64,000 bases of DNA, from IMG/VR virus record IMGVR_UViG_3300003886_000001, positions 1 to 64,000 of that record; one strand, written 5' to 3'. A model generated the notes under the pieces. It was given only the letters and a program-made list of their open reading frames with translations, had not been told where the DNA came from and ran no database searches. Each line of letters starts with the position of its first letter. Within the stretch, counting starts at the first letter, position 1. The stretch comes from a virus. A program made the position numbers and the translations under genes. Shown here one piece after another: positions 1-64,000 of this stretch.

Positions 1-119
1 CAATTAGAGGCAGCTATTAGTGAAGTTGAAGTGATGGGAAACTATAATAGTCTAGCCCCTTTGATTGTAAAAAGGGCATTATATGAATATATTATGAAGT
101 TACTAAAAGGCCGTGAATA

Positions 120-1154
120 ATGGTGATGAAAGAAGATAACTCAGACTTTGGTACCCGTATGAAGTTTAATTCCGGTAGTAAATCAGCTGTAGCTACAGTT
201 ATCAAAGGTATTAGAAAAGACTATGGTGAGGATAGCATTGTTCTTGGTGATACTAAACGTGGGGTTGATGCTCTCCCAACTGGTAGCTTTGGATTGGATA
301 TTGCTACTGGAATTGGAGGATATCCGCGCGGCCGGTTGACTGTTTTAGCGGGCTGGGAGGCTTCAGGAAAAACTACTCATGCGCTCAAGGCTATTACTAG
401 TATTCAACGTATGGGTGGTAAAGCCGTATTTATTGATACAGAATATGCTTTGGACCCATTATGGGCAGAAAAACAAGGCGTGGACATGGGGACTTTGGAA
501 TGGATTCAAACGGAAGATTTGGAAACTGCCGGAGAAGTAGCTGTAAGATTAGCTGCTTCCCATACTATTGATTTACTTGTATTTGATTCAATTGCTGGAG
601 CCCCTATTAAAGCTGTAGTAGCGGGAGAATTGGGCGACTCCAACATGGGTAAACGGGCAAAGATAATGTCAGACTTTATTCCTAAATTAAATGGGCCTAT
701 CTCACGTAATAATATGTGGATGATATTTACTAATCAGCAGAGGGACTCATTAAATCCATATGCCCCGAAGCCGGTAAGGCCCGGAGGGCACGCCGCAAAC
801 TACCACGCTTCAATGATTATTATACTCAAGGCGAAGAAGAAGACAGGGAGTCCCGTAGAAATAATCGCACACGTGGAGAAGAATAAGATTAGCGTCCCAT
901 TTAAAGAGGCTAAATATTTTATGGACGACGACGGGGCAATTGATGAAGTTGATGAATTAGCCACAATATTAACCGATAAGACCCTAATTGATAAATTGGG
1001 AATAATACGTGAAGGGATGATGTATACATTGCCTAAGGGATGGCTCCCTAATCAAGAAAATAGATTCAAAGGAAAACCAGCTATATTAGAGCTATTAGGA
1101 CAAGATTTGGACCTCCTAGATAAGATTAAACAGGAAATTCTCTCAATAAAATGA
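120..1154 (+). CDS. recA: RecA/UvsX-like recombinase
   Basis: GGYPRGR, Walker A GWEASGKTT, FIDTEYALD, VFDSI, FTNQQR. Confidence 0.95.
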   Translation: MVMKEDNSDFGTRMKFNSGSKSAVATVIKGIRKDYGEDSIVLGDTKRGVDALPTGSFGLDIATGIGGYPRGRLTVLAGWEASGKTTHALKAITSIQRMGGKAVFIDTEYALDPLWAEKQGVDMGTLEWIQTEDLETAGEVAVRLAASHTIDLLVFDSIAGAPIKAVVAGELGDSNMGKRAKIMSDFIPKLNGPISRNNMWMIFTNQQRDSLNPYAPKPVRPGGHAANYHASMIIILKAKKKTGSPVEIIAHVEKNKISVPFKEAKYFMDDDGAIDEVDELATILTDKTLIDKLGIIREGMMYTLPKGWLPNQENRFKGKPAILELLGQDLDLLDKIKQEILSIK

Positions 1155-1480
1155 ACTATAAAAAAAAGTATAAAAGCCATTCTTATCTAGAGTATATAGG
1201 TGAGCAGAGGTGTTGTATAACTGGAGAGTTAGGAGCAGATATACACCATGAATCTGTCACACATAAATACTCAGCGGGGTTAAAGAAGTATTTTGATTTT
1301 GGGGCAATCCCTCTAATTCATAAAGTACATATTGATGAACGACATGGTTGGGGAAAGACTTATTTTTGGAATTATTATAATAAAGACCCTAGAGATGTCG
1401 TTCGTCGTTTATTACAGAGTTATATTTTACTTGGATTTGATGATTTAGCCGAAGAAGCGTTGGAACTGGTTGACATATGA
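1151..1480 (+). CDS. HNH-like Cys/His nuclease (DUF968/HNHc-like)
   Basis: CCITG...DIHH...IPL..H..ERH pattern; coupled to recA. Confidence 0.55.
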   Translation: MNYKKKYKSHSYLEYIGEQRCCITGELGADIHHESVTHKYSAGLKKYFDFGAIPLIHKVHIDERHGWGKTYFWNYYNKDPRDVVRRLLQSYILLGFDDLAEEALELVDI

Positions 1481-2580
1481 CTTTAGAAGAAAATCCTCTA
1501 TATCTTAGCAAACAATTAATTACTTACATTGGAAATAAACGAGCACTACTTGGTGCGATTAATGTTGCTATAGATAAAGTTAAGAATCGTCTTGGTAAAT
1601 CCCGTCTCCATATACTTGATGCGTTTTCTGGGTCTGGTATTGTATCTCGTAATTTTAAACGACATGCAGCATACTTGGTGAGTATTGATATTGAGTCATA
1701 TGCCGTAGAAATTGCAAGATGTTATCTCCGTAACCACTCCACCGTTGATAATCATGAGCTGTTATCGCTTGTTGATGACTTAAATTCAAGGGTTGACACC
1801 TTGGATGTGCCCATGGGTTTTATTCAAGAGCTATATGCACCATTGCAAGATGACCAAATTACGAAAGATGACCGTGTCTTCTACTCCTCATATAATGCAC
1901 GTCGCCTAGATAATTATCGGAGAATGTTAGATGACGTTCCTATGTATAGGGGTTTGCTAATGGGTCCTCTTCTTAGTGAGGCATCAGTGCATGTTAATAC
2001 AGCTGGAGTTTTTAAGGGGTTCTACAAGGACCGATATACGAAAATAGGACAATTTGGTGGTACCAACAGAGATTCATTAAAACGTATTTTGGGTAGTATT
2101 AGGTTAGAGGCTCCAGTCCTGAGTCGTTTTGAGTGTGATGTTGAGATTATTCAAGGGGATATCAATACTCTTGTTCCCACGTTACAAAACTTTGATTTGT
2201 CCTACTTAGACCCACCCTATAACCAACACCCCTACGGGTCGAATTACTTTATGCTTAATCTGCTCACGAACTACAAGCGCCCCAAACACATTAGTCGCGT
2301 TTCCGGTATACCAACGAACTGGCAACGGTCAGATTACAATACACGCATTCGTTCAAGGGGCCGTCTTTCTGAGTTATTACAGTCGATAAACACAAAGTTT
2401 ATACTTATCTCGTTTAATGATGAAGGGTTTATTTCTTTAGCAGATATGATTCCAATGCTAGAAGAAATAGGTACTGTTGATGTGATGGAGTTTCAGTATA
2501 ACACATTTCGAGGTTGCCGCAATCTAAAGAATCGTAAGTCGCATGTGACAGAACGATTATTCTTGGTGGAAAAGTTATGA
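1477..2580 (+). CDS. DNA adenine methyltransferase (alpha class, D12/NlaIII-like)
   Basis: YIGNKR, motif I DAFSGSG, motif IV YLDPPYN. Confidence 0.9.
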   Translation: MTLEENPLYLSKQLITYIGNKRALLGAINVAIDKVKNRLGKSRLHILDAFSGSGIVSRNFKRHAAYLVSIDIESYAVEIARCYLRNHSTVDNHELLSLVDDLNSRVDTLDVPMGFIQELYAPLQDDQITKDDRVFYSSYNARRLDNYRRMLDDVPMYRGLLMGPLLSEASVHVNTAGVFKGFYKDRYTKIGQFGGTNRDSLKRILGSIRLEAPVLSRFECDVEIIQGDINTLVPTLQNFDLSYLDPPYNQHPYGSNYFMLNLLTNYKRPKHISRVSGIPTNWQRSDYNTRIRSRGRLSELLQSINTKFILISFNDEGFISLADMIPMLEEIGTVDVMEFQYNTFRGCRNLKNRKSHVTERLFLVEKL

Positions 2581-3149
2581 TTACTCACGAATTTTCAACT
2601 TCTAGTAACTTAGGAGGTATTGGTGAAGCTATTTTTCTTTTATTAGCGAGAGAAATTAGCAATAAGGTTATTAGCGTGTCAGAAGTAAAAGATTGGCAAT
2701 TGTTAGGAATTGACTTCATAGTAGACACCGTTCATTACGATACAAAACTAGACCTAAAGGCTACTGTTACCGGTAACATGGCTATAGAAACAATATCTAG
2801 AAAGGTGGAAGGCCGTATCAAGAAGGAAGGATGGTTTTATACTACTAAAGCTGACTGTATTGTATATATTTTTAGAGAGGACCTTTCGTGGAAACTATTC
2901 TTTTTTACATTAGGACAATTGAAGACTTTAGTGCATAGGTATAAACTAGCGACAAAAGAAGTATTTAATTATGGATACACCAGCGAAGTGATTTTGGTAC
3001 CATTATCGGAGCTAAAGGATAAAAAGTCATTAGAGATTCCGATTGTGAACTTCAAAGAATTAGATTTAACCTTCTTTAGGGAAACACACGAGTTTCTAAA
3101 GAGGAGAAAAGATAGCCTTGCCAAGATTAGACATAAGGCAAATGAATGA
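2577..3149 (+). CDS. PD-(D/E)xK nuclease, possible restriction endonuclease
   Basis: GE...GIDF..D.K...NMAIET pattern; ATGA overlap with MTase. Confidence 0.55.
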   Translation: MITHEFSTSSNLGGIGEAIFLLLAREISNKVISVSEVKDWQLLGIDFIVDTVHYDTKLDLKATVTGNMAIETISRKVEGRIKKEGWFYTTKADCIVYIFREDLSWKLFFFTLGQLKTLVHRYKLATKEVFNYGYTSEVILVPLSELKDKKSLEIPIVNFKELDLTFFRETHEFLKRRKDSLAKIRHKANE

Positions 3150-4732
3150 AATTAGCAGAGCGAATAGACCTATTTTACGAGAAGGCAAATGTGGTCCATG
3201 GACATATCTATAGATACGACCTGTCCACCTATAGGAACCATTCCTCCCCCATGTCAATTTTTTGTAAACTTCATGGGGTATTCTACATGTCCCCTAATAA
3301 CCATTTAGCCGGACAGGGATGCCCCAAGTGTGGCAGATTACGCCGCAACAGATTAACCACTGAGGAATTCATACGGAAGGCTAAACTAGTACATGGGGAT
3401 ACTTATACCTACTGTTCAACAATTTATGGTAGGAACTCTCATGAGAATGTAGTAATAACATGTAGCCTTCATGGTGACTTTCTTCAATCTCCTAATAAGC
3501 ACCTCCAAGGGCATGGATGCCAATCATGTGGCAATTATGGAGCAATTCCTGATACCGTAGAGGGGTTTATAAAAAAGGCCGAGCACGTACACCACAGTAA
3601 ATATCTGTATACTGATGTTAAATATGTGAGTAGCAAACGAAAGATAACTATAATCTGTCCCGAACACGGCAGATTTCGTCAGTTACCGAATAACCACCTA
3701 GTCGGGTCCGGGTGCCCCAGTTGTGCATTAGTGTCATCCTCGTTGAAACAGAGAATGACGCAGGCAGAGTTTGAAGACAAAGCACGCAGTATGCATAAAT
3801 CGACTTATAGCTACGGAACATATAGTGGGATGGCAAATAGCATTGAGATAATTTGTCCAGAACACGGTAGCTTCTTTATTATTCGGGCTGAAGACCATCT
3901 CTATAAAAAGAGAGGGTGCTCTAGATGTAATCAATCCCACCAACAGCAACAAGTGAGGGAGTTACTAGATAGCCTAGGGATATTGTACAAGGAAAATGTT
4001 CGTACAATTATACCCCCATATGAATTAGACTTTTACATCCCGGATAGTAATTTAGCGATTGAAATAAACGGATTATATTGGCATAGCACTAAATATAAAG
4101 CTAAAAACTACCACTGGAACAAAGAAATACGTTGTCGGGAGTTAGGGATTAACCTATTACAATTTTGGCATCATGAGATTGGTGCGTTAGTGTTCTCCAT
4201 GATAAGAGCGAAATTAGGAGTCTTCACTAGGACAATATATGGTCGGAAGACCGTGATACGTGGTATATCGTCCGGAGACTATCGTGACTTTCTTAGGTCT
4301 AACCATCTACAAGGAGCAATAAACTCATCAGAAAGGAACGGATTATACTTTGTAGACGAGTTAGTCGCTGTAATGGGGTTTTCCAGGGGCAATCACTTAG
4401 ACAGATTTGCCACGATTAGAGATACCAGAGTTATTGGAGGGTTTACGAAGCTGTTAAAATCTTTTAATAAACATGATATTGTAAGTTTTTCAGCTAATAG
4501 ATATAGCGATGGCAATGTTTATGTGAAAAATGGATTTAGTTTAGAACGAGAGAATAAATATACATTATATTACACTGATGGGAACTCTTTATTCTCTAGA
4601 GAAAGGTTTCAAAGACATAAATTAAAAGGAGTAACATATGGTCAGTCGGTAGAGAAGTTTTTAAATCTACGAGGTATTTATTCGATTTATGGACCCGGTA
4701 CTAAAAAGTGGAGGTTGTTGAATGAATTATGA
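3146..4732 (+). mobile_element. Free-standing homing endonuclease (Zn-ribbon repeats + PD-(D/E)xK + Hef-like tail)
   Basis: four C..HG.F.....HL...GC..C repeats; ELDFYIPDSNLAIEINGLYWH; abuts nrdJ. Confidence 0.8.
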
Positions 4733-7301
4733 AGAATTTCCCGAGAGGGTTTTAGACGAAGATTTCTTTGGTACGGAACTCGCCCGGAAAAACTGGGCTA
4801 GTAAATACCAATATAATAACGAAACCCCAGTTGGCACTTTTAAGCGTGTAGCACGCGCTCTAGCTAGTGTAGAAGATGATTCGGATTATTGGTATGGCCG
4901 ATTTCTGGATATGATGTTGAAAACAGAACTGTTGACAAATGGTGCATATAGGGCTGTCGGTCTGAAAAACACCTTCGGCGGACGTATCACAGCCAATATC
5001 GGAACAGAGTACAAAGGTGCCACCCTAACAAATTGCTTTATTACTGGTCCGGTAAAAGACGCTACTGTCTCCTATACACGAACTTTTGGTGACAACAATC
5101 ACATTGACGTAGAATATAAGAGTGAGAGCACTCCGGATAATCTAAAGAATATTATGCTCACACTACTTGAGCAGTCAGAGACATTAAAATCGGAGGGTGG
5201 ATACGGTATTAACTTCGGTTTTATACGCCCAAGAGGGTCCATCATCAAGAGCTTGGGCATCCGACATCCCGGTGTTGTGCATTATATGGATATATGGGAT
5301 AAAACTGCCGCAGTAATTGTAATGGGTGATACTGACGGTTATACAAATAAGCTTAAAAATTATAAGGTAGACGAGCCTAATACTATTAAATTAAAAAAGC
5401 AGGCAAGAAAAGGCGCACAAATGGCGGTTTTGCCTGTATGGCATCCTGATATTGAAGAGTATATTAGAGCTAAACAAACCCCCGGGCGTTTAACTAAGTT
5501 CAATATGTCTGTTTTAGTAGATGACAGGTTTATGAAAGCAGTAATCAACGACACCTTTTATAAGCTTACGTTTGAAGATATAGTATATAAACGAGTCAAA
5601 GCACGGGATTTGTATGATTTAATAATGCAATCTACATATAATCGGGCAGAACCCGGGATACTTTTTTATGATAATATGCAGAAGAACAATCCCCTATCCT
5701 ATCTTGGAGAAATAACTGCAACTAATCCCTGTGGAGAAATAGGGGGAAATCCAGATACCAGCACTGTATGTCTACTAGGGTCTATAAATTTAACTCAGTA
5801 CGTTAATAAGGACCGTACATTTAACTGGGAACAGTTAGAGGAAGATATTCCTACATTTGCCAGGGCACTCGATAATGTAAACGACTTGACTACTAGCCCA
5901 TTACCGCAGTATACTTGGGCTACAAAGAACATTCGTCAATATGGTATGGGGATAAATGGATTAGGCTCTACACTGTACATGCTAGGTATTTCATATAATT
6001 CCGCTGAAGGTAAAGACTTCACGGATAAGGTTACTAGTCTAAAGGAAGAATTAACCTGGAGAACATCTGCTTCTTTAGCGGCGGAGAAGGGGGTTTTCCC
6101 GGTGTATGACCAACAATTCTTGGAAACTGATTGGTTTACGAATTTTACTCGTATATCAGAAGAGGCTAAAGCCTTGATACGTAAACATGGGGTTAGAAAC
6201 GGTAAAACCACAACAAACCCACCCTTAGGCAATTCTTCGGTAATTTGTGATATTGTTTCTAATGGTATTGAACCGGTGTTTATGACCGAATATCAACGTA
6301 CCTACATTACGGATAGTTGGCCAAGTGGTTTATCTCCAGACACTATTAAAAAGACATTGAAAGAAACAAAGCATGGGGACGCAATAGTATGGGTTGGTGA
6401 TTATAGTGGTAGAAGGTGGTTGTATGAACCACATAATCGCGGACTCTGTATTACCGAAACTGTACGTGACTACGGGTATCAATGGGTACTTGACCATTAT
6501 CCAGAGGATGATGATGCATATATGGTCACAACGACTAGCCTCTCGGTCCAAGAACATGTTGATATCCAGGAAATAGTACAGCGTAATTGTAATCAATCCG
6601 TGTCTAAAACAGCCAATCTCCCCAACGATTATCCATACGATAAATTTAAAAAGCTCTATATTACAGCCTGGAAGAAAGGGTTAAATGGGTTCACCACGTA
6701 TCGTGCGGGCTCCATGGAGGCGGTTCTTAACCAGGTGGAGGAGTCTAAGGAGACAAAGCAGCCAGATGTTATCAGGAAAGACTTAAAGTTGCCAGATATA
6801 TTCATAAACGGGGATATGCACATTATCAAACGTGAAGGTCAAAAGTTTTATATGCACTTCTCATACTTGCCGGAGGATGTTGACGAAATATTTCCAATCG
6901 CATTATGGGTACAAACAAATAATACAGGGGAGATTCGTGAAGCTAATGGCGCAGTACGAGTGTTGGTTGATTTATTAGAAAAGTTTGAAATTGACCCTGA
7001 CCTCATTGAAGCGCAAAAGGAGAAGACCAAGGGAAATCCGGGCTATATGAGGGTAGCAAAATTAGTATCAATGTGTTTAAGGCATAATATACCTCTTGTT
7101 AATATCGTAGCCGCCTTCGATAGGGTTCCAGAGATTTATGTCACGGATTTAATTTTTGCTATAAAGAAGTTTTTATCAAACCACATCCCGAACGGGTTAA
7201 AAGCCACCGGTGTTATTTGCTCAGTATGTGGTAGTGATAATGTTATTTTTGAGTCTGGATGCACATTATGTAAAAGTTGTGGCGCATCGAATTGTGGATA
7301 A
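4722..7301 (+). CDS. nrdJ: Class II (B12-dependent) ribonucleotide reductase
   Basis: LTNCF, TNPCGEI, CLLGSIN, QSVSKT, GFTTYR, C-terminal Zn ribbon. Confidence 0.93.
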   Translation: MNYEEFPERVLDEDFFGTELARKNWASKYQYNNETPVGTFKRVARALASVEDDSDYWYGRFLDMMLKTELLTNGAYRAVGLKNTFGGRITANIGTEYKGATLTNCFITGPVKDATVSYTRTFGDNNHIDVEYKSESTPDNLKNIMLTLLEQSETLKSEGGYGINFGFIRPRGSIIKSLGIRHPGVVHYMDIWDKTAAVIVMGDTDGYTNKLKNYKVDEPNTIKLKKQARKGAQMAVLPVWHPDIEEYIRAKQTPGRLTKFNMSVLVDDRFMKAVINDTFYKLTFEDIVYKRVKARDLYDLIMQSTYNRAEPGILFYDNMQKNNPLSYLGEITATNPCGEIGGNPDTSTVCLLGSINLTQYVNKDRTFNWEQLEEDIPTFARALDNVNDLTTSPLPQYTWATKNIRQYGMGINGLGSTLYMLGISYNSAEGKDFTDKVTSLKEELTWRTSASLAAEKGVFPVYDQQFLETDWFTNFTRISEEAKALIRKHGVRNGKTTTNPPLGNSSVICDIVSNGIEPVFMTEYQRTYITDSWPSGLSPDTIKKTLKETKHGDAIVWVGDYSGRRWLYEPHNRGLCITETVRDYGYQWVLDHYPEDDDAYMVTTTSLSVQEHVDIQEIVQRNCNQSVSKTANLPNDYPYDKFKKLYITAWKKGLNGFTTYRAGSMEAVLNQVEESKETKQPDVIRKDLKLPDIFINGDMHIIKREGQKFYMHFSYLPEDVDEIFPIALWVQTNNTGEIREANGAVRVLVDLLEKFEIDPDLIEAQKEKTKGNPGYMRVAKLVSMCLRHNIPLVNIVAAFDRVPEIYVTDLIFAIKKFLSNHIPNGLKATGVICSVCGSDNVIFESGCTLCKSCGASNCG

Positions 7302-7312
7302 GGAGGACAGTG

Positions 7313-7957
7313 ATGGATGACAAATTGATAGAGATTAAAGAAACAGATGCTTGGCCTACGGGAAAGAAAGTTACTATTGATGACAAATCTGTCGTTAATA
7401 TAAATACAGCAGCTACATATGAAGTAGGAAAAATATCATTTGACTACCCAAACACCAGCGGTACCTTTTATTCTGTCTCTCCGTACGGTACAGTTTTATT
7501 ACATATTCCTCCTGGTACCGGAAGATACTTTAGGTTTACATTCACTGGAACAGAGACTTTCTCAGGAGTTTACTCCGTAGACGTCCCCCCGTCGTTAGTT
7601 ACTGCGAGTATAGCTTTTACCGATATAACAGAAACTCCTACTATGATTCTTGGGGCCAACGTTACTAATATCGGAAATACATTTACCGCAGATTTGACTA
7701 CGAACCCTAATAACATCGGAGTCGTAACTTACGAATTTACTACAGAATATACATTACATAATTATGTGATAACTCCTACTATTACCAATAGTTATGGTGA
7801 TATACTTAATATTCCATTAAGTTGGAGCATCTCTACTTCAACTGATGGTACTAGTTTTTACGACCAGCCTACTCTTTACATGGACCTAACTGGATTAGCG
7901 GTAATTGACGCAGCTACATCTGCTATTTTACCTGCATATTATACGATTTCAATATAA
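7313..7957 (+). CDS. Hypothetical beta-rich (Thr/Ser) protein, possibly virion
   Basis: RBS AAGGAGG before ATG 7313; composition. Confidence 0.6.
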   Translation: MDDKLIEIKETDAWPTGKKVTIDDKSVVNINTAATYEVGKISFDYPNTSGTFYSVSPYGTVLLHIPPGTGRYFRFTFTGTETFSGVYSVDVPPSLVTASIAFTDITETPTMILGANVTNIGNTFTADLTTNPNNIGVVTYEFTTEYTLHNYVITPTITNSYGDILNIPLSWSISTSTDGTSFYDQPTLYMDLTGLAVIDAATSAILPAYYTISI

Positions 7958-8424
7958 TGACTATTTATCAGATTTGGTTAGGACGCTCTCCCCCAACGGG
8001 GATTAAACGATGCATGCGGTCAGTGGAGGAGGTAGCAGGTAAATCTTATGTTCTAGACACAGAAGAGAAATATCCAGGTCTTCCCTATTTTGTACAAAGT
8101 AACTTAATGAGGTTAGAGATGGCGGTGAAAGTGCCAGATTTATTTTATATCGACTCCGACGTGGAGTTATTCAAGATTCCTGATTTTCCTAAAGTTGGAC
8201 CATATATGAGTACATGTGATAGATTTGAGGGGGTTTATCCTGCATTATTTTATGTAAATAATGAGACCTCAGTATTTAAGAGGGTCTTAGAGAATTACAA
8301 ATTAGTATATAATACACGACCACTAATAAACTTAGGCTTCTTTACACTAGTTAACACCATTGATACTACAGCTTACAAACATTATTATTTTACACATAGA
8401 AAGGAGTTTATATGTACGGATTAG
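7957..8424 (+). CDS. DXD glycosyltransferase-like (GT32-type) protein
   Basis: IYQIWLG N-terminus, YIDSD motif. Confidence 0.6.
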   Translation: MTIYQIWLGRSPPTGIKRCMRSVEEVAGKSYVLDTEEKYPGLPYFVQSNLMRLEMAVKVPDLFYIDSDVELFKIPDFPKVGPYMSTCDRFEGVYPALFYVNNETSVFKRVLENYKLVYNTRPLINLGFFTLVNTIDTTAYKHYYFTHRKEFICTD

Positions 8425-9068
8425 GAAGAGTTCATTCACCCGATGACCGGGATAATAAGTTCCCGCTAAGTGAAAGGTTGCCGGTAGAACAGGCGCGTAA
8501 TACATGGAAATATTGGTGGGCTGACGGATGGTGGGGAAATCAACATGAAACTGAACAGTGTACGGCGTATAGCTGGCTCCATTGGGTTTCCGATGGCCCC
8601 GTTAAACATCCAAAGGACAAGTCTCCCGTAGAAAATCCGGTAAGCTTTTATGAGAAGGAGCAGGTGATTGATGGATTACCGCTTCCGCACCAAGGTAGTA
8701 CGGTTCGGGCTGGGGCAAAGATACTAAAAAGTCAGAACTTTATTCTATCCTATCATTGGGCGCAAAATATTGAAGATATTAAAGCTTGTTTACTAACTAC
8801 AGGACCATTAGTAGTAGGTACGCTTTGGACAACAGACATGTTAACACCTAACCCCAAGGGCATCATTAGACCAACTGGTAACAGTGCTGGCGGCCATGCA
8901 TATGTTTTGGATGGAATTAATCTAGGAAAGGGGCTGTTACGAATTAAAAACTCATGGGGCAGAGAATGGGGAAAGAAGGGATTTGCCTATATCCCTATCA
9001 GCGACTTTGCCCTGTTATTGACGGACCATGGAGAGGCATGCTTAGCTATTGAGAACCCGCTCATCTAA
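8412..9068 (+). CDS. Papain-family (C1A) cysteine peptidase
   Basis: Q.....C (QHETEQCTAYS), GGHAYVL, IKNSWG. Confidence 0.88.
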   Translation: MYGLGRVHSPDDRDNKFPLSERLPVEQARNTWKYWWADGWWGNQHETEQCTAYSWLHWVSDGPVKHPKDKSPVENPVSFYEKEQVIDGLPLPHQGSTVRAGAKILKSQNFILSYHWAQNIEDIKACLLTTGPLVVGTLWTTDMLTPNPKGIIRPTGNSAGGHAYVLDGINLGKGLLRIKNSWGREWGKKGFAYIPISDFALLLTDHGEACLAIENPLI

Positions 9069-9070
9069 TA

Positions 9071-9091
9071 CTCATATGTAAGTAGTATACT
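9071..9091 (+). promoter_or_regulatory. Class II promoter
   Basis: CTCAT-N10-TATACT. Confidence 0.55.
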
Positions 9092-9134
9092 TAGAGAAGA
9101 AAGAAGGGAAAAATGATTTACCATTCAAGGGGGA

Positions 9135-9704
9135 TTGATGACTCACATAATGGTTGATGTTGAGACGCTTGGCACAAAACGTGAATCCGCCCCTGTTATA
9201 TCAATAGCAGCTGTAAAGTTTAATCTAAATAAAGGTATAGTAGAAGATAAAAATGCATTTCATCGTAATATTGACTTAAATGACGCATTAAAGTATGGTG
9301 TAGTAGAGGGGAGCACCCTTAAATGGTGGCAAACGTCAGATAAGCATTCTGTTTTTAAGGATATTATATTTGATTCCCATGCAGTTACCACAAGAAAAAC
9401 ATTAGACGAATTGGAAGAATGGTGCGGGCACTCCATAACACCATGGGCTAAAGGTACAGATTTTGATTTTGTGCTTATAGATAGACTGTATGAACAAACA
9501 GGGTTAAAGAACCCGTTTTCGGTATTTTGGCGCCATCGAGATACAAGGACCTTTGTGGATACAATCCGTAACTTAGGTGTACCTAAATTAGTAATTGAAA
9601 GACGGCAAGGACTAGCCCATAATGCATTGTCAGATGTTATTTACCAAGCAGATGAGCTAATAGCGTATAACCGAGCGGCCTTTGAGCTGCTCAAGGAGGT
9701 TTAA
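9135..9704 (+). CDS. DEDDh 3'-5' exoribonuclease (Rv2179c-like)
   Basis: MVDVETLG, WAKGTDFD, RDTRT, HNALSD. Confidence 0.88.
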   Translation: MMTHIMVDVETLGTKRESAPVISIAAVKFNLNKGIVEDKNAFHRNIDLNDALKYGVVEGSTLKWWQTSDKHSVFKDIIFDSHAVTTRKTLDELEEWCGHSITPWAKGTDFDFVLIDRLYEQTGLKNPFSVFWRHRDTRTFVDTIRNLGVPKLVIERRQGLAHNALSDVIYQADELIAYNRAAFELLKEV

Positions 9705-9706
9705 AG

Positions 9707-10210
9707 ATGTCTATACCAGGAACGAACAGGACGTTAGTAACCGACTGTGCCACGACTCCATCATATACTCAAGATTACACCACTACGGCGAATCTATATT
9801 ATCCTAATACAACGGTACCGGACCAGCAGGCTTTATATTTCCCATTCATCCCATCACCCTTCTTCCCTCAACCATATATTCCCCTTCCTCCTCAACCGTT
9901 ACCTTTACCATATTTTCACCCCTGGTTAACCTATTCGTTACCATGTGCTTGTAAAGGGGATAAAGAGGATGATGAAGATGGTACTACGCTGTCCCTCATC
10001 TTGTTAGGAATTGAAAAAGACAGGATAGCAGTATCGCTTAATGGTAATGAGTTAGAGATTACAGTGGATGGTAAACGCCGTAAAACATTTTCTATCATAG
10101 CTCATTTATATAATATTAAGGATACCAAAGTTAGTTTGCATGAGGGCATCTTAAGGATTCGTCTACCTTTCCTCGTTATTAATAAGGAGTTTGAGATAGA
10201 GAATGACTAA
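9707..10210 (+). CDS. Hsp20-like protein with Pro-rich N-terminus
   Basis: C-terminal alpha-crystallin-like DTKVSLHEGILRIRLP. Confidence 0.65.
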   Translation: MSIPGTNRTLVTDCATTPSYTQDYTTTANLYYPNTTVPDQQALYFPFIPSPFFPQPYIPLPPQPLPLPYFHPWLTYSLPCACKGDKEDDEDGTTLSLILLGIEKDRIAVSLNGNELEITVDGKRRKTFSIIAHLYNIKDTKVSLHEGILRIRLPFLVINKEFEIEND

Positions 10211-10385
10211 AACTCGTGAGATTAGAATTAGACCTTCAAGACCCTACACAACTTAGTTCAAACATTAAGGAATGGAATATTGATGGTGTATTTACCTATG
10301 TCTACAAAATACACTACCTATTGAGTAGTTAACTATATTTGCGTTCTTTCCCCGTGGGGCAAGTAGGCTCATTTAGTTAAGTGGG

Positions 10386-10414
10386 TTGACAAAGAATAGA
10401 TGGGTGGGTATACT
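10386..10414 (+). promoter_or_regulatory. Sigma70-type promoter
   Basis: TTGACA-17-TATACT. Confidence 0.85.
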
Positions 10415-10432
10415 AGTAGTAAGGAGGCTACG

Positions 10433-10777
10433 ATGTTTAGTGAACCACTTACCATTCGTGATATGGAGGGTCTTGAGACTGAAATATCGAACATGAATCG
10501 TGCTGATACCAATATATCTAGTACCGTTGATAAATCTGGTGCTACAATTAGTTTTGTATTACCTGGGTATGAGAAAGAGGAGATTAAACTTTCTGTGACT
10601 GATGGTCTTCTAGATGTTGTAGCTATCAATGCAAGTGGTAATGGTGTGCATAAACCCTATAGACTGAGTAAAACCTACGATTTATCAAGGGTAAGTGCAA
10701 CGTTGAGGAATGGCATACTAAAAGTGTATCTGCCATTTCTGGAATCTGCAAAGCCTCGCAGCATATTGATTGACTAA
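10433..10777 (+). CDS. Small heat-shock protein Hsp20
   Basis: LPGYEKEEIKLSV, VSATLRNGILKVYLP; RBS AAGGAGG. Confidence 0.85.
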   Translation: MFSEPLTIRDMEGLETEISNMNRADTNISSTVDKSGATISFVLPGYEKEEIKLSVTDGLLDVVAINASGNGVHKPYRLSKTYDLSRVSATLRNGILKVYLPFLESAKPRSILID

Positions 10778-10784
10778 TAAAGCG

Positions 10785-10805
10785 CTCATGTTGGTGTGCT
10801 ATACT
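10785..10805 (+). promoter_or_regulatory. Class II promoter
   Basis: CTCAT-N10-TATACT with TGn. Confidence 0.6.
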
Positions 10806-10822
10806 GTCTTTAAGAGAGGATA

Positions 10823-11074
10823 ATGATGGTCGAAGAGCATATATTAATAAAATCTAGGGCTGTTCTTGGATATCAGATACCAAAGAATGAGAACGTAACG
10901 ATGGGGCCAAACGATTACTCTCCAGGGGAGATTGGAGCATACCCGCAATGGGTGTTACGTAATGTTGGAGAGAAGTCCCATTGGATAGTTAATGAGGATT
11001 ATATACTTGATTTTTACAACGATATTGGGTTAATTTATAAAGAGAAAGGAAAACATGTCAAATTCATACGGTGA
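10823..11074 (+). CDS. Hypothetical protein
   Basis: ORF with RBS after promoter. Confidence 0.6.
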   Translation: MMVEEHILIKSRAVLGYQIPKNENVTMGPNDYSPGEIGAYPQWVLRNVGEKSHWIVNEDYILDFYNDIGLIYKEKGKHVKFIR

Positions 11075-11087
11075 AGAGGGGAAAAAT

Positions 11088-11288
11088 ATGGATATAGAGA
11101 AGTCCAAGAAATGGATTGCAGGAGCTACCTACAAGGAACTCTTGTCCCATTGGCGTTTTGCTCCTGTAGGCGACCCAATGTTTATTGGCGAATTAGGACA
11201 GTTTTATGTGGAAGAACTACATGAGAAGAAGAGCATGTTAGCATCAGGCGAAGATGTACAAGCGAGCAAAGATATAGGGTGGAATTAG
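11088..11288 (+). CDS. Hypothetical protein
   Basis: ORF, RBS GAGGGG. Confidence 0.65.
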   Translation: MDIEKSKKWIAGATYKELLSHWRFAPVGDPMFIGELGQFYVEELHEKKSMLASGEDVQASKDIGWN

Positions 11289-12115
11289 TGAAATTTGTGG
11301 TTTATCATAATGACGAGGACGGTTTTGGAGCAGCATACGCCGCTTATAAGAAATTCGGGCCAACTGCTCAATATATCGCTATTTCCTATGGTGAGGATTT
11401 ACCATACTTTGGTAAAGACTCAGAAGTATATATGTTGGATTATAGTTTGCCAAGGGATGAAACTGAAGAACTGTCCTCGGCTATCAAGTCCTTAACAATA
11501 GTTGACCATCACAAAACTGCCGAAGAGGAGATTGGTGATTTACCATACACTTGTATTGACCAGTCTCACTCTGCGGCAGTTTTGGCATGGCAGGTTTTTC
11601 ACCCATCAACCGCAGTACCACGATTATTAAGGTATATTGAAGACGCTGACTTATCACAGTGGGGACTACAAAACTCTAAAGAGTTGTTTTACTACTTATC
11701 CATCTACCCTAGAGGATTTTCTGATTGGGAGGAATTGGCCTCCACTCTTGAACAGACAGATTACTTAACTACTAATATCTTCGTTACTGGTAAAACTGTG
11801 GTAGACGCGGTGCGGGCTCAAGCTAATTTGATTTATGACCGTACTATTAGTATGCTGTATATTGGTGGCCATTATGTCCCAGCAGTATGCTCTGCAATAC
11901 TCCAGATGGAATTACGTGAGTTATTGTTAGAGAAAAATTCAGACTTTTTATTCACAGCTAGCTTTTATATCGGTTACGATGATAAGGTACATGTCTCTTT
12001 ATTCTCTGACGGACTTTTTGATGTGTCAGCTATTGCAAAGCGTTATAATGGTGGAGGACACCCACATGCGGCGGCTTTTATCGTTGACGACTTAGAGGAA
12101 TTGAGGACAGGGTAG
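11279..12115 (+). CDS. DHH/DHHA1 phosphoesterase
   Basis: YHNDEDG, IVDHHKT, GGGHPHAAAF. Confidence 0.9.
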   Translation: MELVKFVVYHNDEDGFGAAYAAYKKFGPTAQYIAISYGEDLPYFGKDSEVYMLDYSLPRDETEELSSAIKSLTIVDHHKTAEEEIGDLPYTCIDQSHSAAVLAWQVFHPSTAVPRLLRYIEDADLSQWGLQNSKELFYYLSIYPRGFSDWEELASTLEQTDYLTTNIFVTGKTVVDAVRAQANLIYDRTISMLYIGGHYVPAVCSAILQMELRELLLEKNSDFLFTASFYIGYDDKVHVSLFSDGLFDVSAIAKRYNGGGHPHAAAFIVDDLEELRTG

Positions 12116-12117
12116 GT

Positions 12118-12507
12118 ATGGGAATAGACAATCCATTAGTGTTATTAGTGGATAGTATACGTAGGTTGCAGAAGCTCTATTGGTTAGAGAATGATTCCCT
12201 TACTGTCGTATATTCAGAAAATCCATTGTTGGATGATGTAGTATGCCTAGACATCGAGTCTACTACTTTATTTTCTACCACAGTGGCAAGACTATCAGCT
12301 AGTTTATTGGTTTGGAAGGTTAACCATAAGACAGATATAGATATTAAACTTAAAGAAATAGCTCCTTACGCTCAGACTATTTTGAATATTTTAGCGGTTA
12401 AGAAGCATTCTTGTAATTTTAAGACAGTGGGAATTGAGGTGAGTAATTCTTATCATATAAGATACGAAAGGTCATATAATAGCATTCTAGATATAACTAG
12501 GCAATAA
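12118..12507 (+). CDS. Paralog family A protein (single domain)
   Basis: LDIESTTLF...W...KLKEIAPYAQTIL. Confidence 0.7.
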   Translation: MGIDNPLVLLVDSIRRLQKLYWLENDSLTVVYSENPLLDDVVCLDIESTTLFSTTVARLSASLLVWKVNHKTDIDIKLKEIAPYAQTILNILAVKKHSCNFKTVGIEVSNSYHIRYERSYNSILDITRQ

Positions 12508-12518
12508 GAAAGGAAAAT

Positions 12519-13442
12519 ATGGAAGTTAAAGTAGCTAAATTCGTAGGTGAAGTTCCTAATTCGTTATTACACTATGTGGATGGTGTACGTGCAACGTGTT
12601 TTATAATGGTACACTATAGTCTGTTGACAGCAATTGTGACTCTCTCAATTTCTGATAGTAATAGATATATAACCCACGGCACTGTTGAAGAGTTATATTA
12701 TGAAATTCCCATATTTACCAACGAAGCTGTCAATATGTTCTTGTCTGAGGCTAAGAGTCGTATTCTTAACATCTATACTAACGACGTAGATATAAGCCCG
12801 AGGACATTTCTTAAGAAGATTGACCAAGAGTTACGCGTGATGTGTCAGACAACTGAGTACGATACCGTCACATGGATAAAGGCGGAGGATTGGGTAACAC
12901 AGATATTTAATTCGCCTAGTAGTGATTATGAGCGGTCAATAGCCACTAGTATCAAGGATTTAAAGTCTTATTCTCCCGGCTATCTACACGATTTACAAAA
13001 TGATGTTGTTGCATATAATTATTCACGCTCACCTAATCTGGTAGTTGTGGGATTATTGAGTTATTTAGAAAAACTAGCCAAGAACTTTCAATCAGAATCC
13101 GCTATTAGACTACTTAAGTGGAAGTCCTACCATGAATCAACACTTGAGACTGTAAACATATACTTAAATCCGGAGGATAGGACTTTATATGCAGGGGAAC
13201 TGCTGCCAAGTGACCATCCAAGTAGGTCACGCCTGATAGTTTGGACACTATCTTTATGTAACGAGCAGGAAGTGAATAAGCGGTTAGAGGCAATAGCTCC
13301 TTACGCACAAACAATGATAGATATATTAAAGTCTAAACTAAATGGACCTAATACATTTTATCCTATTTCGCTTGATAAGAAGTACGAAAATGCATATAAG
13401 TCAATAACGAAGATACTGGGAGAAGAAAGGGTGTCTCCATGA
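12519..13442 (+). CDS. Paralog family A protein (two domains)
   Basis: EIPIFTN; WIKAEDW; VVGLLSYL; KRLEAIAPYAQTMIDIL. Confidence 0.75.
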   Translation: MEVKVAKFVGEVPNSLLHYVDGVRATCFIMVHYSLLTAIVTLSISDSNRYITHGTVEELYYEIPIFTNEAVNMFLSEAKSRILNIYTNDVDISPRTFLKKIDQELRVMCQTTEYDTVTWIKAEDWVTQIFNSPSSDYERSIATSIKDLKSYSPGYLHDLQNDVVAYNYSRSPNLVVVGLLSYLEKLAKNFQSESAIRLLKWKSYHESTLETVNIYLNPEDRTLYAGELLPSDHPSRSRLIVWTLSLCNEQEVNKRLEAIAPYAQTMIDILKSKLNGPNTFYPISLDKKYENAYKSITKILGEERVSP

Positions 13443-14392
13443 GTGTAAAGATATTGACTAGGTTTTCTGAGATAGAGCCGAAATCACTACTCGTATTTGC
13501 TGAAGGGGCTACAAGTCCACGAACGCCCCGTTTAACACTATCTTTCCAATTTGATTTCTATTCTGAAACCCTGTATACAAAGATAGCGGATATGAATGAG
13601 GTAGTAATCGGGCTATCTCTCTCTACTCCTATACAAGAAGATAAAAATTCATCATACAGTATTGAGGTGCCGATTCTTACTAATCGTAGCGCTACATCCT
13701 TTCTACGAGATGTCCAACAGTTTCTAGTCAGGGAAGAATTGCAGAAGCGCGCCCTCGGGCACCAAAATAAAGAATCAATCTTTGAGAGGTTAAAGACATT
13801 CTGTGAGAGTCGCCTTGGAGAATATGAAGTTATTAACTGGAGGATGGCAGCTAGTTGGATAAGGGAGATAACACATAACCCAGGTAATCAATATGAAGAA
13901 GCTATTGCAAAGGGCATTAAAGACATAAATTCTTATTCTACTCGTCAGGATTTAATGGATTTACAAAATATGATTGTAGCATATAGTTATATGGTTACCC
14001 CCAGAATAGCAATAGTAGGGTTATGGTCATACCTTGTACATACATTAGTAGAAGACTTCAAGGCTACTGGTACGGGTGATGAAATGCTTCTCCCAAGACA
14101 CCCTATTAGAGTTACCAGATTATCGGGAAATCCACTTGCTCGTCATATATTCCTCCTAGTTTTAAGCCCAGAAACTAATAGTTTATTTGTAACTCTACCA
14201 TCGGTTGGCCCTGCCGCGCCATATCTTCTGTCTTGGGTACTTCCTACACTCCGAGAGGAAGAAGTTAATGACAAGTTAAACAAAGTATTACCCCATATGG
14301 AAGTAATACTCGATACGCTAGCTGACCGAGACATCTCTAGTAACAGGTATGAAGAGGCATATAAAAATATCGTAGATATAATTAAACGTTAG
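13439..14392 (+). CDS. Paralog family A protein (two domains)
   Basis: EVPILTN; WRMAASW; DKLNKVLPHMEVILDTL. Confidence 0.75.
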   Translation: MSVKILTRFSEIEPKSLLVFAEGATSPRTPRLTLSFQFDFYSETLYTKIADMNEVVIGLSLSTPIQEDKNSSYSIEVPILTNRSATSFLRDVQQFLVREELQKRALGHQNKESIFERLKTFCESRLGEYEVINWRMAASWIREITHNPGNQYEEAIAKGIKDINSYSTRQDLMDLQNMIVAYSYMVTPRIAIVGLWSYLVHTLVEDFKATGTGDEMLLPRHPIRVTRLSGNPLARHIFLLVLSPETNSLFVTLPSVGPAAPYLLSWVLPTLREEEVNDKLNKVLPHMEVILDTLADRDISSNRYEEAYKNIVDIIKR

Positions 14393-14400
14393 GGAATACT

Positions 14401-15303
14401 ATGGATGTAAATATAACAACCAAGTTTTCAGCGACAGAACCTAATTCCTTGCTACGGTTTGACGAGGGTGATACGCAGCCAAATAACTGTTACCTATCCC
14501 TATCCTTTTATTTAGACTCAGAACCAGGTATTGATGTGTCTCTTTCCGCCTTTAAGCCGGCTAAAGATGAATGGGGTTGGGAGGTACCACCCTTTACTAA
14601 TAAGGGCGGTACCCGATTCCTCCATGCTATCTGTGGTGTTATTAACAACTCCCTTAGTACAGTCTCAGATAGAACTAGTATAATTGAAAGTGTTACAACA
14701 TTCTGTGATAGTAATATATCCAAATATGAGGCTATTAACTGGAAGTTGGCAACCGATTGGGTTAGGGGTATAGTTAGTAACCCTGTTAATGAGTATGAAA
14801 GTTCTATATCGGCTGCGGTTAAAGACTTAAAATCGTATTCTCCTAGTTATATACAAGATTTGCGGAATATGATTGTATCTTACAGCTATTTAGTTACCCC
14901 ACAGGTGGTAGTAGTCGGATTACTTGAATATCTGGTATATCTGAGACTAAATGGTGTCGAAGTGCCGCTTGAAGTCATGGAATGGACCCCCATTGACCCA
15001 ACCATTCGATACTCACTTGTAGTGTACTTAAATGTTGCTGATGGACTTTTATTTGTAAATACTATTTCTATGGGTAATAGAGGTAGCGGAGCAGACTTTT
15101 TAACCTGGAAATTTTCCTCCCTCCTCAATAAGAAGGAAGTAAATGATAGGTTAGAGCGAATAGCCCCTCATGCCAAGAAGATGCTTGAGATATTGTCTGT
15201 AAAAAGGGACATCAACCCTATAGTGGATTTTAATGAGTATAGCGATAGGTATAAAAAAGAATACAAATTAATTCAAGAATTAGTTATGGAGAAAGGACTC
15301 TAA
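14401..15303 (+). CDS. Paralog family A protein (two domains)
   Basis: EVPPFTN; WKLATDW; DRLERIAPHAKKMLEIL. Confidence 0.75.
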   Translation: MDVNITTKFSATEPNSLLRFDEGDTQPNNCYLSLSFYLDSEPGIDVSLSAFKPAKDEWGWEVPPFTNKGGTRFLHAICGVINNSLSTVSDRTSIIESVTTFCDSNISKYEAINWKLATDWVRGIVSNPVNEYESSISAAVKDLKSYSPSYIQDLRNMIVSYSYLVTPQVVVVGLLEYLVYLRLNGVEVPLEVMEWTPIDPTIRYSLVVYLNVADGLLFVNTISMGNRGSGADFLTWKFSSLLNKKEVNDRLERIAPHAKKMLEILSVKRDINPIVDFNEYSDRYKKEYKLIQELVMEKGL

Positions 15304-16232
15304 TGAACATTCCTATTACTGTCAGTGAGGTATCTGATGAGTTTCCTAATACACTATTACAGGTGGATAAGGGAAAAGCCAAGCAGTGCTATTTAGGTGT
15401 TGCTGTTTATAATAATCCTCATAACCAATATAGTATAGATGTATATATCACCACGTCAAGTACAGGAAGAGAGGAAGATTCATCAGTATTCTCAAAGTTT
15501 TGGAAAATCCCGCTTGTAACTAACGAGACTGCTAATCGTTTTTTACATGGATTTAAAGATGTTTTAGAAAATGTGGTGTACTGGACCAATCAAAATCAAT
15601 TATCTAACTTTAAGTGGTCTACAGATTCAATATGGAAATATATCATTACATGCAATGATGTATCTCCTAAAAGTCGGATTAGCTGGCAAACAGCAGAGGC
15701 TTTTATGAAAGAGCTTGCAGTTAGTAACTTAATAGGTTCGCCGGACTTAGTAAATAGGGTTACACGAATTAGTGATGTTGATTTAGTGAGTTTACAAAAT
15801 AATATCATTAACTACATTTACTCGTACAACCTTCCAGTAGTACCACACTTATTAGAATATTTATACAAACTTCGTAATATATATACATTAACAGAAGAAG
15901 TTCCGTTGACTATAGTATATCGTAAAGATGAGAAGGGTTCTCTTTATCGTCGTGGAGTAGTCTGTTTTAATCAGTACAATAATACGTTATTTACTACATC
16001 TTTGAGATATGGTAAATCATCTCCCGATTATGTGTTTTCCTGGAATTTTGCACCTTGTAGTGACGATGAAATTAACTGTAAATTAGAGCAGATATCTCCG
16101 TTTGTACAGACTATGCTAAGAGTAATGGTTGTAGGACACCATTCTGTTAAGTTTGCTTTAGTTAGGGACTCTGTATTCTATACAAAAAAATACTACGATA
16201 GCCTTGACAGCATCACTACCGTCTTAAGCTAA
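15303..16232 (+). CDS. Paralog family A protein (two domains)
   Basis: KIPLVTN; WQTAEAF; CKLEQISPFVQTML. Confidence 0.75.
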   Translation: MNIPITVSEVSDEFPNTLLQVDKGKAKQCYLGVAVYNNPHNQYSIDVYITTSSTGREEDSSVFSKFWKIPLVTNETANRFLHGFKDVLENVVYWTNQNQLSNFKWSTDSIWKYIITCNDVSPKSRISWQTAEAFMKELAVSNLIGSPDLVNRVTRISDVDLVSLQNNIINYIYSYNLPVVPHLLEYLYKLRNIYTLTEEVPLTIVYRKDEKGSLYRRGVVCFNQYNNTLFTTSLRYGKSSPDYVFSWNFAPCSDDEINCKLEQISPFVQTMLRVMVVGHHSVKFALVRDSVFYTKKYYDSLDSITTVLS

Positions 16233-16634
16233 TCCCACTAAGTCGTCTTTGTCTTGCTTGTCCTCCTCATCAATTGAGTCTTCAATATCGTCTAGAGTGT
16301 CTGCAAGGTCTTTAATATCATCAGCTATATGACGTACATTACTTTCTGTTTGTTGTGTCAAGTCATAGGCTACACGAGCGTCACGTCGGTCACTAGCAGA
16401 TTGCCTATTTTGGCTCATAAGAATGAACGGGGCTGCGTAGGCTGCCTGCATTGACAGCATGAGGTTCATAAATACAAATGGATATTGGTCCCAATGATAC
16501 ACATGTCCTATAGTGTTTAATGCCATCCAAATTGCTAAAATAAATGTTTGGATGGTAATAAATCTCCAGGAACCTACTGTCTGCACAATCTTATCGGCTA
16601 ACACCCTTTCGTCTGTTGTGTTCTTTTTTTTCAT
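16224..16634 (-). CDS. DUF1003 membrane protein
   Basis: VGSWRFI, DQYPFVFMNLMLSMQAAYAAPFILMSQNRQ. Confidence 0.9.
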   Translation of the reverse strand: MKKKNTTDERVLADKIVQTVGSWRFITIQTFILAIWMALNTIGHVYHWDQYPFVFMNLMLSMQAAYAAPFILMSQNRQSASDRRDARVAYDLTQQTESNVRHIADDIKDLADTLDDIEDSIDEEDKQDKDDLVGLA

Positions 16635-16701
16635 TATACATAGCCATCCACAGTTTAGTTATATCATTATATGACGATTATTTCAAGGCAAATCTAGGTA
16701 C

Positions 16702-16730
16702 TTGACCTCCTCGTTAGGAGGTGCTATACT
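16702..16730 (+). promoter_or_regulatory. Sigma70-type promoter with internal palindrome
   Basis: TTGACC-17-TATACT; ACCTCCT-cgtt-AGGAGGT. Confidence 0.8.
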
Positions 16731-16748
16731 GCTTTAAGGAGGTAAGAC

Positions 16749-16844
16749 ATGCTGTTCATCCTATATATGGTTATCATCTGGGTAGCTATCAGGTATGGAG
16801 TCTATTACTTTCTAAAGGCGTTAGCGGCACTTGTTGATAAATAA
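16749..16844 (+). CDS. 31-aa membrane peptide
   Basis: RBS AAGGAGGT; hydrophobic; below ORF-track cutoff. Confidence 0.65.
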   Translation: MLFILYMVIIWVAIRYGVYYFLKALAALVDK

Positions 16845-16847
16845 TAA

Positions 16848-17129
16848 ATGGCAATTAGAAAATATCCTGCTGGTGACCAGGATAGAGATACCAGAGTTGC
16901 CCCGAAGAGAGATGGTCATGTTAGTATGGGTTCTTATGGAACAATTGTTTATACATACAAATTGACCTTGGAACGACCTATGTTTGCAGGTCGGCTATAC
17001 CATCCGGTAGAGACATATGATGATGCAGTCAAATGGCTTGCTTATTATAAGAGCGCTACTCAGATTAAAGGCTTTGTTAATGCTCCACTTTACGTGCAGG
17101 CATGGTTTGTGCCTAGAGGTGAAACATAA
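16848..17129 (+). CDS. Paralog triad B protein 1
   Basis: GSYGTI...LY......A..WLAYY. Confidence 0.7.
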   Translation: MAIRKYPAGDQDRDTRVAPKRDGHVSMGSYGTIVYTYKLTLERPMFAGRLYHPVETYDDAVKWLAYYKSATQIKGFVNAPLYVQAWFVPRGET

Positions 17130-17524
17130 TGGCATTTGAATCACTAATTCCTCCAACGTTAGGTAAATATTGGGGGAACTACTTAGCCAAGAATATGCCC
17201 AGGTTTAATTCTAGAAGAATCTATGGAACCTACGGTGCGATAATGCTACGTATTCAGTGGGAGTACCCGTATGCCCTTCCAAATTATCTATACCAAACGA
17301 TAAATAACGCGGCAGAGGCTAGTTGGTGGTTATCCTATTATAGAAATAGGCCTGACATTGATGGTGTAACGTTTTTTCCGGCCCCGGCGCAATACTCAAT
17401 GGGGACCTTTACTCCACCAGTGCTGCCGTCATATGTGGAGTACCCTGGACCAGAAGTGATGTGGGAAAAGGATGTATTACTAGCTGGACCCTACAAATTT
17501 GGGGATAAGGGATATACCTATTAA
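17129..17524 (+). CDS. Paralog triad B protein 2
   Basis: GTYGAI...LYQ...AAEASWWLSYY. Confidence 0.7.
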   Translation: MAFESLIPPTLGKYWGNYLAKNMPRFNSRRIYGTYGAIMLRIQWEYPYALPNYLYQTINNAAEASWWLSYYRNRPDIDGVTFFPAPAQYSMGTFTPPVLPSYVEYPGPEVMWEKDVLLAGPYKFGDKGYTY

Positions 17525-17526
17525 CG

Positions 17527-17952
17527 ATGAAAGTAAATTACGACACTCCACAACCTATAGGCGCTGGTGTTAACTCGGTTTTTCCTCGTCTAGAATACCG
17601 TTATAAAGACCGGCTAAAACTAAAGCTGCCGAAGTTAAATGCACTTAGGCAGTTTGGTAGCTATGGTATGATTGAAATTAGCGTGGTTTGGTTCTATCCA
17701 CTGAATCCACCAGGAAAGATATATCAGTCCGTGTTTAATGCTCCGGAAGCATCATATTGGCTTGCCTATTATCAACATGACGGAAATGTAACAGAAGCAC
17801 ACTTCGTGCCCTCTCCAGACCAATTTACTAGTGGGACGTTTAGTATTCCTATATCTCCCCCAGTTATTTCACCAGTTTCTCCGGCAGCGTGGTATATAGA
17901 GGATAAGGAAGCCGGAGCATATGCCTTTGGCAATGATAAACACACGTTCTAA
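17527..17952 (+). CDS. Paralog triad B protein 3
   Basis: GSYGMI...IYQ...APEASYWLAYY. Confidence 0.7.
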   Translation: MKVNYDTPQPIGAGVNSVFPRLEYRYKDRLKLKLPKLNALRQFGSYGMIEISVVWFYPLNPPGKIYQSVFNAPEASYWLAYYQHDGNVTEAHFVPSPDQFTSGTFSIPISPPVISPVSPAAWYIEDKEAGAYAFGNDKHTF

Positions 17953-17957
17953 TCTTT

Positions 17958-17980
17958 CTCATAGACCAAGATGTTATCCT
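17958..17980 (+). promoter_or_regulatory. Class II promoter
   Basis: CTCAT-N12-TATCCT. Confidence 0.7.
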
Positions 17981-17999
17981 AGGGGAGAAAGGCAGACTG

Positions 18000-18929
18000 A
18001 TGAATCTAGCGGAATTGATGCGACCCACTAACTTAAATGATGTAATAGGTAATGAACACATAGTCAATCCACTAAGAAAACAATTAGCTGATGACACTCT
18101 AAGCCAGACACTCATGTTTACTGGGCAATATGGCTCTGGTAAAACAACTTTTGCTAAGATAATAGCTAAAGAGATAGAAGCAGACGTAACAGAGATTGAT
18201 TGCGGAAGCGAAGGTACGATTGATAACATTCGTCAATTAATTGTATCAGCTACCCATTCATCGCTATTCTCCCCAAAGAAAGTATTTATCTTTGATGAGG
18301 CGCATAAGCTCTCCCAAGTATCACAAACAGCCCTCCTCAAGACGCTGGAAGAGCCCAATAAAAACATCCATTTTATTCTCCTTACCAATGAGCCACAGAA
18401 ACTCTTGAAAACGATACAGAGCCGTTGTGTGGTCTACGAGACTAGACCAGCTACCAATGAACAGGTGGGTATCGCTGTCGGCAAGGTAAAAGATAAGTTT
18501 AATGTTACGTTTGAAGATAATAACGACTTCTGGTCAGTAATAGAAATCGCAGAGGGCTCTTTCCGAGTAATATACTCTTTATTAGAAAAGATTATTACAG
18601 CGGCAGGCCCTAATGGTCATATCTCATCTATTGACTTTAGGAACATTGTTGGGTCATACAAGGATGAAATAGTTAACAATGAAAATCTTCCTAAGGCATT
18701 GGTAGAAGGTAATATTGAAATAGCACTCTCATCATTAAATACACTGACAGACACTAGCACTCCCTTTGCTACGACGATGAGCATTTATAAGTACCTGCGC
18801 AAAGGATACATTGAAAAATGGGCGCGAGAAGAGCATGTGAAGTATATTCTCGTTGATATCACATCCCTCATTAGTAGTAAGTTAGTGAATTGGTATGACA
18901 TAGAACGGTTGATATGGAAATATCTCTAA
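18000..18929 (+). CDS. dnaX: Clamp-loader AAA+ ATPase (DnaX gamma/tau-like)
   Basis: RPTNLNDVIG, GQYGSGKT, DEAH, LLKTLEEP, TIQSRC. Confidence 0.88.
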   Translation: MNLAELMRPTNLNDVIGNEHIVNPLRKQLADDTLSQTLMFTGQYGSGKTTFAKIIAKEIEADVTEIDCGSEGTIDNIRQLIVSATHSSLFSPKKVFIFDEAHKLSQVSQTALLKTLEEPNKNIHFILLTNEPQKLLKTIQSRCVVYETRPATNEQVGIAVGKVKDKFNVTFEDNNDFWSVIEIAEGSFRVIYSLLEKIITAAGPNGHISSIDFRNIVGSYKDEIVNNENLPKALVEGNIEIALSSLNTLTDTSTPFATTMSIYKYLRKGYIEKWAREEHVKYILVDITSLISSKLVNWYDIERLIWKYL

Positions 18930-19909
18930 ATACACCATTTACGTTTGATAATATACTTATAGAGCCAAAATCAAAATCTAGAGTAAAATCACGAGCGATG
19001 GCTAAGACCACTACTTCTTTATACGGAATAGAGCTTCCAATGCCAGTGATTTCTGCTAGTATGTCTCTATTTGATACATTTCATAATGATATATCTACCA
19101 CATTTGCACAAGTTATGTATACCGCTGGAGGGCTACATATCTTTAGTCGGGGTTCACCCTTAAAGGATAGATTGGATATAGCTAAAACTATTTCAGGTAC
19201 CGGGATAGAATTCGGTATAGCAGTCAGTTATCAAGAGTTATTAGATAATCAAACAAGTTTAGAAGATTTGGACTCTTTTATTTCTATAGATATAGCAAAT
19301 GGGGCCATTTTAGATGAGATTATTTGGCAAGGAAGGTACCCATTAATATTGGGAAACTTTGGTAATCCTGGGGCAGTTCAACGAACAGACTTCCATGGGG
19401 ATATTATTTATAAATTAGGAATAGGAAGTGGTGCTGGTTGTACTACCAGGATAGTTACAGGAGTAGGTGCTCCTCAGGGGTGGTTAGTACGAGAAGCAGC
19501 GAGTAGGTCCGCAAGACCTATTATATCCGATGGAGGAATTAAGAATCCTGGGGATTTCGTAAAAGCCCTAGCTCTGGGGGCGAATGCGGTAATGATGGGT
19601 CATATGTTTGCTTCTGCGGTTGAAACTCCATGGTTACCGGTTAAGTTAGAGGACGGGAAATGGTACAAACCATATCGAGGGATGTCCTCATCTGAGGAGA
19701 AGAAATCTGTTTCTCACGTTGAGGGGGTGTCTGGGTATATACCATATTACGGAAAAACGGTAAAGGACATTATGCAGGAGTTGAGCGATGGTCTGCGCAG
19801 TGCGATGTCTTATGTAGATTCTTTTAATTTAGCAGAGTTCCGTAAGAATGTAGAGTTCTTAATAATTCCTCCTAATGATATAGAGACACAATCACGGATA
19901 GATGGATAG
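18914..19909 (+). CDS. GMP reductase / IMPDH family (no CBS domains)
   Basis: GIGSGAGCTTR, ISDGGIK, KALALGA, YRGMSS, EGVSG. Confidence 0.88.
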   Translation: MEISLNTPFTFDNILIEPKSKSRVKSRAMAKTTTSLYGIELPMPVISASMSLFDTFHNDISTTFAQVMYTAGGLHIFSRGSPLKDRLDIAKTISGTGIEFGIAVSYQELLDNQTSLEDLDSFISIDIANGAILDEIIWQGRYPLILGNFGNPGAVQRTDFHGDIIYKLGIGSGAGCTTRIVTGVGAPQGWLVREAASRSARPIISDGGIKNPGDFVKALALGANAVMMGHMFASAVETPWLPVKLEDGKWYKPYRGMSSSEEKKSVSHVEGVSGYIPYYGKTVKDIMQELSDGLRSAMSYVDSFNLAEFRKNVEFLIIPPNDIETQSRIDG

Positions 19910-20480
19910 GAAGCCCGGGTTTACACTTAATCTTTCACACTATTTTCTATATAAACGGTCTCCCTATGGCAAAAGATGGATAATAATTGATGGGGATTAT
20001 ATTAGGACTCGTGGAGAGAAAAAGATACTACAGTACATTGAGTCTAACTACTCGTTAGGCTTTGTGTTTGGCTCATTTTTAGCTATAGGTAATACAAATG
20101 TTGCTGTGTATGATAATAAAGTACGCGGAGCAGTCAATTGGTATATACCTGCTACAAAAACTGAAGAATTTGAGACGTTAGAAAAATGTTTATATGAATC
20201 ATTTCGTCTAAACATTTCTCTTATGCCAAAAAGCAAGAACTCTTATCGAGCCATATGTTATAGTAAGCCGGTAGCAATGATGTTTATGGAGTTCGGTAAA
20301 GGAAGTGATAGACATCTGCCACCACAATACTTTGTTAGTAATAGACAGTTCCTATCAGGATTAAAAGATGGTATAGGGGCGTTTGACGGACACCTAATAC
20401 CTGGAAAAGGGTCTCAAAGAAAGTTTAGCACACAAGTGCAAGACCTGTACTATACGATACAAGAAGAATTAGATGAATAA
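19902..20480 (+). CDS. Degenerate LAGLIDADG-like endonuclease domain, free-standing
   Basis: SLGFVFGSFLAIGN and FLSGLKDGIGAFDGH helices. Confidence 0.55.
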   Translation: MDRKPGFTLNLSHYFLYKRSPYGKRWIIIDGDYIRTRGEKKILQYIESNYSLGFVFGSFLAIGNTNVAVYDNKVRGAVNWYIPATKTEEFETLEKCLYESFRLNISLMPKSKNSYRAICYSKPVAMMFMEFGKGSDRHLPPQYFVSNRQFLSGLKDGIGAFDGHLIPGKGSQRKFSTQVQDLYYTIQEELDE

Positions 20481-20483
20481 TTA

Positions 20484-20512
20484 TTGACGTAGGGGGCTTT
20501 GTATGCTATAAT
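20484..20512 (+). promoter_or_regulatory. Sigma70-type promoter (leaderless mRNA)
   Basis: TTGACG-17-TATAAT, ATG 6 nt downstream. Confidence 0.8.
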
Positions 20513-20518
20513 ATACAT

Positions 20519-21331
20519 ATGAAGGTCTTTATCTACGACAGCCCAAATGAATTAAATATAATATTTGGTGAACATGACTCTCTTATTCCCTTTCTTGGTA
20601 CCAACCTGTTGAACTTTTCTACAATGGGTATCATCAGGAATGCTCAGCAAACAGGCGAGGGTCACACAATATATCTACCGGACTCGTGGGAAGTCACAAA
20701 CACGAGTCTTTACTCTTTTTATACAAATGTAATTGAAACCCTAAAGGACCGCCAGACAAAAGAGTATGAACTAGTGTTTTTGATGAGTGTATTTTCTTTA
20801 GCAGTTGGTGATATCTCTAAAGATGATATAGCATATCTAAAACAACATCCGGAAAAGATGTTCCAAAACAACGGAGTTATTGGAGGGTACTTAAAAAAAG
20901 GCCAAGAGCTTCCTACCCCAGAGGAGTTTACTGGGTTTGACGCTTTCTGGAACTTAGATATTACGACTTATTTAGATATTAGTCAAAAGTTGGTTAGTCA
21001 GTTAACTGTTGATAGTATAGATATACCAGAAACAGTAACCGTTTATGGCAACCCATCTGTACTTTCTGATAAAATATCCAACAGCACCATTTGTGCTCCA
21101 TCCTATATTAGTAGGGAAGCATCTGTTGTAAACTCTTATATTGCTCCTGGTACTATCATTACCGGTGAAACAAAGATTTCTGGTAGTAAAGTATTTGGTT
21201 CTTTTATTGAAAACTCCACCATTTTAAGTTCTGAACTGACTGACTCAATTGTGTCAGACTCCCTTATAGAACAGATTAACCTCACCAAAGCAATAGTTCC
21301 TAAAGGAAGTATACTACAATATGAAGGGTAG
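20519..21331 (+). CDS. Sugar-nucleotidyltransferase-like protein with left-handed beta-helix
   Basis: LIPFLGTNLL N-terminus; hexapeptide repeats at C-terminus. Confidence 0.55.
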   Translation: MKVFIYDSPNELNIIFGEHDSLIPFLGTNLLNFSTMGIIRNAQQTGEGHTIYLPDSWEVTNTSLYSFYTNVIETLKDRQTKEYELVFLMSVFSLAVGDISKDDIAYLKQHPEKMFQNNGVIGGYLKKGQELPTPEEFTGFDAFWNLDITTYLDISQKLVSQLTVDSIDIPETVTVYGNPSVLSDKISNSTICAPSYISREASVVNSYIAPGTIITGETKISGSKVFGSFIENSTILSSELTDSIVSDSLIEQINLTKAIVPKGSILQYEG

Positions 21332-21698
21332 ATTTAAGCTATTACGTCCTTATGCAGAAGATATTATGCAAGATTACCTATATGGCGACCTTAATATGAG
21401 TGAGATAGCTCTTAAATATGAGGTACACTACTCTAATTTAAGAAGATTTATAAAGTTTGAGATTAAAGAACGCGGGCTAGAGGAAAGCTTTAATGTTCAA
21501 TATATAAATGTTGAGGACTTTCATTGGTTGGATATAGGGGATACTTTTCAGTTTGCCGATTGGTTAACTATCTGGAGAATAACGAAAGTGACAGAGAAGG
21601 AAAATGATAAGGTATTTGAGCTAATACCTACCCCGTCTAGAAATACACTGCGTCATTGGATAAATGACAGTTTGGTAACGTCTCATGAGATATACTAA
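21321..21698 (+). CDS. HTH-containing protein
   Basis: LNMSEIALKYEVHYSNL. Confidence 0.6.
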   Translation: MKGRFKLLRPYAEDIMQDYLYGDLNMSEIALKYEVHYSNLRRFIKFEIKERGLEESFNVQYINVEDFHWLDIGDTFQFADWLTIWRITKVTEKENDKVFELIPTPSRNTLRHWINDSLVTSHEIY

Positions 21699-21719
21699 GA
21701 TTAAAGAACGCGGGCTAGA
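21460..21719 (+). repeat. 22-bp exact direct repeat (21460-21481, 21698-21719)
   Basis: AGATTAAAGAACGCGGGCTAGA twice, in-frame IKERGLE in both genes. Confidence 0.9.
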
Positions 21720-22356
21720 AAAAAAGATTAAAGACGCCTTCTATAAAGATAAACTTAGCAAGACGCAGATTGCTAAAAAGTATGATTTGAACTATGTGGA
21801 AGTTTACTATTATCTTAGAGAAGATAAGATTAGGAATTATGATGATGAGAATTTAGAAGCCATCTCTATGTCCGACGAGGTTAGCCCTCTTAGTGCTATT
21901 ACTCATTATTTCCAGAGTGTTCATCAAGCGTCTAAGGAACTAGCATTTACCGGGATATTGGCACAGATGTACCGTGAAGAGATAGCTAAGATTGTTGATG
22001 AAGAAGGGTTATCAGCACTGTCGCTTGGGAGCAATAATGAGATTATGCGACTATGGCATAAAAATGCTCAAAAACTTAATAAGCTCGTAGAATTGGCACC
22101 AAAACAGTTAGAGGGGTATATTAACTTGTTTGCTCAGGTATTGGATGTGCAAAGGGAAGTCTCATATGTTAAAATAGTAACTGACCTACTACGTAAAGAT
22201 GACCCGGTCCTGTATCATAAATTACAACGAGCCCTAAACGCGGACCCAGTTGCTAAGAAGGTATTAGACTCTCTAACACGAGAAGACATAATAACTTATT
22301 GGGATTCTGAAGTTGGTTCCGTGGTGCGCGAAAAGGTTCCGGTACTTGAGGAGTAG
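21685..22356 (+). CDS. HTH + helical protein, probable terminase small subunit
   Basis: LSKTQIAKKYDL; immediately upstream of TerL. Confidence 0.55.
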   Translation: MRYTKIKERGLEKKIKDAFYKDKLSKTQIAKKYDLNYVEVYYYLREDKIRNYDDENLEAISMSDEVSPLSAITHYFQSVHQASKELAFTGILAQMYREEIAKIVDEEGLSALSLGSNNEIMRLWHKNAQKLNKLVELAPKQLEGYINLFAQVLDVQREVSYVKIVTDLLRKDDPVLYHKLQRALNADPVAKKVLDSLTREDIITYWDSEVGSVVREKVPVLEE

Positions 22357-22358
22357 CT

Positions 22359-24278
22359 ATGCCAAAAAAATCAGAGTTTAGAGCCACTTCTACATGGGGA
22401 GACCTACTTAAAAAGAGTGAATATGTAGCTAGGGAAGAGGCTGGAGAAACGTACCGTGTAAAGCCTGTAGATTTAAGAACTTTCGTTCTTAGCCACGACT
22501 ACCTAGGACAAGATATGTGGGGAATATCCCGGGTACAAGAAGATTTTCTTAAAACAGGGTCCGACCTTGAAAATGGTATAAACTTCTTTGTCCTATTTGT
22601 GGGGAAGGGGGGAGGAAAGAATTGGTCATCCGGGGTACTTTTCCTGTACATCGTCTATAAATTACTATGTATGTATGACCCTCATAAGTATCTAAACCAC
22701 AATAGCGCTAAAGCTATCACTTTAATTAACGTAGCAATTAACGAGATGCAAGCTAGGAAAAACTTCTTTAACCCGCTGATTAATATACTTCGCTCGGCTG
22801 GGGATAAAGCCTTTAAGCAGTTTGGATTTGACCCAGAAGCTGATATACAGAAGATGCAGGTAGTTTTCCCCAAAAATATAGAAATTATGTCAGCCAATAG
22901 CAGGGCTGGTGGTATTGAAGGATACGATTTGTTGGTCGCCATGGCGGACGAAGTAGATGATGTGGAGTTCCATAGTGTAGATAAAATTGTTGGGACACTC
23001 CGTACATCTTCTCAGTCAAGATTTCAAGGAAAAGAAAAAGTAGTAGTGATTTCATACCAACGATATGTAGGGTCTTCAGGTAAAATCAATGAGTTTTATG
23101 TAAATGCTGGAAACTTTTCCCATGTGTATGCGAGAAAGTACTCATCATGGGAATTTCACCCTGAAAAGAAAGAGTCTGACTTTGAGACATATTTCAAAGA
23201 AAATCCAGAGATGGCGGCGTGTGTTTATGGTTCCGTTGTTAGCGGTAGTTTTGTAGACTCGTGGATTAAAGAACCGCAAAGAATAAAAAATGCAATGAAT
23301 TGGGGGCGCACTTGGATTTTAGATTGGCCTCTACCGTACGATAGCTACAAAATAGGGTCAGAAGAGTGGAAGTCTCAACTTACACATAAAGAGTGGAGGC
23401 GTTCCCCACTATCAGAACATATCTATACAAAAGGTCACAGAAAACACCAGCTAGACCCATATAATTTACCTATTGCTAAACTAGGTGACCCCAATCAAAT
23501 TTATATATTTTGTGGTGACCCAGCATTAGGGTCAGAGGTAAACGGAGGGGATGGTTATGGGATTGCCTTGGCACATAGGGAAATAGTTAGTGATGACCGT
23601 AATCGTAGATATGTACGACCAATAATTGACCTGGCCTTTAGATTTACCGGAAGAATGTTTGATGAAGGACAGGTGCAGATGGTAGCAGTGGAAAAGTTTA
23701 TAACAAGCTTAAAAGACCTACATGGTTATAATATCAAATACTTTTCTTTTGATGGCTGGAATTCTGCCTCTTTAACCCAGTGGATTACTAAGACCTATCG
23801 AAATGCAGTTGTTCGGGACTTTAATCTGGTAGAAACTAAGGATTATACCGCGTTACGAGACGCTATATTTGGTGAAGTTCCGCCGGCGAACGGTAAAGGT
23901 GAAAAGGAAAGTAATGGAGGTATTGATTTACCGTGGCATCCTATTCTTTACGAGGAACTAAGAGAACTACGAGAGGACAGGAGTAAAAATCCTGCTAAAG
24001 TGGACCACCCTACAGGCGGCGGTAAGGACATTGCTGATGTTGTAGCTAAAGCTGTTTACACATTAACCTATGCGTGGCCATTTACGGATATAATATCTGT
24101 AGGAATTCCAGATAGAGAGGATGAGCTAGCCTCTAAAGTGAGAACTGGTGTTGCAACAGACGATGAGAAGCAAAAGTATATGGAAGAAGTATATTCAGAA
24201 ACTATCGGATTAGGTTCCTGGAAAAAGATGCACGTAAAAGATACTATTAACTTATATGATATCTTTCCAAAGATTTGA
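22359..24278 (+). CDS. terL: Terminase large subunit
   Basis: GKGGGKN, MADEVD, GDPA, FSFDGWNS, DHPTGGGKDIADVV. Confidence 0.88.
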   Translation: MPKKSEFRATSTWGDLLKKSEYVAREEAGETYRVKPVDLRTFVLSHDYLGQDMWGISRVQEDFLKTGSDLENGINFFVLFVGKGGGKNWSSGVLFLYIVYKLLCMYDPHKYLNHNSAKAITLINVAINEMQARKNFFNPLINILRSAGDKAFKQFGFDPEADIQKMQVVFPKNIEIMSANSRAGGIEGYDLLVAMADEVDDVEFHSVDKIVGTLRTSSQSRFQGKEKVVVISYQRYVGSSGKINEFYVNAGNFSHVYARKYSSWEFHPEKKESDFETYFKENPEMAACVYGSVVSGSFVDSWIKEPQRIKNAMNWGRTWILDWPLPYDSYKIGSEEWKSQLTHKEWRRSPLSEHIYTKGHRKHQLDPYNLPIAKLGDPNQIYIFCGDPALGSEVNGGDGYGIALAHREIVSDDRNRRYVRPIIDLAFRFTGRMFDEGQVQMVAVEKFITSLKDLHGYNIKYFSFDGWNSASLTQWITKTYRNAVVRDFNLVETKDYTALRDAIFGEVPPANGKGEKESNGGIDLPWHPILYEELRELREDRSKNPAKVDHPTGGGKDIADVVAKAVYTLTYAWPFTDIISVGIPDREDELASKVRTGVATDDEKQKYMEEVYSETIGLGSWKKMHVKDTINLYDIFPKI

Positions 24279-24292
24279 ATGTCCTTGATTAA

Positions 24293-24874
24293 TTGAGTAT
24301 AATGACAAAAAGAAGGGACATCGTCGTGGAGTTAGCCGTTATCAATAAAATCTTTCTTGAACGAGAAGTACAAAAAGTAACTGATGGCAATATGCAGGGG
24401 TTTTTACTAGCTGCCATGGGAGATTTTCCCTATTACTTCTGGGAAGCTCCTGCTAGTGTCGGGCAATACCACCCTAAGGACGAGCGCAAAGCTGGGGGAT
24501 TAGTTTTACACACGCGTAGAGTATGTAAATTAGTTGATATCTTTGTTAGGTTTTACGACCTAACATTATGGGAACGAGATATTCTTTTAGCGGCTTCTGT
24601 ATTACATGATTCTTTTGCAAGGGGAATCCCTCCTAAAGAGTTGGGAGCCTCAGATGTGATGCATCCACTTTATCCATTACTGCAATTTCCATTTAATGGT
24701 TATGCGGATAGATTCATAGATGCTAATAATTATGCAGTTCTTATGGAATGCATTTCTTCTCATAGCGGACCATGGAGCGTAAATCCCCTACTGAGGAGTA
24801 ATAAAAAGCTCCCAGGTATATTTCAGATAATAGATTATGTTGCCAGCAGAGAAAATATAGAGGTAAAGTTATAG
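24293..24874 (+). CDS. HD-domain phosphohydrolase
   Basis: PASVGQYHP, GLVLHT, LHD, SHSGPW. Confidence 0.85.
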   Translation: MSIMTKRRDIVVELAVINKIFLEREVQKVTDGNMQGFLLAAMGDFPYYFWEAPASVGQYHPKDERKAGGLVLHTRRVCKLVDIFVRFYDLTLWERDILLAASVLHDSFARGIPPKELGASDVMHPLYPLLQFPFNGYADRFIDANNYAVLMECISSHSGPWSVNPLLRSNKKLPGIFQIIDYVASRENIEVKL

Positions 24875-24882
24875 GAGTAAAA

Positions 24883-25227
24883 ATGTTACTTGAAGTTGAG
24901 TTCCCTAGAGACGCAGAAGTTAAAGAATCTTCATTTAATTCAAATTATCCTAAAATATTGGTAGATAAAGATGGGAAAGCTAGTGTTTTGGAGTCATCTG
25001 TACCAACTCTATCAAATGGAGAATCCGTAGCTGAGCCATTGGACTCTAAATTTGGAATAAACTACTCATTGTTGACATTTAAGGATACTAAGTCTTCATA
25101 TGTTATTCATTATATAAAATCAGGTCCAGTCATCCCTACACTCCCAATAACTATTACCTCAATTAACGGGGCATTAATAGGAACACTACAAGTATCTACC
25201 GGTGTATCAACGCTACTAATAAATTAA
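24883..25227 (+). CDS. Hypothetical protein, probably virion
   Basis: shares YPKIL N-terminal segment with 28757-29689. Confidence 0.6.
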   Translation: MLLEVEFPRDAEVKESSFNSNYPKILVDKDGKASVLESSVPTLSNGESVAEPLDSKFGINYSLLTFKDTKSSYVIHYIKSGPVIPTLPITITSINGALIGTLQVSTGVSTLLIN

Positions 25228-25239
25228 TGAGGAGATATA

Positions 25240-26445
25240 GTGAGTAATGCTGTTACCATGCACAAAATGGGGCCGAATAAGGAGTATATTCTTATATCGT
25301 CAATGGCTATATTTAGTAATAATCAAAGTGCTGTATTTATAAAACAAAGTGATTTATCCACTAAGTCAGTAACCCTAACCGGCACCGGCTCAGTTCCTAT
25401 GCCTACAGGGGATTCATTCGGGAACTTTATACCAGACGTAGGAGATTATGGACTCGTCGTGTTAAATCCTAGTGGTAGTATCGCTTGGTATGACTACACT
25501 AATGACGCTCTTTTAACTACTCCTGTAGGGAGCCCATATCTAATCAGCAGCGGGAACGACACATGGTATTATTATTCATTTTCTTCTGCCCCCACTCTTG
25601 TTGGTACATTAAATATTCTAAAATTTCCAACAAAGGTAATAATTACTTCCTATGACACAACTGGTGAAATAAATCATGTATTTGAAATACTTCTAACTTC
25701 CTCCTTGTCACTAAATGATATAACCAGTAATTTTACTTTAGCACCAAACTTAAATTTTAATTATCTAAATGATACTTATTTTGTAGAAGCTAGCACTTCC
25801 CATATTGCGTTAGTACAATCTAGTGACTACACACATGTATGGACTATACCATTAACTTCATTTTCATCCTTTAGTTTGGGCGGAGATGACCCTGTTTATA
25901 TATTGAGCGGTGACGGAAAAACTCTATATTTCTTCTATGAGGATGTTAATGGTAACCCCTTCGTTGCTCCAATTGATATAACTACGGGAGTTATAGGTTC
26001 AATTTCTACAGTGCCAGTATCTGCTGCGTATGCGGCTGGAACCATAGGAGTAACTGATAATGGCAGTGATAGACTTCTAGTCTGGCCTGGGGAAGCTGAT
26101 ATATTAGATTTAACTAATGGGGCAATTACCGCCATAGCTTCTCCTAATTTTAATATCAGCGTAAATGCAGACCTAGTGGAAGGATTTGTAGATGGAAATG
26201 GGAGCATGGTCGTATTCTTAGGGGATTCCTCTACCAATAAACTCTATATGAAGATAATACCAAAAGGCTCTACTACAGGAACAGAGTATAATTTAGCAGT
26301 CGGGACTAATGATAGATACGCCGCCTCATTGATGTGGGATGATACTACCCTTTACCTACTATACCCATATGCTTCTACTCAAACTAAGTTATTTGAGTTT
26401 AAGTTAAATCAAGTACCTAATAATATACCAATCACAATACCATAA
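25240..26445 (+). CDS. Beta-rich protein, probably virion/receptor-binding
   Basis: Ser/Thr/Gly-rich, propeller-like pattern. Confidence 0.6.
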   Translation: MSNAVTMHKMGPNKEYILISSMAIFSNNQSAVFIKQSDLSTKSVTLTGTGSVPMPTGDSFGNFIPDVGDYGLVVLNPSGSIAWYDYTNDALLTTPVGSPYLISSGNDTWYYYSFSSAPTLVGTLNILKFPTKVIITSYDTTGEINHVFEILLTSSLSLNDITSNFTLAPNLNFNYLNDTYFVEASTSHIALVQSSDYTHVWTIPLTSFSSFSLGGDDPVYILSGDGKTLYFFYEDVNGNPFVAPIDITTGVIGSISTVPVSAAYAAGTIGVTDNGSDRLLVWPGEADILDLTNGAITAIASPNFNISVNADLVEGFVDGNGSMVVFLGDSSTNKLYMKIIPKGSTTGTEYNLAVGTNDRYAASLMWDDTTLYLLYPYASTQTKLFEFKLNQVPNNIPITIP

Positions 26446-26478
26446 AAATAGCCCGGGAAACCGGGCTTCTTCTATTTT
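26446..26478. terminator. Bidirectional intrinsic terminator
   Basis: AGCCCGG-GAAA-CCGGGCT between convergent genes, A/T flanks. Confidence 0.85.
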
Positions 26479-26723
26479 ATCTCATGCTTTCTATATTGCT
26501 CAAGGAAGTTATCGAGCAAAAATGTTGAAGAGGCGGCTAATAGTGAGCCAAATTTAATATAAGCAACAATCTCTTCTTTAGTCGCGTACTTATTTTCTAT
26601 TAAAAAGTTAAGGTGGGCTTCAAGCATTCCTCCAACTGCCTCTATTTCTTCTTCACTAGGTATATACACTGGCATCCCTATATTAAAGATAAAATCTGGG
26701 TCTTTATCCATTATTCCTTTCAT
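26472..26723 (-). CDS. Hypothetical protein
   Basis: coupled ORF in minus-strand operon. Confidence 0.6.
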   Translation of the reverse strand: MKGIMDKDPDFIFNIGMPVYIPSEEEIEAVGGMLEAHLNFLIENKYATKEEIVAYIKFGSLLAASSTFLLDNFLEQYRKHEIK

Positions 26724-27171
26724 CGTACTCTTCGCTCTCTAGATAGTCTGTGCCTATTTTAATGTTAAGCAGTTTTACGTTGGTAACGGGAACATCGTAG
26801 TGTCTATGTTCGGAGGTGTCCTTACGACGTATATACACTATATTATCAACAATACGTACAATACGATATTCTCTAGCGTACCTCCTCTTGCTCAGAACTC
26901 TTTTTAGCATTTTTGCTAGAATATATACACTATCACCTACCTTTAGTTTAGAGACTGACCTACACTCTTTGAAGATAGGGATACTTATCTTACTGATAAC
27001 CCTTTCTTTAAGTATAGACGTGATGGAGTTTTTCTTAAACCACCCACATGTAGTAGGAGGTCGTCCTCGCTTATAAGGAGTAATAAAATAATTTCCGCAT
27101 GCTGTACACTTTCTACTATGGGGAACCTGTTGACCATGGCTCTCTGTACAGTCTTTTACGTTAATTTTCAT
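26704..27171 (-). CDS. Zn-ribbon/GRP/SH3-like protein
   Basis: CTACG...KRGRPPTTC; paralog of 58870-59232. Confidence 0.6.
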   Translation of the reverse strand: MKINVKDCTESHGQQVPHSRKCTACGNYFITPYKRGRPPTTCGWFKKNSITSILKERVISKISIPIFKECRSVSKLKVGDSVYILAKMLKRVLSKRRYAREYRIVRIVDNIVYIRRKDTSEHRHYDVPVTNVKLLNIKIGTDYLESEEYDERNNG

Positions 27172-27596
27172 TATTCCTCTTTTCTGAATAGTACAACATT
27201 GTTAAGTTTGTCAAGTAGGTTTTCATGTAATTCATAGTTATTATTAAATTGATAAAGATAGTATATCACTCCTTGATTTTTTAGTGCAACTTCTTGTAGA
27301 TATCGTAGGCTACTTTCTACTAGATACTCGTCTTGTTTAGCAGCGTAGTGTAGACGGTCTGGCAGCCCTAAGAATCTTACATTTCCAGAAACAAACGTAG
27401 GAGTCATTATACCATTAGTTATTAACCATCCCCACTGCTTAACTAAATGTGGGTATAGTTTGGCTGCTTCTTTAGTCATCTTATTAACTACTACTAATTT
27501 CCCGTCTTTTCGTACGAAACTAGTAATAGGTAATACCAAAGTGTTCTCTTCACCAGCATAACTAAGGTAAGAGTCCTCTGGAACAACCACTACCAT
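27171..27596 (-). CDS. Macrodomain-like protein (divergent)
   Basis: LVLPITSFVRKDGKLV...AAKLYP resembles phage macro-like family. Confidence 0.45.
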   Translation of the reverse strand: MVVVVPEDSYLSYAGEENTLVLPITSFVRKDGKLVVVNKMTKEAAKLYPHLVKQWGWLITNGIMTPTFVSGNVRFLGLPDRLHYAAKQDEYLVESSLRYLQEVALKNQGVIYYLYQFNNNYELHENLLDKLNNVVLFRKEE

Positions 27597-27946
27597 TATA
27601 CAGAATACCTGTTCAGCCCAAATAAGATATCAGGTTCGACTGCCTTTTCCACTACAGCAGCTACTTTGCCAGCACGGGCGGCTGAAAGATGGGATTGTAA
27701 CCATAGCTTAGTAGAGGGGCGGAAATTATAATGAATATTGTGGTCATAGATTCTTTCTGCGAATGCCGATAGCACATCCTCTAGTGTACGATATTTATTT
27801 TCATTTACAAATATCGTAGTAGGGGTAAAAGATGTTTGTCTTGACCCTATCTCGACTGTAGCGTCAGATATATGACTATACAAGAGAATATCCCGGATAT
27901 GTTTACTTAACTTCTCTGTTTTTGAAGATAATTTTACTAGTATCAT
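27596..27946 (-). CDS. Hypothetical protein
   Basis: RBS AAGGAGA. Confidence 0.6.
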   Translation of the reverse strand: MILVKLSSKTEKLSKHIRDILLYSHISDATVEIGSRQTSFTPTTIFVNENKYRTLEDVLSAFAERIYDHNIHYNFRPSTKLWLQSHLSAARAGKVAAVVEKAVEPDILFGLNRYSV

Positions 27947-27971
27947 CGTAGTTTCTCCTTCAGCTACGATA

Positions 27972-27994
27972 ATTATAGCAATTCTCCATATTAG
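27972..27994 (-). promoter_or_regulatory. Class II promoter variant
   Basis: CTAAT-N12-TATAAT. Confidence 0.5.
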
Positions 27995-28006
27995 ATATAT
28001 GAGAGC

Positions 28007-28675
28007 TTAGACTCGTAGCTCATATGGCCAGTTTTGTATTATTTCGGTAATTACAGGGTCTCTCATAATCTCTGTCAGAGTTATTTCTCGTATATATGGT
28101 AGAGACTTAGAAAGTTCTATGATATAATCCATTCCTGTAGCTGGTGCGTAGATGTCGTTCTGGTTTTCATCACCTGTTACAACTATTTTACTATGGTTTC
28201 CGAGCCTAGTCAAAATCATAAGCATCTGTTGTGGAGTTATGTTTTGCGCCTCATCAACGATGAGTAATTCATTCTCTACTGTTGTTCCCCTCATAAATGC
28301 TAGCGGCGCTCTTCTAATTTTTCCTGCAATAACGAGGGAGTCAAAGGTTTTTTCTCCAGCATCACCAAACTTGTTAAAGAATGAAATTATAGGTATAAGA
28401 AATGGGTCCATTTTATCTTCTAATTTGCCTGGCAGAAACCCTATCTTTTCAGTAGTTACTGACGGCCGCGTAACGGCGATTCTGTCAATTCCATTGTCTT
28501 CTAGTAATAACTTCATAGCAGTATAGACAGCGGTAAATGTTTTTGCGGTGCCAGCTACCCCTCTTAAGACTACTATCTTGTTGTTTCTTATCGCATCTAC
28601 CGCAACTAATTGTAATTGGTTGAGGTGGTACTTCTTTAGAAGAGAACGGGTACTGAGGCCCTTTTTGGTAGCCAT
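28007..28675 (-). CDS. phoH: PhoH-family ATPase
   Basis: GVAGTAKT, TRP, IGFLPG, AFMRGTT, DEAQN, GDENQND. Confidence 0.93.
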   Translation of the reverse strand: MATKKGLSTRSLLKKYHLNQLQLVAVDAIRNNKIVVLRGVAGTAKTFTAVYTAMKLLLEDNGIDRIAVTRPSVTTEKIGFLPGKLEDKMDPFLIPIISFFNKFGDAGEKTFDSLVIAGKIRRAPLAFMRGTTVENELLIVDEAQNITPQQMLMILTRLGNHSKIVVTGDENQNDIYAPATGMDYIIELSKSLPYIREITLTEIMRDPVITEIIQNWPYELRV

Positions 28676-28689
28676 AATTCTCCTTTAGT

Positions 28690-28730
28690 AATAAACAAAA
28701 GTAGCCCCATCGGTTTCCCGAGACGCTACT
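28690..28730 (-). terminator. Probable intrinsic terminator after 28757-29689
   Basis: TAGC..TCGG-GAAA-CCGA..GCTA then CTTTTGTTT on minus strand. Confidence 0.55.
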
Positions 28731-28756
28731 AATAACTTTATGAGATGTAGTCATAT

Positions 28757-29689
28757 TTATACAGCAATAGCACTACTAGCGGATAATCCGTTGTCATTCA
28801 TTACCATGTACGATATAGAGTTTCCGGAAGTTACCCCAGAAGCTAAATCAGCGTATACCGCAGAGTTACCGGGTATTGTAGGACCATCTACTTTGGCAAT
28901 CAGGGTGTAGGAAGACGCAGCTATAGCATAGACGCTTATACCGATTAAAGAAGCAGTATAAGTGGCTGTTGCGTCACCGTTAACTACGGAAATAGTTATA
29001 ACATCATTGATGGCAACGGTTATCTTATCAGTAAAAGTCTGGCCACCAGCAACAGCAGGCAAGGGATGGGTAGCTTTTGTCACTGCATTAACTTGAACAT
29101 TAACTGTACTAGCTACTGAAGGTGCAACTGAAGGTGTAAGGGTATATCCGATAGATAAGTCTTCACTAGCCGTGGCCGTATAGCTGTAGACCGTAGTTGT
29201 GGCACTAATGGCAGCTGTAGCAGTTCCTGGATTATTAGCCACGGGAGTGCTACTGAAAGTGGCATACGTAGGTGTTCTGTACACGTCGGTTGGAGATAAA
29301 TAGGTATTAGTCCAACTAAGGTTGGCGGCACTGGCTATAGGAGTATTCCACGCAGCGGTAAGAACAGGCGCTGGGACTGCTTTATGTACCACGTTATTTT
29401 CTCCCGCGCTATCTAGATATATCATTGTATCAAAATCTTTTCCTAGTGCCAAACTATATGTAGTAGAATTTACCACGACTGAGGTGTCAACATCAGGTTC
29501 CCAGACAACCCAAGTATCATCTACCCCGACTAAAGGGGTAAGTATGTTTGACTCATCTGTAGAATCTGCGATAGCTTCATAAGCGCCAGTTGTCCCGTTT
29601 ATCAATATTTTAGGATACTTTGACCCTGAGGTAAAGGCGTTACTACCACCTACTGTCTTTTTTACTAAATTAGCATATCTTTGAACCAT
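28757..29689 (-). CDS. Ala/Thr/Ser-rich virion-like protein (Ig/FN3-like)
   Basis: composition; NLSWTN; YPKIL N-terminus. Confidence 0.6.
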   Translation of the reverse strand: MVQRYANLVKKTVGGSNAFTSGSKYPKILINGTTGAYEAIADSTDESNILTPLVGVDDTWVVWEPDVDTSVVVNSTTYSLALGKDFDTMIYLDSAGENNVVHKAVPAPVLTAAWNTPIASAANLSWTNTYLSPTDVYRTPTYATFSSTPVANNPGTATAAISATTTVYSYTATASEDLSIGYTLTPSVAPSVASTVNVQVNAVTKATHPLPAVAGGQTFTDKITVAINDVITISVVNGDATATYTASLIGISVYAIAASSYTLIAKVDGPTIPGNSAVYADLASGVTSGNSISYMVMNDNGLSASSAIAV

Positions 29690-29701
29690 CTCTCTCTCCT
29701 A

Positions 29702-29896
29702 TTAAAGTACGTACTTAGCGAGTTCTCCGCTATCGTCCGTTTCTTCTGTTTCATCATTATGTTCTGTAAGCCTATGCTGCAAATGCACAATGAATCTCCT
29801 GACTTCATTTACGTGCAAATTAGTTAGTTCGTCATCATTTAAAATATCTTCAACTACCTCCATTATTACGATTCTATGGTTATTAGTATCTGACAT
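29702..29896 (-). CDS. Hypothetical acidic protein (leaderless)
   Basis: TGG-TATAAT 6 nt before ATG 29896. Confidence 0.6.
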   Translation of the reverse strand: MSDTNNHRIVIMEVVEDILNDDELTNLHVNEVRRFIVHLQHRLTEHNDETEETDDSGELAKYVL

Positions 29897-29937
29897 GAGG
29901 CTATTATACCATGATGGTGGCGAGCAACACAACCGGA

Positions 29938-30126
29938 TTATAGTGGTGGAAACAACGTGATGGTATATTCATTTAACCCTTCCAAAGCATGTGTAATAAT
30001 CGGTTTAATTTCTAAATCCCCAGCTACTTTAAGCTCTTTTGCTAGTTCCCCTCTCGCTATCCCAGTGCAGTTAATAGGAATTACAATTAGGTCGGAATCG
30101 AAGATACTAGTTTCTAGAAAAGCCAT
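29938..30126 (-). CDS. Truncated macrodomain-like protein
   Basis: SIFDSDLIVIPINCTGIARGELAKELK resembles VNTVNCVGVMGKGIA of Poa1p/DarG macrodomains. Confidence 0.5.
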   Translation of the reverse strand: MAFLETSIFDSDLIVIPINCTGIARGELAKELKVAGDLEIKPIITHALEGLNEYTITLFPPL

Positions 30127-30751
30127 GTTTCCATTCCATCCAATCTCTAATTTCAGTTACAACCTCGTCAGCAGTTAGGTCGTTTTCTACTGGTGACCAC
30201 TTTAACATTGGTGCGGTATTCAAGTCAATAGCAAACCACCCTACGGTATAGTTACCAACGTAGTCAATTGCTAAGAGGGGAAATTCTTTATTGTACAGCA
30301 TATTCTCAAAAACGGAATGAACTGTATCTATTGAGACGTCTCCAACATTTGACTTCCATGGATGACTAGAGGAATACTGTAGTTTGGTTAACAAATGTCC
30401 CAGCTGTAGCCTCCGAATTGTGAATTTATGGGGGATAAAGACGCTTGCAAAACTGTTTGGGTATTGACTTAATGCGTCCTTAGCACCCATCTTTTCTTTG
30501 CCAGTCCCGGCATGTGCATAAGGGTCAGTATAAACCACAAAGTCCTTAGTTGGTCCAAACCGGTCGTATAGAGCAGTTACTGTACCGTGTGTAACAACAT
30601 TTTCTCCTAAGGACTTTAAGTATTCAAATGCATCCTTTCTGTGGGCAGCCCGGGACATCCGCTTAAATACATGATGAGGCTCTTTATTTATCAGTATATC
30701 AAAATGATGGTCATAATAATCAATGAAATCTGTTTTAAGTAGTAGCTTCAT
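30107..30751 (-). CDS. ATP-grasp-like protein (partial fold)
   Basis: LLAIDYV...FAIDLNTAP. Confidence 0.55.
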   Translation of the reverse strand: MKLLLKTDFIDYYDHHFDILINKEPHHVFKRMSRAAHRKDAFEYLKSLGENVVTHGTVTALYDRFGPTKDFVVYTDPYAHAGTGKEKMGAKDALSQYPNSFASVFIPHKFTIRRLQLGHLLTKLQYSSSHPWKSNVGDVSIDTVHSVFENMLYNKEFPLLAIDYVGNYTVGWFAIDLNTAPMLKWSPVENDLTADEVVTEIRDWMEWKHGFSRN

Positions 30752-30763
30752 TATAGCTCCAGA

Positions 30764-31123
30764 TTAAACTTTTGGATAGGGCTGCGTAAGCTCAACAACT
30801 AGACACTCACCTTCCATATGAGCGATGTAGTGGGTTCCAACCTCCACTGGTGGGTTGACATTTTGTATAAAAGCTACTGCACACACCATATGTACTGTAG
30901 GAGTTACGGAGTATGCTTCGGGGTCTTCCTTACTAGTAGGAGTTAATCCTATCGCTTTGCGTTCCGGGTCGTAGCTAAAGCGCACATATCGTGGGCTATT
31001 AATAAGTCTTATAGCCTTCACACTAAGGCCAAAGCGCTGCAACTTCTGATACGTCACTGTTGCTACCGGTAGAGAATTCGTCCGAACGTTAGCGTCACTA
31101 CGCTTAAAAGTTTCAAAACTCAT
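30764..31123 (-). CDS. Hypothetical protein
   Basis: ORF with RBS AAGGA. Confidence 0.65.
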   Translation of the reverse strand: MSFETFKRSDANVRTNSLPVATVTYQKLQRFGLSVKAIRLINSPRYVRFSYDPERKAIGLTPTSKEDPEAYSVTPTVHMVCAVAFIQNVNPPVEVGTHYIAHMEGECLVVELTQPYPKV

Positions 31124-31254
31124 GGCAATTTCCTTTCAAAAGAACGATATCTTTCTCTTCCATAAGATTAACATAGTATACATTAGAAAGATGAATCCTA
31201 TAATAAGACGATAGCAATCCTTAAGCGTGCTTTTATTACTATAGTAATTTCATT

Positions 31255-31404
31255 TCAATTACCAAAGGTTATCTCTTCTGCGATTTCGTCAAGCCCTAAT
31301 CCATAGTTCTTTACTTTTTCCGCATATTTCTCCCAGTCTTCATCATTCCAATTGTCTGTAGGGTATGCAGGATATCCATTAGGGTCTGATTCGTTTTGGT
31401 CCAT
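31255..31404 (-). CDS. 49-aa acidic protein
   Basis: MDQNESDP...; RBS GAGG; below track cutoff. Confidence 0.55.
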   Translation of the reverse strand: MDQNESDPNGYPAYPTDNWNDEDWEKYAEKVKNYGLGLDEIAEEITFGN

Positions 31405-31471
31405 TACTTGTACCTCAAGTCTATCATAGCATACATTAGGCGTTAGCCATAGGAGTTATGTGATTTTGTTT

Positions 31472-31783
31472 CTATTCTTTTATTTTAGAAAAGATAGATT
31501 GTACTAACTTGATATCGTCTGGGATAAGTGGAGGGAAAGCTCCAATGACTATCGGTGTCTGGCCAAGGATAAACTTCTTTGGCACTATATTAAAAAATCT
31601 GTGTTTTGGGAAACCTCTTATTAACTCTTGTATTACCTCGTTAAAAGCATCGGCTCCTAGTTGTATCAATAAGGAGCTTTCTGTTAACATCTTTTCCGTA
31701 GCAGGTTCGGTATCAACGGGATGTACTTCTTGTACCAAATACTGGTTGTCTTCCATTTCCCAGTCATGCATAGTGATATTCAT
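31472..31783 (-). CDS. Hypothetical protein
   Basis: coupled ORF. Confidence 0.6.
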   Translation of the reverse strand: MNITMHDWEMEDNQYLVQEVHPVDTEPATEKMLTESSLLIQLGADAFNEVIQELIRGFPKHRFFNIVPKKFILGQTPIVIGAFPPLIPDDIKLVQSIFSKIKE

Positions 31784-31784
31784 T

Positions 31785-32048
31785 TTAGTTTAACACCTTT
31801 TCTTCGCTAGACGCCGGCTGTTCATTTAAGTATTCCATATATTCTTGGGCAAAGGAGTTTTTTACTAATTCGCTTAACATGGATAGTAACACATTATTGC
31901 TTAGCAAGACATTGCTAGCTATGAGCCTGCCTTCTACCGCATCCATAGCTAGCATCTGGTTCTGACTCTTAGTTAGCTCTTCAAGATATTTTAAGAAATT
32001 AAATACATCTATTAAGAACTTGTCTTGTCCTTCAGTTAAGGTCTCCAT
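31785..32048 (-). CDS. Hypothetical protein
   Basis: RBS GGAG. Confidence 0.6.
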   Translation of the reverse strand: METLTEGQDKFLIDVFNFLKYLEELTKSQNQMLAMDAVEGRLIASNVLLSNNVLLSMLSELVKNSFAQEYMEYLNEQPASSEEKVLN

Positions 32049-32068
32049 AAGGCTCCATTCTCATTCTT

Positions 32069-32090
32069 CTCATTCCAAAGTGTCTAGAAT
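32069..32090 (+). promoter_or_regulatory. Class II promoter (leaderless)
   Basis: CTCAT-N11-TAGAAT, ATG 6 nt downstream. Confidence 0.7.
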
Positions 32091-32096
32091 AGAAGT

Positions 32097-32330
32097 ATGC
32101 CTAAGTATATGCTACTTTTCGGCCTTCTGCAAGCCACCGGAGCTACTGGTATGCTATGGTTTCTTTCCTTGCCACACCTCACTATGATTTATAACATGGG
32201 GCTGTTACTAGTTTTTATTCTATCAAGCCTCGCTTTTGGGGCGTGGGGGTATTTTGCGGGCTACGCAAGAGCACAAGAAGTGCGAGAGGACGGGTTTCTT
32301 AAATATCTATCTAAGGAGAATAGGCCGTGA
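32097..32330 (+). CDS. Small membrane protein
   Basis: two hydrophobic helices. Confidence 0.65.
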   Translation: MPKYMLLFGLLQATGATGMLWFLSLPHLTMIYNMGLLLVFILSSLAFGAWGYFAGYARAQEVREDGFLKYLSKENRP

Positions 32331-32524
32331 CTTGGTCTATCGTTGAATGGTTGTCTACCATACTAATAGGAGCAGTAGCTGTATTGATTGGAGGGATGGA
32401 CTTCTTTTATATCTTTCATATGAGTTTTCTTGACAGCTGCCTAGTTTTTATAGCGCTTTTGTTAGCCATCACACTGCTATCTGTTGTTATTGAGCGGCTG
32501 CTTGGAATTGCCGAGCTACCATGA
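32327..32524 (+). CDS. Small membrane protein
   Basis: two hydrophobic helices. Confidence 0.65.
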   Translation: MTWSIVEWLSTILIGAVAVLIGGMDFFYIFHMSFLDSCLVFIALLLAITLLSVVIERLLGIAELP

Positions 32525-32540
32525 TAGACTTTATCTGTCT

Positions 32541-32729
32541 ATGAAAAAACTCACTGTTGTTTGTGATAGATGTGATACACTAATTGATACGGGATATTAC
32601 GACACAAGTGGAGGAGAGTGGTCGTGGTTTGCTGAACCCCATGAGAAGGTTATTTGTGACCATTGTATGCACAAAGATTCTAGATATAGGGAGTTGTATG
32701 GTAATATTGCCTGGCAAGAGATTGATTGA
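32541..32729 (+). CDS. Small Zn-finger protein
   Basis: CDRC...CDHC. Confidence 0.6.
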   Translation: MKKLTVVCDRCDTLIDTGYYDTSGGEWSWFAEPHEKVICDHCMHKDSRYRELYGNIAWQEID

Positions 32730-33057
32730 ATTGACGGAAGGGTCTATACAAGCTAAGGAATATCCGGAATTGTTGTTGTTGTTAGTATATATGGAAGAGA
32801 GGTATGGATTTAGAGTAAAAGAGTCTTTTGACACCATAGTACAGGAAGCTCAGGATATAACCGCAAACCCACTTAGGATAAACGATATGACCTCTACCAT
32901 GTTCTTTTTTATGACCTATCTACAACATCCTTATGGGTTTACAGTCCTCTCTTTCGATAACCTATTATCAGAGTTAAATTCGTCAATAGTAGAGACTATA
33001 TCTAATTCAATTCTCATGCAGACAGAGTATAGTAGAAAAGAGGAAGTGGACAAATGA
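32584..33057 (+). CDS. Hypothetical protein (true start probably near 32700)
   Basis: ORF; 5' part overlaps previous gene. Confidence 0.45.
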   Translation: MIRDITTQVEESGRGLLNPMRRLFVTIVCTKILDIGSCMVILPGKRLIELTEGSIQAKEYPELLLLLVYMEERYGFRVKESFDTIVQEAQDITANPLRINDMTSTMFFFMTYLQHPYGFTVLSFDNLLSELNSSIVETISNSILMQTEYSRKEEVDK

Positions 33058-33263
33058 CTATTTGGGAATACTGGCATGCTCCATTGTTTATCAGGCACAG
33101 AGAGCGAATTTATATGGGATATCAGAAGGAAGTTACCCATCTAAAGCGCACTACTGTAGCGTCAGACTCTGATATACGACGACAGGCAATAGCTAATTTA
33201 ACCCATGATATGTATAAAATTATAGAAGATATTAAGGAAGTGTTGACAAAGAATGCCGACTAA
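33054..33263 (+). CDS. Hypothetical protein
   Basis: coupled ORF. Confidence 0.55.
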   Translation: MTIWEYWHAPLFIRHRERIYMGYQKEVTHLKRTTVASDSDIRRQAIANLTHDMYKIIEDIKEVLTKNAD

Positions 33264-33768
33264 AGTTGGGTCTAACCCTAATATAGGTTTTGTAACAGAC
33301 ACTCACGTCTACTTTCTCGATGGGATGTTCTCACAGTGGAAACCCGCTGTAATTAAAGACCTCGAAAGCGGTAACACGTTTGCTAATGCCGAACAATACA
33401 TGATGTATTATAAAGCCCTGACCATGAAGGACGGAATTTCTGCTAAACTGATTTTGGCAGAAACTCATCCTGCCCGAGTCAAGAAACTCGGGAGGGGGAT
33501 TATAGGTTTTGATGAAGATAAATGGGACGAGGTAAAGGAGAACATAGTGTATAAAGGAAATTACCTTAAATTCACACAAAATCCAGACTACTTATTAACC
33601 ATCAAGAAGCTTGTTGGCCGAACTTTTGTAGAGTGTTCATACTATGACCGGATATGGGGAATTGGCCTAGACATTTCAAACCTTGATATATTGGATGAAA
33701 GCAAGTGGTTGGGATTAAACCTACTAGGAAAGGCTATTAGCAAAGTAGCCGTTGATATAGATGTCTGA
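33253..33768 (+). CDS. NADAR-family ADP-ribose hydrolase
   Basis: FSQW, AEQYMMYYKA, VKKLGR, KFTQN, ECSYYDRIWGIGL, GLNLLG. Confidence 0.92.
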   Translation: MPTKVGSNPNIGFVTDTHVYFLDGMFSQWKPAVIKDLESGNTFANAEQYMMYYKALTMKDGISAKLILAETHPARVKKLGRGIIGFDEDKWDEVKENIVYKGNYLKFTQNPDYLLTIKKLVGRTFVECSYYDRIWGIGLDISNLDILDESKWLGLNLLGKAISKVAVDIDV

Positions 33769-34141
33769 GGAACTGTTCTATGACTTACATAACACGGTAG
33801 AAGCGTACTTTGAAGACTATAAAGAATACCTCTTGAAAAATGGGGTACTTTATAAACGCGCTATCTGGGATGTAACAGGATATTTTACTAATATTTTGAA
33901 GGATTGGTTGACCACACCGTCTTTAACAGTCTGGTGGTATGGTGCCATCTATTGCGGTGATTATGAAGAAATTATTACAACCGTAGATGTTGAAGAGTTT
34001 ATTGAGGGGGATTACAAGTCAACAATTTGGTACAGTACGGATACAATACCTCGTTATCGTGGGTTTAAGACAATAAAAGGAGAATTCGTTGAGAGGTATC
34101 CACAAGGACCACCTAGAGGGGAATTGCACAAGAAAGGATAA
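33761..34141 (+). CDS. Hypothetical protein
   Basis: coupled ORF. Confidence 0.6.
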   Translation: MSEELFYDLHNTVEAYFEDYKEYLLKNGVLYKRAIWDVTGYFTNILKDWLTTPSLTVWWYGAIYCGDYEEIITTVDVEEFIEGDYKSTIWYSTDTIPRYRGFKTIKGEFVERYPQGPPRGELHKKG

Positions 34142-34143
34142 CA

Positions 34144-34779
34144 ATGAGAGTTAGAGTTTATGGTGACTTACATGCTAATTTTAGACTTTTACATTTTATT
34201 ACAAACAAGTTACTTAAAGATATTGATGAGGTGTGGATTGCCGGAGATTTTGGATACGGATTTCCTTCAACCTTTAACACTATAGTAGTGCCAAGAATAC
34301 CTGTTAAGTTTATCCGTGGAAATCACGATAATCCAATAGTTAGGGAGGACTTTAATTGGAAGGGGTTTGAGTACATTAAAGACGGTACAATCAAAGACGG
34401 GGTGTTATTTATTGGTGGCGCTTGGTCAGTAGATAAGGAATACCGTATTCCAGGAGTTAGCTGGTGGGACCAAGAAGAACTAAATCAACCAGAAATGGAT
34501 GAGATTGAGCATAGTATTGAAGGTAAGATTGATACGGTTATAACCCATGAGGCCCCTTATGTTATGTATCCGTACCTTCACCCATCATTGTTGTTTCCTA
34601 ATAGAACCTCAGAATTTCTGGACCACCTGCGCCGAAAAGTTTTGGTAGGTGAGATGAAGCCCAACCTATGGATTTTTGGCCACCATCACAAACACTTAGA
34701 GAAGGTCATTGACGGTACTAGATTTGTAGGTTTGGACGTTGCTGAGACGTTAGACCATCTGGACCTAGATGTTCCATAA
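34144..34779 (+). CDS. Calcineurin-like metallophosphoesterase
   Basis: GDLH, GDFG, GNHD, THEAP, FGHHH. Confidence 0.92.
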   Translation: MRVRVYGDLHANFRLLHFITNKLLKDIDEVWIAGDFGYGFPSTFNTIVVPRIPVKFIRGNHDNPIVREDFNWKGFEYIKDGTIKDGVLFIGGAWSVDKEYRIPGVSWWDQEELNQPEMDEIEHSIEGKIDTVITHEAPYVMYPYLHPSLLFPNRTSEFLDHLRRKVLVGEMKPNLWIFGHHHKHLEKVIDGTRFVGLDVAETLDHLDLDVP

Positions 34780-35416
34780 ATATCCGAGGATACCCCACGT
34801 TATAGGTAGTAAAGGGACGGGAGATGACCTTTTTGCAGAAACTCCGAGAGGAAGCTTTTCCGCCTACGAAAAATTAGACGGCTCCTGTGTAGGGATAACT
34901 ATGTCTTCAAACAATGTTTTACAATTTATGAATCGTGGAGGATTTATTGAAGAAAAACGACCACATGAACAATGGGGAGCCTTAAAACGTTGGGCGTATA
35001 AGAATTATAACAAGTTGTACTCTATATTTAAGAAAACTCCTGGTATTATTATCTTTGGAGAGTGGTTGTGGGCTAAACATACTATTTATTACAACCGTCT
35101 ACCAGATTATTTTATAGCATTTGACACCTGGGACCCTAAGAGTGGATTTTTACCTCTTCATCCCAATAATTATATAAAGACATTAGTGTCAGCCTCTCCA
35201 ATAGGTGGAACCGATAGCATAGCACGGTGGTTGAAAGACCAGGATTATCGACCTAGCTATGGTGACCAATTTGAAGGATTTATCTTTAGGAGTATTGATG
35301 ATTATAGCATTAGATATAAATATGTCGTATTTCAAGTAGGTAAAACTCATTGGTATGAGTTGCCGGTAACACAAAATAGGCTAAGTTCATCCTTCTCACG
35401 AAACGTCCTGCTATAG
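34769..35416 (+). CDS. ATP-dependent RNA ligase family protein
   Basis: EKLDGS, FGEW, FIAFD, EGF, YKYV. Confidence 0.85.
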   Translation: MFHKYPRIPHVIGSKGTGDDLFAETPRGSFSAYEKLDGSCVGITMSSNNVLQFMNRGGFIEEKRPHEQWGALKRWAYKNYNKLYSIFKKTPGIIIFGEWLWAKHTIYYNRLPDYFIAFDTWDPKSGFLPLHPNNYIKTLVSASPIGGTDSIARWLKDQDYRPSYGDQFEGFIFRSIDDYSIRYKYVVFQVGKTHWYELPVTQNRLSSSFSRNVLL

Positions 35417-35417
35417 T
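35395..35417 (+). promoter_or_regulatory. Class II promoter variant
   Basis: CTCAC-N12-TATAGT. Confidence 0.6.
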
Positions 35418-35443
35418 AATAACAGAAACGGGAGGAACACTAA

Positions 35444-36529
35444 ATGAAGACTTGGCCCAAACTCTACTATACCAATAACTCTGGTAAACTGTATGAATGG
35501 GGTATCTGGGTTGATGGCAGTGAAATTTATACTAAATACGGAGGGGTTGGGGACTCTAAGCAGGTCGCTATAAAGTGTGCTACACCGAAAAACGTAGGCA
35601 AGTCTAATGAGACTACTCCCCAAGAGCAGGCGGAATTAGAAGCAGAAGCTATGTGGGTATTCAAGAAAGAACGCCGATATAGCGAGAACGAGGAGGATTC
35701 TAGTATTGTTGAACGGCTTCGTCCGATGCTCGCAAAGAAATTAGGGGAATTACCGGATAAAGTATTTCCCGTAGCTGTTCAGCCTAAATTGGATGGTATT
35801 CGCTGTCTGATTAAAATTGATAACGGTAATATAGAGATGGTAAGTAGGTCGGGCAAGCCAATCGTTACCTGTGGGCATATTAGCCAACAGATTCAGGCAA
35901 TGAAGTTGCCGTCAATGGTAATTGATGGAGAGCTTTATAACCACGATATTACTTTCCAAGCCATTACTAAGTTGGTTAAAAAGTATTATCCCGGCAAAAG
36001 CGAGGACATCAACTTCGTGTATTATGACAGCTATACCGAAACTACCAAAGATTTACCGTGGGAAGAGCGACATACTTTTTCACAAACTTCAAGTAATGTA
36101 CATAAACTAGCACATATGAATGCTAGGGATGAGGAAGGAATTAAAGCCGCTCATCGGTGGAATATTAAGTCAGGCTATGAGGGCTCTATCATCCGTATTT
36201 CCCGGGGTATAAAGAAGTTGGATTACAGGACGGGAGCACGGTCCTCTGCACTGTTAAAGCTAAAGGATTTCCTTGATGATGAGTATCCAGTTGTTGGATA
36301 TACCGAGGGTATAGGAAAGTTTACTGGGTGTATCATCTACGAGTGTAAAACTCCTGAGGGAATATCATTCAATGTAGTTCCTAGGGGGACAATGGAAGAA
36401 CGTAAGTATTGGTTTAAGAACGCGCGTAGGTTCATAGGAAACCAGTTAACGGTAAGGTACTTTGCAACCACTGAGGATGGGGTTCCTAGGTTTCCAATTG
36501 GTATAGGAATTCGTTGGGATAAAGAATGA
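35444..36529 (+). CDS. ATP-dependent DNA ligase with WGR-like N-terminus
   Basis: QPKLDGIRC, DGELY, YEG, KLKDF, OB fold. Confidence 0.92.
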   Translation: MKTWPKLYYTNNSGKLYEWGIWVDGSEIYTKYGGVGDSKQVAIKCATPKNVGKSNETTPQEQAELEAEAMWVFKKERRYSENEEDSSIVERLRPMLAKKLGELPDKVFPVAVQPKLDGIRCLIKIDNGNIEMVSRSGKPIVTCGHISQQIQAMKLPSMVIDGELYNHDITFQAITKLVKKYYPGKSEDINFVYYDSYTETTKDLPWEERHTFSQTSSNVHKLAHMNARDEEGIKAAHRWNIKSGYEGSIIRISRGIKKLDYRTGARSSALLKLKDFLDDEYPVVGYTEGIGKFTGCIIYECKTPEGISFNVVPRGTMEERKYWFKNARRFIGNQLTVRYFATTEDGVPRFPIGIGIRWDKE

Positions 36530-36978
36530 AATTATATATCACTGTTATTGACTCGGTAGAGGGAATTGAAGAAATATGTGGATACTTTACCGACAAAAAG
36601 TTTGCAGAGAGGCTGGCAACCACTATTGGAGGAACCGTACTGACGGGAACCGTAGACGAGTTTGACCATACAGAATGGTTAAAGTTCATTGAAACTAATA
36701 ACTTACACTACTTCCATACAGAGAGTGTAGTAGGTAAAGATACTATAGTCGGACAACAGGAAATGACATTAGGTGGCGTCATACGTAATTCAGTTTACCT
36801 TATGTTAGGAGGTACTGAGGATATTGTTGTGGGAAGTATCTGGACTACTAGCCAAAAAGAAGCCGCAGCTTATATAGAACATGTCGTGGAGGATATTTTT
36901 CCTAATATTCCAGTCGAGACTACACCTTCCGGCAATGAAAAATGGTATGAAGAGATATTATGGGAAAGGACGCCATGA
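36526..36978 (+). CDS. Hypothetical protein (paralog of next gene)
   Basis: GYFTDKKFAERLA vs GHFFKEEDAAALA. Confidence 0.65.
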   Translation: MKLYITVIDSVEGIEEICGYFTDKKFAERLATTIGGTVLTGTVDEFDHTEWLKFIETNNLHYFHTESVVGKDTIVGQQEMTLGGVIRNSVYLMLGGTEDIVVGSIWTTSQKEAAAYIEHVVEDIFPNIPVETTPSGNEKWYEEILWERTP

Positions 36979-37391
36979 AAATTTACCAGGTTTACATGGA
37001 AGATGAGCTAGACTTTATTGAGTACGGGCATTTCTTCAAAGAGGAAGACGCTGCTGCTCTAGCACAACATCTGGGGGCATATGTAAAGACTGTAGTTGTG
37101 GATGCGTCCATAGCCGTACTAGAATATATCAGAGAAAATGACCTCTACTACTGGAATGTCATTAATTCTGAGGGCGAGTTTAGCGGTGTAGTATTACCAC
37201 CTTCGGAGGAATGGGAATGGGATAATAAACAACTCAGAAATAGCATTAGTATAGACGGAGATGGTGAAATAAATGCTAGTGTCTGGGCCTCCACGGAAGA
37301 AAAGGCTATTGAATACGTTAAATGTAATGAGTCTATTAATACTCCTGACCAGCGTTATTACACAACCGTTGTTTTTACGGTCCCATCATGA
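36975..37391 (+). CDS. Hypothetical protein (paralog of previous gene)
   Basis: SVWASTEEKAIEYV vs SIWTTSQKEAAAYI. Confidence 0.65.
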   Translation: MKIYQVYMEDELDFIEYGHFFKEEDAAALAQHLGAYVKTVVVDASIAVLEYIRENDLYYWNVINSEGEFSGVVLPPSEEWEWDNKQLRNSISIDGDGEINASVWASTEEKAIEYVKCNESINTPDQRYYTTVVFTVPS

Positions 37392-37415
37392 TTTTCTGTA
37401 AAAACACTTATACTA

Positions 37416-37438
37416 CTCATACGTAACTATCCTAGACT
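37416..37438 (+). promoter_or_regulatory. Class II promoter
   Basis: CTCAT-N12-TAGACT. Confidence 0.7.
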
Positions 37439-37458
37439 AGGAACTAGGAGGAAGTAAA

Positions 37459-38733
37459 ATGGAACCTTTTAAAACTGGCCAGATATATAAGATGAACGAG
37501 GGGAAAGTTTGGGCGACCTTTCTTCTTTCTGATTCATTGATGTCCGGTGTTGATGAGAAAACGATGAACCAGATTCGTAATTCTATGCGATTGCCAGGAG
37601 TAAAGAGTGTTACTATTACCCCAGACGTTCACTTTGGGTATGGGGTGGCTATCGGTACTGTTGTTCATTCTGAAACTCACTTGTATCCAGACGTTGTAGG
37701 GGTTGACCCAGCTTGTAGTGTGTCATTGTCTCGTATCCATGGAGTTAATGGTCTCTCCAAGCTGAAAGAGAAAAAGGATGTCTTAAAAAGTATAAAGGAG
37801 CGGGTCAGTGTAGGTAGGGGGAGGGTAAACAAACAAGCTCCGCCTTTGACCATGAGGGGATTTAAACAGGTAATTGACGGATTCTTAACCCCAGCACTAA
37901 GCTGGTTGTCTTATAGAGAGGACAAGTTATGGAAGAGCGAAACTAGAGAATACCAACAAGTTGGGGATTTATTAGAGTTATTAATGACAGATACTATGCT
38001 AGGACAGGTAGGTAGTATCGGCTCAGGAAATCATTTTATAGAATTACAAGAAGATGAGGAAGGGTCGCTTTATGTAATGGCACACTTTGGTAGTAGGGGC
38101 ATAGGTGCTACCGGTGCTAAGTTATTAGAAGACATGGTAAGAGAGGAATTAAAGTCATGGGGAGTAACTACCGAGCTACTTTATATGCCTGCGGAAAGCA
38201 ACATTGGTAAACTATACAATGTTTTCCAACGGGCCATGCTAGAATGGTCAACCTATAACCATGAAATAGTACAGGAGGCGATTGAACAAGCTATCCGTGA
38301 GACATTCCCAGAGGCCCGTAGGGAGGCTATCGGGCATATACCGCATAACTTTATAGAAAGGAGGCTGGGATTATTTGTAGGCCGTAAAGGCGCCACTCCA
38401 GCATATGGTAAAGTTCCATTGTTAATCCCGGGGAGCATGGGTACAGCTAGTTATGTGCTTAGCCCGGGAGTAAAAGCCGCTAAATTGGGAGAGTCAGTTT
38501 CCCATGGTGCTGGACGGCTTTTTAGTCGTAGAGCCGCTAAAGCCACTCTAAACCAGAAAGAGGTTAACCAAGAGTTTAAAAATAATGGAATTATCGGAAA
38601 CTTTGAAGACGTTCCTTTGGACGAAGCTCCGGGGGCATATAAGGATATAGACGAAATAATTAAATCGTTGGTAAACTCAGAAGTTGCAGTTGTGGAAAAG
38701 AAATTAAAGCCAGTGATGGTAATAAAAGGGTAA
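37459..38733 (+). CDS. rtcB: RtcB RNA ligase
   Basis: PDVHFGYG, GSGNHFIELQ, HFGSRG, HNF, RKGAT, HGAGR, DEAPGAYK. Confidence 0.95.
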   Translation: MEPFKTGQIYKMNEGKVWATFLLSDSLMSGVDEKTMNQIRNSMRLPGVKSVTITPDVHFGYGVAIGTVVHSETHLYPDVVGVDPACSVSLSRIHGVNGLSKLKEKKDVLKSIKERVSVGRGRVNKQAPPLTMRGFKQVIDGFLTPALSWLSYREDKLWKSETREYQQVGDLLELLMTDTMLGQVGSIGSGNHFIELQEDEEGSLYVMAHFGSRGIGATGAKLLEDMVREELKSWGVTTELLYMPAESNIGKLYNVFQRAMLEWSTYNHEIVQEAIEQAIRETFPEARREAIGHIPHNFIERRLGLFVGRKGATPAYGKVPLLIPGSMGTASYVLSPGVKAAKLGESVSHGAGRLFSRRAAKATLNQKEVNQEFKNNGIIGNFEDVPLDEAPGAYKDIDEIIKSLVNSEVAVVEKKLKPVMVIKG

Positions 38734-38781
38734 ATCTTATTTTGCCCACGAGGTTAGGAAACTAACAGAAATGAGATAAAA

Positions 38782-39210
38782 ATGAAAGGAATAGCAGCCC
38801 CAGAGCAGGAAAATCAAAAGATAGAAGGAATGTCTCCTGCTGAATTATCAGCATTTACAACGTTAATGAGTCTAGCTCCCGTTGATGAAGAGTCCAAATT
38901 ATCAATCCCCCCTTTGCTTGAGAATTATATCTCCAAAGGTATAGTTATTAGTCTTAAACCATATCCTTCACGTCACTACGCTAACTTATGGGAAGAGGTA
39001 CGCGCCGTTATTAATGAATGTCATCTAAGAGGAGGACATATTGATGGGCTTATTGAAAAGTTACCCCTCGCCTTTTATGATGGTGAGACATACTTAGGGT
39101 TTAAGAGGTATATGGAGGATATGAATAAGTGGAGCGATACTCTAGATAAAGAGATTTCTGTACAAATAAAGTGGGCACAGGAAGTGATGAATAAAATTAA
39201 GAGCTTATAA
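38782..39210 (+). CDS. Hypothetical protein
   Basis: ORF. Confidence 0.6.
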   Translation: MKGIAAPEQENQKIEGMSPAELSAFTTLMSLAPVDEESKLSIPPLLENYISKGIVISLKPYPSRHYANLWEEVRAVINECHLRGGHIDGLIEKLPLAFYDGETYLGFKRYMEDMNKWSDTLDKEISVQIKWAQEVMNKIKSL

Positions 39211-39229
39211 CTGTGGTAGGAGTATAATT

Positions 39230-40006
39230 ATGAGTGTTATTGTTGCTATAAGTGGTGGAAAGGCTAGTGCCTGGTGTGCAAACTGGGCACTTAAGAAATA
39301 TGATAGGGAAAATGTAATTTTGTACTTTAATGACACAAAATGGGAACACCCAGACTTATATAGATTTTTAAAGGACGTGAGTAACTATCTTCATCATGAC
39401 ATCACGTTTGATTCTGATGGTAGAAGCCCAGCACAGTTATTTTTGGATTATAGGGCTTTAGCCAATAACAGGATGCCCTTTTGTTCACGTGTGTTAAAGG
39501 CAGAAAGACTGCAACGATTCTACAAGGATGGGGACATTTTAGTTTTTGGTATAGGACCAGATGAATTAAACCGAGCAAGAAGAATTGTTAGTGTATATCA
39601 AAAGGTTGCTACTAAAACTGGTAAGTCTTGTAATGTTGTACTTCCCCTTATCATAGAAGATGTGACAACTGCTAATATTGATGATTTTCTTTCTAAAGCT
39701 GGTATAGAGGAACCTTTATTATATAAATTAGGATTTTTGCATAACAATTGCTCAGGAGGATGTGTTCGTGCTGGTAAAAAGCATTGGAAACTTCTATATG
39801 AAAAACTCCCTGAGGTGTATGCTGAAAGGGAAAGAATTGAAGAAGGCGTTAGGACTTATTTAAAAAAGGATATACACTTTTTTAGGGACGAGACTTTAAG
39901 AGATTTTCGCGGCAGAATAGAAAGAAAGGAGTTATCTTCCTATTATGACATTGACGATAAAGAGGAAGGGGTAGAGTGTATTGGTATTTGTGGAACCCAG
40001 TCATAG
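39230..40006 (+). CDS. PAPS-reductase-fold (PP-loop) protein
   Basis: ISGGKAS, FNDTKWEHPDLYRF, HNNCSGGCVRAG, terminal C..IC. Confidence 0.85.
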   Translation: MSVIVAISGGKASAWCANWALKKYDRENVILYFNDTKWEHPDLYRFLKDVSNYLHHDITFDSDGRSPAQLFLDYRALANNRMPFCSRVLKAERLQRFYKDGDILVFGIGPDELNRARRIVSVYQKVATKTGKSCNVVLPLIIEDVTTANIDDFLSKAGIEEPLLYKLGFLHNNCSGGCVRAGKKHWKLLYEKLPEVYAERERIEEGVRTYLKKDIHFFRDETLRDFRGRIERKELSSYYDIDDKEEGVECIGICGTQS

Positions 40007-40016
40007 TCTCATCATT

Positions 40017-40039
40017 CTCATACACATCTTCTCTACTCT
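40017..40039 (+). promoter_or_regulatory. Class II promoter
   Basis: CTCAT-N12-TACTCT. Confidence 0.7.
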
Positions 40040-40060
40040 TAGTAGAGAAGAAAGGAATAT

Positions 40061-40528
40061 ATGTTAATTAGATTTCATAGTTTCACGGACTTAATTACAA
40101 ATTCAAGTTCTACAGTATACATTTATCTCACAGAGAAAACCGAGGAGGTTATTAAGGACTTGGTAAGGCTGCTGCTATCAAGGAATGGTAGCAATGAAAC
40201 CTTTGACTCACTTTTCTCTATTGAGCACCTAACGGGGGAAGGTACTCATGAATACGACTTCTATGAAAACATCTATGATATCGAAAGTATTGATGGAGAT
40301 TGGGAAGCATTAGAGAAGGCTAAAAACGAAGCCGAGGATAAACTCGCCTATCTTAAGAAGTATGCAGAAGAGCATGGACATTCGTCTTTTGAAGATGAAA
40401 ACTATCATGAATATGATTATGCTAGTACCTTAAAAATTACAGCTAAACATCCAAAAGACGCAGCTGCCGCCAAGATATTAAGTTCATTACGTAGTTTATT
40501 TGAATACGAAGCAGTGTTTGATGGTTAG
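40061..40528 (+). CDS. DLITNSSS-motif protein
   Basis: N-terminal HSFTDLITNSSSTVY; acidic core. Confidence 0.7.
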   Translation: MLIRFHSFTDLITNSSSTVYIYLTEKTEEVIKDLVRLLLSRNGSNETFDSLFSIEHLTGEGTHEYDFYENIYDIESIDGDWEALEKAKNEAEDKLAYLKKYAEEHGHSSFEDENYHEYDYASTLKITAKHPKDAAAAKILSSLRSLFEYEAVFDG

Positions 40529-40538
40529 CCTAGAGGGG

Positions 40539-41429
40539 ATGCGTATACGTAAGTCTATTGATGACAATTATAGTGCTTTTTTCACAGATGACGGTAAAAC
40601 ATATAGATTTAAATTAACTGATGCCCCCATGAAGGAATTAACATTTCCAGAGTTTTATGATGTAGCAATTAACACCTGGTGTGCTGGCGGATGTGGGTAT
40701 TGTTATGTAGGTGCCAAAGAGTCTGGTATGCATTTTCCCGGGGCTGTGGGGAACATAAAAAGAATCTTTGGGCATATGACTCTGAATGAACGGCCTTTTC
40801 AGGTGGCACTTGGCGGTGAGGGAGAACCTACCGCGCACCCAGACTTTCTAGAGGTCTTAGAAACCTTTAGAGGGCTAGGAATAGCGCCAAACTATACTAC
40901 TAATGGTATGCATTTAAGTACGGAGCTTATTGCTGCAACCAAAGAGTTTAATAGTGGGGTAGCTGTAAGCATGCATCCACAGTTAAGAACATATAGCGTT
41001 AATGCCATTAAAGAGTACTCCAAAGCAGGTATCAGATTAAACTTACACTTTGTGGTGTCTAATGCAAAAAGTATTGACCTATTATGGAAAGCGGTTGAAG
41101 AGTGGAATGATGTAGTTGAACACTTTGTAGTGCTTCCGTATATGAGTAATAGAGAGGCCCCATTCAAACGTGTTGACACAGACTATCTAGCGCGAACATT
41201 AGATTCTAGAGAGGATATCAGTAAAATAGCGTTCGGTTCTAATTTATATAAGTTTTTGAGTGTACGAGACTATCCGGTCAGCTTGTATGAGCCCGAAGCT
41301 ATGAGTAAATACTTGGTGTTAAGTGACCCAATTAAACTTTACTCCGATTCTCACAGTATGAAACCAGTGACCAAAGGGCCACTTTGGAGGTTGGTAAACA
41401 TTCTGTCTATGGAAGATAACGGTGTGTAA
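40539..41429 (+). CDS. Radical SAM protein
   Basis: CxxxCxxC (CAGGCGYC), GGEGEP, PNYTTNG. Confidence 0.92.
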   Translation: MRIRKSIDDNYSAFFTDDGKTYRFKLTDAPMKELTFPEFYDVAINTWCAGGCGYCYVGAKESGMHFPGAVGNIKRIFGHMTLNERPFQVALGGEGEPTAHPDFLEVLETFRGLGIAPNYTTNGMHLSTELIAATKEFNSGVAVSMHPQLRTYSVNAIKEYSKAGIRLNLHFVVSNAKSIDLLWKAVEEWNDVVEHFVVLPYMSNREAPFKRVDTDYLARTLDSREDISKIAFGSNLYKFLSVRDYPVSLYEPEAMSKYLVLSDPIKLYSDSHSMKPVTKGPLWRLVNILSMEDNGV

Positions 41430-41850
41430 CCCGAGAGTTTCTTTACTAATAGCTAAAGAGGATGAAAACGGAAACCTACTGCTACTTCTTAGGAAAGAAG
41501 GTGATTCTTACCTTTTACCCAGCGTCTGCTCAGATTTAGGTGAATATACTGAGGCGGCCGCAAAGCGAATGTTATCAGAAATTACTAAAGACAATAACGA
41601 CGATTTATCTCTACTTGAGATAGTGGAGCATTTTGAAGATGATTGTTACATAGGGTTTTACTATTATGTTAGTGTAGCCGATAACGCAGTAGTACCACAA
41701 AACTATGTATGGAAAGAGGAACAGGAGGTTATTAGTCTTTTACAGGATGGAGTTTACCATACTGTAGAACTTGATTCAAGGCTTGACTCCAAGCAACGCC
41801 TATGCTATGATATAGAAAGGTATGGGGGTGACAAGGTTTCGACAGGGTAA
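41422..41850 (+). CDS. NUDIX-like protein (degenerate box)
   Basis: LLLLRKE...LP....GEYTEAAAKRMLSEIT. Confidence 0.5.
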   Translation: MCNPRVSLLIAKEDENGNLLLLLRKEGDSYLLPSVCSDLGEYTEAAAKRMLSEITKDNNDDLSLLEIVEHFEDDCYIGFYYYVSVADNAVVPQNYVWKEEQEVISLLQDGVYHTVELDSRLDSKQRLCYDIERYGGDKVSTG

Positions 41851-42076
41851 AAAACAATTAACTAGCGTGCAGGGGTGGGCTGGCCCCTTAATCAAGCCCA
41901 AAATTAATAATTAACAACTATGCTATGCCACTCGCCGCTTAGAGCGAGAACCGCCCGCAGCTAGCGCACAATAGCTGTACGCTTTATAGATTTGAACAAA
42001 ACTTTTTGATACGCACGTACAGAAGGTTAGTTAGACGTTGCTCTGGACGCGGGTTCGACTCCCGCCGCCTCCACCA
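41824..42076 (+). ncRNA. ssrA: tmRNA, 253 nt; tag (A)NNYAMPLAA at 41913-41942
   Basis: 5' GGGGGTGACAAGGTTTCGAC; 3' GACGCGGGTTCGACTCCCGCCGCCTCCACCA; G3:U pair; PK1; tag ending LAA-stop. Confidence 0.95.
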
Positions 42077-42126
42077 TCTGTTGTTGAAAAAAGATAAGGT
42101 ATTGTATTCTTGTGTGTCTAACACTT

Positions 42127-42149
42127 CTCATCAATGAGTACAGTACCAT
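42127..42149 (+). promoter_or_regulatory. Class II promoter
   Basis: CTCAT-N12-TACCAT. Confidence 0.7.
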
Positions 42150-42170
42150 GAATCATAGATAGGAGTATAG

Positions 42171-44138
42171 GTGATTCCAACTCAGGAAAAGACTGTTACT
42201 AATGAGATTAAAGGTAGCTTGAGAAGCAAGCGTATGACCCTTGACCCTGATAGTATTACTCATATCATGGGTATTCTAACAGACTTATATAGCGACCCAG
42301 CTATGGCGGTTATCCGTGAATACACGTTAAACGCTATTGATTCTCATGCCGCTGCCGGAAAAGGAGATGTTCCTGTTACGATTGGGTTACCAACGGCGTT
42401 TAGTGATACCTTCGTTGTTAAAGACGAAGGTATTGGAATGGACGAGGAAGAGGTATTTAATACCTTTGGCAGCTACGGAGCTTCTACAAAACGAGAAAGT
42501 GATAACTATACGGGGCAGCTAGGGTTAGGGTGTAAGTCTGGCCTAACGTTGACGAACCAATTTTCGCTAGTAGCAATTAAAGATGGTATCAAATGTGCTT
42601 TTTCTGTCCATAAGGACGAATTTGGTGTACCTTGTATTACAAAGTTGTATCAGGGTTTAACAGACGCTCACAATGGCGTAGAGGTCTCAATAGCGATTAA
42701 AGACGTGGAGGAGTTTAAGAAAAGGGCGGCACGATTCTTCCCATTCGTTACCCCTATCCCTGTATTTCTAAACGAGTTTAGCGTACAAACAAAACCTATC
42801 TTGGAAATATCGCCATCTATCAAGATTGTTGATAGTACACAAGACTGTGTAGTAATGGGTAATGTACCTTACCCATTTGTACATGATAAGTTATTTAGGA
42901 CCCTGACGAGGCCCTCTATAGTTTTGTACGCAAAAATGGGAGAAGTAAACTTTACTCCAAGTAGGGAGAGTCTTCACTATACTGCGAAGACAAAGGATTT
43001 CTTGAATCGTAAATACGAAGAATTGGAAGATAAGTTAGCGTCTAAGATATCACAAGACTTAGACTTAGCCGACAACTATGCTGAGGCTTGCAAACTCTGT
43101 AGGGATAAGAAGTACTATGCATTATTGATAGACCTCTCCGCCATGAAAGTACCGATGTTTCATGGAGAGGAAGTCTCCTCTAGTTTGTATGCATTCTCAC
43201 CAATAAAGAGTTATTATTTGGATAACGGTAAGTTGAAATTTAAGCGTAAGGGTACTACATCCTTTTATACAGATAATTTAGGAATAACTGTCTTGATACA
43301 TGACAACCCTTATCTGACTTCAACTAACCGTAGAAAATTGAAGATATTTATGCTTGAGAAGGGGTTAAATGAAGTATATTATATTACCAATAGCCTAGAT
43401 AGCTATTTTAGTCCCATTGTTAGTACACAGATGAAGACTATCACCATAGAGGACTTAAAATATATAAAATTACCGTCACGAAGTGGTAAATGTGAGAGCA
43501 AATGGCCTCGACTTGAAGTGAAGCGTCATACCGCTTGGAGCCGTCAGGTCGAGTTTGTTATGGACACCGAGGCCGAAGTAAAGGCACGAAAAGGTGATAT
43601 TGTATTTCTATCAAGAGGTCCACTAAAAATAAATGCATATACTTTAACCTCTTTGTTCCCTGATACCTATTTTTATGCTGTACCGGCATCTCGCGCACCC
43701 TCATTTAGGCATCTCTCCCCCCGTGCCCGCTCTATTAACGAATTTTTGCTCAACCAGTTGATAAAAATTGAAAACTCTATGACAGATGCTCAGAAACTAC
43801 GTGTAGCCGGTATACCAAGCCAAGCCTTAATTAAGTTATCTCCAAATATCTTGTCTAGTGACCAAATACAAGATAAACAGTTGAGGGCGTTTGGGCAGAA
43901 GATAGTAGCAGTCGATGAGGCTGTCATAAAAATTCATAACGAGCCTTGGTCGACATTTAGAAGAATATGCACCACCTCTGGTCTTGCAGAACTGGTTATG
44001 GATATAGGTCAGGATATTAGAGAGTCTTTTATTAAGGAATCCGACGCTTTAGCTAAAAAGTATCCGCTACTGTTTGTTTCTCAAGACCGCACATTCACCC
44101 AATCCTATATAGACTATGTAAATGAAAGGAATTTATGA
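42171..44138 (+). CDS. rIIA: RIIA-like protein (GHKL ATPase N-terminus)
   Basis: LYSDP..AVIREY..NAIDSH, DEGIGM, GQLGLGCKS. Confidence 0.85.
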   Translation: MIPTQEKTVTNEIKGSLRSKRMTLDPDSITHIMGILTDLYSDPAMAVIREYTLNAIDSHAAAGKGDVPVTIGLPTAFSDTFVVKDEGIGMDEEEVFNTFGSYGASTKRESDNYTGQLGLGCKSGLTLTNQFSLVAIKDGIKCAFSVHKDEFGVPCITKLYQGLTDAHNGVEVSIAIKDVEEFKKRAARFFPFVTPIPVFLNEFSVQTKPILEISPSIKIVDSTQDCVVMGNVPYPFVHDKLFRTLTRPSIVLYAKMGEVNFTPSRESLHYTAKTKDFLNRKYEELEDKLASKISQDLDLADNYAEACKLCRDKKYYALLIDLSAMKVPMFHGEEVSSSLYAFSPIKSYYLDNGKLKFKRKGTTSFYTDNLGITVLIHDNPYLTSTNRRKLKIFMLEKGLNEVYYITNSLDSYFSPIVSTQMKTITIEDLKYIKLPSRSGKCESKWPRLEVKRHTAWSRQVEFVMDTEAEVKARKGDIVFLSRGPLKINAYTLTSLFPDTYFYAVPASRAPSFRHLSPRARSINEFLLNQLIKIENSMTDAQKLRVAGIPSQALIKLSPNILSSDQIQDKQLRAFGQKIVAVDEAVIKIHNEPWSTFRRICTTSGLAELVMDIGQDIRESFIKESDALAKKYPLLFVSQDRTFTQSYIDYVNERNL

Positions 44139-45217
44139 ATGTATCTTTTAATATTACTCATTCGGACACGGATGGTATACAAATAATAGTGTATATTGAT
44201 GGTACCGCGTACGTTGCCAGTGAGTCACATCTGTTGTTTAAGGATATTTTGAAAGCCTGTCGAGAGCTTGACTTTGAAAATCTGGCTCAGTTATTTGACG
44301 TAAAGGGGGTCCTTACCGAAACATTATCACAACTTAGCGAACGTGTAAGAATTAGTGAGACTACGCTATATTTTGATGGTGAGCCTATGTTTGGTAAATT
44401 AACTACTATTCTTGTGAATACGTATAGAGATGGAAGGGATTTTGTCCCGCTGCTTAACTTTTTAGAAAACCTTATGAATAATCCCAGTAGAGGCAGTAGA
44501 GAACAGCTGTATGGATTTCTAGAACACCACCATTTTTCAATTACATCTGATGGGCACTTTTTAGCCTATAAGGGAGTAAATAGCGATAGGCATTCTCTTC
44601 ATAACGGGTATGGTATCGTGGACGGAGTAATAACACATGGAACCTTACCAAATAAAGACGGTTCTATTATTGAAATGGGAAGGGACAGAGTCGTAGAAGA
44701 CCCTAACCAGGGATGTACAGTAGGACTCCATGTAGGCACCTATTTATATGCCAGTAGTTACGGATACGTGACCGTGCTGGTCAAGGTTAATCCACGAGAT
44801 GTAGTGTCAGTACCTATTGATTCAGACTATCAGAAGCTGAGAGTTACCAGATATAAAGTTTTACATGAGGTATCCGAAGAAGTACCTGATGATTATTATG
44901 AGGATACTATGCTAATTCCAGATGATGAGTATGATGATGCTGAGTTAATACCGGAGCTATCAGACGATAGAGTAGACGACTTATTAGTGGATATGGCTGT
45001 TTCAACGCTAGAAGAAGAAGCTTCAAACTATACTTATAAGGGACGTATGGCTGGTTCATACAAGCAGCTAGCGGAAAGATTAGGATTTAGTAGGGATGTA
45101 GCCGAGTATCTAGATAACTCTCATTCTGCTAATGCAGTTTACCGGTATCATGTAGATAGGTTAAGGGATGCCTATTTATCAGAAGGTGATGGTGATGAGG
45201 AAAATAACCCAACATGA
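44135..45217 (+). CDS. rIIB: RIIB-like protein
   Basis: DGHFLAYKGV, CTVGLHVG, VKVNPRDVVSVP. Confidence 0.85.
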   Translation: MNVSFNITHSDTDGIQIIVYIDGTAYVASESHLLFKDILKACRELDFENLAQLFDVKGVLTETLSQLSERVRISETTLYFDGEPMFGKLTTILVNTYRDGRDFVPLLNFLENLMNNPSRGSREQLYGFLEHHHFSITSDGHFLAYKGVNSDRHSLHNGYGIVDGVITHGTLPNKDGSIIEMGRDRVVEDPNQGCTVGLHVGTYLYASSYGYVTVLVKVNPRDVVSVPIDSDYQKLRVTRYKVLHEVSEEVPDDYYEDTMLIPDDEYDDAELIPELSDDRVDDLLVDMAVSTLEEEASNYTYKGRMAGSYKQLAERLGFSRDVAEYLDNSHSANAVYRYHVDRLRDAYLSEGDGDEENNPT

Positions 45218-45560
45218 ATTGCGGAGTGTTGAGTTAATTTTAGACAAGATTCGTACTGTCATTGATTTGGAGTATTTCTATGATGATGAGCAGAACATCT
45301 TAGCCATTGGGGATAACTACATTATGCGTGGTGGCACTATCACACAGTATAATGGGGCTGTAGAACAAGACATCTTCCGTCTAATATACGGAGAAGACCA
45401 TCCAGGAGACGACCATTTTGACTTTTCTCGTTGGGAGGAGGAGGACGTGGCGTCCGCAAACGCGGTAGAGCCGTTGTTACCGATATTTCTTGCCAATCTA
45501 TTCCAACGATGGGGAGAAGAGCTTATTTATTCAAAGTTCAAATTGGGGCTGAAAGGATAA
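45168..45560 (+). CDS. Hypothetical protein
   Basis: ORF; start uncertain. Confidence 0.55.
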   Translation: MPIYQKVMVMRKITQHELRSVELILDKIRTVIDLEYFYDDEQNILAIGDNYIMRGGTITQYNGAVEQDIFRLIYGEDHPGDDHFDFSRWEEEDVASANAVEPLLPIFLANLFQRWGEELIYSKFKLGLKG

Positions 45561-45561
45561 A

Positions 45562-45774
45562 ATGGTTAAATTAGAGCACAGGCCTTATAATCCCCTGTTA
45601 AAGTTGAAATCAATAACAGCGGATGTGATTAATACCCTAGGTAGCGAAGAGGCAGTATCATATATTACCAAGTACCATCACGATGGGGAAACAGGAGAAG
45701 TTTATTATGATACTCCATCCGGGAAGGTAAAGGTATGCTGTGATGAGAAATATGTCTACTTATCTTGGGCGTAA
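45562..45774 (+). CDS. Hypothetical protein
   Basis: coupled ORF. Confidence 0.55.
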   Translation: MVKLEHRPYNPLLKLKSITADVINTLGSEEAVSYITKYHHDGETGEVYYDTPSGKVKVCCDEKYVYLSWA

Positions 45775-45962
45775 TTGACATGTCAAAAGATTATGATACG
45801 TGGTACAATGAGGTAGAGATTTCTGTATGGGGTCTGTTATTTACCAATATGGATGTTTATGAAGATGTTAACTTCGAAGCCATTTTTGCCAGCGGAATGG
45901 AACCATACAACGTTGCGGAATACTTGTACTTAAGGGAGTATACAGATGAGACTACCGGTTGA
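45765..45962 (+). CDS. Small acidic protein
   Basis: coupled ORF. Confidence 0.55.
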   Translation: MGVIDMSKDYDTWYNEVEISVWGLLFTNMDVYEDVNFEAIFASGMEPYNVAEYLYLREYTDETTG

Positions 45963-46131
45963 ACTATTGATAGTTGATAAAAAAAACCATCGTAAACTAG
46001 TTAGTGTCCCTCTCTTGTTAGTATCCAAGCGCAGTGAGCTTATAGACAGCGCCAAGGCATATGTTAAACAAAGTTGGCGAGGATATACTTTAATTAGTGT
46101 GCATGAGGGACGACTATTCAACGATGGTTAA
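45946..46131 (+). CDS. Hypothetical protein
   Basis: coupled ORF. Confidence 0.55.
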   Translation: MRLPVELLIVDKKNHRKLVSVPLLLVSKRSELIDSAKAYVKQSWRGYTLISVHEGRLFNDG

Positions 46132-46276
46132 GATTACTTACGACATTGTTGAAAATGGGGTAACATATGGTAAAGGGATAGTGTACACAGAGGAAGACGA
46201 TGCCGACAAGTGGTTTTTCCATATCATTAGACATGATAAACATGTTATCAGTTATGAGGTAGAACATGTTAGATGA
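46124..46276 (+). CDS. 50-aa hypothetical protein
   Basis: MVKITYDIVENG...; RBS GAGG; fills gap in operon. Confidence 0.5.
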   Translation: MVKITYDIVENGVTYGKGIVYTEEDDADKWFFHIIRHDKHVISYEVEHVR

Positions 46277-46550
46277 GGATGCTCTAGAAGAGGTAAAGGT
46301 AATTAGTCGTGTTATTTTTTCTAATGGAAAGGGGGAGACCATCGTATTAGAAACAGAACATGGGCTAGAAGAGATAAGACAGCAATTATACATTATTAGC
46401 GCTAAAAAGACCCTACATGCAAAGTTCAGGGGAGCAGACGCATTTAACAAACTACATTATGAGTTTACATGGAATGTCGAAGACCGAGACTTAGATGACA
46501 TGATTAAAGAGTTTTTAGGAGCCGGCTGGGTTATTAGAAATGAGGAATAA
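46266..46550 (+). CDS. Hypothetical protein
   Basis: RBS GAGGT. Confidence 0.6.
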   Translation: MLDEDALEEVKVISRVIFSNGKGETIVLETEHGLEEIRQQLYIISAKKTLHAKFRGADAFNKLHYEFTWNVEDRDLDDMIKEFLGAGWVIRNEE

Positions 46551-46706
46551 AGAATGGAATACATAATAATTATCCCGGTTTTACTTGCTATAAATTACCT
46601 GCTAGTAAAGAAACCAGCGAAAAACTTCTTGCGTATGGAAGTTGTAGGATACTTATTGGTAGGCGGTCTTGTTAGATTTGCCCACTTACTAAATATTTTG
46701 TAAGCC

Positions 46707-46736
46707 TTGACAATCAGTCTTCCAATCTGCTATAGT
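46707..46736 (+). promoter_or_regulatory. Sigma70-type promoter (leaderless)
   Basis: TTGACA-18-TGC-TATAGT, ATG 7 nt downstream. Confidence 0.75.
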
Positions 46737-46743
46737 GATTTAA

Positions 46744-46974
46744 ATGACTAAATATACGATTTTTTATATGACAAACCAAAGAGAAGCAGCGGAGGGGGAT
46801 ATGGACGCCGATGCTGTTAAACAGGTCTTTGATGATAAGGAAGTTGAAGTAATTTTGAAACAAGATAATCTAACGTTTCTTGCCCTAAAAGACCAACTAA
46901 ACGGACATAGTAACCCCGCTCACCCGGCTGTAAAGGGGCCGTTAGTAATGATTGAAGATTCAGAATTATGGTAA
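46744..46974 (+). CDS. Hypothetical protein
   Basis: leaderless ORF. Confidence 0.6.
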   Translation: MTKYTIFYMTNQREAAEGDMDADAVKQVFDDKEVEVILKQDNLTFLALKDQLNGHSNPAHPAVKGPLVMIEDSELW

Positions 46975-47240
46975 CTGTAGATAAACTTAAATCGCTTTTA
47001 CAAATTATAGAAAAGGAGTATCCTGATGTTTATAATTGGGATACAATTGATGAGCTACAGCTATCACTAGACGAAGCAGAAGACAGGGAACAGCTTAAAC
47101 GCTCGGACTTTAAGATGGAAACTCCGGAGGGGAATAAGTCTGTTTTGAGTTTGGCTCTTGCCATCTTTGATTATGCCCAAGACACCGGACTGGTTTATTG
47201 GGAAGTAGATGAACTAATTGGAGAATTATTTAATGTCTAA
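46968..47240 (+). CDS. Acidic hypothetical protein
   Basis: coupled ORF. Confidence 0.6.
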   Translation: MVTVDKLKSLLQIIEKEYPDVYNWDTIDELQLSLDEAEDREQLKRSDFKMETPEGNKSVLSLALAIFDYAQDTGLVYWEVDELIGELFNV

Positions 47241-47245
47241 TACTT

Positions 47246-47268
47246 CTCATGTAGCTGTAAAGTAAGAT
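47246..47268 (+). promoter_or_regulatory. Class II promoter (leaderless)
   Basis: CTCAT-N12-TAAGAT, ATG 6 nt downstream. Confidence 0.75.
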
Positions 47269-47274
47269 TAGGGC

Positions 47275-47505
47275 ATGAGTCAAACAGAAGACCTTCACGA
47301 GGTTGTAAACGCGCTCCGCGAGGAGATGATTAAGCTTAAGAAGGGCGCTTATGCGTTAAGCCTGTTAGCACTAACGTACGATTCTCTTAGACAACGTGAT
47401 AATGCTGCTAGCACTCGACATGCTCATCGGTTACTATCCTTAGCTAGTGAAGCACTTTTCGCCGCCCAAGAGCATTTTAACGACATATCTAGTAGAGAGG
47501 ATTAA
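47275..47505 (+). CDS. Helical hypothetical protein
   Basis: leaderless ORF. Confidence 0.6.
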   Translation: MSQTEDLHEVVNALREEMIKLKKGAYALSLLALTYDSLRQRDNAASTRHAHRLLSLASEALFAAQEHFNDISSRED

Positions 47506-47506
47506 T

Positions 47507-47707
47507 ATGGACATCTACCTTTTTTCTTATAGTGGCCTTGGTTCCACAGACCGAGAGTTAGTAGTGTCTCCTAGTGAGTCCAAAGCATGGGAATTAGTGC
47601 AGGAAAGATATCCGGAACGAGAACATGAGAACTGGCAACTACAAGGCACGATAGATACCTCTCAAGGAGTGGTTGCAGAGGAATTATTCAATAATTGTGG
47701 AGAGTAA
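47507..47707 (+). CDS. Hypothetical protein
   Basis: RBS GAGG. Confidence 0.6.
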   Translation: MDIYLFSYSGLGSTDRELVVSPSESKAWELVQERYPEREHENWQLQGTIDTSQGVVAEELFNNCGE

Positions 47708-47718
47708 GGAAGTTAATC

Positions 47719-48198
47719 ATGTCCTGGAAAAATCACAAGAAATACGCTTATAGGGACAGATATATTCGGAATACTTTGAATGCAAGAAAAATCTATCAAA
47801 GCTATCCGCCTCTTTTTGTTGCGGGGGAAAATCTCCAGCGGGGGACGCCACGTCTACAGGACAGGATGCAATACTGCTCGTTTGGGGTTAGGAAAGTAAC
47901 CCGTTTGGTTACCCCTGTCGAGGAACCTGATGATTATGTAACACGAATCTCTCAAGATGAATTCTGGGGCCTTGAAGAAAAGGAGTATGAGGATAAATAC
48001 ATTGCTGTACGTTATAACCTTGATAGGTCACTTCATGGAGATGGACCTTATTGGAAATGGTGGAAAAAACAAAGTAAACGAGTGACACGTCGTCAGAACC
48101 GCTCCTATTGTAAAAGTGTTATGGACGACGAAGAACGGGCAGAAAGAAAGCTGCCAGAACATAATTTTCGGGAGTATACGGACTGGTCTTGGTATTAA
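47719..48198 (+). CDS. Basic hypothetical protein
   Basis: RBS AAGGA; WKWWKKQSKR. Confidence 0.65.
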   Translation: MSWKNHKKYAYRDRYIRNTLNARKIYQSYPPLFVAGENLQRGTPRLQDRMQYCSFGVRKVTRLVTPVEEPDDYVTRISQDEFWGLEEKEYEDKYIAVRYNLDRSLHGDGPYWKWWKKQSKRVTRRQNRSYCKSVMDDEERAERKLPEHNFREYTDWSWY

Positions 48199-48932
48199 TG
48201 AGAGCCCCACACAACAGAACGTTGACCTGTTCTGCATCTGAGCTAGAAGAGCTCTCAAAAGACCTTCTATACCTGCATTCCCGCCGCCGGCCCGCTGCTT
48301 TTGTTAACCGTGTAATTAACCAGGACTTGTGGGAGGCTGCCCAATTTTTACCAAAGAAGTTTGTGGACCTTCTCATCCTGGACAACTTAACCAAGAATTA
48401 TATAAACTACACGTCATGGTTTTCAGAAGTTTTGGACATGCTAGCTCCAACCCTAAAGCCTACAGCTTCCGTATACGTGTGCAGCGATTGGAGAACATCT
48501 ACCCTCATATTTCCCGTATTAGAACGGTACTTCCACGTACGCAATAGGATTACTTGGGAACCTGGAAGAGGAGCAAATACAAACTGGAAGAATAACACGG
48601 AGGATATCTGGTTTGCCACATGCACGGATGATTACCAGTTCAACCAATCAAATCTTTGGCCAAATGTTTCTATTCCGCCTTGGGAAGACACTGACCACCC
48701 AATCCAGAAACCCGAGAAACTTATTGCTAAACTTATACTTGCTAGTTCACGCGAAGACGGTATGGTATTTGCTCCTTTTCTGGGCAGTGGTACTACAGCC
48801 GTCGTTGCGAAAAAGTTGAACAGAAGGTTTTGTGGAATTGAACTAAATCGCGAATACTGCTGTTGGACGCTAAAACGCTTGCAGAAAGCAGAATCAGACA
48901 AACGCATCCAAGGGTATTATATAGCCTCTTGA
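48198..48932 (+). CDS. Beta-class N4/N6 DNA methyltransferase homolog lacking catalytic DPPY
   Basis: HPIQKPEKL, PFLGSGTT, GIELN present; motif IV reads LILD-NLTKN. Confidence 0.8.
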   Translation: MRAPHNRTLTCSASELEELSKDLLYLHSRRRPAAFVNRVINQDLWEAAQFLPKKFVDLLILDNLTKNYINYTSWFSEVLDMLAPTLKPTASVYVCSDWRTSTLIFPVLERYFHVRNRITWEPGRGANTNWKNNTEDIWFATCTDDYQFNQSNLWPNVSIPPWEDTDHPIQKPEKLIAKLILASSREDGMVFAPFLGSGTTAVVAKKLNRRFCGIELNREYCCWTLKRLQKAESDKRIQGYYIAS

Positions 48933-48957
48933 CACGACTTCTAAACTATGATATACT
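48929..48957 (+). promoter_or_regulatory. Sigma70-type promoter of tRNA cluster 1
   Basis: TTGACA-17-TATACT. Confidence 0.85.
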
Positions 48958-49004
48958 ATGTTTGTTGGTAAGGAGGATTTAGGTCTCGATTACGAGAACG
49001 GAAT

Positions 49005-49093
49005 GGAGGATTGCCAGAGTCGGCCAATTGGGTCTCGCTGCTAACGAGAACGGTGTAATAGCCACAGAGGTTCGAATCCTCTATCCTCCTCCA
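49005..49093 (+). tRNA. tRNA-Ser(GCT)
   Basis: cloverleaf, long V-arm, CCA. Confidence 0.92.
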
Positions 49094-49096
49094 ATT

Positions 49097-49171
49097 GCGG
49101 TTATGGTGTTAATGGTAGCACAGGGGTCTTCCAAACCACAGGCCAGGGTTCGAATCCCTGTAACCGCTCCA
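49097..49171 (+). tRNA. tRNA-Gly(TCC)
   Basis: cloverleaf, CCA. Confidence 0.9.
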
Positions 49172-49174
49172 AAA

Positions 49175-49249
49175 GTCGGCTTGGTGTAATGGGAACATGG
49201 CACTCTCCAAAAGTGTTAGATGCAGGTTCGACCCCTGTGGCCGGCGCCA
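49175..49249 (+). tRNA. tRNA-Trp(CCA)
   Basis: cloverleaf, G73, CCA. Confidence 0.92.
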
Positions 49250-49252
49250 AAT

Positions 49253-49327
49253 GGTTTGTTGATATAACGGAAATTATACTAACCTGTCACGTTAGAAATA
49301 GGGGTTCGACTCCCCTACAGACCGCCA
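49253..49327 (+). tRNA. tRNA-Asp(GTC)
   Basis: cloverleaf, CCA. Confidence 0.92.
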
Positions 49328-49339
49328 ATTTTAATCTTC

Positions 49340-49362
49340 CTCATGATTGTACGAGCTACAAT
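49340..49362 (+). promoter_or_regulatory. Class II promoter
   Basis: CTCAT-N12-TACAAT just before tRNA-Asn. Confidence 0.65.
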
Positions 49363-49366
49363 GTAT

Positions 49367-49441
49367 TCTAGGATGGTGAAAGGGTATCACGGCAGACTGT
49401 TAATCTGTCAGTTGTAGGTTCGAATCCTACTCCTAGAGCCA
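49367..49441 (+). tRNA. tRNA-Asn(GTT)
   Basis: cloverleaf, CCA. Confidence 0.93.
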
Positions 49442-49442
49442 A

Positions 49443-49517
49443 GCTTCTGTAGGACAATGGTTAGTCTCCCCGGCTCTTACCCGGTATATTCCAGTTCGAA
49501 TCTGGACAGAAGCACCA
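49443..49517 (+). tRNA. tRNA-Lys(CTT)
   Basis: cloverleaf, CCA. Confidence 0.88.
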
Positions 49518-49529
49518 CTTCTCACCAAA

Positions 49530-49551
49530 CTCATCTTCAAGCTGCTAGACT
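49530..49551 (+). promoter_or_regulatory. Class II promoter
   Basis: CTCAT-N11-TAGACT. Confidence 0.6.
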
Positions 49552-49586
49552 AAGTAAGTAAGGAAAGGAAGGAAAGACAACAACTT

Positions 49587-49661
49587 GCTCCCGTGGCCGA
49601 ACGGTTAGGCATCCGACTTTTAATCGGTACAGCGTAGGTTCGACTCCTACCGGGGGCACCA
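49587..49661 (+). tRNA. tRNA-Lys(TTT)
   Basis: cloverleaf, CCA. Confidence 0.92.
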
Positions 49662-49866
49662 GGAGTTCCGGCTCCTACAAACCGGTACAGAAAAGGCGAC
49701 GGTTTCTGTAGAGCACGGGGGTAGCTCACCCCCAAGTCGCAAAACAAAAGGGTGGTTTTCACGGTCTTTTCCCACCTTATATATAAAAAAAGACACTTCT
49801 CTACCCGGGGACACTAGAGGGTCTGGTGGTAAGGTGAGAAATTATAACACCTCACAGCCACCATTC
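49662..49866 (+). ncRNA. Candidate multi-pseudoknot structured RNA
   Basis: interleaved complementary segments found by eye (see findings). Confidence 0.5.
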
Positions 49867-49867
49867 T

Positions 49868-49958
49868 GGAAGATGCCGCTAAATGGCTGGCAACTGGTCT
49901 TGAAAACCAGGGGAGCACCTAAGAAGGGCTCGGGGTTCGATTCCTCCATCTTCCTCCA
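49868..49958 (+). tRNA. tRNA-Ser(TGA)
   Basis: cloverleaf, long V-arm, CCA. Confidence 0.9.
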
Positions 49959-49969
49959 AGAACAAGTAT

Positions 49970-50045
49970 GGGGACGCATGTGCCAAGGGGGCGAGGATGC
50001 CTTGCAAGCAACCTGTGGAGAGTTCGATTCCCTCCGTCTCCACCA
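49970..50045 (+). tRNA. tRNA-Ala(TGC)
   Basis: G3:U70, CCA. Confidence 0.92.
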
Positions 50046-50046
50046 T

Positions 50047-50138
50047 AGGCAAGTAGTTTACTTGAATAGAACAGCGCACCTAGATAGACGCGTATTTAAT
50101 AGGGTGTGAAAGCGCAGGTTCGACTCCTGTCTTGCCAA
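50047..50138 (+). ncRNA. tRNA-like RNA with elongated anticodon arm, no CCA
   Basis: acceptor, D and T arms present; 24-nt insert between anticodon-stem strands. Confidence 0.6.
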
Positions 50139-50231
50139 CTCTCGCGTGAGCGAGTGATAGCGGAATAATGCGCGGGTTGCGGGGCACAATGGAATGAGTA
50201 TCGCCATGGACACGAAAAGGATACTCTTTAT

Positions 50232-50319
50232 GCTAGGACGGCAACGATGGTGAGTTGTGATGGACTGTAAATCCATTGCCCTTTGGGCTTAGTAGGTTCG
50301 AATCCTATTCCTAGCACCA
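50232..50319 (+). tRNA. tRNA-Tyr(GTA)
   Basis: cloverleaf, V-arm, CCA. Confidence 0.92.
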
Positions 50320-50463
50320 ATGAAGTTAGTACCGGGTAAACCTATCTGTCTGTCGGCTGAGGATAGCCTAGAATTAAGTCGAAGCCTTCTAGAGCCATCC
50401 ACCCCTGTATTAGCTTTAGTAAAGGCGTACAAGCGCTCTCAGAGGCTTATACAAAAATAGGAT

Positions 50464-50541
50464 GGTCCTCGGGTGTGGCTGGTGCCAGCACACGTGTCTG
50501 AAAAACACGAGGTTGCAGTTCGATTCTGCGGGGGACCACCA
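50464..50541 (+). tRNA. tRNA-Phe(GAA)
   Basis: cloverleaf, CCA. Confidence 0.92.
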
Positions 50542-50544
50542 CAT

Positions 50545-50621
50545 GTTGGATGATGCCGAAATGGTTGAGGCACCAGACTGTGAATCTGGAGTAATGGGTT
50601 CAATTCCCATCATCCAACCCA
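50545..50621 (+). tRNA. tRNA-His(GTG)
   Basis: G-1, C73, CCA. Confidence 0.93.
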
Positions 50622-50627
50622 TATAAT

Positions 50628-50704
50628 CGGGAATTAGCGCAGCCTGGTAGCGCACCTGTTTTGGGAACAGGGGGCCACAAGTTCGAATCTTGTATTCCCG
50701 ACCA
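50628..50704 (+). tRNA. tRNA-Pro(TGG)
   Basis: cloverleaf, CCA. Confidence 0.95.
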
Positions 50705-50706
50705 AT

Positions 50707-50781
50707 GCCTTCTAAGCATAAATGGTGATGCACTAGCCTTGTAAACTGGTGAAGTCGGTTCGATTCCGGCAGAGGGCTCCA
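50707..50781 (+). tRNA. tRNA-Thr(TGT)
   Basis: cloverleaf, CCA. Confidence 0.9.
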
Positions 50782-50785
50782 AAGT

Positions 50786-50874
50786 GTGATAGTGGCGGAA
50801 TTGGTATACGCGCTGGTCTCAAAAACCAGTTAGGTTAATCCCTTATGTGGGTTCGACTCCCACCTATCTCACCA
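50786..50874 (+). tRNA. tRNA-Leu(CAA)
   Basis: V-arm, CCA; T2:T71 mismatch. Confidence 0.9.
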
Positions 50875-50877
50875 TAT

Positions 50878-50952
50878 TGCCTGCTAGTCTAAATGGTAAA
50901 ACGTCGGACTCTGAATCCGTACTTCCAGGTTCGAATCCTGGGCGGGCAGCCA
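50878..50952 (+). tRNA. tRNA-Gln(CTG)
   Basis: cloverleaf, CCA. Confidence 0.92.
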
Positions 50953-50955
50953 CAT

Positions 50956-51035
50956 AGTGGTGTATACCCTCCGTCTGATACACGGTAGAAAGGTTACTTG
51001 GTTCCAAGTTGGTTCGATTCCAACCACCACTACCA
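50956..51035 (+). tRNA. Atypical tRNA-Ile(GAT) lacking D-arm
   Basis: perfect 7-bp acceptor, A73-CCA, T-arm, CCGT-CTGATAC-ACGG anticodon arm. Confidence 0.7.
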
Positions 51036-51042
51036 CATATTT

Positions 51043-51065
51043 CTCATAAAAGTTTGGTCTATGAT
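51043..51065 (+). promoter_or_regulatory. Class II promoter
   Basis: CTCAT-N12-TATGAT. Confidence 0.7.
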
Positions 51066-51085
51066 AAGGTTTGAAGGGAAGGGAC

Positions 51086-51310
51086 ATGGATAACCTTATA
51101 TTTACTGTAGACGAATTGGTTACTCACCTCATGAGCCTTAAAGGTAGAGGTATAATAACTGGCAAAGAACCCGTGTTGGATACTGGTTATTTTGGAATTA
51201 CGCACGTGGTCCGTCATATAGATGGAGAGGTTCCGGTCGTTACTTTAGAAAGTGATGAATTAAACGTAGCAGCCATAAAATCCGCCCCACAAAAAATGAC
51301 TTCACTTTAA
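51086..51310 (+). CDS. Hypothetical protein
   Basis: RBS AAGGGA. Confidence 0.6.
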   Translation: MDNLIFTVDELVTHLMSLKGRGIITGKEPVLDTGYFGITHVVRHIDGEVPVVTLESDELNVAAIKSAPQKMTSL

Positions 51311-52248
51311 TGGTTTGGAAAGTGTTTAAATCACGAATCAAGCTTTTTCCTCATCCTAATGCTGAAAGACTAGTTATTGGGAAGGTGGGAAAGTACCAGG
51401 TAGTAACACTTAAGGGACTTTATGTAGATTGTGAGGATGTTGTTTTTGTCCCAGCTAAATCTGTTCTTCCGGACGAATTAGCTAATGACTATAGGGAATA
51501 CTTAGGTGGTCCTGAAAAAAACCGTGTACGTGAAGTCTCCCTTCGGGGAGAAGTTTCCATGGGGATGGTTTTCAAGGTTGATGAAGTAACTAAAAACCTT
51601 CCCTATAAGGAAGATATAAGCGAGTTACTTGGTATTTATAAATACGAGCCCTCTATTCCAGTTAGTTTGTCTGGGGACGTACTCAAAATACCGAAGGGTA
51701 CCTTCTCACAGCATGACGTAGAAAGGTATAATAACGATTTTCGGGGCGATGAGGAAGTTTCCGTTACAGAGAAAATCCATGGTAGTCAAGTAATTTTAGG
51801 AAGGTCCAAGGAAGGGGAAATATTTGTAACCTCAAAAGGGTTGATGTCCCGTGGGCTGTCCTTAGTCGAGTCTGATAGAAATACCTATTGGAGGGCTGCC
51901 AGGAAATGGCTAGACGCAATCTCATATTTCTCACCTAGACATGATGTACAGTTTATTGGAGAGGTTGTTCCCGTACAGAAAGGATTTTCATATGGGTTTG
52001 ATACACCTACTATACTATTCTTTGATGTACGGGTTGATGGAGAAGGTGCAGCTAGGCATACTGGACTTTTATGGGTTCCCAGCATCTATAATGGACCTTT
52101 TTCCGGGGCTCCGCTAAACCCAAGTGGAAATGAGCAGGTGAGTGGAAAAGAAGTACATATAAAGGAAGGAATCGTAATAAAAGGAGAGAACGCAATAGTA
52201 AAAATTCTTAACAAGAAGTATAAAGAAACCGGAGAAGAGATAAGTTGA
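51310..52248 (+). CDS. RNA ligase, DRB0094-like (N-terminal OB fold)
   Basis: HPNAERL, LRGEVSMG, TEKIHGS, FIGEVV, EGIVIK. Confidence 0.9.
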   Translation: MVWKVFKSRIKLFPHPNAERLVIGKVGKYQVVTLKGLYVDCEDVVFVPAKSVLPDELANDYREYLGGPEKNRVREVSLRGEVSMGMVFKVDEVTKNLPYKEDISELLGIYKYEPSIPVSLSGDVLKIPKGTFSQHDVERYNNDFRGDEEVSVTEKIHGSQVILGRSKEGEIFVTSKGLMSRGLSLVESDRNTYWRAARKWLDAISYFSPRHDVQFIGEVVPVQKGFSYGFDTPTILFFDVRVDGEGAARHTGLLWVPSIYNGPFSGAPLNPSGNEQVSGKEVHIKEGIVIKGENAIVKILNKKYKETGEEIS

Positions 52249-52273
52249 CAAGTGACCTAGAATGTGCTATTCT
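52245..52273 (+). promoter_or_regulatory. Sigma70-type promoter of tRNA cluster 2
   Basis: TTGACA-17-TGC-TATTCT. Confidence 0.85.
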
Positions 52274-52281
52274 TTAGGCAT

Positions 52282-52357
52282 GCGGGTATAGACCAACGGC
52301 AGAGTCAAACGACTTAAAATCGTTTCAGTGTGGGTTCGAATCCCACTACCCGCACCA
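52282..52357 (+). tRNA. tRNA-Leu(TAA), short variable loop
   Basis: cloverleaf, CCA. Confidence 0.9.
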
Positions 52358-52434
52358 ATAGAGAGGAAAAGGCTCCATCCAAAACCCTTACCCAGGGTAC
52401 AGTGGTTAAAACCTCTTAAAAACCTTACTTTCTT

Positions 52435-52509
52435 ACGTCTGTAGTTCAATGGTCAGAACCTCCGGCTTATATCCGGCTAATCTGGGTTCGAATCCCGGCA
52501 GACGTACCA
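52435..52509 (+). tRNA. tRNA-Ile(TAT)
   Basis: cloverleaf, CCA. Confidence 0.88.
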
Positions 52510-52512
52510 CAA

Positions 52513-52587
52513 GCCCGGTTAGCGCAACGGAAGCGCGGCTGCCCTACAAGCAGTAGGTTATAGGTTCGAATCCTATACTGGGCACCA
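52513..52587 (+). tRNA. tRNA-Val(TAC)
   Basis: cloverleaf, CCA. Confidence 0.92.
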
Positions 52588-52626
52588 ATAGAGGAAAAGG
52601 CGAACCTCTTTAAACACCTTCTCCAT

Positions 52627-52698
52627 TGCGGCGCGCCTAGGAGGTAGCACGGGCTCATACTCCGTTGCTCAAGGGTTCGATTCCCTTCGCCGCCACCA
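52627..52698 (+). tRNA. tRNA-Met(CAT), initiator-like, short D-arm
   Basis: T1:C72 mismatch, GGG/TCC anticodon stem, CCA. Confidence 0.8.
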
Positions 52699-52699
52699 T

Positions 52700-52779
52700 C
52701 GCAGAGAGGAGGCTATTGGTTCGCCTCACGTGTCTCATACGCACGTTTAGTGTAAGTTCGATTCTTGCCTCTGCAACCA
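52700..52779 (+). tRNA. tRNA-Met(CAT), C1:A72
   Basis: cloverleaf, CCA. Confidence 0.85.
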
Positions 52780-52780
52780 T

Positions 52781-52828
52781 GTAAGCGTTTGGTAGACATA
52801 AACGTGGGTTCGAGTCCCACTGCTTGCA
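52781..52828 (+). pseudogene. Mini tRNA (Leu-like) lacking anticodon and V arms
   Basis: GTAAGCG/TGCTTGC acceptor, TTGGTAGAC D-loop, intact T-arm, followed by T-run. Confidence 0.7.
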
Positions 52829-52837
52829 CTTTTTTAA

Positions 52838-52914
52838 GGTGTGATAGTTTAGCGGGCTAAAACACAAGGCTTTCAACCTTGTAGACACCGGTTCAAATCC
52901 GGTTCACACCACCA
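52838..52914 (+). tRNA. tRNA-Glu(TTC)
   Basis: cloverleaf, CCA. Confidence 0.92.
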
Positions 52915-52915
52915 G

Positions 52916-52985
52916 GTCCTTCTGGCATAATTGGATAAGGCATAGCCCTGCGAAGGCTAAGATTACAGGTTCGAGTCCTGTGGAT
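52916..52985 (+). pseudogene. tRNA-Arg(GCG) with lost 3' acceptor strand
   Basis: D, anticodon (TAGCC-CTGCGAA-GGCTA) and T arms intact; runs into next tRNA. Confidence 0.7.
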
Positions 52986-53059
52986 GCGAGGTTAGTTTAA
53001 CGGTAGAACTTCTCGTTGCCAACGAGAGGATGTGGGTTCGACTCCCTCCCTTCGCTCCA
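52986..53059 (+). tRNA. tRNA-Gly(GCC)
   Basis: cloverleaf with two mismatches, CCA. Confidence 0.85.
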
Positions 53060-53060
53060 T

Positions 53061-53133
53061 GCTGGAATAGCTTAATTGGTAAAGCCTCCGTTTCGTAAAC
53101 GGGGAAATGTTGGTTCGAAGCCGACTTCCAGCC
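53061..53133 (+). tRNA. tRNA-Thr(CGT)
   Basis: cloverleaf; CCA not fully encoded. Confidence 0.9.
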
Positions 53134-53135
53134 CC

Positions 53136-53209
53136 GCTCGGATAGTTTCAGTTGGTAGAACGCTTCCTTGGTAAGGAAGAGGTCAGCGGTTCGAGCCCGC
53201 TTCCGAGCC
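53136..53209 (+). tRNA. tRNA-Thr(GGT)
   Basis: cloverleaf; CCA not fully encoded. Confidence 0.92.
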
Positions 53210-53211
53210 CC

Positions 53212-53287
53212 GCCCCGTTCGTCTAGTGGATAAGACGCCAGTCTTCTAAACTGGTAATCGTGGGTTCGAATCCTACACGGGGCACCA
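53212..53287 (+). tRNA. tRNA-Arg(TCT)
   Basis: cloverleaf, CCA. Confidence 0.93.
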
Positions 53288-53290
53288 TAT

Positions 53291-53366
53291 GGCTCTATGG
53301 TCTAACGGATAAGACGCCAGTCTTCGAAACTGGTAGATGTGGGTTCGACTCCTACTAGGGCCACCA
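53291..53366 (+). tRNA. tRNA-Arg(TCG)
   Basis: cloverleaf, CCA. Confidence 0.93.
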
Positions 53367-53369
53367 CAT

Positions 53370-53444
53370 GTTCCCATAGTTTAATGGATAGAATAAGGGT
53401 TTCCTAAACCTTTGATGTCGGTTCGATTCCGGCTGGGAACACCA
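53370..53444 (+). tRNA. tRNA-Arg(CCT)
   Basis: cloverleaf, CCA. Confidence 0.92.
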
Positions 53445-53459
53445 TTATAAGGAGGACAC

Positions 53460-53846
53460 GTGAGGGCTAAGCTACATTTTGATGGTTCTTTGGAGAGTTA
53501 CGGTTACGTGATTGAATCCGCCATCGTTACAGGGGACACTAGACGTGTCCCTTCTGATTTGAAGCAAACTAATAATGTAGCTGAGTATTTGGGGCTAATC
53601 GCGGGCCTTGAAACAGCCATAAACCTAGGAATAAGTGACATTGAAATTATAGGGGATTCAAAATTAGTAATCTACCAGGTAGAAGGTAGATATAAATGCC
53701 GGGCTAAACACCTAAAGCCTCTATTACACAAAGCGAAAAGACTATTGTCCCTAATGCCCAGTTACAACCTCAGGTGGGTCCCCAGGGCTGAAAATAGAGC
53801 AGATAACTATAGCCGGGTATGTCTTCAGAATTTTATTACAAATTAA
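53460..53846 (+). CDS. rnhA: Ribonuclease HI
   Basis: FDGS, TNNVAEYLGL, GDSKLVI, WVPR..N.AD. Confidence 0.9.
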   Translation: MRAKLHFDGSLESYGYVIESAIVTGDTRRVPSDLKQTNNVAEYLGLIAGLETAINLGISDIEIIGDSKLVIYQVEGRYKCRAKHLKPLLHKAKRLLSLMPSYNLRWVPRAENRADNYSRVCLQNFITN

Positions 53847-53901
53847 ACGCGTTCGTATATATGTCGTCCAGGACAGGGTTTCTAGCAATAACAAGGATAT
53901 C

Positions 53902-54102
53902 ATGGAAATTGACAAGGAAAAATCGGCAATGGTGCTAATAAACGCGATGAGGAACGAATTAAGAGCGGTTTTAGATTTTCCGGCAACTAATAAAAGCGAT
54001 GATTGGAGAAGCGAAGTAGAGATGACGATTAAAACTGCGGAGTTGTATATTTACCGTGTAGGACGACAAAAACCCAATTATATGAACTATGAGAATGCCT
54101 AA
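53902..54102 (+). CDS. Hypothetical protein
   Basis: RBS AAGGA. Confidence 0.6.
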   Translation: MEIDKEKSAMVLINAMRNELRAVLDFPATNKSDDWRSEVEMTIKTAELYIYRVGRQKPNYMNYENA

Positions 54103-54272
54103 TGATATTTTTAGCAATAATAGATTTTATTTTAGCTGTAATTTTAATATGGATGTTTCTAAATACTAAATCAAGAAGTTTAAGGTTTTTATTGCTATTA
54201 GGAGCGTTGGTAGAAGTGCTATCAGGAACATTGGAGATGTTGCATATAGTAGGTGTAGGACATGGTTTTTAA
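54102..54272 (+). CDS. 56-aa membrane protein
   Basis: MIFLAIIDFILAVILIW...; coupled; below track cutoff. Confidence 0.55.
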   Translation: MIFLAIIDFILAVILIWMFLNTKSRSLRFLLLLGALVEVLSGTLEMLHIVGVGHGF

Positions 54273-54591
54273 GAAATTGAAGACAGTTAATTTACAATTA
54301 AGATTTGGTAGGATATTGGATGATGATGAAGTTAATGTTGGATATAATAGCGTTAAATATGCATTTCTAGAATCCCATGGTAGTAAATTAGGACCTATAA
54401 AAAGTGTTAGGAGAGTATATGGAAATACCGTGGTGGACGTTGATTGTGACATTTTGGCGGGCCTTGTAGAAAAGGCTGAAAAGTATGTTAGAGAAGGTAC
54501 GCCAGAAAGAAAAACGGATAAGGTAGGAGAAATAGGAAGTAGGGCCTATAAAGGCATAGATACAACATTAGTTATTGAGGTGGGAGTATAA
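54262..54591 (+). CDS. Hypothetical protein (paralog of next gene)
   Basis: LQLRFGRILDDD. Confidence 0.6.
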   Translation: MVFKKLKTVNLQLRFGRILDDDEVNVGYNSVKYAFLESHGSKLGPIKSVRRVYGNTVVDVDCDILAGLVEKAEKYVREGTPERKTDKVGEIGSRAYKGIDTTLVIEVGV

Positions 54592-54746
54592 TGAAGCTAA
54601 CTATTGAATTTGGTAGTATCCTTGACGACGACAGGTTAAAGAGCGCTTTGCAGGCCGTAAAAAGGGGTATGAAGGATTATGGTACATTTGATTACCGTTA
54701 TCGTTATACTAAACGATATCAGGGTAAAACGATAGTTAGAGTATGA
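54591..54746 (+). CDS. 51-aa hypothetical protein
   Basis: LTIEFGSILDDD; RBS GGGAG. Confidence 0.55.
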   Translation: MKLTIEFGSILDDDRLKSALQAVKRGMKDYGTFDYRYRYTKRYQGKTIVRV

Positions 54747-55030
54747 TTATTAATAGAATAGAACCAATTATAAAAGAGAATTGGAAGTATTTACACCTTA
54801 ATCATGAAACAGGATATCTTTTACTTACAGGGGATGATTATTACGTCCCTGAGCCAATTAAACGATGGAGAGTCTATTTAGAAACCTTTGCTGATGCTAA
54901 CGCTCTTTTAGATGAAGTTACTCCGTTTGCACAACAAATGCTTGATAATTTAGCATATTTTGAAGCAAAAAACCAGATTAGTAAACTCTGTAGAAAAACT
55001 TTCGTAGACGCAGGTAAACCCTACTACTAA
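54743..55030 (+). CDS. Paralog family A protein (single domain)
   Basis: LHLNHETGYL...RWRV...ANALLDEVTPFAQQMLDN. Confidence 0.7.
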   Translation: MIINRIEPIIKENWKYLHLNHETGYLLLTGDDYYVPEPIKRWRVYLETFADANALLDEVTPFAQQMLDNLAYFEAKNQISKLCRKTFVDAGKPYY

Positions 55031-55264
55031 ACATACGAATCTATTAGATAGCCATTTCCTAAAACTAACTAAAGGTCCCCTTAGCACTCCTAAGAGTGCA
55101 AACTAATTTAACCTAATTTATGTAGCTATTATTTAGCGCCCTGGGAAGGTGCGTTATTTATTTACGGCGAATCCTAGTGGGTAACGCCACGCCCTGTCAG
55201 TCCTCTACATGTGCTTAGTAATAACTATCTACTAGTTTAGCCTATCTATATGAACAACGCAAAC

Positions 55265-55293
55265 TTGACATATAGGTATGAGGGTGCTATACT
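55265..55293 (+). promoter_or_regulatory. Sigma70-type promoter of tRNA cluster 3
   Basis: TTGACA-17-TGC-TATACT. Confidence 0.88.
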
Positions 55294-55301
55294 ACCTACA
55301 T

Positions 55302-55388
55302 GCGGAAGTGGTGTAATGGTAGCCACGCAGGTCTTAGGAACCTGTGCCCGTAATGGGCGTGAGGGTTCAAGTCCCTCCTTCCGCACCA
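55302..55388 (+). tRNA. tRNA-Leu(TAG)
   Basis: V-arm, CCA. Confidence 0.95.
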
Positions 55389-55391
55389 TAT

Positions 55392-55465
55392 GAGTAGTTG
55401 GCCGAAAGGATAGGCAGGTGTCTGCAAAACACCCTACGTTGGTTCGATTCCAGCACTGCTCTCCA
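55392..55465 (+). tRNA. tRNA-Cys(GCA)
   Basis: U73, CCA. Confidence 0.92.
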
Positions 55466-55469
55466 TTAT

Positions 55470-55543
55470 TGCTCGGTGGTGAAAGGGTATCACAACTGAC
55501 TTTGAATCAGTTATTGCGGGTTCGAATCCTGCCCGGGCATCCA
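55470..55543 (+). tRNA. tRNA-Gln(TTG)
   Basis: cloverleaf, CCA. Confidence 0.92.
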
Positions 55544-55705
55544 AAAAGAACAAAGCAAATCTGGTAAATAGAAAACCTAAAGGGTAAGATGCCTCGATAA
55601 CCGAGGTATTAAATAAGAACCTGTCGTAGACATGAACTCTACCGATATTTAGGCAAGCCTAAAAAATAAGGAACGTCTCTACGACCCTCTCAGAGTTTGG
55701 TACAT

Positions 55706-55736
55706 AAAAGAAGCACCTTTTTAGGTGCTTTTCTTT
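55706..55736. terminator. Bidirectional intrinsic terminator
   Basis: AAGCACCT-TTTT-AGGTGCTT with A/T flanks at convergence point. Confidence 0.8.
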
Positions 55737-55888
55737 ACTATAATTAAGCCGATAATTGCTAATGTTACGATTATTAACAGGGCCGGAAAATGGCCGGCCG
55801 TCCAAAGAGTAATGAGGACAAATCCTCCTAGAAATGTAAGTAATATCACTATTACAACCAGTGTGGCAACCCATCCAAAGACATACAT
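55721..55888 (-). CDS. 55-aa membrane protein
   Basis: MYVFGWVATL...; RBS GGAGG. Confidence 0.6.
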   Translation of the reverse strand: MYVFGWVATLVVIVILLTFLGGFVLITLWTAGHFPALLIIVTLAIIGLIIVKKST

Positions 55889-55960
55889 TTATTCCTCCAA
55901 AACTATGAAAATTAGAAGAATGAAGAAGGAACCAAAGGCTACCACAAAGTCAATAATCAT
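55889..55960 (-). CDS. 23-aa membrane peptide
   Basis: MIIDFVVAFG...; ATGA-coupled, RBS GAGG. Confidence 0.45.
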   Translation of the reverse strand: MIIDFVVAFGSFFILLIFIVLEE

Positions 55961-56115
55961 TTCCACCTCTCTTCAACCATGACACCTATGATGATAAGTC
56001 CGAGCCCTACCACAAGCCCTCCAAGCATGGCTAACACGGAGCCTGTCAGGGCGGTAGCTATACCTATGAACACCACCACAGATACATATAGGACCGACAC
56101 TATTAGTTTAACCAC
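55957..56115 (-). CDS. 52-aa membrane protein
   Basis: GTG start overlapping upstream stop; hydrophobic. Confidence 0.5.
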   Translation of the reverse strand: MVKLIVSVLYVSVVVFIGIATALTGSVLAMLGGLVVGLGLIIIGVMVEERWK

Positions 56116-56374
56116 TATGAGAGTCCAACACTTCTTGGATTGCTACCACTGCTGGGGGAACAAAGATTGCCAGAGAGATTCCTCCGAGGAAGAACAGGAC
56201 CCAGAAGTATGAAACCCCGAAAAACAGCGGTAGGTTACCAAACCCAATGATAATTCCGGCTATAATAAGCCCTACAAACGCTATGGCTGATAGCTGTATG
56301 ACATATACAGCCACTACCATTAGTTTATTTAATACGAGCTTGTTTAAGATTTCGGTCACCATTTTTTCCATCAT
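56108..56374 (-). CDS. Membrane protein
   Basis: RBS AAGGAGA; 2-3 TM helices. Confidence 0.65.
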   Translation of the reverse strand: MMEKMVTEILNKLVLNKLMVVAVYVIQLSAIAFVGLIIAGIIIGFGNLPLFFGVSYFWVLFFLGGISLAIFVPPAVVAIQEVLDSHSG

Positions 56375-56392
56375 TTACTTCTCCTTATCTAA

Positions 56393-57154
56393 TCAGTGAG
56401 TAAACACTACTTTGGCGTCTGGTCCACGATGCAACCGCCAAGTTGAGCCATCAAATGAAGGTAAGTACCCTGCAAGCCACAAGGTGCGTAGACTAGCCCA
56501 TGGATTGGGTCGGCTAATCCCTTTCCAAGATGCTATACTTGGGAAGAGACTGCCTATGTAACCTGTTGCGCCTATGGAATCATCTCTTATTGAATCCCCG
56601 ACCGAATTCCGTACCGCACCCACCACTGAGTCACCAATTGGATACCACACCGAGTTCCATACCGAACCCCATACCGAACTCCACATTGAGTTTCGTATTG
56701 TATGTAGCACCGATTCCCACACTGGGACCTCTGATAAATCCCACACGGTTGCCACCCAGTCTGCGAGTAGGGTGTGCAACCTGTCCTTTGGCAACTCTGG
56801 TCCATTTACAAACAGGGGATTGATAGGATGGTTAGCTTCATACAGCCAAAACTTAGCCAACCTGTTCTGCTCCTCAGCGCTGATAATGCTAACCGGTAGA
56901 CACTCACTAACACGTGTTGATGTTTCATCCGCAGTAATGATGTGTTGTGGTTGTACCTCAACTTGTAGGTACTCACTTGAGCTACCCTGATACCGAACAG
57001 CATTCCAGAAGGTATGAGCTACATGTAAACCTGTTCCGCAAGTGCCTTTTTCGGGTGGGTCGGGATTAGCGACATGTAGTGGTTTACCTATCTCCCACTG
57101 TGTTTTCTTATCGTAGTAGCTAGTCATATCAAGTGTCACAGCTTTGTAATACAC
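56393..57154 (-). CDS. Phage protein with SVW-type tetrapeptide repeats
   Basis: CGTGLH; SMWSSVWGSVWNSVW. Confidence 0.7.
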   Translation of the reverse strand: MYYKAVTLDMTSYYDKKTQWEIGKPLHVANPDPPEKGTCGTGLHVAHTFWNAVRYQGSSSEYLQVEVQPQHIITADETSTRVSECLPVSIISAEEQNRLAKFWLYEANHPINPLFVNGPELPKDRLHTLLADWVATVWDLSEVPVWESVLHTIRNSMWSSVWGSVWNSVWYPIGDSVVGAVRNSVGDSIRDDSIGATGYIGSLFPSIASWKGISRPNPWASLRTLWLAGYLPSFDGSTWRLHRGPDAKVVFTH

Positions 57155-57480
57155 GATTTACTTCTCCTTTGTATTTCATTTTTCCATGAAAGGGCGTGAA
57201 CTTCGCCGACTCCCCAAAGAACTACTACGGTATGGTTTTCAATACCATCGGTATACTCCTTCTCTATAATCCTGTCCTCAGTAATACAGGTGGTCTCAGT
57301 TTCACCGTTTCCCCACCAGATATTGATGGGGCCTTTCCCGTATAGGTACAAACTAATACCTGTTAGTTCATTAGCGAATACCGACCATAATGAGTCCTTG
57401 TTATAGTTCTTTTCAAGCCACAATACCAACCCCTCATCCCCAGCTACTTCAAGGTCTTCCAGAGCGTCTTTAATGGTCAT
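57136..57480 (-). CDS. Hypothetical protein (leaderless)
   Basis: CTTAG-N12-TACTAT 5 nt before ATG. Confidence 0.6.
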   Translation of the reverse strand: MTIKDALEDLEVAGDEGLVLWLEKNYNKDSLWSVFANELTGISLYLYGKGPINIWWGNGETETTCITEDRIIEKEYTDGIENHTVVVLWGVGEVHALSWKNEIQRRSKSCITKL

Positions 57481-57503
57481 GACCTATAGTAACAAAGTCA
57501 TAT

Positions 57504-57683
57504 CTAAGAAGTATGATAGAAGAGGACAATTCCCGCTATGGCTATAAGGATGGTAAGGATAGCTGCCTCCCCCAGGATTAAGAAGGAGGAATTAATCGCC
57601 GACAAAACGAGCAACACCACAATAGCGATAAATAAAACAGCTGAAATACCAAGGGCTAGTAGCTTAATTAGGTCGACTAACAT
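57504..57683 (-). CDS. 59-aa membrane protein
   Basis: MLVDLIKLLAL...; RBS GGAGG. Confidence 0.6.
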   Translation of the reverse strand: MLVDLIKLLALGISAVLFIAIVVLLVLSAINSSFLILGEAAILTILIAIAGIVLFYHTS

Positions 57684-57701
57684 ACTGTTCCTCCACTTTC
57701 T

Positions 57702-57724
57702 ATTATATTACCATCATACATGAG
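57702..57724 (-). promoter_or_regulatory. Class II promoter
   Basis: CTCAT-N12-TATAAT. Confidence 0.7.
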
Positions 57725-57744
57725 AAACATGAGTTCTCATACTT

Positions 57745-57767
57745 CTCATTAAAGTATGGGGTATCCT
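57745..57767 (+). promoter_or_regulatory. Class II promoter (divergent from 57702-57724)
   Basis: CTCAT-N12-TATCCT. Confidence 0.7.
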
Positions 57768-57896
57768 TGTTTTGTAAGTAGGGAGGTTAATGTAACGCTT
57801 CCCGGAGGTATGGGAGGCACCCCGTTAGAAGCCTCCTCCCCTGAGGTGTCTCCCTAGGATAGGGCACCTCGGGGATTCCTTTAGGAGGAGAGATTT

Positions 57897-58196
57897 ATGC
57901 CTTGGATAATAAAAGTACCGTTTCTTGTCCCTACGTGGGCTGCTGCCCAGACTTGGGGACCAATTATTTTGGTAAATAATAGGTATGCACTTACCACTAA
58001 AACCTTAGCACATGAATTGAGACACTATGTCCAGAGCATGTGGTTTGGTTTTATCCTGTGGCCCGCAGCTTACCTAGTTGCCTGGGCTATCGGGGGGTTT
58101 TCTTATCGCAATAATTGGTTCGAGAAGGATGCTAGAAACCATTCTGTTGACCCCCGTTATGTTAAGTGGGCTCAAAACACCAAATATCCTGTATGA
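57897..58196 (+). CDS. Small zincin-like HExxH protein
   Basis: AQTWG..I, AHELRH, NWFEKDA. Confidence 0.75.
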   Translation: MPWIIKVPFLVPTWAAAQTWGPIILVNNRYALTTKTLAHELRHYVQSMWFGFILWPAAYLVAWAIGGFSYRNNWFEKDARNHSVDPRYVKWAQNTKYPV

Positions 58197-58618
58197 ACAC
58201 CAAACTTAAATGCCTTTGTAGTGCCTTTGAGTAGGATGTCCACTGCCTTTGTGTAGCGTGGGTTCATGGTGTCCCATACAATACCCTTCATCAGGAGCTT
58301 GCCGTTGTTATCATATACGGCAACTTTTATTCCGCATAGTTTCTTCCCGTTTCTAAAGAACAAGTCCTGGCTTAATGCTACTTGATGGGGAAGATTCGGC
58401 CCGCAACTAGCGATACTGGGGCTGGAGTCAGTCTGGTTTTCCACGGGATTATATGCCGTGATACGCCTAAGCCTGATAATAGGGGGTAATTGTGCGGTAG
58501 GGTGGACGATGAGGCTTTTGGCTAAGGTAACATCAACTCCCATGGGGGGTATTTGTCTAGACCATAGCAGAGTAGTAAGGCCTAGCATGATTACCAGTAG
58601 TGCAGCCATTCTAAGCAT
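58172..58618 (-). CDS. 3D-domain cell-wall enzyme with N-terminal signal/TM
   Basis: ITAYN...TDSSP..ASCG, VALSQDL, VWDTMN, AVDI. Confidence 0.8.
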   Translation of the reverse strand: MLRMAALLVIMLGLTTLLWSRQIPPMGVDVTLAKSLIVHPTAQLPPIIRLRRITAYNPVENQTDSSPSIASCGPNLPHQVALSQDLFFRNGKKLCGIKVAVYDNNGKLLMKGIVWDTMNPRYTKAVDILLKGTTKAFKFGVHTGYLVF

Positions 58619-58877
58619 GCCTAATCATCTCCGGAGAGTAACTGAGCCCGGCTAATTTGACTCCCTCTTGCTCAATCTCTTTTGTGGGGCCATGATGTTC
58701 CTGTAGGAATCCCATAACATTGTTAGGACGACACGCGGCTAGTGCCTCTTCAACCGTTTCGAAGTCCCCTAAGAATGTAGCATGAGTACCAGCTATTACC
58801 CTAACCTTGATGCTGGTACCCATGACTTCTCCTTCAAGACTCAGTTCCTGCAAGAGGAAGGGGGAAACCTCAACCAC
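58611..58877 (-). CDS. Hypothetical protein
   Basis: coupled ORF. Confidence 0.55.
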   Translation of the reverse strand: MVEVSPFLLQELSLEGEVMGTSIKVRVIAGTHATFLGDFETVEEALAACRPNNVMGFLQEHHGPTKEIEQEGVKLAGLSYSPEMIRHA

Positions 58878-59232
58878 TCCACCCTACCTTTACGAGGTTA
58901 GCTACGGGCTGCGGAAGAATTTCTCCGAAGTAGTTCACGTGAGCCTTTTCTCCTTCAACGTCGACCACCTGTACGGGAGTAGCGTACTGGATGGCATGTG
59001 CCCGGTTCTTGTAGACGTCAAGCGGGCGAACTACCGTGTCACCGGCGACAATAGGGCCATCAACTGCGACCAGCACCTTTTCCTTTTCCTTCCGGGGACG
59101 ACCTACCGGACGCTTGGGGGCGTTTCGGCAAGTTGGGCACTTCAGCGGAGGCCGGCCACGACCAAGCTGTACATGCTCAAATTCGGAACCACATTCGGTA
59201 CAAACCTTGGTAACTGCCTTAGTGTTTTCCAT
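58870..59232 (-). CDS. Zn-ribbon + AT-hook + SH3-like DNA-binding protein (leaderless)
   Basis: CTEC...RGRPP..CPTC..KRPVGRPRK. Confidence 0.7.
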   Translation of the reverse strand: MENTKAVTKVCTECGSEFEHVQLGRGRPPLKCPTCRNAPKRPVGRPRKEKEKVLVAVDGPIVAGDTVVRPLDVYKNRAHAIQYATPVQVVDVEGEKAHVNYFGEILPQPVANLVKVGWSG

Positions 59233-59238
59233 GTCTTT

Positions 59239-59261
59239 ATATTACCTCGTCTCTTTATGAG
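59239..59261 (-). promoter_or_regulatory. Class II promoter (leaderless)
   Basis: CTCAT-N12-TAATAT, ATG 6 nt downstream. Confidence 0.75.
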
Positions 59262-59448
59262 AAGGATGACCAAATATGGTCAAAACCTTGTCAAACTGGC
59301 AATGCTCCTCCATTTCCTTTACCTCTAGTCTAGTAGGGCTTTCATAGATGGCTAATTGCTTGCCCGGCCGGGAAGGGACCAGGTAAATCACAAAGTCCCA
59401 TTCTGGGTCAGATACTTTAGTAACAAGTTGTGGTTGTCCGTATGTCAT
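59242..59448 (-). CDS. Hypothetical protein
   Basis: coupled to helicase stop. Confidence 0.55.
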   Translation of the reverse strand: MTYGQPQLVTKVSDPEWDFVIYLVPSRPGKQLAIYESPTRLEVKEMEEHCQFDKVLTIFGHPSHKETR

Positions 59449-61352
59449 TCTTCCAACTGCCTTCGGTATTTGTGGACAAGGTGCTGTCCTATGATTGCCT
59501 GCTTAGAAGTCAAAAACGGGGCTTCGGCCAAAGAATGTCCAATGTTAGAGTCTACCATACTAAATCCCATCCCATTCCTTTCGGTAGCCCTGTCAGAATC
59601 TAACAGCGCTAGCTGCTGTAGCTTAGCGTGAATGATGCTAATTTCGTCCTCCTCCATGTACTCTGCGGTTTCTTCTATCTCTCGATAGGTGGGGTAATCG
59701 TCGTCATTAAGCTGATATTCGGCATCAAGCGCCTTATCAATAACCCTTTGTTTCCCGATAACGGTCTGGGCCATAAGGGCATCGAGACTGCCTTCCAATA
59801 CCAAGTGCTGTACCAAGACGGCATCATCTTGTCCAATACGGTGGCACCTGTCTTCTGCCTGGCTAATGTTTCCAGGCACCCAGTCTAACTCTGCAAACAC
59901 TACGTGGGAGGCTGCCGTTAGCGTAATTCCTACCCCGGCCGCCTGTATGTTCCCGAGGAAGTATTGCACGCTAGGGTCATTCTGGAACCTGCTTACGGCA
60001 ATTTCCCGGTCTTCCATCTTAGTGTCTCCGGTCAAGACAACGGCTGCCTCTCCCAGGTCTTCTTTAAGGGCGTAGATGACATCTTTATGGTGGGCGAACA
60101 CAACCACCTTATGGTCGATATTGTGGAGATGTTCCAACACGTACGGTATTTTAGCTACCGCCGTATCATGACGAAGCGCGGATAACTCACTAAAGTATAC
60201 CGCAAAGTCGTGCCGGAGTTCAGAAACCGCATGGGCATATTCCTCAGGACTGCCCGCTTTAGCCAACTCCACGTTAGCCTTCAAGGTCTCTTGCTTTTCC
60301 CACGCCTCTGCTTCTGCCTTTACCAGATAGCGTGCATCACCTTCGGGTGGAATTTCAATAATCTGTCGCCGCTTTGCTGGCAATTCTGTTAGTACGTCTT
60401 CCTTTAAACGCCTAATCATTAAACTACTCCGCAGCCGGTCCTGCAATTCTTCAAGGTTGCTTGACCCATTAAAGTCCCAACCGTAACCATTATTTGTAGC
60501 GCCGCAGTAGCGCTGGGCGTAGGTCCAGTAGGAAGGCCATTCCTTGGAGTCCAGGGAATGGAGTACCGGATATAGTTCAATAGGGCGATTAGTAATTGGC
60601 GTCCCTGTCAGGTAAATGCGTTTGTTGGCTTGAATGCCATTAATGGCAGCTTTACCTGTCTTTGTTTTTTTGGCCCCAAAGATGTACTTTGTCCGTTGGG
60701 CAGTCTGGTGCTTGAGGTAATGCACCTCATCAATAATGAGGATATCCCACACCTGACTAGTTAGGACCTCGTGGTGTTTTCTAACCACGTCGTAGTTAAT
60801 AATGACTATGTCCACATTCTCGGGATACTTACTGCGGTTGACAACACCGATTGTGTAAGGGAGAACGAGCCACTTTTCTAGTTCTTTACGCCAATTGAGA
60901 CGCAAAGAGGCTGGACAGATAATCAGAACTTTCTGCTTTTCAGAGGAATTAATAACCCCTATAGTTTCAATGGTTTTGCCCAGCCCCATTTCATCGCCCA
61001 ACAAGGTACCGGTCTTATTTAATGCAAATGCAATCCCGGCCTTTTGGTAAGGTAGGTATTCCAGGCCTTTCGGAGAGTCTACCGAAAGGTTAGCATCAGT
61101 AGCGCGAGAAAGCTCTCGATTAGCCTCTCGTTGCTCTAAAACTTCCGTCGGAACCTTCCCCCAGTGGCAGATGGTCCATTCCCCGTCATTCTCGCGAACA
61201 ACAGAATAGCCATCCTTTTTCAGATTAGCCTTGTCTTTCTTCCACAAGGCCCAGAACTCTTGCGTTGTATGGGCTTTGCGAAGAATACGTTCCCCATATT
61301 TAGTGCGGACAGTTCTGGGCTCGGTCCAGTTAAGTTGGTCTAGAACTTCCAT
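59445..61352 (-). CDS. SNF2-family (SMARCAL1/HARP-like) helicase
   Basis: GDEMGLGKT, DEVH, LTGTP, AAGVGITL, QAEDRCHRIGQ. Confidence 0.93.
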   Translation of the reverse strand: MEVLDQLNWTEPRTVRTKYGERILRKAHTTQEFWALWKKDKANLKKDGYSVVRENDGEWTICHWGKVPTEVLEQREANRELSRATDANLSVDSPKGLEYLPYQKAGIAFALNKTGTLLGDEMGLGKTIETIGVINSSEKQKVLIICPASLRLNWRKELEKWLVLPYTIGVVNRSKYPENVDIVIINYDVVRKHHEVLTSQVWDILIIDEVHYLKHQTAQRTKYIFGAKKTKTGKAAINGIQANKRIYLTGTPITNRPIELYPVLHSLDSKEWPSYWTYAQRYCGATNNGYGWDFNGSSNLEELQDRLRSSLMIRRLKEDVLTELPAKRRQIIEIPPEGDARYLVKAEAEAWEKQETLKANVELAKAGSPEEYAHAVSELRHDFAVYFSELSALRHDTAVAKIPYVLEHLHNIDHKVVVFAHHKDVIYALKEDLGEAAVVLTGDTKMEDREIAVSRFQNDPSVQYFLGNIQAAGVGITLTAASHVVFAELDWVPGNISQAEDRCHRIGQDDAVLVQHLVLEGSLDALMAQTVIGKQRVIDKALDAEYQLNDDDYPTYREIEETAEYMEEDEISIIHAKLQQLALLDSDRATERNGMGFSMVDSNIGHSLAEAPFLTSKQAIIGQHLVHKYRRQLEE

Positions 61353-61358
61353 ATCTAA

Positions 61359-61379
61359 ATCCTAGCATAACTACATGAG
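61359..61379 (-). promoter_or_regulatory. Class II promoter (leaderless)
   Basis: CTCAT-N10-TAGGAT with TGn, ATG 6 nt downstream. Confidence 0.65.
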
Positions 61380-61392
61380 AGCCTCCTGAGGA

Positions 61393-61662
61393 TTAATCTT
61401 TAACCTTCTCTAGGGTAACCATATTAAAACTTACTGCAAATCTTTCTAGGTATACCTCGGTCCTCAGAGGGTACACTTCTACCCTTCGTACCAGGTACCG
61501 TTTCTCCTTAACCAGTAACGTCCTTACCTGGTTGCGGTCAGAATCCGAGCCAGCTTCAAAAAATGGAATAACAATGTCCCCAGGTTGTAAAGGATAGGTA
61601 GGGTCATCAAAGACGACCTTACCATTTGGTAAAACATCAGGCTTAGTAAAGTTTTGTGTCAT
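61393..61662 (-). CDS. Hypothetical SH3-like protein
   Basis: coupled ORF. Confidence 0.55.
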   Translation of the reverse strand: MTQNFTKPDVLPNGKVVFDDPTYPLQPGDIVIPFFEAGSDSDRNQVRTLLVKEKRYLVRRVEVYPLRTEVYLERFAVSFNMVTLEKVKD

Positions 61663-62132
61663 CTTTCCCCCCGTATATAGCGGACTTCAAAGGGATATTC
61701 CAGATAGTTAGCCAAAGACATTTCATGCTCGGGCTGAGAGTCCTCAAGATGTAGTTGTACAACTTCCTCCATTTCCGTATATAGCTCCTCTAAGGTTGCA
61801 GCGGTGACAGCTGCCTGCCAACGCAACGCTCCTGCCGACCAATTATGCTCTAGTTGTACTGTTGCAAAAGGATAGTAACCTAGGCACAGGTCGTGGATAT
61901 TATTGTATGCTAGTGCCGCGCCTGTATCTTCGACGTCGTCGTGATGGAAGTGGTTAATAAGTATTTGAGCTGGGCGTTGTATCTCGTTGAGGATTGTCTC
62001 CATAGACACGCCCTCTGCAATATCCCACCACAAAACAAGTCTAGCATGGGGAGAGTCTTCGTCTCCGCTAACTAGATAACTATCTTTTACGTGGAGGCCG
62101 ATTCTCTTAGGACCGCCCATTATCAATTCCAT
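61659..62132 (-). CDS. Paralog family A protein
   Basis: LWWDI...ETILNEIQRPAQILINH. Confidence 0.65.
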   Translation of the reverse strand: MELIMGGPKRIGLHVKDSYLVSGDEDSPHARLVLWWDIAEGVSMETILNEIQRPAQILINHFHHDDVEDTGAALAYNNIHDLCLGYYPFATVQLEHNWSAGALRWQAAVTAATLEELYTEMEEVVQLHLEDSQPEHEMSLANYLEYPFEVRYIRGER

Positions 62133-62134
62133 TT

Positions 62135-62467
62135 TTAAGTCCTTTCTACATAATTTGAGATACGCTTTTCAGCGCCGGCGGCATTACCAACTAATGCTCT
62201 AATAAACCCCCATCTACTTCCACGTGGATAAGGTGGTGCCATAATGTACTCATTAAGAATTATTTGAGCATCCACTACCAGCTTTGGGAGTAGTGACTCA
62301 GCGTATTCCGGGGTACGTGAGGGAATAAACCACCACCTAAACACAGCACCATAAAATACTTCTACATCAGATACTTTAGAGTTAATAGCTAATACTCCAG
62401 TATCAAGATGCAAGGCAATATAGGATGCCTTAAGTATAGGGTGATATTCTACTTTAACAGTCTTCAT
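62135..62467 (-). CDS. Paralog family A protein
   Basis: LHLDTGVL...RWWF...AESLLPKLVVDAQIILNE. Confidence 0.65.
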   Translation of the reverse strand: MKTVKVEYHPILKASYIALHLDTGVLAINSKVSDVEVFYGAVFRWWFIPSRTPEYAESLLPKLVVDAQIILNEYIMAPPYPRGSRWGFIRALVGNAAGAEKRISNYVERT

Positions 62468-63023
62468 GGTCTGGTTTTTCTCGGGCTAGATTCCGGCAAT
62501 CAAATAAATATTCCTTTAGGTCTAAAAGGACCGTTATTAAATCATCCTCTTCATAGGATGCATTCAATATAGGAGCCCTAGGGTTATCCTCTAAATAATG
62601 ACTCATGTCTTCCAATTGTCCGTCTGTTGTATAACTATACACAGAGTCAATAATTCTCCCATCATCCCAATCGGCGGCCTCTACATAACGTACTGGTTTA
62701 TGTTCCTCTGTACGCGTCTTGCAGGCTGTAGCTATTCTTGCGTGGGCTTCTAATGCAGAACCACCCGAATCCAAGGCAATCTGAGCATCTCCCGCAATAT
62801 TTCCCAGCAAACTATCAGCGGCAATCGGGGTTAATACCCCTATAGGCCAGACTAGTGACTTCGTTCGTAGTCCCTCCGACCTCTGTATTGATAAGCTACC
62901 GGCACCCCAATCTAACACTACCTCGCAAGGATGGGGCTTATTAGTAGGAAAGTCATACCATAATGAGTTCTTGAGTCGTGCGGAATCAAGAGCAGTGGGG
63001 ATGATGTTAATAATTCTCCTCAT
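62454..63023 (-). CDS. Paralog family A protein (full length)
   Basis: WPIGVLTPIAADSLL...AQIALD; YVEAADW. Confidence 0.7.
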   Translation of the reverse strand: MRRIINIIPTALDSARLKNSLWYDFPTNKPHPCEVVLDWGAGSLSIQRSEGLRTKSLVWPIGVLTPIAADSLLGNIAGDAQIALDSGGSALEAHARIATACKTRTEEHKPVRYVEAADWDDGRIIDSVYSYTTDGQLEDMSHYLEDNPRAPILNASYEEDDLITVLLDLKEYLFDCRNLAREKPDHEDC

Positions 63024-63412
63024 GCTCGTACAGCCCCGCATGCTTCCGCAATACGATTATAGGATGTTCTAGCGGATTCTGATACAACACTTCCCGCTAA
63101 GTCGTCCCAGATACTATCGGTTGGCGTTGCCGTTACCTCGCTGCCGTCAAGGACCCGTTGAGCAAACGGTTTAACGGTGTTCATAAGTGCATCCGCCGCA
63201 GGTCCTGATAGCGGGGCGATAGGCCATTCCAACGTAATTCCTACTAACACCCCTTCCGGGATTCTTCCGACGTCCCGGGTAAGGACATATAGACGCCCCG
63301 TTTCAAGGTCAAGACGCAAGAAACACGCCTCGGCCTCGCTATTCTGTTGAAGGGCTAAGTCTAGTTGCAGGATAGTATTAACCCTAACGTCCTTGACGGT
63401 TACAAGACGCAC
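63020..63412 (-). CDS. Paralog family A protein
   Basis: LRLDLETGRL...WPIAPL...ADALMNTVKPFAQRVLDG; GTG start after GGGAG. Confidence 0.7.
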   Translation of the reverse strand: MRLVTVKDVRVNTILQLDLALQQNSEAEACFLRLDLETGRLYVLTRDVGRIPEGVLVGITLEWPIAPLSGPAADALMNTVKPFAQRVLDGSEVTATPTDSIWDDLAGSVVSESARTSYNRIAEACGAVRA

Positions 63413-63413
63413 C

Positions 63414-63611
63414 TCAGTCTCCCCACCCCTCTGCTCGGTCCGCGCATTCATCACACTGGTAGTGGGCGCGGACATCGAGTTGTGTCAGCCGATTAGGTTC
63501 CCCGCAGGTGGGGCAAGGGAGGTTACGTGGGTTACGCCGAGTAGAGCGACGCAAGGCGCTACCACTATTCTCGAATCCAACACCATCAATCGGTTCATCG
63601 TAGTAATCCAT
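63414..63611 (-). CDS. Small Zn-finger protein (leaderless)
   Basis: CPTC...CDEC. Confidence 0.7.
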   Translation of the reverse strand: MDYYDEPIDGVGFENSGSALRRSTRRNPRNLPCPTCGEPNRLTQLDVRAHYQCDECADRAEGWGD

Positions 63612-63616
63612 GTCTT

Positions 63617-63645
63617 ACTATAGCACCTGGTCATCTAGGTGTCAA
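63617..63645 (-). promoter_or_regulatory. Sigma70-type promoter (leaderless)
   Basis: TTGACA-17-TGC-TATAGT, ATG 5 nt downstream. Confidence 0.85.
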
Positions 63646-63967
63646 CAGTTTGTTGACACAGTTTTGTGATTTGACGCTTCGCAGTGATAAACGGAGGGCC
63701 AAAACGCAGCACGTCTCCCGAGGCTGTATCAACAAACTGGCAGTTGTCAATCATTTGTTGAGCAAACGGGGTAATACTCTCTAGCAGGTCGTTGACATCT
63801 TCTGGTGCAACAATAACACGCCAATGTCTGACGGGGTTAGTGCGTGCGGCAGAATCTGTTTTTGGGGCGTCGTACCCCACTAGTGTAAGCTCTTCGCTAG
63901 CAATGTTGAAACGTACGTAAACAAACTTCCTGTCAGTAGCATTAACAATCTTTAAAGTTGTGGACAT
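63635..63967 (-). CDS. Paralog family A protein
   Basis: RHWRV...VNDLLESITPFAQQMIDN. Confidence 0.7.
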   Translation of the reverse strand: MSTTLKIVNATDRKFVYVRFNIASEELTLVGYDAPKTDSAARTNPVRHWRVIVAPEDVNDLLESITPFAQQMIDNCQFVDTASGDVLRFGPPFITAKRQITKLCQQTVDT

Positions 63968-64000
63968 TTATCTCCCCTTCTGCTAAGACTCCGATTATAT

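Follow-up and report, generated by a model that had tools for sequence, protein, structure and literature searches.

Across the window, the 64,000 nucleotides at positions 1-64,000 of the uncultured phage contig IMGVR_UViG_3300003886_000001 (G000), copies of CTCAT followed after 10-12 nt by a TAnnnT hexamer lie upstream of genes and tRNAs, which raises the question of whether they form a promoter class of their own and, if so, what reads it. Phage promoter classes have repeatedly exposed reprogramming of the polymerase, as with MotA/AsiA in T4 and gp39 in P23-45. The contig is about 120 kb long (119.6 kb) and ~72% complete, and its part from 64 to 119.6 kb served as unseen sequence. It was compared with G001, a related phage of 202 kb that is 97% complete, and with L146, a third metagenomic contig of 61 kb, of which 18 kb entered the gene comparison. 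The closest named relative of G000 is the Thermus phage phiYS40 (portal 46% identity), and a host search with ribonucleotide reductase across genome contigs gave a sole match, to Planctomicrobium, 23% identical.

The window contains 33 matches to the loose pattern CTCAT-N10-12-TAnnnT, where shuffled sequence yields 11.5 +/- 2.9, and all 15 coordinates of the preliminary description are among these matches. Aligning those 15 sites reveals, counted from the C of CTCAT, T-C-T-(C/A)-A-T at -10 to -5 and TT at -2 and -1, and this upstream conservation was not a criterion by which the sites had been selected. The extended motif is tCT(C/A)AT-nn-TTCTCAT-N12-TAnnnT, in which the TCTCAT boxes are two direct repeats with a 9-bp period, at about -39 to -34 and -30 to -25; TTCTCAT itself occupies about -31 to -25, in agreement with the box near -27 described earlier. 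Thirteen of the 15 sites fit this motif with scores of 17.7-29.7 bits, and both single-base variants, CTCAC at 35395 and CTAAT at 27994, belong to the class as had been supposed. The spacer, said to be 12 nt in most copies, has that length at 11 of the 15. The extended matrix gives negative scores to the remaining two sites, 10785(+) and 61379(-), which match the loose pattern only; they are probably chance matches or -10-only promoters. Four window sites, 31186(-), 45129(+), 51930(+) and 57508(-), were absent from the original list. The individual sites are as follows.

9061..9091 (+): weak member with spacer 10, 17.7 bits, upstream of an Rv2179c-like exoribonuclease gene, 9135-9704 (Pfam); G001 ortholog site 23.8 bits
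10785..10807 (+): originally listed site, non-member of the extended motif; box score -5.9
17948..17980 (+): TCTAAT-ct-TTCTCAT-N12-TATCCT, 28.6 bits, clamp-loader/GMP-reductase operon from 18000 (Pfam); G001 ortholog site 26.4 bits
27972..28004 (-): CTAAT variant with N12-TATAAT, 23.5 bits, 116-aa gene 27596-27946; ortholog site 22.1 bits
31165..31196 (-): CTAAT variant with spacer 11, 19.4 bits, upstream of 30764-31123, whose Shine-Dalgarno (SD)-led ATG lies 41 nt downstream; newly listed
32059..32090 (+): TCTCAT-tc-TTCTCAT-N11-TAGAAT, 27.8 bits, leaderless 77-aa gene 32097-32330, ATG 6 nt past the -10
35385..35417 (+): CTCAC variant, 24.8 bits, ATP-dependent DNA ligase gene 35444-36529 (Pfam); ortholog site 20.8 bits
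37406..37438 (+): RtcB promoter, 25.6 bits, RtcB gene 37459-38733 (Pfam); ortholog site 20.9 bits
40007..40039 (+): TCTCAT-ca-TTCTCAT-N12-TACTCT, 28.5 bits, 155-aa gene and radical SAM gene, 40061-41429 (Pfam)
42117..42149 (+): rIIA/rIIB promoter, 21.4 bits, genes 42171-45217, rIIA named by tblastn; ortholog site 28.6 bits
45119..45151 (+): CTAAT variant within the 3' end of rIIB, 17.2 bits, upstream of 45195-45560; G001 ortholog site 24.3 bits; newly listed
47236..47268 (+): TCTAAT-ac-TTCTCAT-N12-TAAGAT, 26.8 bits, leaderless 76-aa gene 47275-47505, ATG 6 nt past the -10
49330..49362 (+): promoter adjoining tRNA-Asn (49367-49441), 23.0 bits
49520..49551 (+): promoter 5' of tRNA-Lys(ttt), 49587-49661, 24.3 bits
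51033..51065 (+): promoter of a 74-aa gene and an RNA ligase gene (51086-52248; Pfam), 25.2 bits; ortholog site 28.0 bits
51920..51952 (+): motif copy within the RNA ligase gene, 24.5 bits, with no well-placed ORF and with the second tRNA cluster 330 nt downstream; role uncertain; newly listed
57486..57518 (-): weak CTTAG variant, 17.4 bits, leaderless 114-aa gene 57136-57480, ATG 5 nt past the -10; newly listed
57702..57767 (both strands): divergent back-to-back pair, 57724(-) at 24.6 bits leading to 57504-57683 and 57745(+) at 29.7 bits with its first ORF, 57897-58196, 130 nt downstream
59239..59271 (-): promoter of a leaderless 120-aa gene, 25.4 bits, gene 58870-59232 with a zinc ribbon and a GRP-rich stretch (Pfam), ATG 6 nt past the -10
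61359..61379 (-): originally listed site, non-member, box score -11.2; TAGGAT -10 and leaderless ATG before an SNF2 helicase gene (Pfam), without TCTCAT boxes

The regulon proposed earlier thus keeps its clamp-loader, ligase, RtcB, radical SAM and rIIA genes (Pfam, tblastn), with the tRNA genes beside them, and loses the helicase, whose site at 61379 is the non-member. The divergent layout of 57724/57745 recurs at 66176/66196 and in G001.

Such a pattern might in principle be a compositional artefact, for instance of ATGAG at gene starts on the opposite strand, and about half of the 33 loose matches are indeed minus-strand matches inside plus-strand genes, near the chance rate. For the extended motif this explanation is already refuted, and as an account of the class it is scarcely credible, given a held-out test, a spike in spacing, the placement of start codons and conservation between orthologs. 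A matrix built from 11 window sites found 12 matches of at least 14 bits in the unseen 64-119.6 kb, where 200 dinucleotide shuffles gave 0.24, a clear enrichment over background. The spacing peaks at exactly 12 nt: at that distance TAnnnT follows 24 of the 65 TTCTCA(T/C) words of G000 and 34 of the 114 of G001, with a background of ~2 per offset. When 67 sites were picked by the proximal box alone, the upstream half-site still had A in 92%, T in 85% and C in 70% at the matching positions.

The position of start codons is equally telling. A well-placed start codon follows 26 of the 34 G000 sites of at least 20 bits, as against 5.5% of all TAnnnT (P ~2e-26); of these 26, 13 are SD-led and 13 are predicted to be leaderless, their ATG standing 5-6 nt past the -10. 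The Deinococcota-type leaderless arrangement, with TAnnnT 5-7 nt before the start codon and no Shine-Dalgarno sequence, is found at 13 of the 34 top G000 sites, and in G001 20 of 51 sites have an ATG at a distance of 5-6 nt, against ~1% of all TAnnnT. Leaderless mRNAs with TAnnnT 6 nt before the start are documented in Thermus phages and Deinococcota (bioRxiv 10.64898/2026.04.20.719267; PMC12340547; PMC3594737).

The motif is also conserved. In G001 the exact form TTCTCAT-N12-TAnnnT occurs 30 times and its reversed control 0 times, and the matrix gives 71 matches; 20 of 23 orthologous genes of the two phages keep a site, and over 10 ortholog pairs column identity is high solely in the boxes and the -10. 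There are 9 sites in L146 and none of the form TCTCAT-N12-TAnnnT in phiYS40, and a pattern scan of IMG/VR returned mostly single chance matches.

As the preliminary description held, this is a distinct class that lacks TTGACA and has a host-type -10 of the form TAnnnT. A -35 TTGACA 17 +/- 1 bp from the -10 is absent at the TCTCAT sites and present at a separate, coexisting set of TTGACA-17-TAnnnT promoters, at 10386, 16702, ~20490, 46707, 48929, 52245 and 55265 (+) and 63645 (-). An extended -10 (TGn) is not conserved at the TCTCAT sites (T at -15 in 31%, G at -14 in 43%). The sequence on either side of the -10 is similar to that in the TTGACA promoters of these genomes, and the hexamers themselves are weaker than in the TTGACA class, which suggests a need of help. 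The boxes could instead be operators of a repressor that silences -10-only promoters, as they lie in the region that polymerase would cover and a -10 alone can serve as a promoter in Deinococcus (PMC12340547). We regard this as decidedly unlikely, since a spacing held to a single base over ~100 promoters in diverged genomes is rare for operators, and the weaker -10 hexamers likewise speak against it.

Our preferred reading, to which we give a probability of about 0.55, is that of a real, lineage-specific promoter class in which the host's polymerase, carrying the primary sigma factor, would read the TAnnnT -10, and the two direct TCTCAT repeats, 12 bp from it, would stand in for the -35 element. 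A predicted sequence-specific factor, most likely phage-encoded, would bind the boxes and contact polymerase, acting like T4 MotA or like PhoB at the pho box. The factor would switch on ~40 promoters in the G000 contig and ~70 in G001, serving genes of replication, nucleotide metabolism and RNA repair, rII, tRNA genes and many small genes, and ~40% of the transcripts would begin at the A of the ATG. Gene content alone suggests that the class may be of middle timing.

Known systems offer partial parallels. A single MotA monomer occupies a single box, (a/t)(a/t)(a/t)TGCTTtA, whereas TTCTCAT here belongs to two direct repeats. At the E. coli pho box, as is generally known, two direct repeats replace the -35 element and end ~10-12 bp before the -10, and the bound PhoB contacts sigma region 4. 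The repeats described here likewise stand in the place of a -35, with a period of 9 bp rather than 11, in phages that both lack Trans_reg_C (PF00486; OmpR-type), and in a phage developmental programme rather than a phosphate response. In T4, ~60 middle promoters serve replication, nucleotide-metabolism and tRNA genes, and a MotA box near -30 takes the place of the -35, with 12 +/- 1 bp between it and the TAnnnT -10 of host type (PMC2988021). The earlier comparison with MotA is therefore apt: the box at -31 to -25, the spacer of 12, the missing -35, the ~40-70 promoters and the kinds of gene all agree. T4 differs in that neither G000 nor G001 has a match to the MotA DNA-binding domain MotCF (PF09158) at E <= 1 or an AsiA homolog (PF09010), many transcripts here would be leaderless, and the box also occurs in a non-coding array. 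The Thermus phages phiYS40, P23-45 and Lalka27a use host polymerase and a TAnnnT -10, begin transcription 6 nt past it and make mostly leaderless mRNAs, and their promoter classes carry class-specific upstream signatures ascribed to phage factors (bioRxiv 10.64898/2026.04.20.719267; PMC3594737; PMC3351154). The -10, the predicted leaderless mRNAs and the class-specific upstream signature are features in common. A scan of phiYS40 shows that its leaderless promoters have either TTGACA-17 or a -10 and nothing more, the middle/late promoters of P23-45 are of the extended -10 type, and Lalka late promoters have TAGGGT with C at -25.

An alternative sigma factor had been suggested besides an activator. 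Sigma regions 2 and 4 span 16-18 bp in the established geometry of the holoenzyme, and a 12-bp spacer is too short for region 4 contact at the usual distance, which weakens this option. A highly diverged phage sigma that recognised TTCTCAT in the manner of a -35, together with a TAnnnT -10, would suit a bipartite motif of fixed spacing, and phage sigma factors can evade profile searches. Nonetheless Sigma70_r2 (PF04542) has no match in G000, G001 or phiYS40, and region 4 (PF04545) has weak matches only, in HNH or DUF723 homing-endonuclease-like proteins, which removes those of G001 as candidates. The spacer of 12-13 bp, the likeness of the -10 and its flanks to the TTGACA class, and box arrays without a -10 are likewise not what a sigma element would lead one to expect, and we consider such a factor quite improbable.

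The search for an activator gave no MotCF (MotA), AsiA, OmpR-type or WhiB domain among the proteins of the two phages. Helix-turn-helix families are missing from the best 25 of 44 Pfam families matched by 145 proteins and from all 15 matched by 96 small proteins, and the families listed by PHROGs scans of selected proteins and by individual Pfam scans include no DNA-binding domain. Of the conserved early proteins under examination, one of 149 aa is YpsA/SLOG-like, one of 270 aa looks like a nucleotidyltransferase or a left-handed beta-helix protein, and another may be an RNase. Further candidates were set aside: a 113-aa early gene with homologs in many contigs without the motif; a 165-aa gene adjoining the array (80888-81385), with a DUF6011 domain of a family that is common among unrelated phages and missing from G001; and a 639-aa protein without database matches, whose Walker motifs suggest a large terminase and which lacks a DxDGD motif.

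The boxes might thus be read by a host-encoded factor, either a response-regulator-like activator on direct repeats or another host protein, that several unrelated phages exploit. L146, with its 9 sites, has one detectable gene in common with G000, which a host factor would also fit; the phage scans yielded no DNA-binding candidate among the families listed, and tandem repeats in place of a -35 recall the pho boxes. Against this, the comparison covers 18 of the 61 kb of L146, so that further common genes are possible, and phiYS40 is without the motif. Moreover, a phage protein more easily explains a third feature which, like the two-box layout and the frequent predicted leaderless mRNAs, goes beyond the preliminary description: both G000 and G001 keep non-coding arrays of ~20-30 TCTCAT copies without -10 hexamers. 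On balance a host factor seems rather unlikely.

Within these arrays the copies are spaced at 9, 11, 20, 31 and 42 bp, phased at multiples of ~10.5 bp, beside A/T-rich repeats. Their presence in both phages argues for a free-standing DNA-binding protein, as the preferred reading would have it. Replication-origin iterons are phased repeats that adjoin an AT-rich region and are accompanied by an initiator gene. No replication initiator gene was found to go with the arrays, DnaA boxes are at chance level (one perfect in G001, none in G000), and an Rfam search of 64-84 kb in G000 gave no match. One could speculate that a protein unlike MotA, AsiA, sigma, OmpR-type or helix-turn-helix factors binds the tandem boxes and takes over the -35 contact, as a second, independent appropriation of sigma, and also assembles on the phased 20-30-copy array, which would then act as an origin of replication or a control hub and link replication to transcription; we consider this scheme rather unlikely.

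The TCTCAT class suggests that RNA polymerase is redirected by a transcription factor not described before. The DNA side of this switch is unusually clear, with ~100 promoters in two genomes, single-base geometry and a conserved array of sites, and its protein side is invisible to current profile libraries, which makes a concrete search for a new polymerase-redirecting factor possible. The motif can also serve as an annotation tool for this phage lineage, since it shows where operons begin, which start codons of leaderless genes are the true ones, and where the transcription units of the tRNAs lie.

The window was described in a preliminary reading as carrying a promoter class of the form CTCAT-N(10-12)-TAnnnT, and this loose pattern indeed occurs there 33 times against 11.5 expected, with all 15 of the sites then listed among the matches. 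Alignment on CTCAT brings out two features for which the sites had not been selected, namely TT immediately 5' of CTCAT and a second box, T-C-T-(C/A)-A-T, 9 bp upstream, giving the extended motif tCT(C/A)AT-nn-TTCTCAT-N12-TAnnnT. A two-block matrix iterated over the whole virus contig (G000) yields 48 sites at >=14 bits, 34 of which reach >=20 bits. By matrix score 13 of the 15 listed sites belong to the extended motif and two, 10785 and 61379, fall outside it; both single-base variants of the preliminary description are members, 35395 (CTCAC) and 27994 (CTAAT, on the minus strand), and four sites in the window had been overlooked: 31186(-), 45129(+), 51930(+) and 57508(-).

Three tests set the motif against chance. 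A matrix built only from the 11 originally listed sites with a 12-nt spacer was run on the remainder of the contig, 64-119.6 kb, which had played no part in defining it, and found 12 matches >=14 bits, compared with 0.24 in 200 dinucleotide-preserving shuffles, the maximum in any shuffle being 2. With the array discussed below set aside, the distance from each TTCTCA(T/C) word to a downstream TAnnnT was tallied; it peaks at a single value, 12 nt, seen for 24 of 65 words in G000 and 34 of 114 in G001, a related phage contig, over a background of about 2 per offset. Lastly, 67 sites were chosen on the proximal box plus the -10 hexamer and nothing else; their upstream box, for which there had been no selection, showed A at 92%, T at 85%, C at 70% and T at 73%.

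The window makes up the initial 64 kb of one contig of 119,665 bp with an estimated completeness of ~72%, and carries 32 tRNA genes at 49-55.5 kb. No deposited phage matches G000 at the nucleotide level; by protein, phiYS40 and TMA, both phages of Thermus, are its nearest named relatives (46% identity for the portal, 36% for DNA polymerase A). Closer is G001, a 202-kb IMG/VR contig, 97% complete, whose portal is 76% identical and whose gene order is largely syntenic, and which has ~64 kb absent from the G000 contig; roughly 110 ORFs are conserved between the two. Kinship to phiYS40, together with the leaderless style of the genes described below, suggests a host in the Deinococcota, but some related contigs come from other environments.

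The motif is conserved in G001, which contains 30 exact copies of TTCTCAT-N12-TAnnnT, against 0 for the reversed control, and 71 matrix matches >=18 bits, among which the leaderless arrangement recurs. Where the gene downstream of a G000 site has a G001 ortholog, the site is kept in 20 of 23 cases, and in ten ortholog pairs, compared ungapped and anchored on CTCAT, column identity is 8-10/10 in both boxes, 8-9/10 at the TA that opens the -10 hexamer and ~3/10 elsewhere. L146, a third metagenomic contig read over 18 kb, has 9 motif sites but only one gene detectably in common with G000. phiYS40 lacks any exact site, and the matrix gives a single marginal match there.

The comparison with G001 also touches two proteins. 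A 639-aa protein of the window (22359-24278) has Walker A and B motifs and no Pfam or PHROG matches, and reads as a putative large terminase; its G001 ortholog (103941-107060) is 1039 aa long, with two intein-like inserts. Ribonucleotide reductase is 1171 aa in G001 (123273-126788) and 859 aa in the window (4722-7301).

The 34 sites of >=20 bits were compared with the positions of start codons. At 13 of them an ATG opening an ORF of >=35 codons lies 5-6 nt past the hexamer, and at another 13 a Shine-Dalgarno-led start codon lies 14-45 nt downstream, whereas only 5.5% of TAnnnT hexamers genome-wide satisfy either description (binomial P ~2e-26). The former 13 sites predict leaderless mRNAs; leaderless transcripts, and starts 6 nt downstream of TAnnnT, are on record for Thermus phages and Deinococcota genes (bioRxiv 10.64898/2026.04.20.719267; PMC12340547; PMC3594737). 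In the window the genes served include, as first proposed, those for clamp loader, DNA ligase, RtcB, a radical SAM protein, rIIA and rIIB, and also those for an exoribonuclease, GMP reductase and RNA ligase, two tRNAs and several small ORFs. Past the window the sites lie mostly at 64-92 kb, upstream of small minus-strand genes.

Individual sites show further arrangements. The orthologous genes behind window 59261(-) and G001 47460(+) have the same promoter type despite a switch of start mode, leaderless in G000 and Shine-Dalgarno-led in G001. Divergent back-to-back pairs (window 57702-57767, G000 66155-66220, G001 46300-46370 and others) have interdigitating upstream boxes, their two CTCAT cores standing ~20 bp apart, a layout kept between the phages. 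Two strong promoters at G000 73736(-) and 74155(-) (L001 9736 and 10155) have a common start region, TATAGTatagctacctagg, with no ORF for >100 nt and no Rfam match; they may give rise to long structured leaders or small RNAs.

The -10 flanks are alike in the TCTCAT class and the ordinary TTGACA class of the same genomes, with T at -17 and a G-rich stretch at -16 to -13; with the same hexamer and flanks in both, one sigma subunit probably reads both classes. The 12-bp spacer places the proximal box at -31 to -25. By established holoenzyme geometry, sigma region 4 at its usual reach would contact DNA farther from the -10 than this, which weakens a model with sigma only. E. coli pho boxes, which PhoB reads as tandem direct repeats ending ~10 bp from the -10, have a similar tandem layout. 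T4 middle promoters likewise replace the -35 with a box, that of MotA, 12 +/- 1 bp from the -10 (PMC2988021). Because the layout matches both systems, we favour a class II-type activator that would bind the two boxes in tandem. The boxes could possibly be repressor sites instead, but this reading is a poor fit to the single-base spacing. Dependence on an activator would also fit the weaker -10 hexamers of the TCTCAT class, in which third-position T stands at 40% (63% in the TTGACA class) and fourth-position A at 41% (68%).

The boxes also recur away from promoters, in arrays that stand beside other repeats:

G000 81430-81950 (L001 17430-17950): non-coding TCTCAT-type array, 20 copies of (T/C)CT(C/A)A(T/C)
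G000 81990-82210 (L001 17990-18210): A-rich direct repeats, CTATAAAAACCCCAAATTTAAAAATAAATAAA, at 61-bp spacing, directly adjoining the array
G001 33660-34440: equivalent array at the syntenic position, ~32 copies within ~800 bp, next to a block of T-rich repeats

Seventeen of the 20 copies in G000 share one orientation, their spacings (8-11, 20, 31 and 42 bp) correspond to roughly whole numbers of helical turns (~10.5 bp each), and a -10 hexamer follows almost none of them; the G001 copies are phased in the same way and mostly lack -10 hexamers too. Since the boxes recur without a promoter, they argue for a protein that would bind TCTCAT by itself and not solely as part of the polymerase. The array and its adjoining repeat block resemble a possible replication origin; the array may alternatively be a sink or an assembly site. 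DnaA boxes occur in the arrays at chance level.

An alternative sigma had been offered beside an activator in the preliminary description. The 12-bp spacer, short for region 4 at its usual distance, weakens this option. Sigma region 2 was not found in G000, G001 or phiYS40, and the region 4-like matches lay in homing-endonuclease-like proteins. Searches for MotA C-terminal, AsiA, OmpR-type and WhiB domains found none, and Pfam gave no helix-turn-helix family among the best 25 of 44 families for 145 proteins, nor among all 15 families for 96 proteins. The conserved proteins examined behind TTGACA promoters are poor candidates. One conserved protein of 120 aa (58870-59232), which combines a zinc ribbon with a GRP-rich stretch, may bind DNA but is itself downstream of a TCTCAT promoter. 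The factor could have a new fold, be encoded in the missing 28% of the G000 contig or be a host protein; the near-completeness of G001 counts against the second of these. Both phages also encode a cREC receiver-like domain as a protein of its own (PF20274; G000 75788-76129(-), G001 25059-25400(-)), and the cREC-encoding phage has RtcB and two RNA-ligase-family genes.

Other promoters accompany the TCTCAT class. Three tRNA clusters each stand behind a TTGACA-17-TAnnnT promoter (window 48929, 52245 and 55265, all +). Since the predicted start lies ~2 nt or less from the mature tRNA 5' end at 52245, 55265 and the TCTCAT-class site 49340 (+), these precursors are predicted to have almost no 5' leader. 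Structural genes (G000 92-119 kb and their G001 orthologs) have gTATAAT upstream, with neither a TCTCAT box nor a -35, for example at:

G000 104993: gTATAAT-only site upstream
G000 113988: gTATAAT-only site upstream
G000 110516: gTATAAT-only site upstream

Such promoters may form a third, late class; from gene content and the T4 parallel only, we infer 'middle' timing for the TCTCAT class. Leaderless promoters of phiYS40 have TTGACA-17-TAnnnT or a -10 alone, and the signatures in the Thermus phage literature consulted differ from the TCTCAT motif. A full-text literature search found no description of it, in keeping with the first impression that it was unrecognised from any described phage, and on the features tested the class lies outside the MotA/AsiA, PhoB and phage-sigma families. 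The motif appears new, and it belongs to an already known kind: a phage-specific promoter class in which a box replaces the -35.
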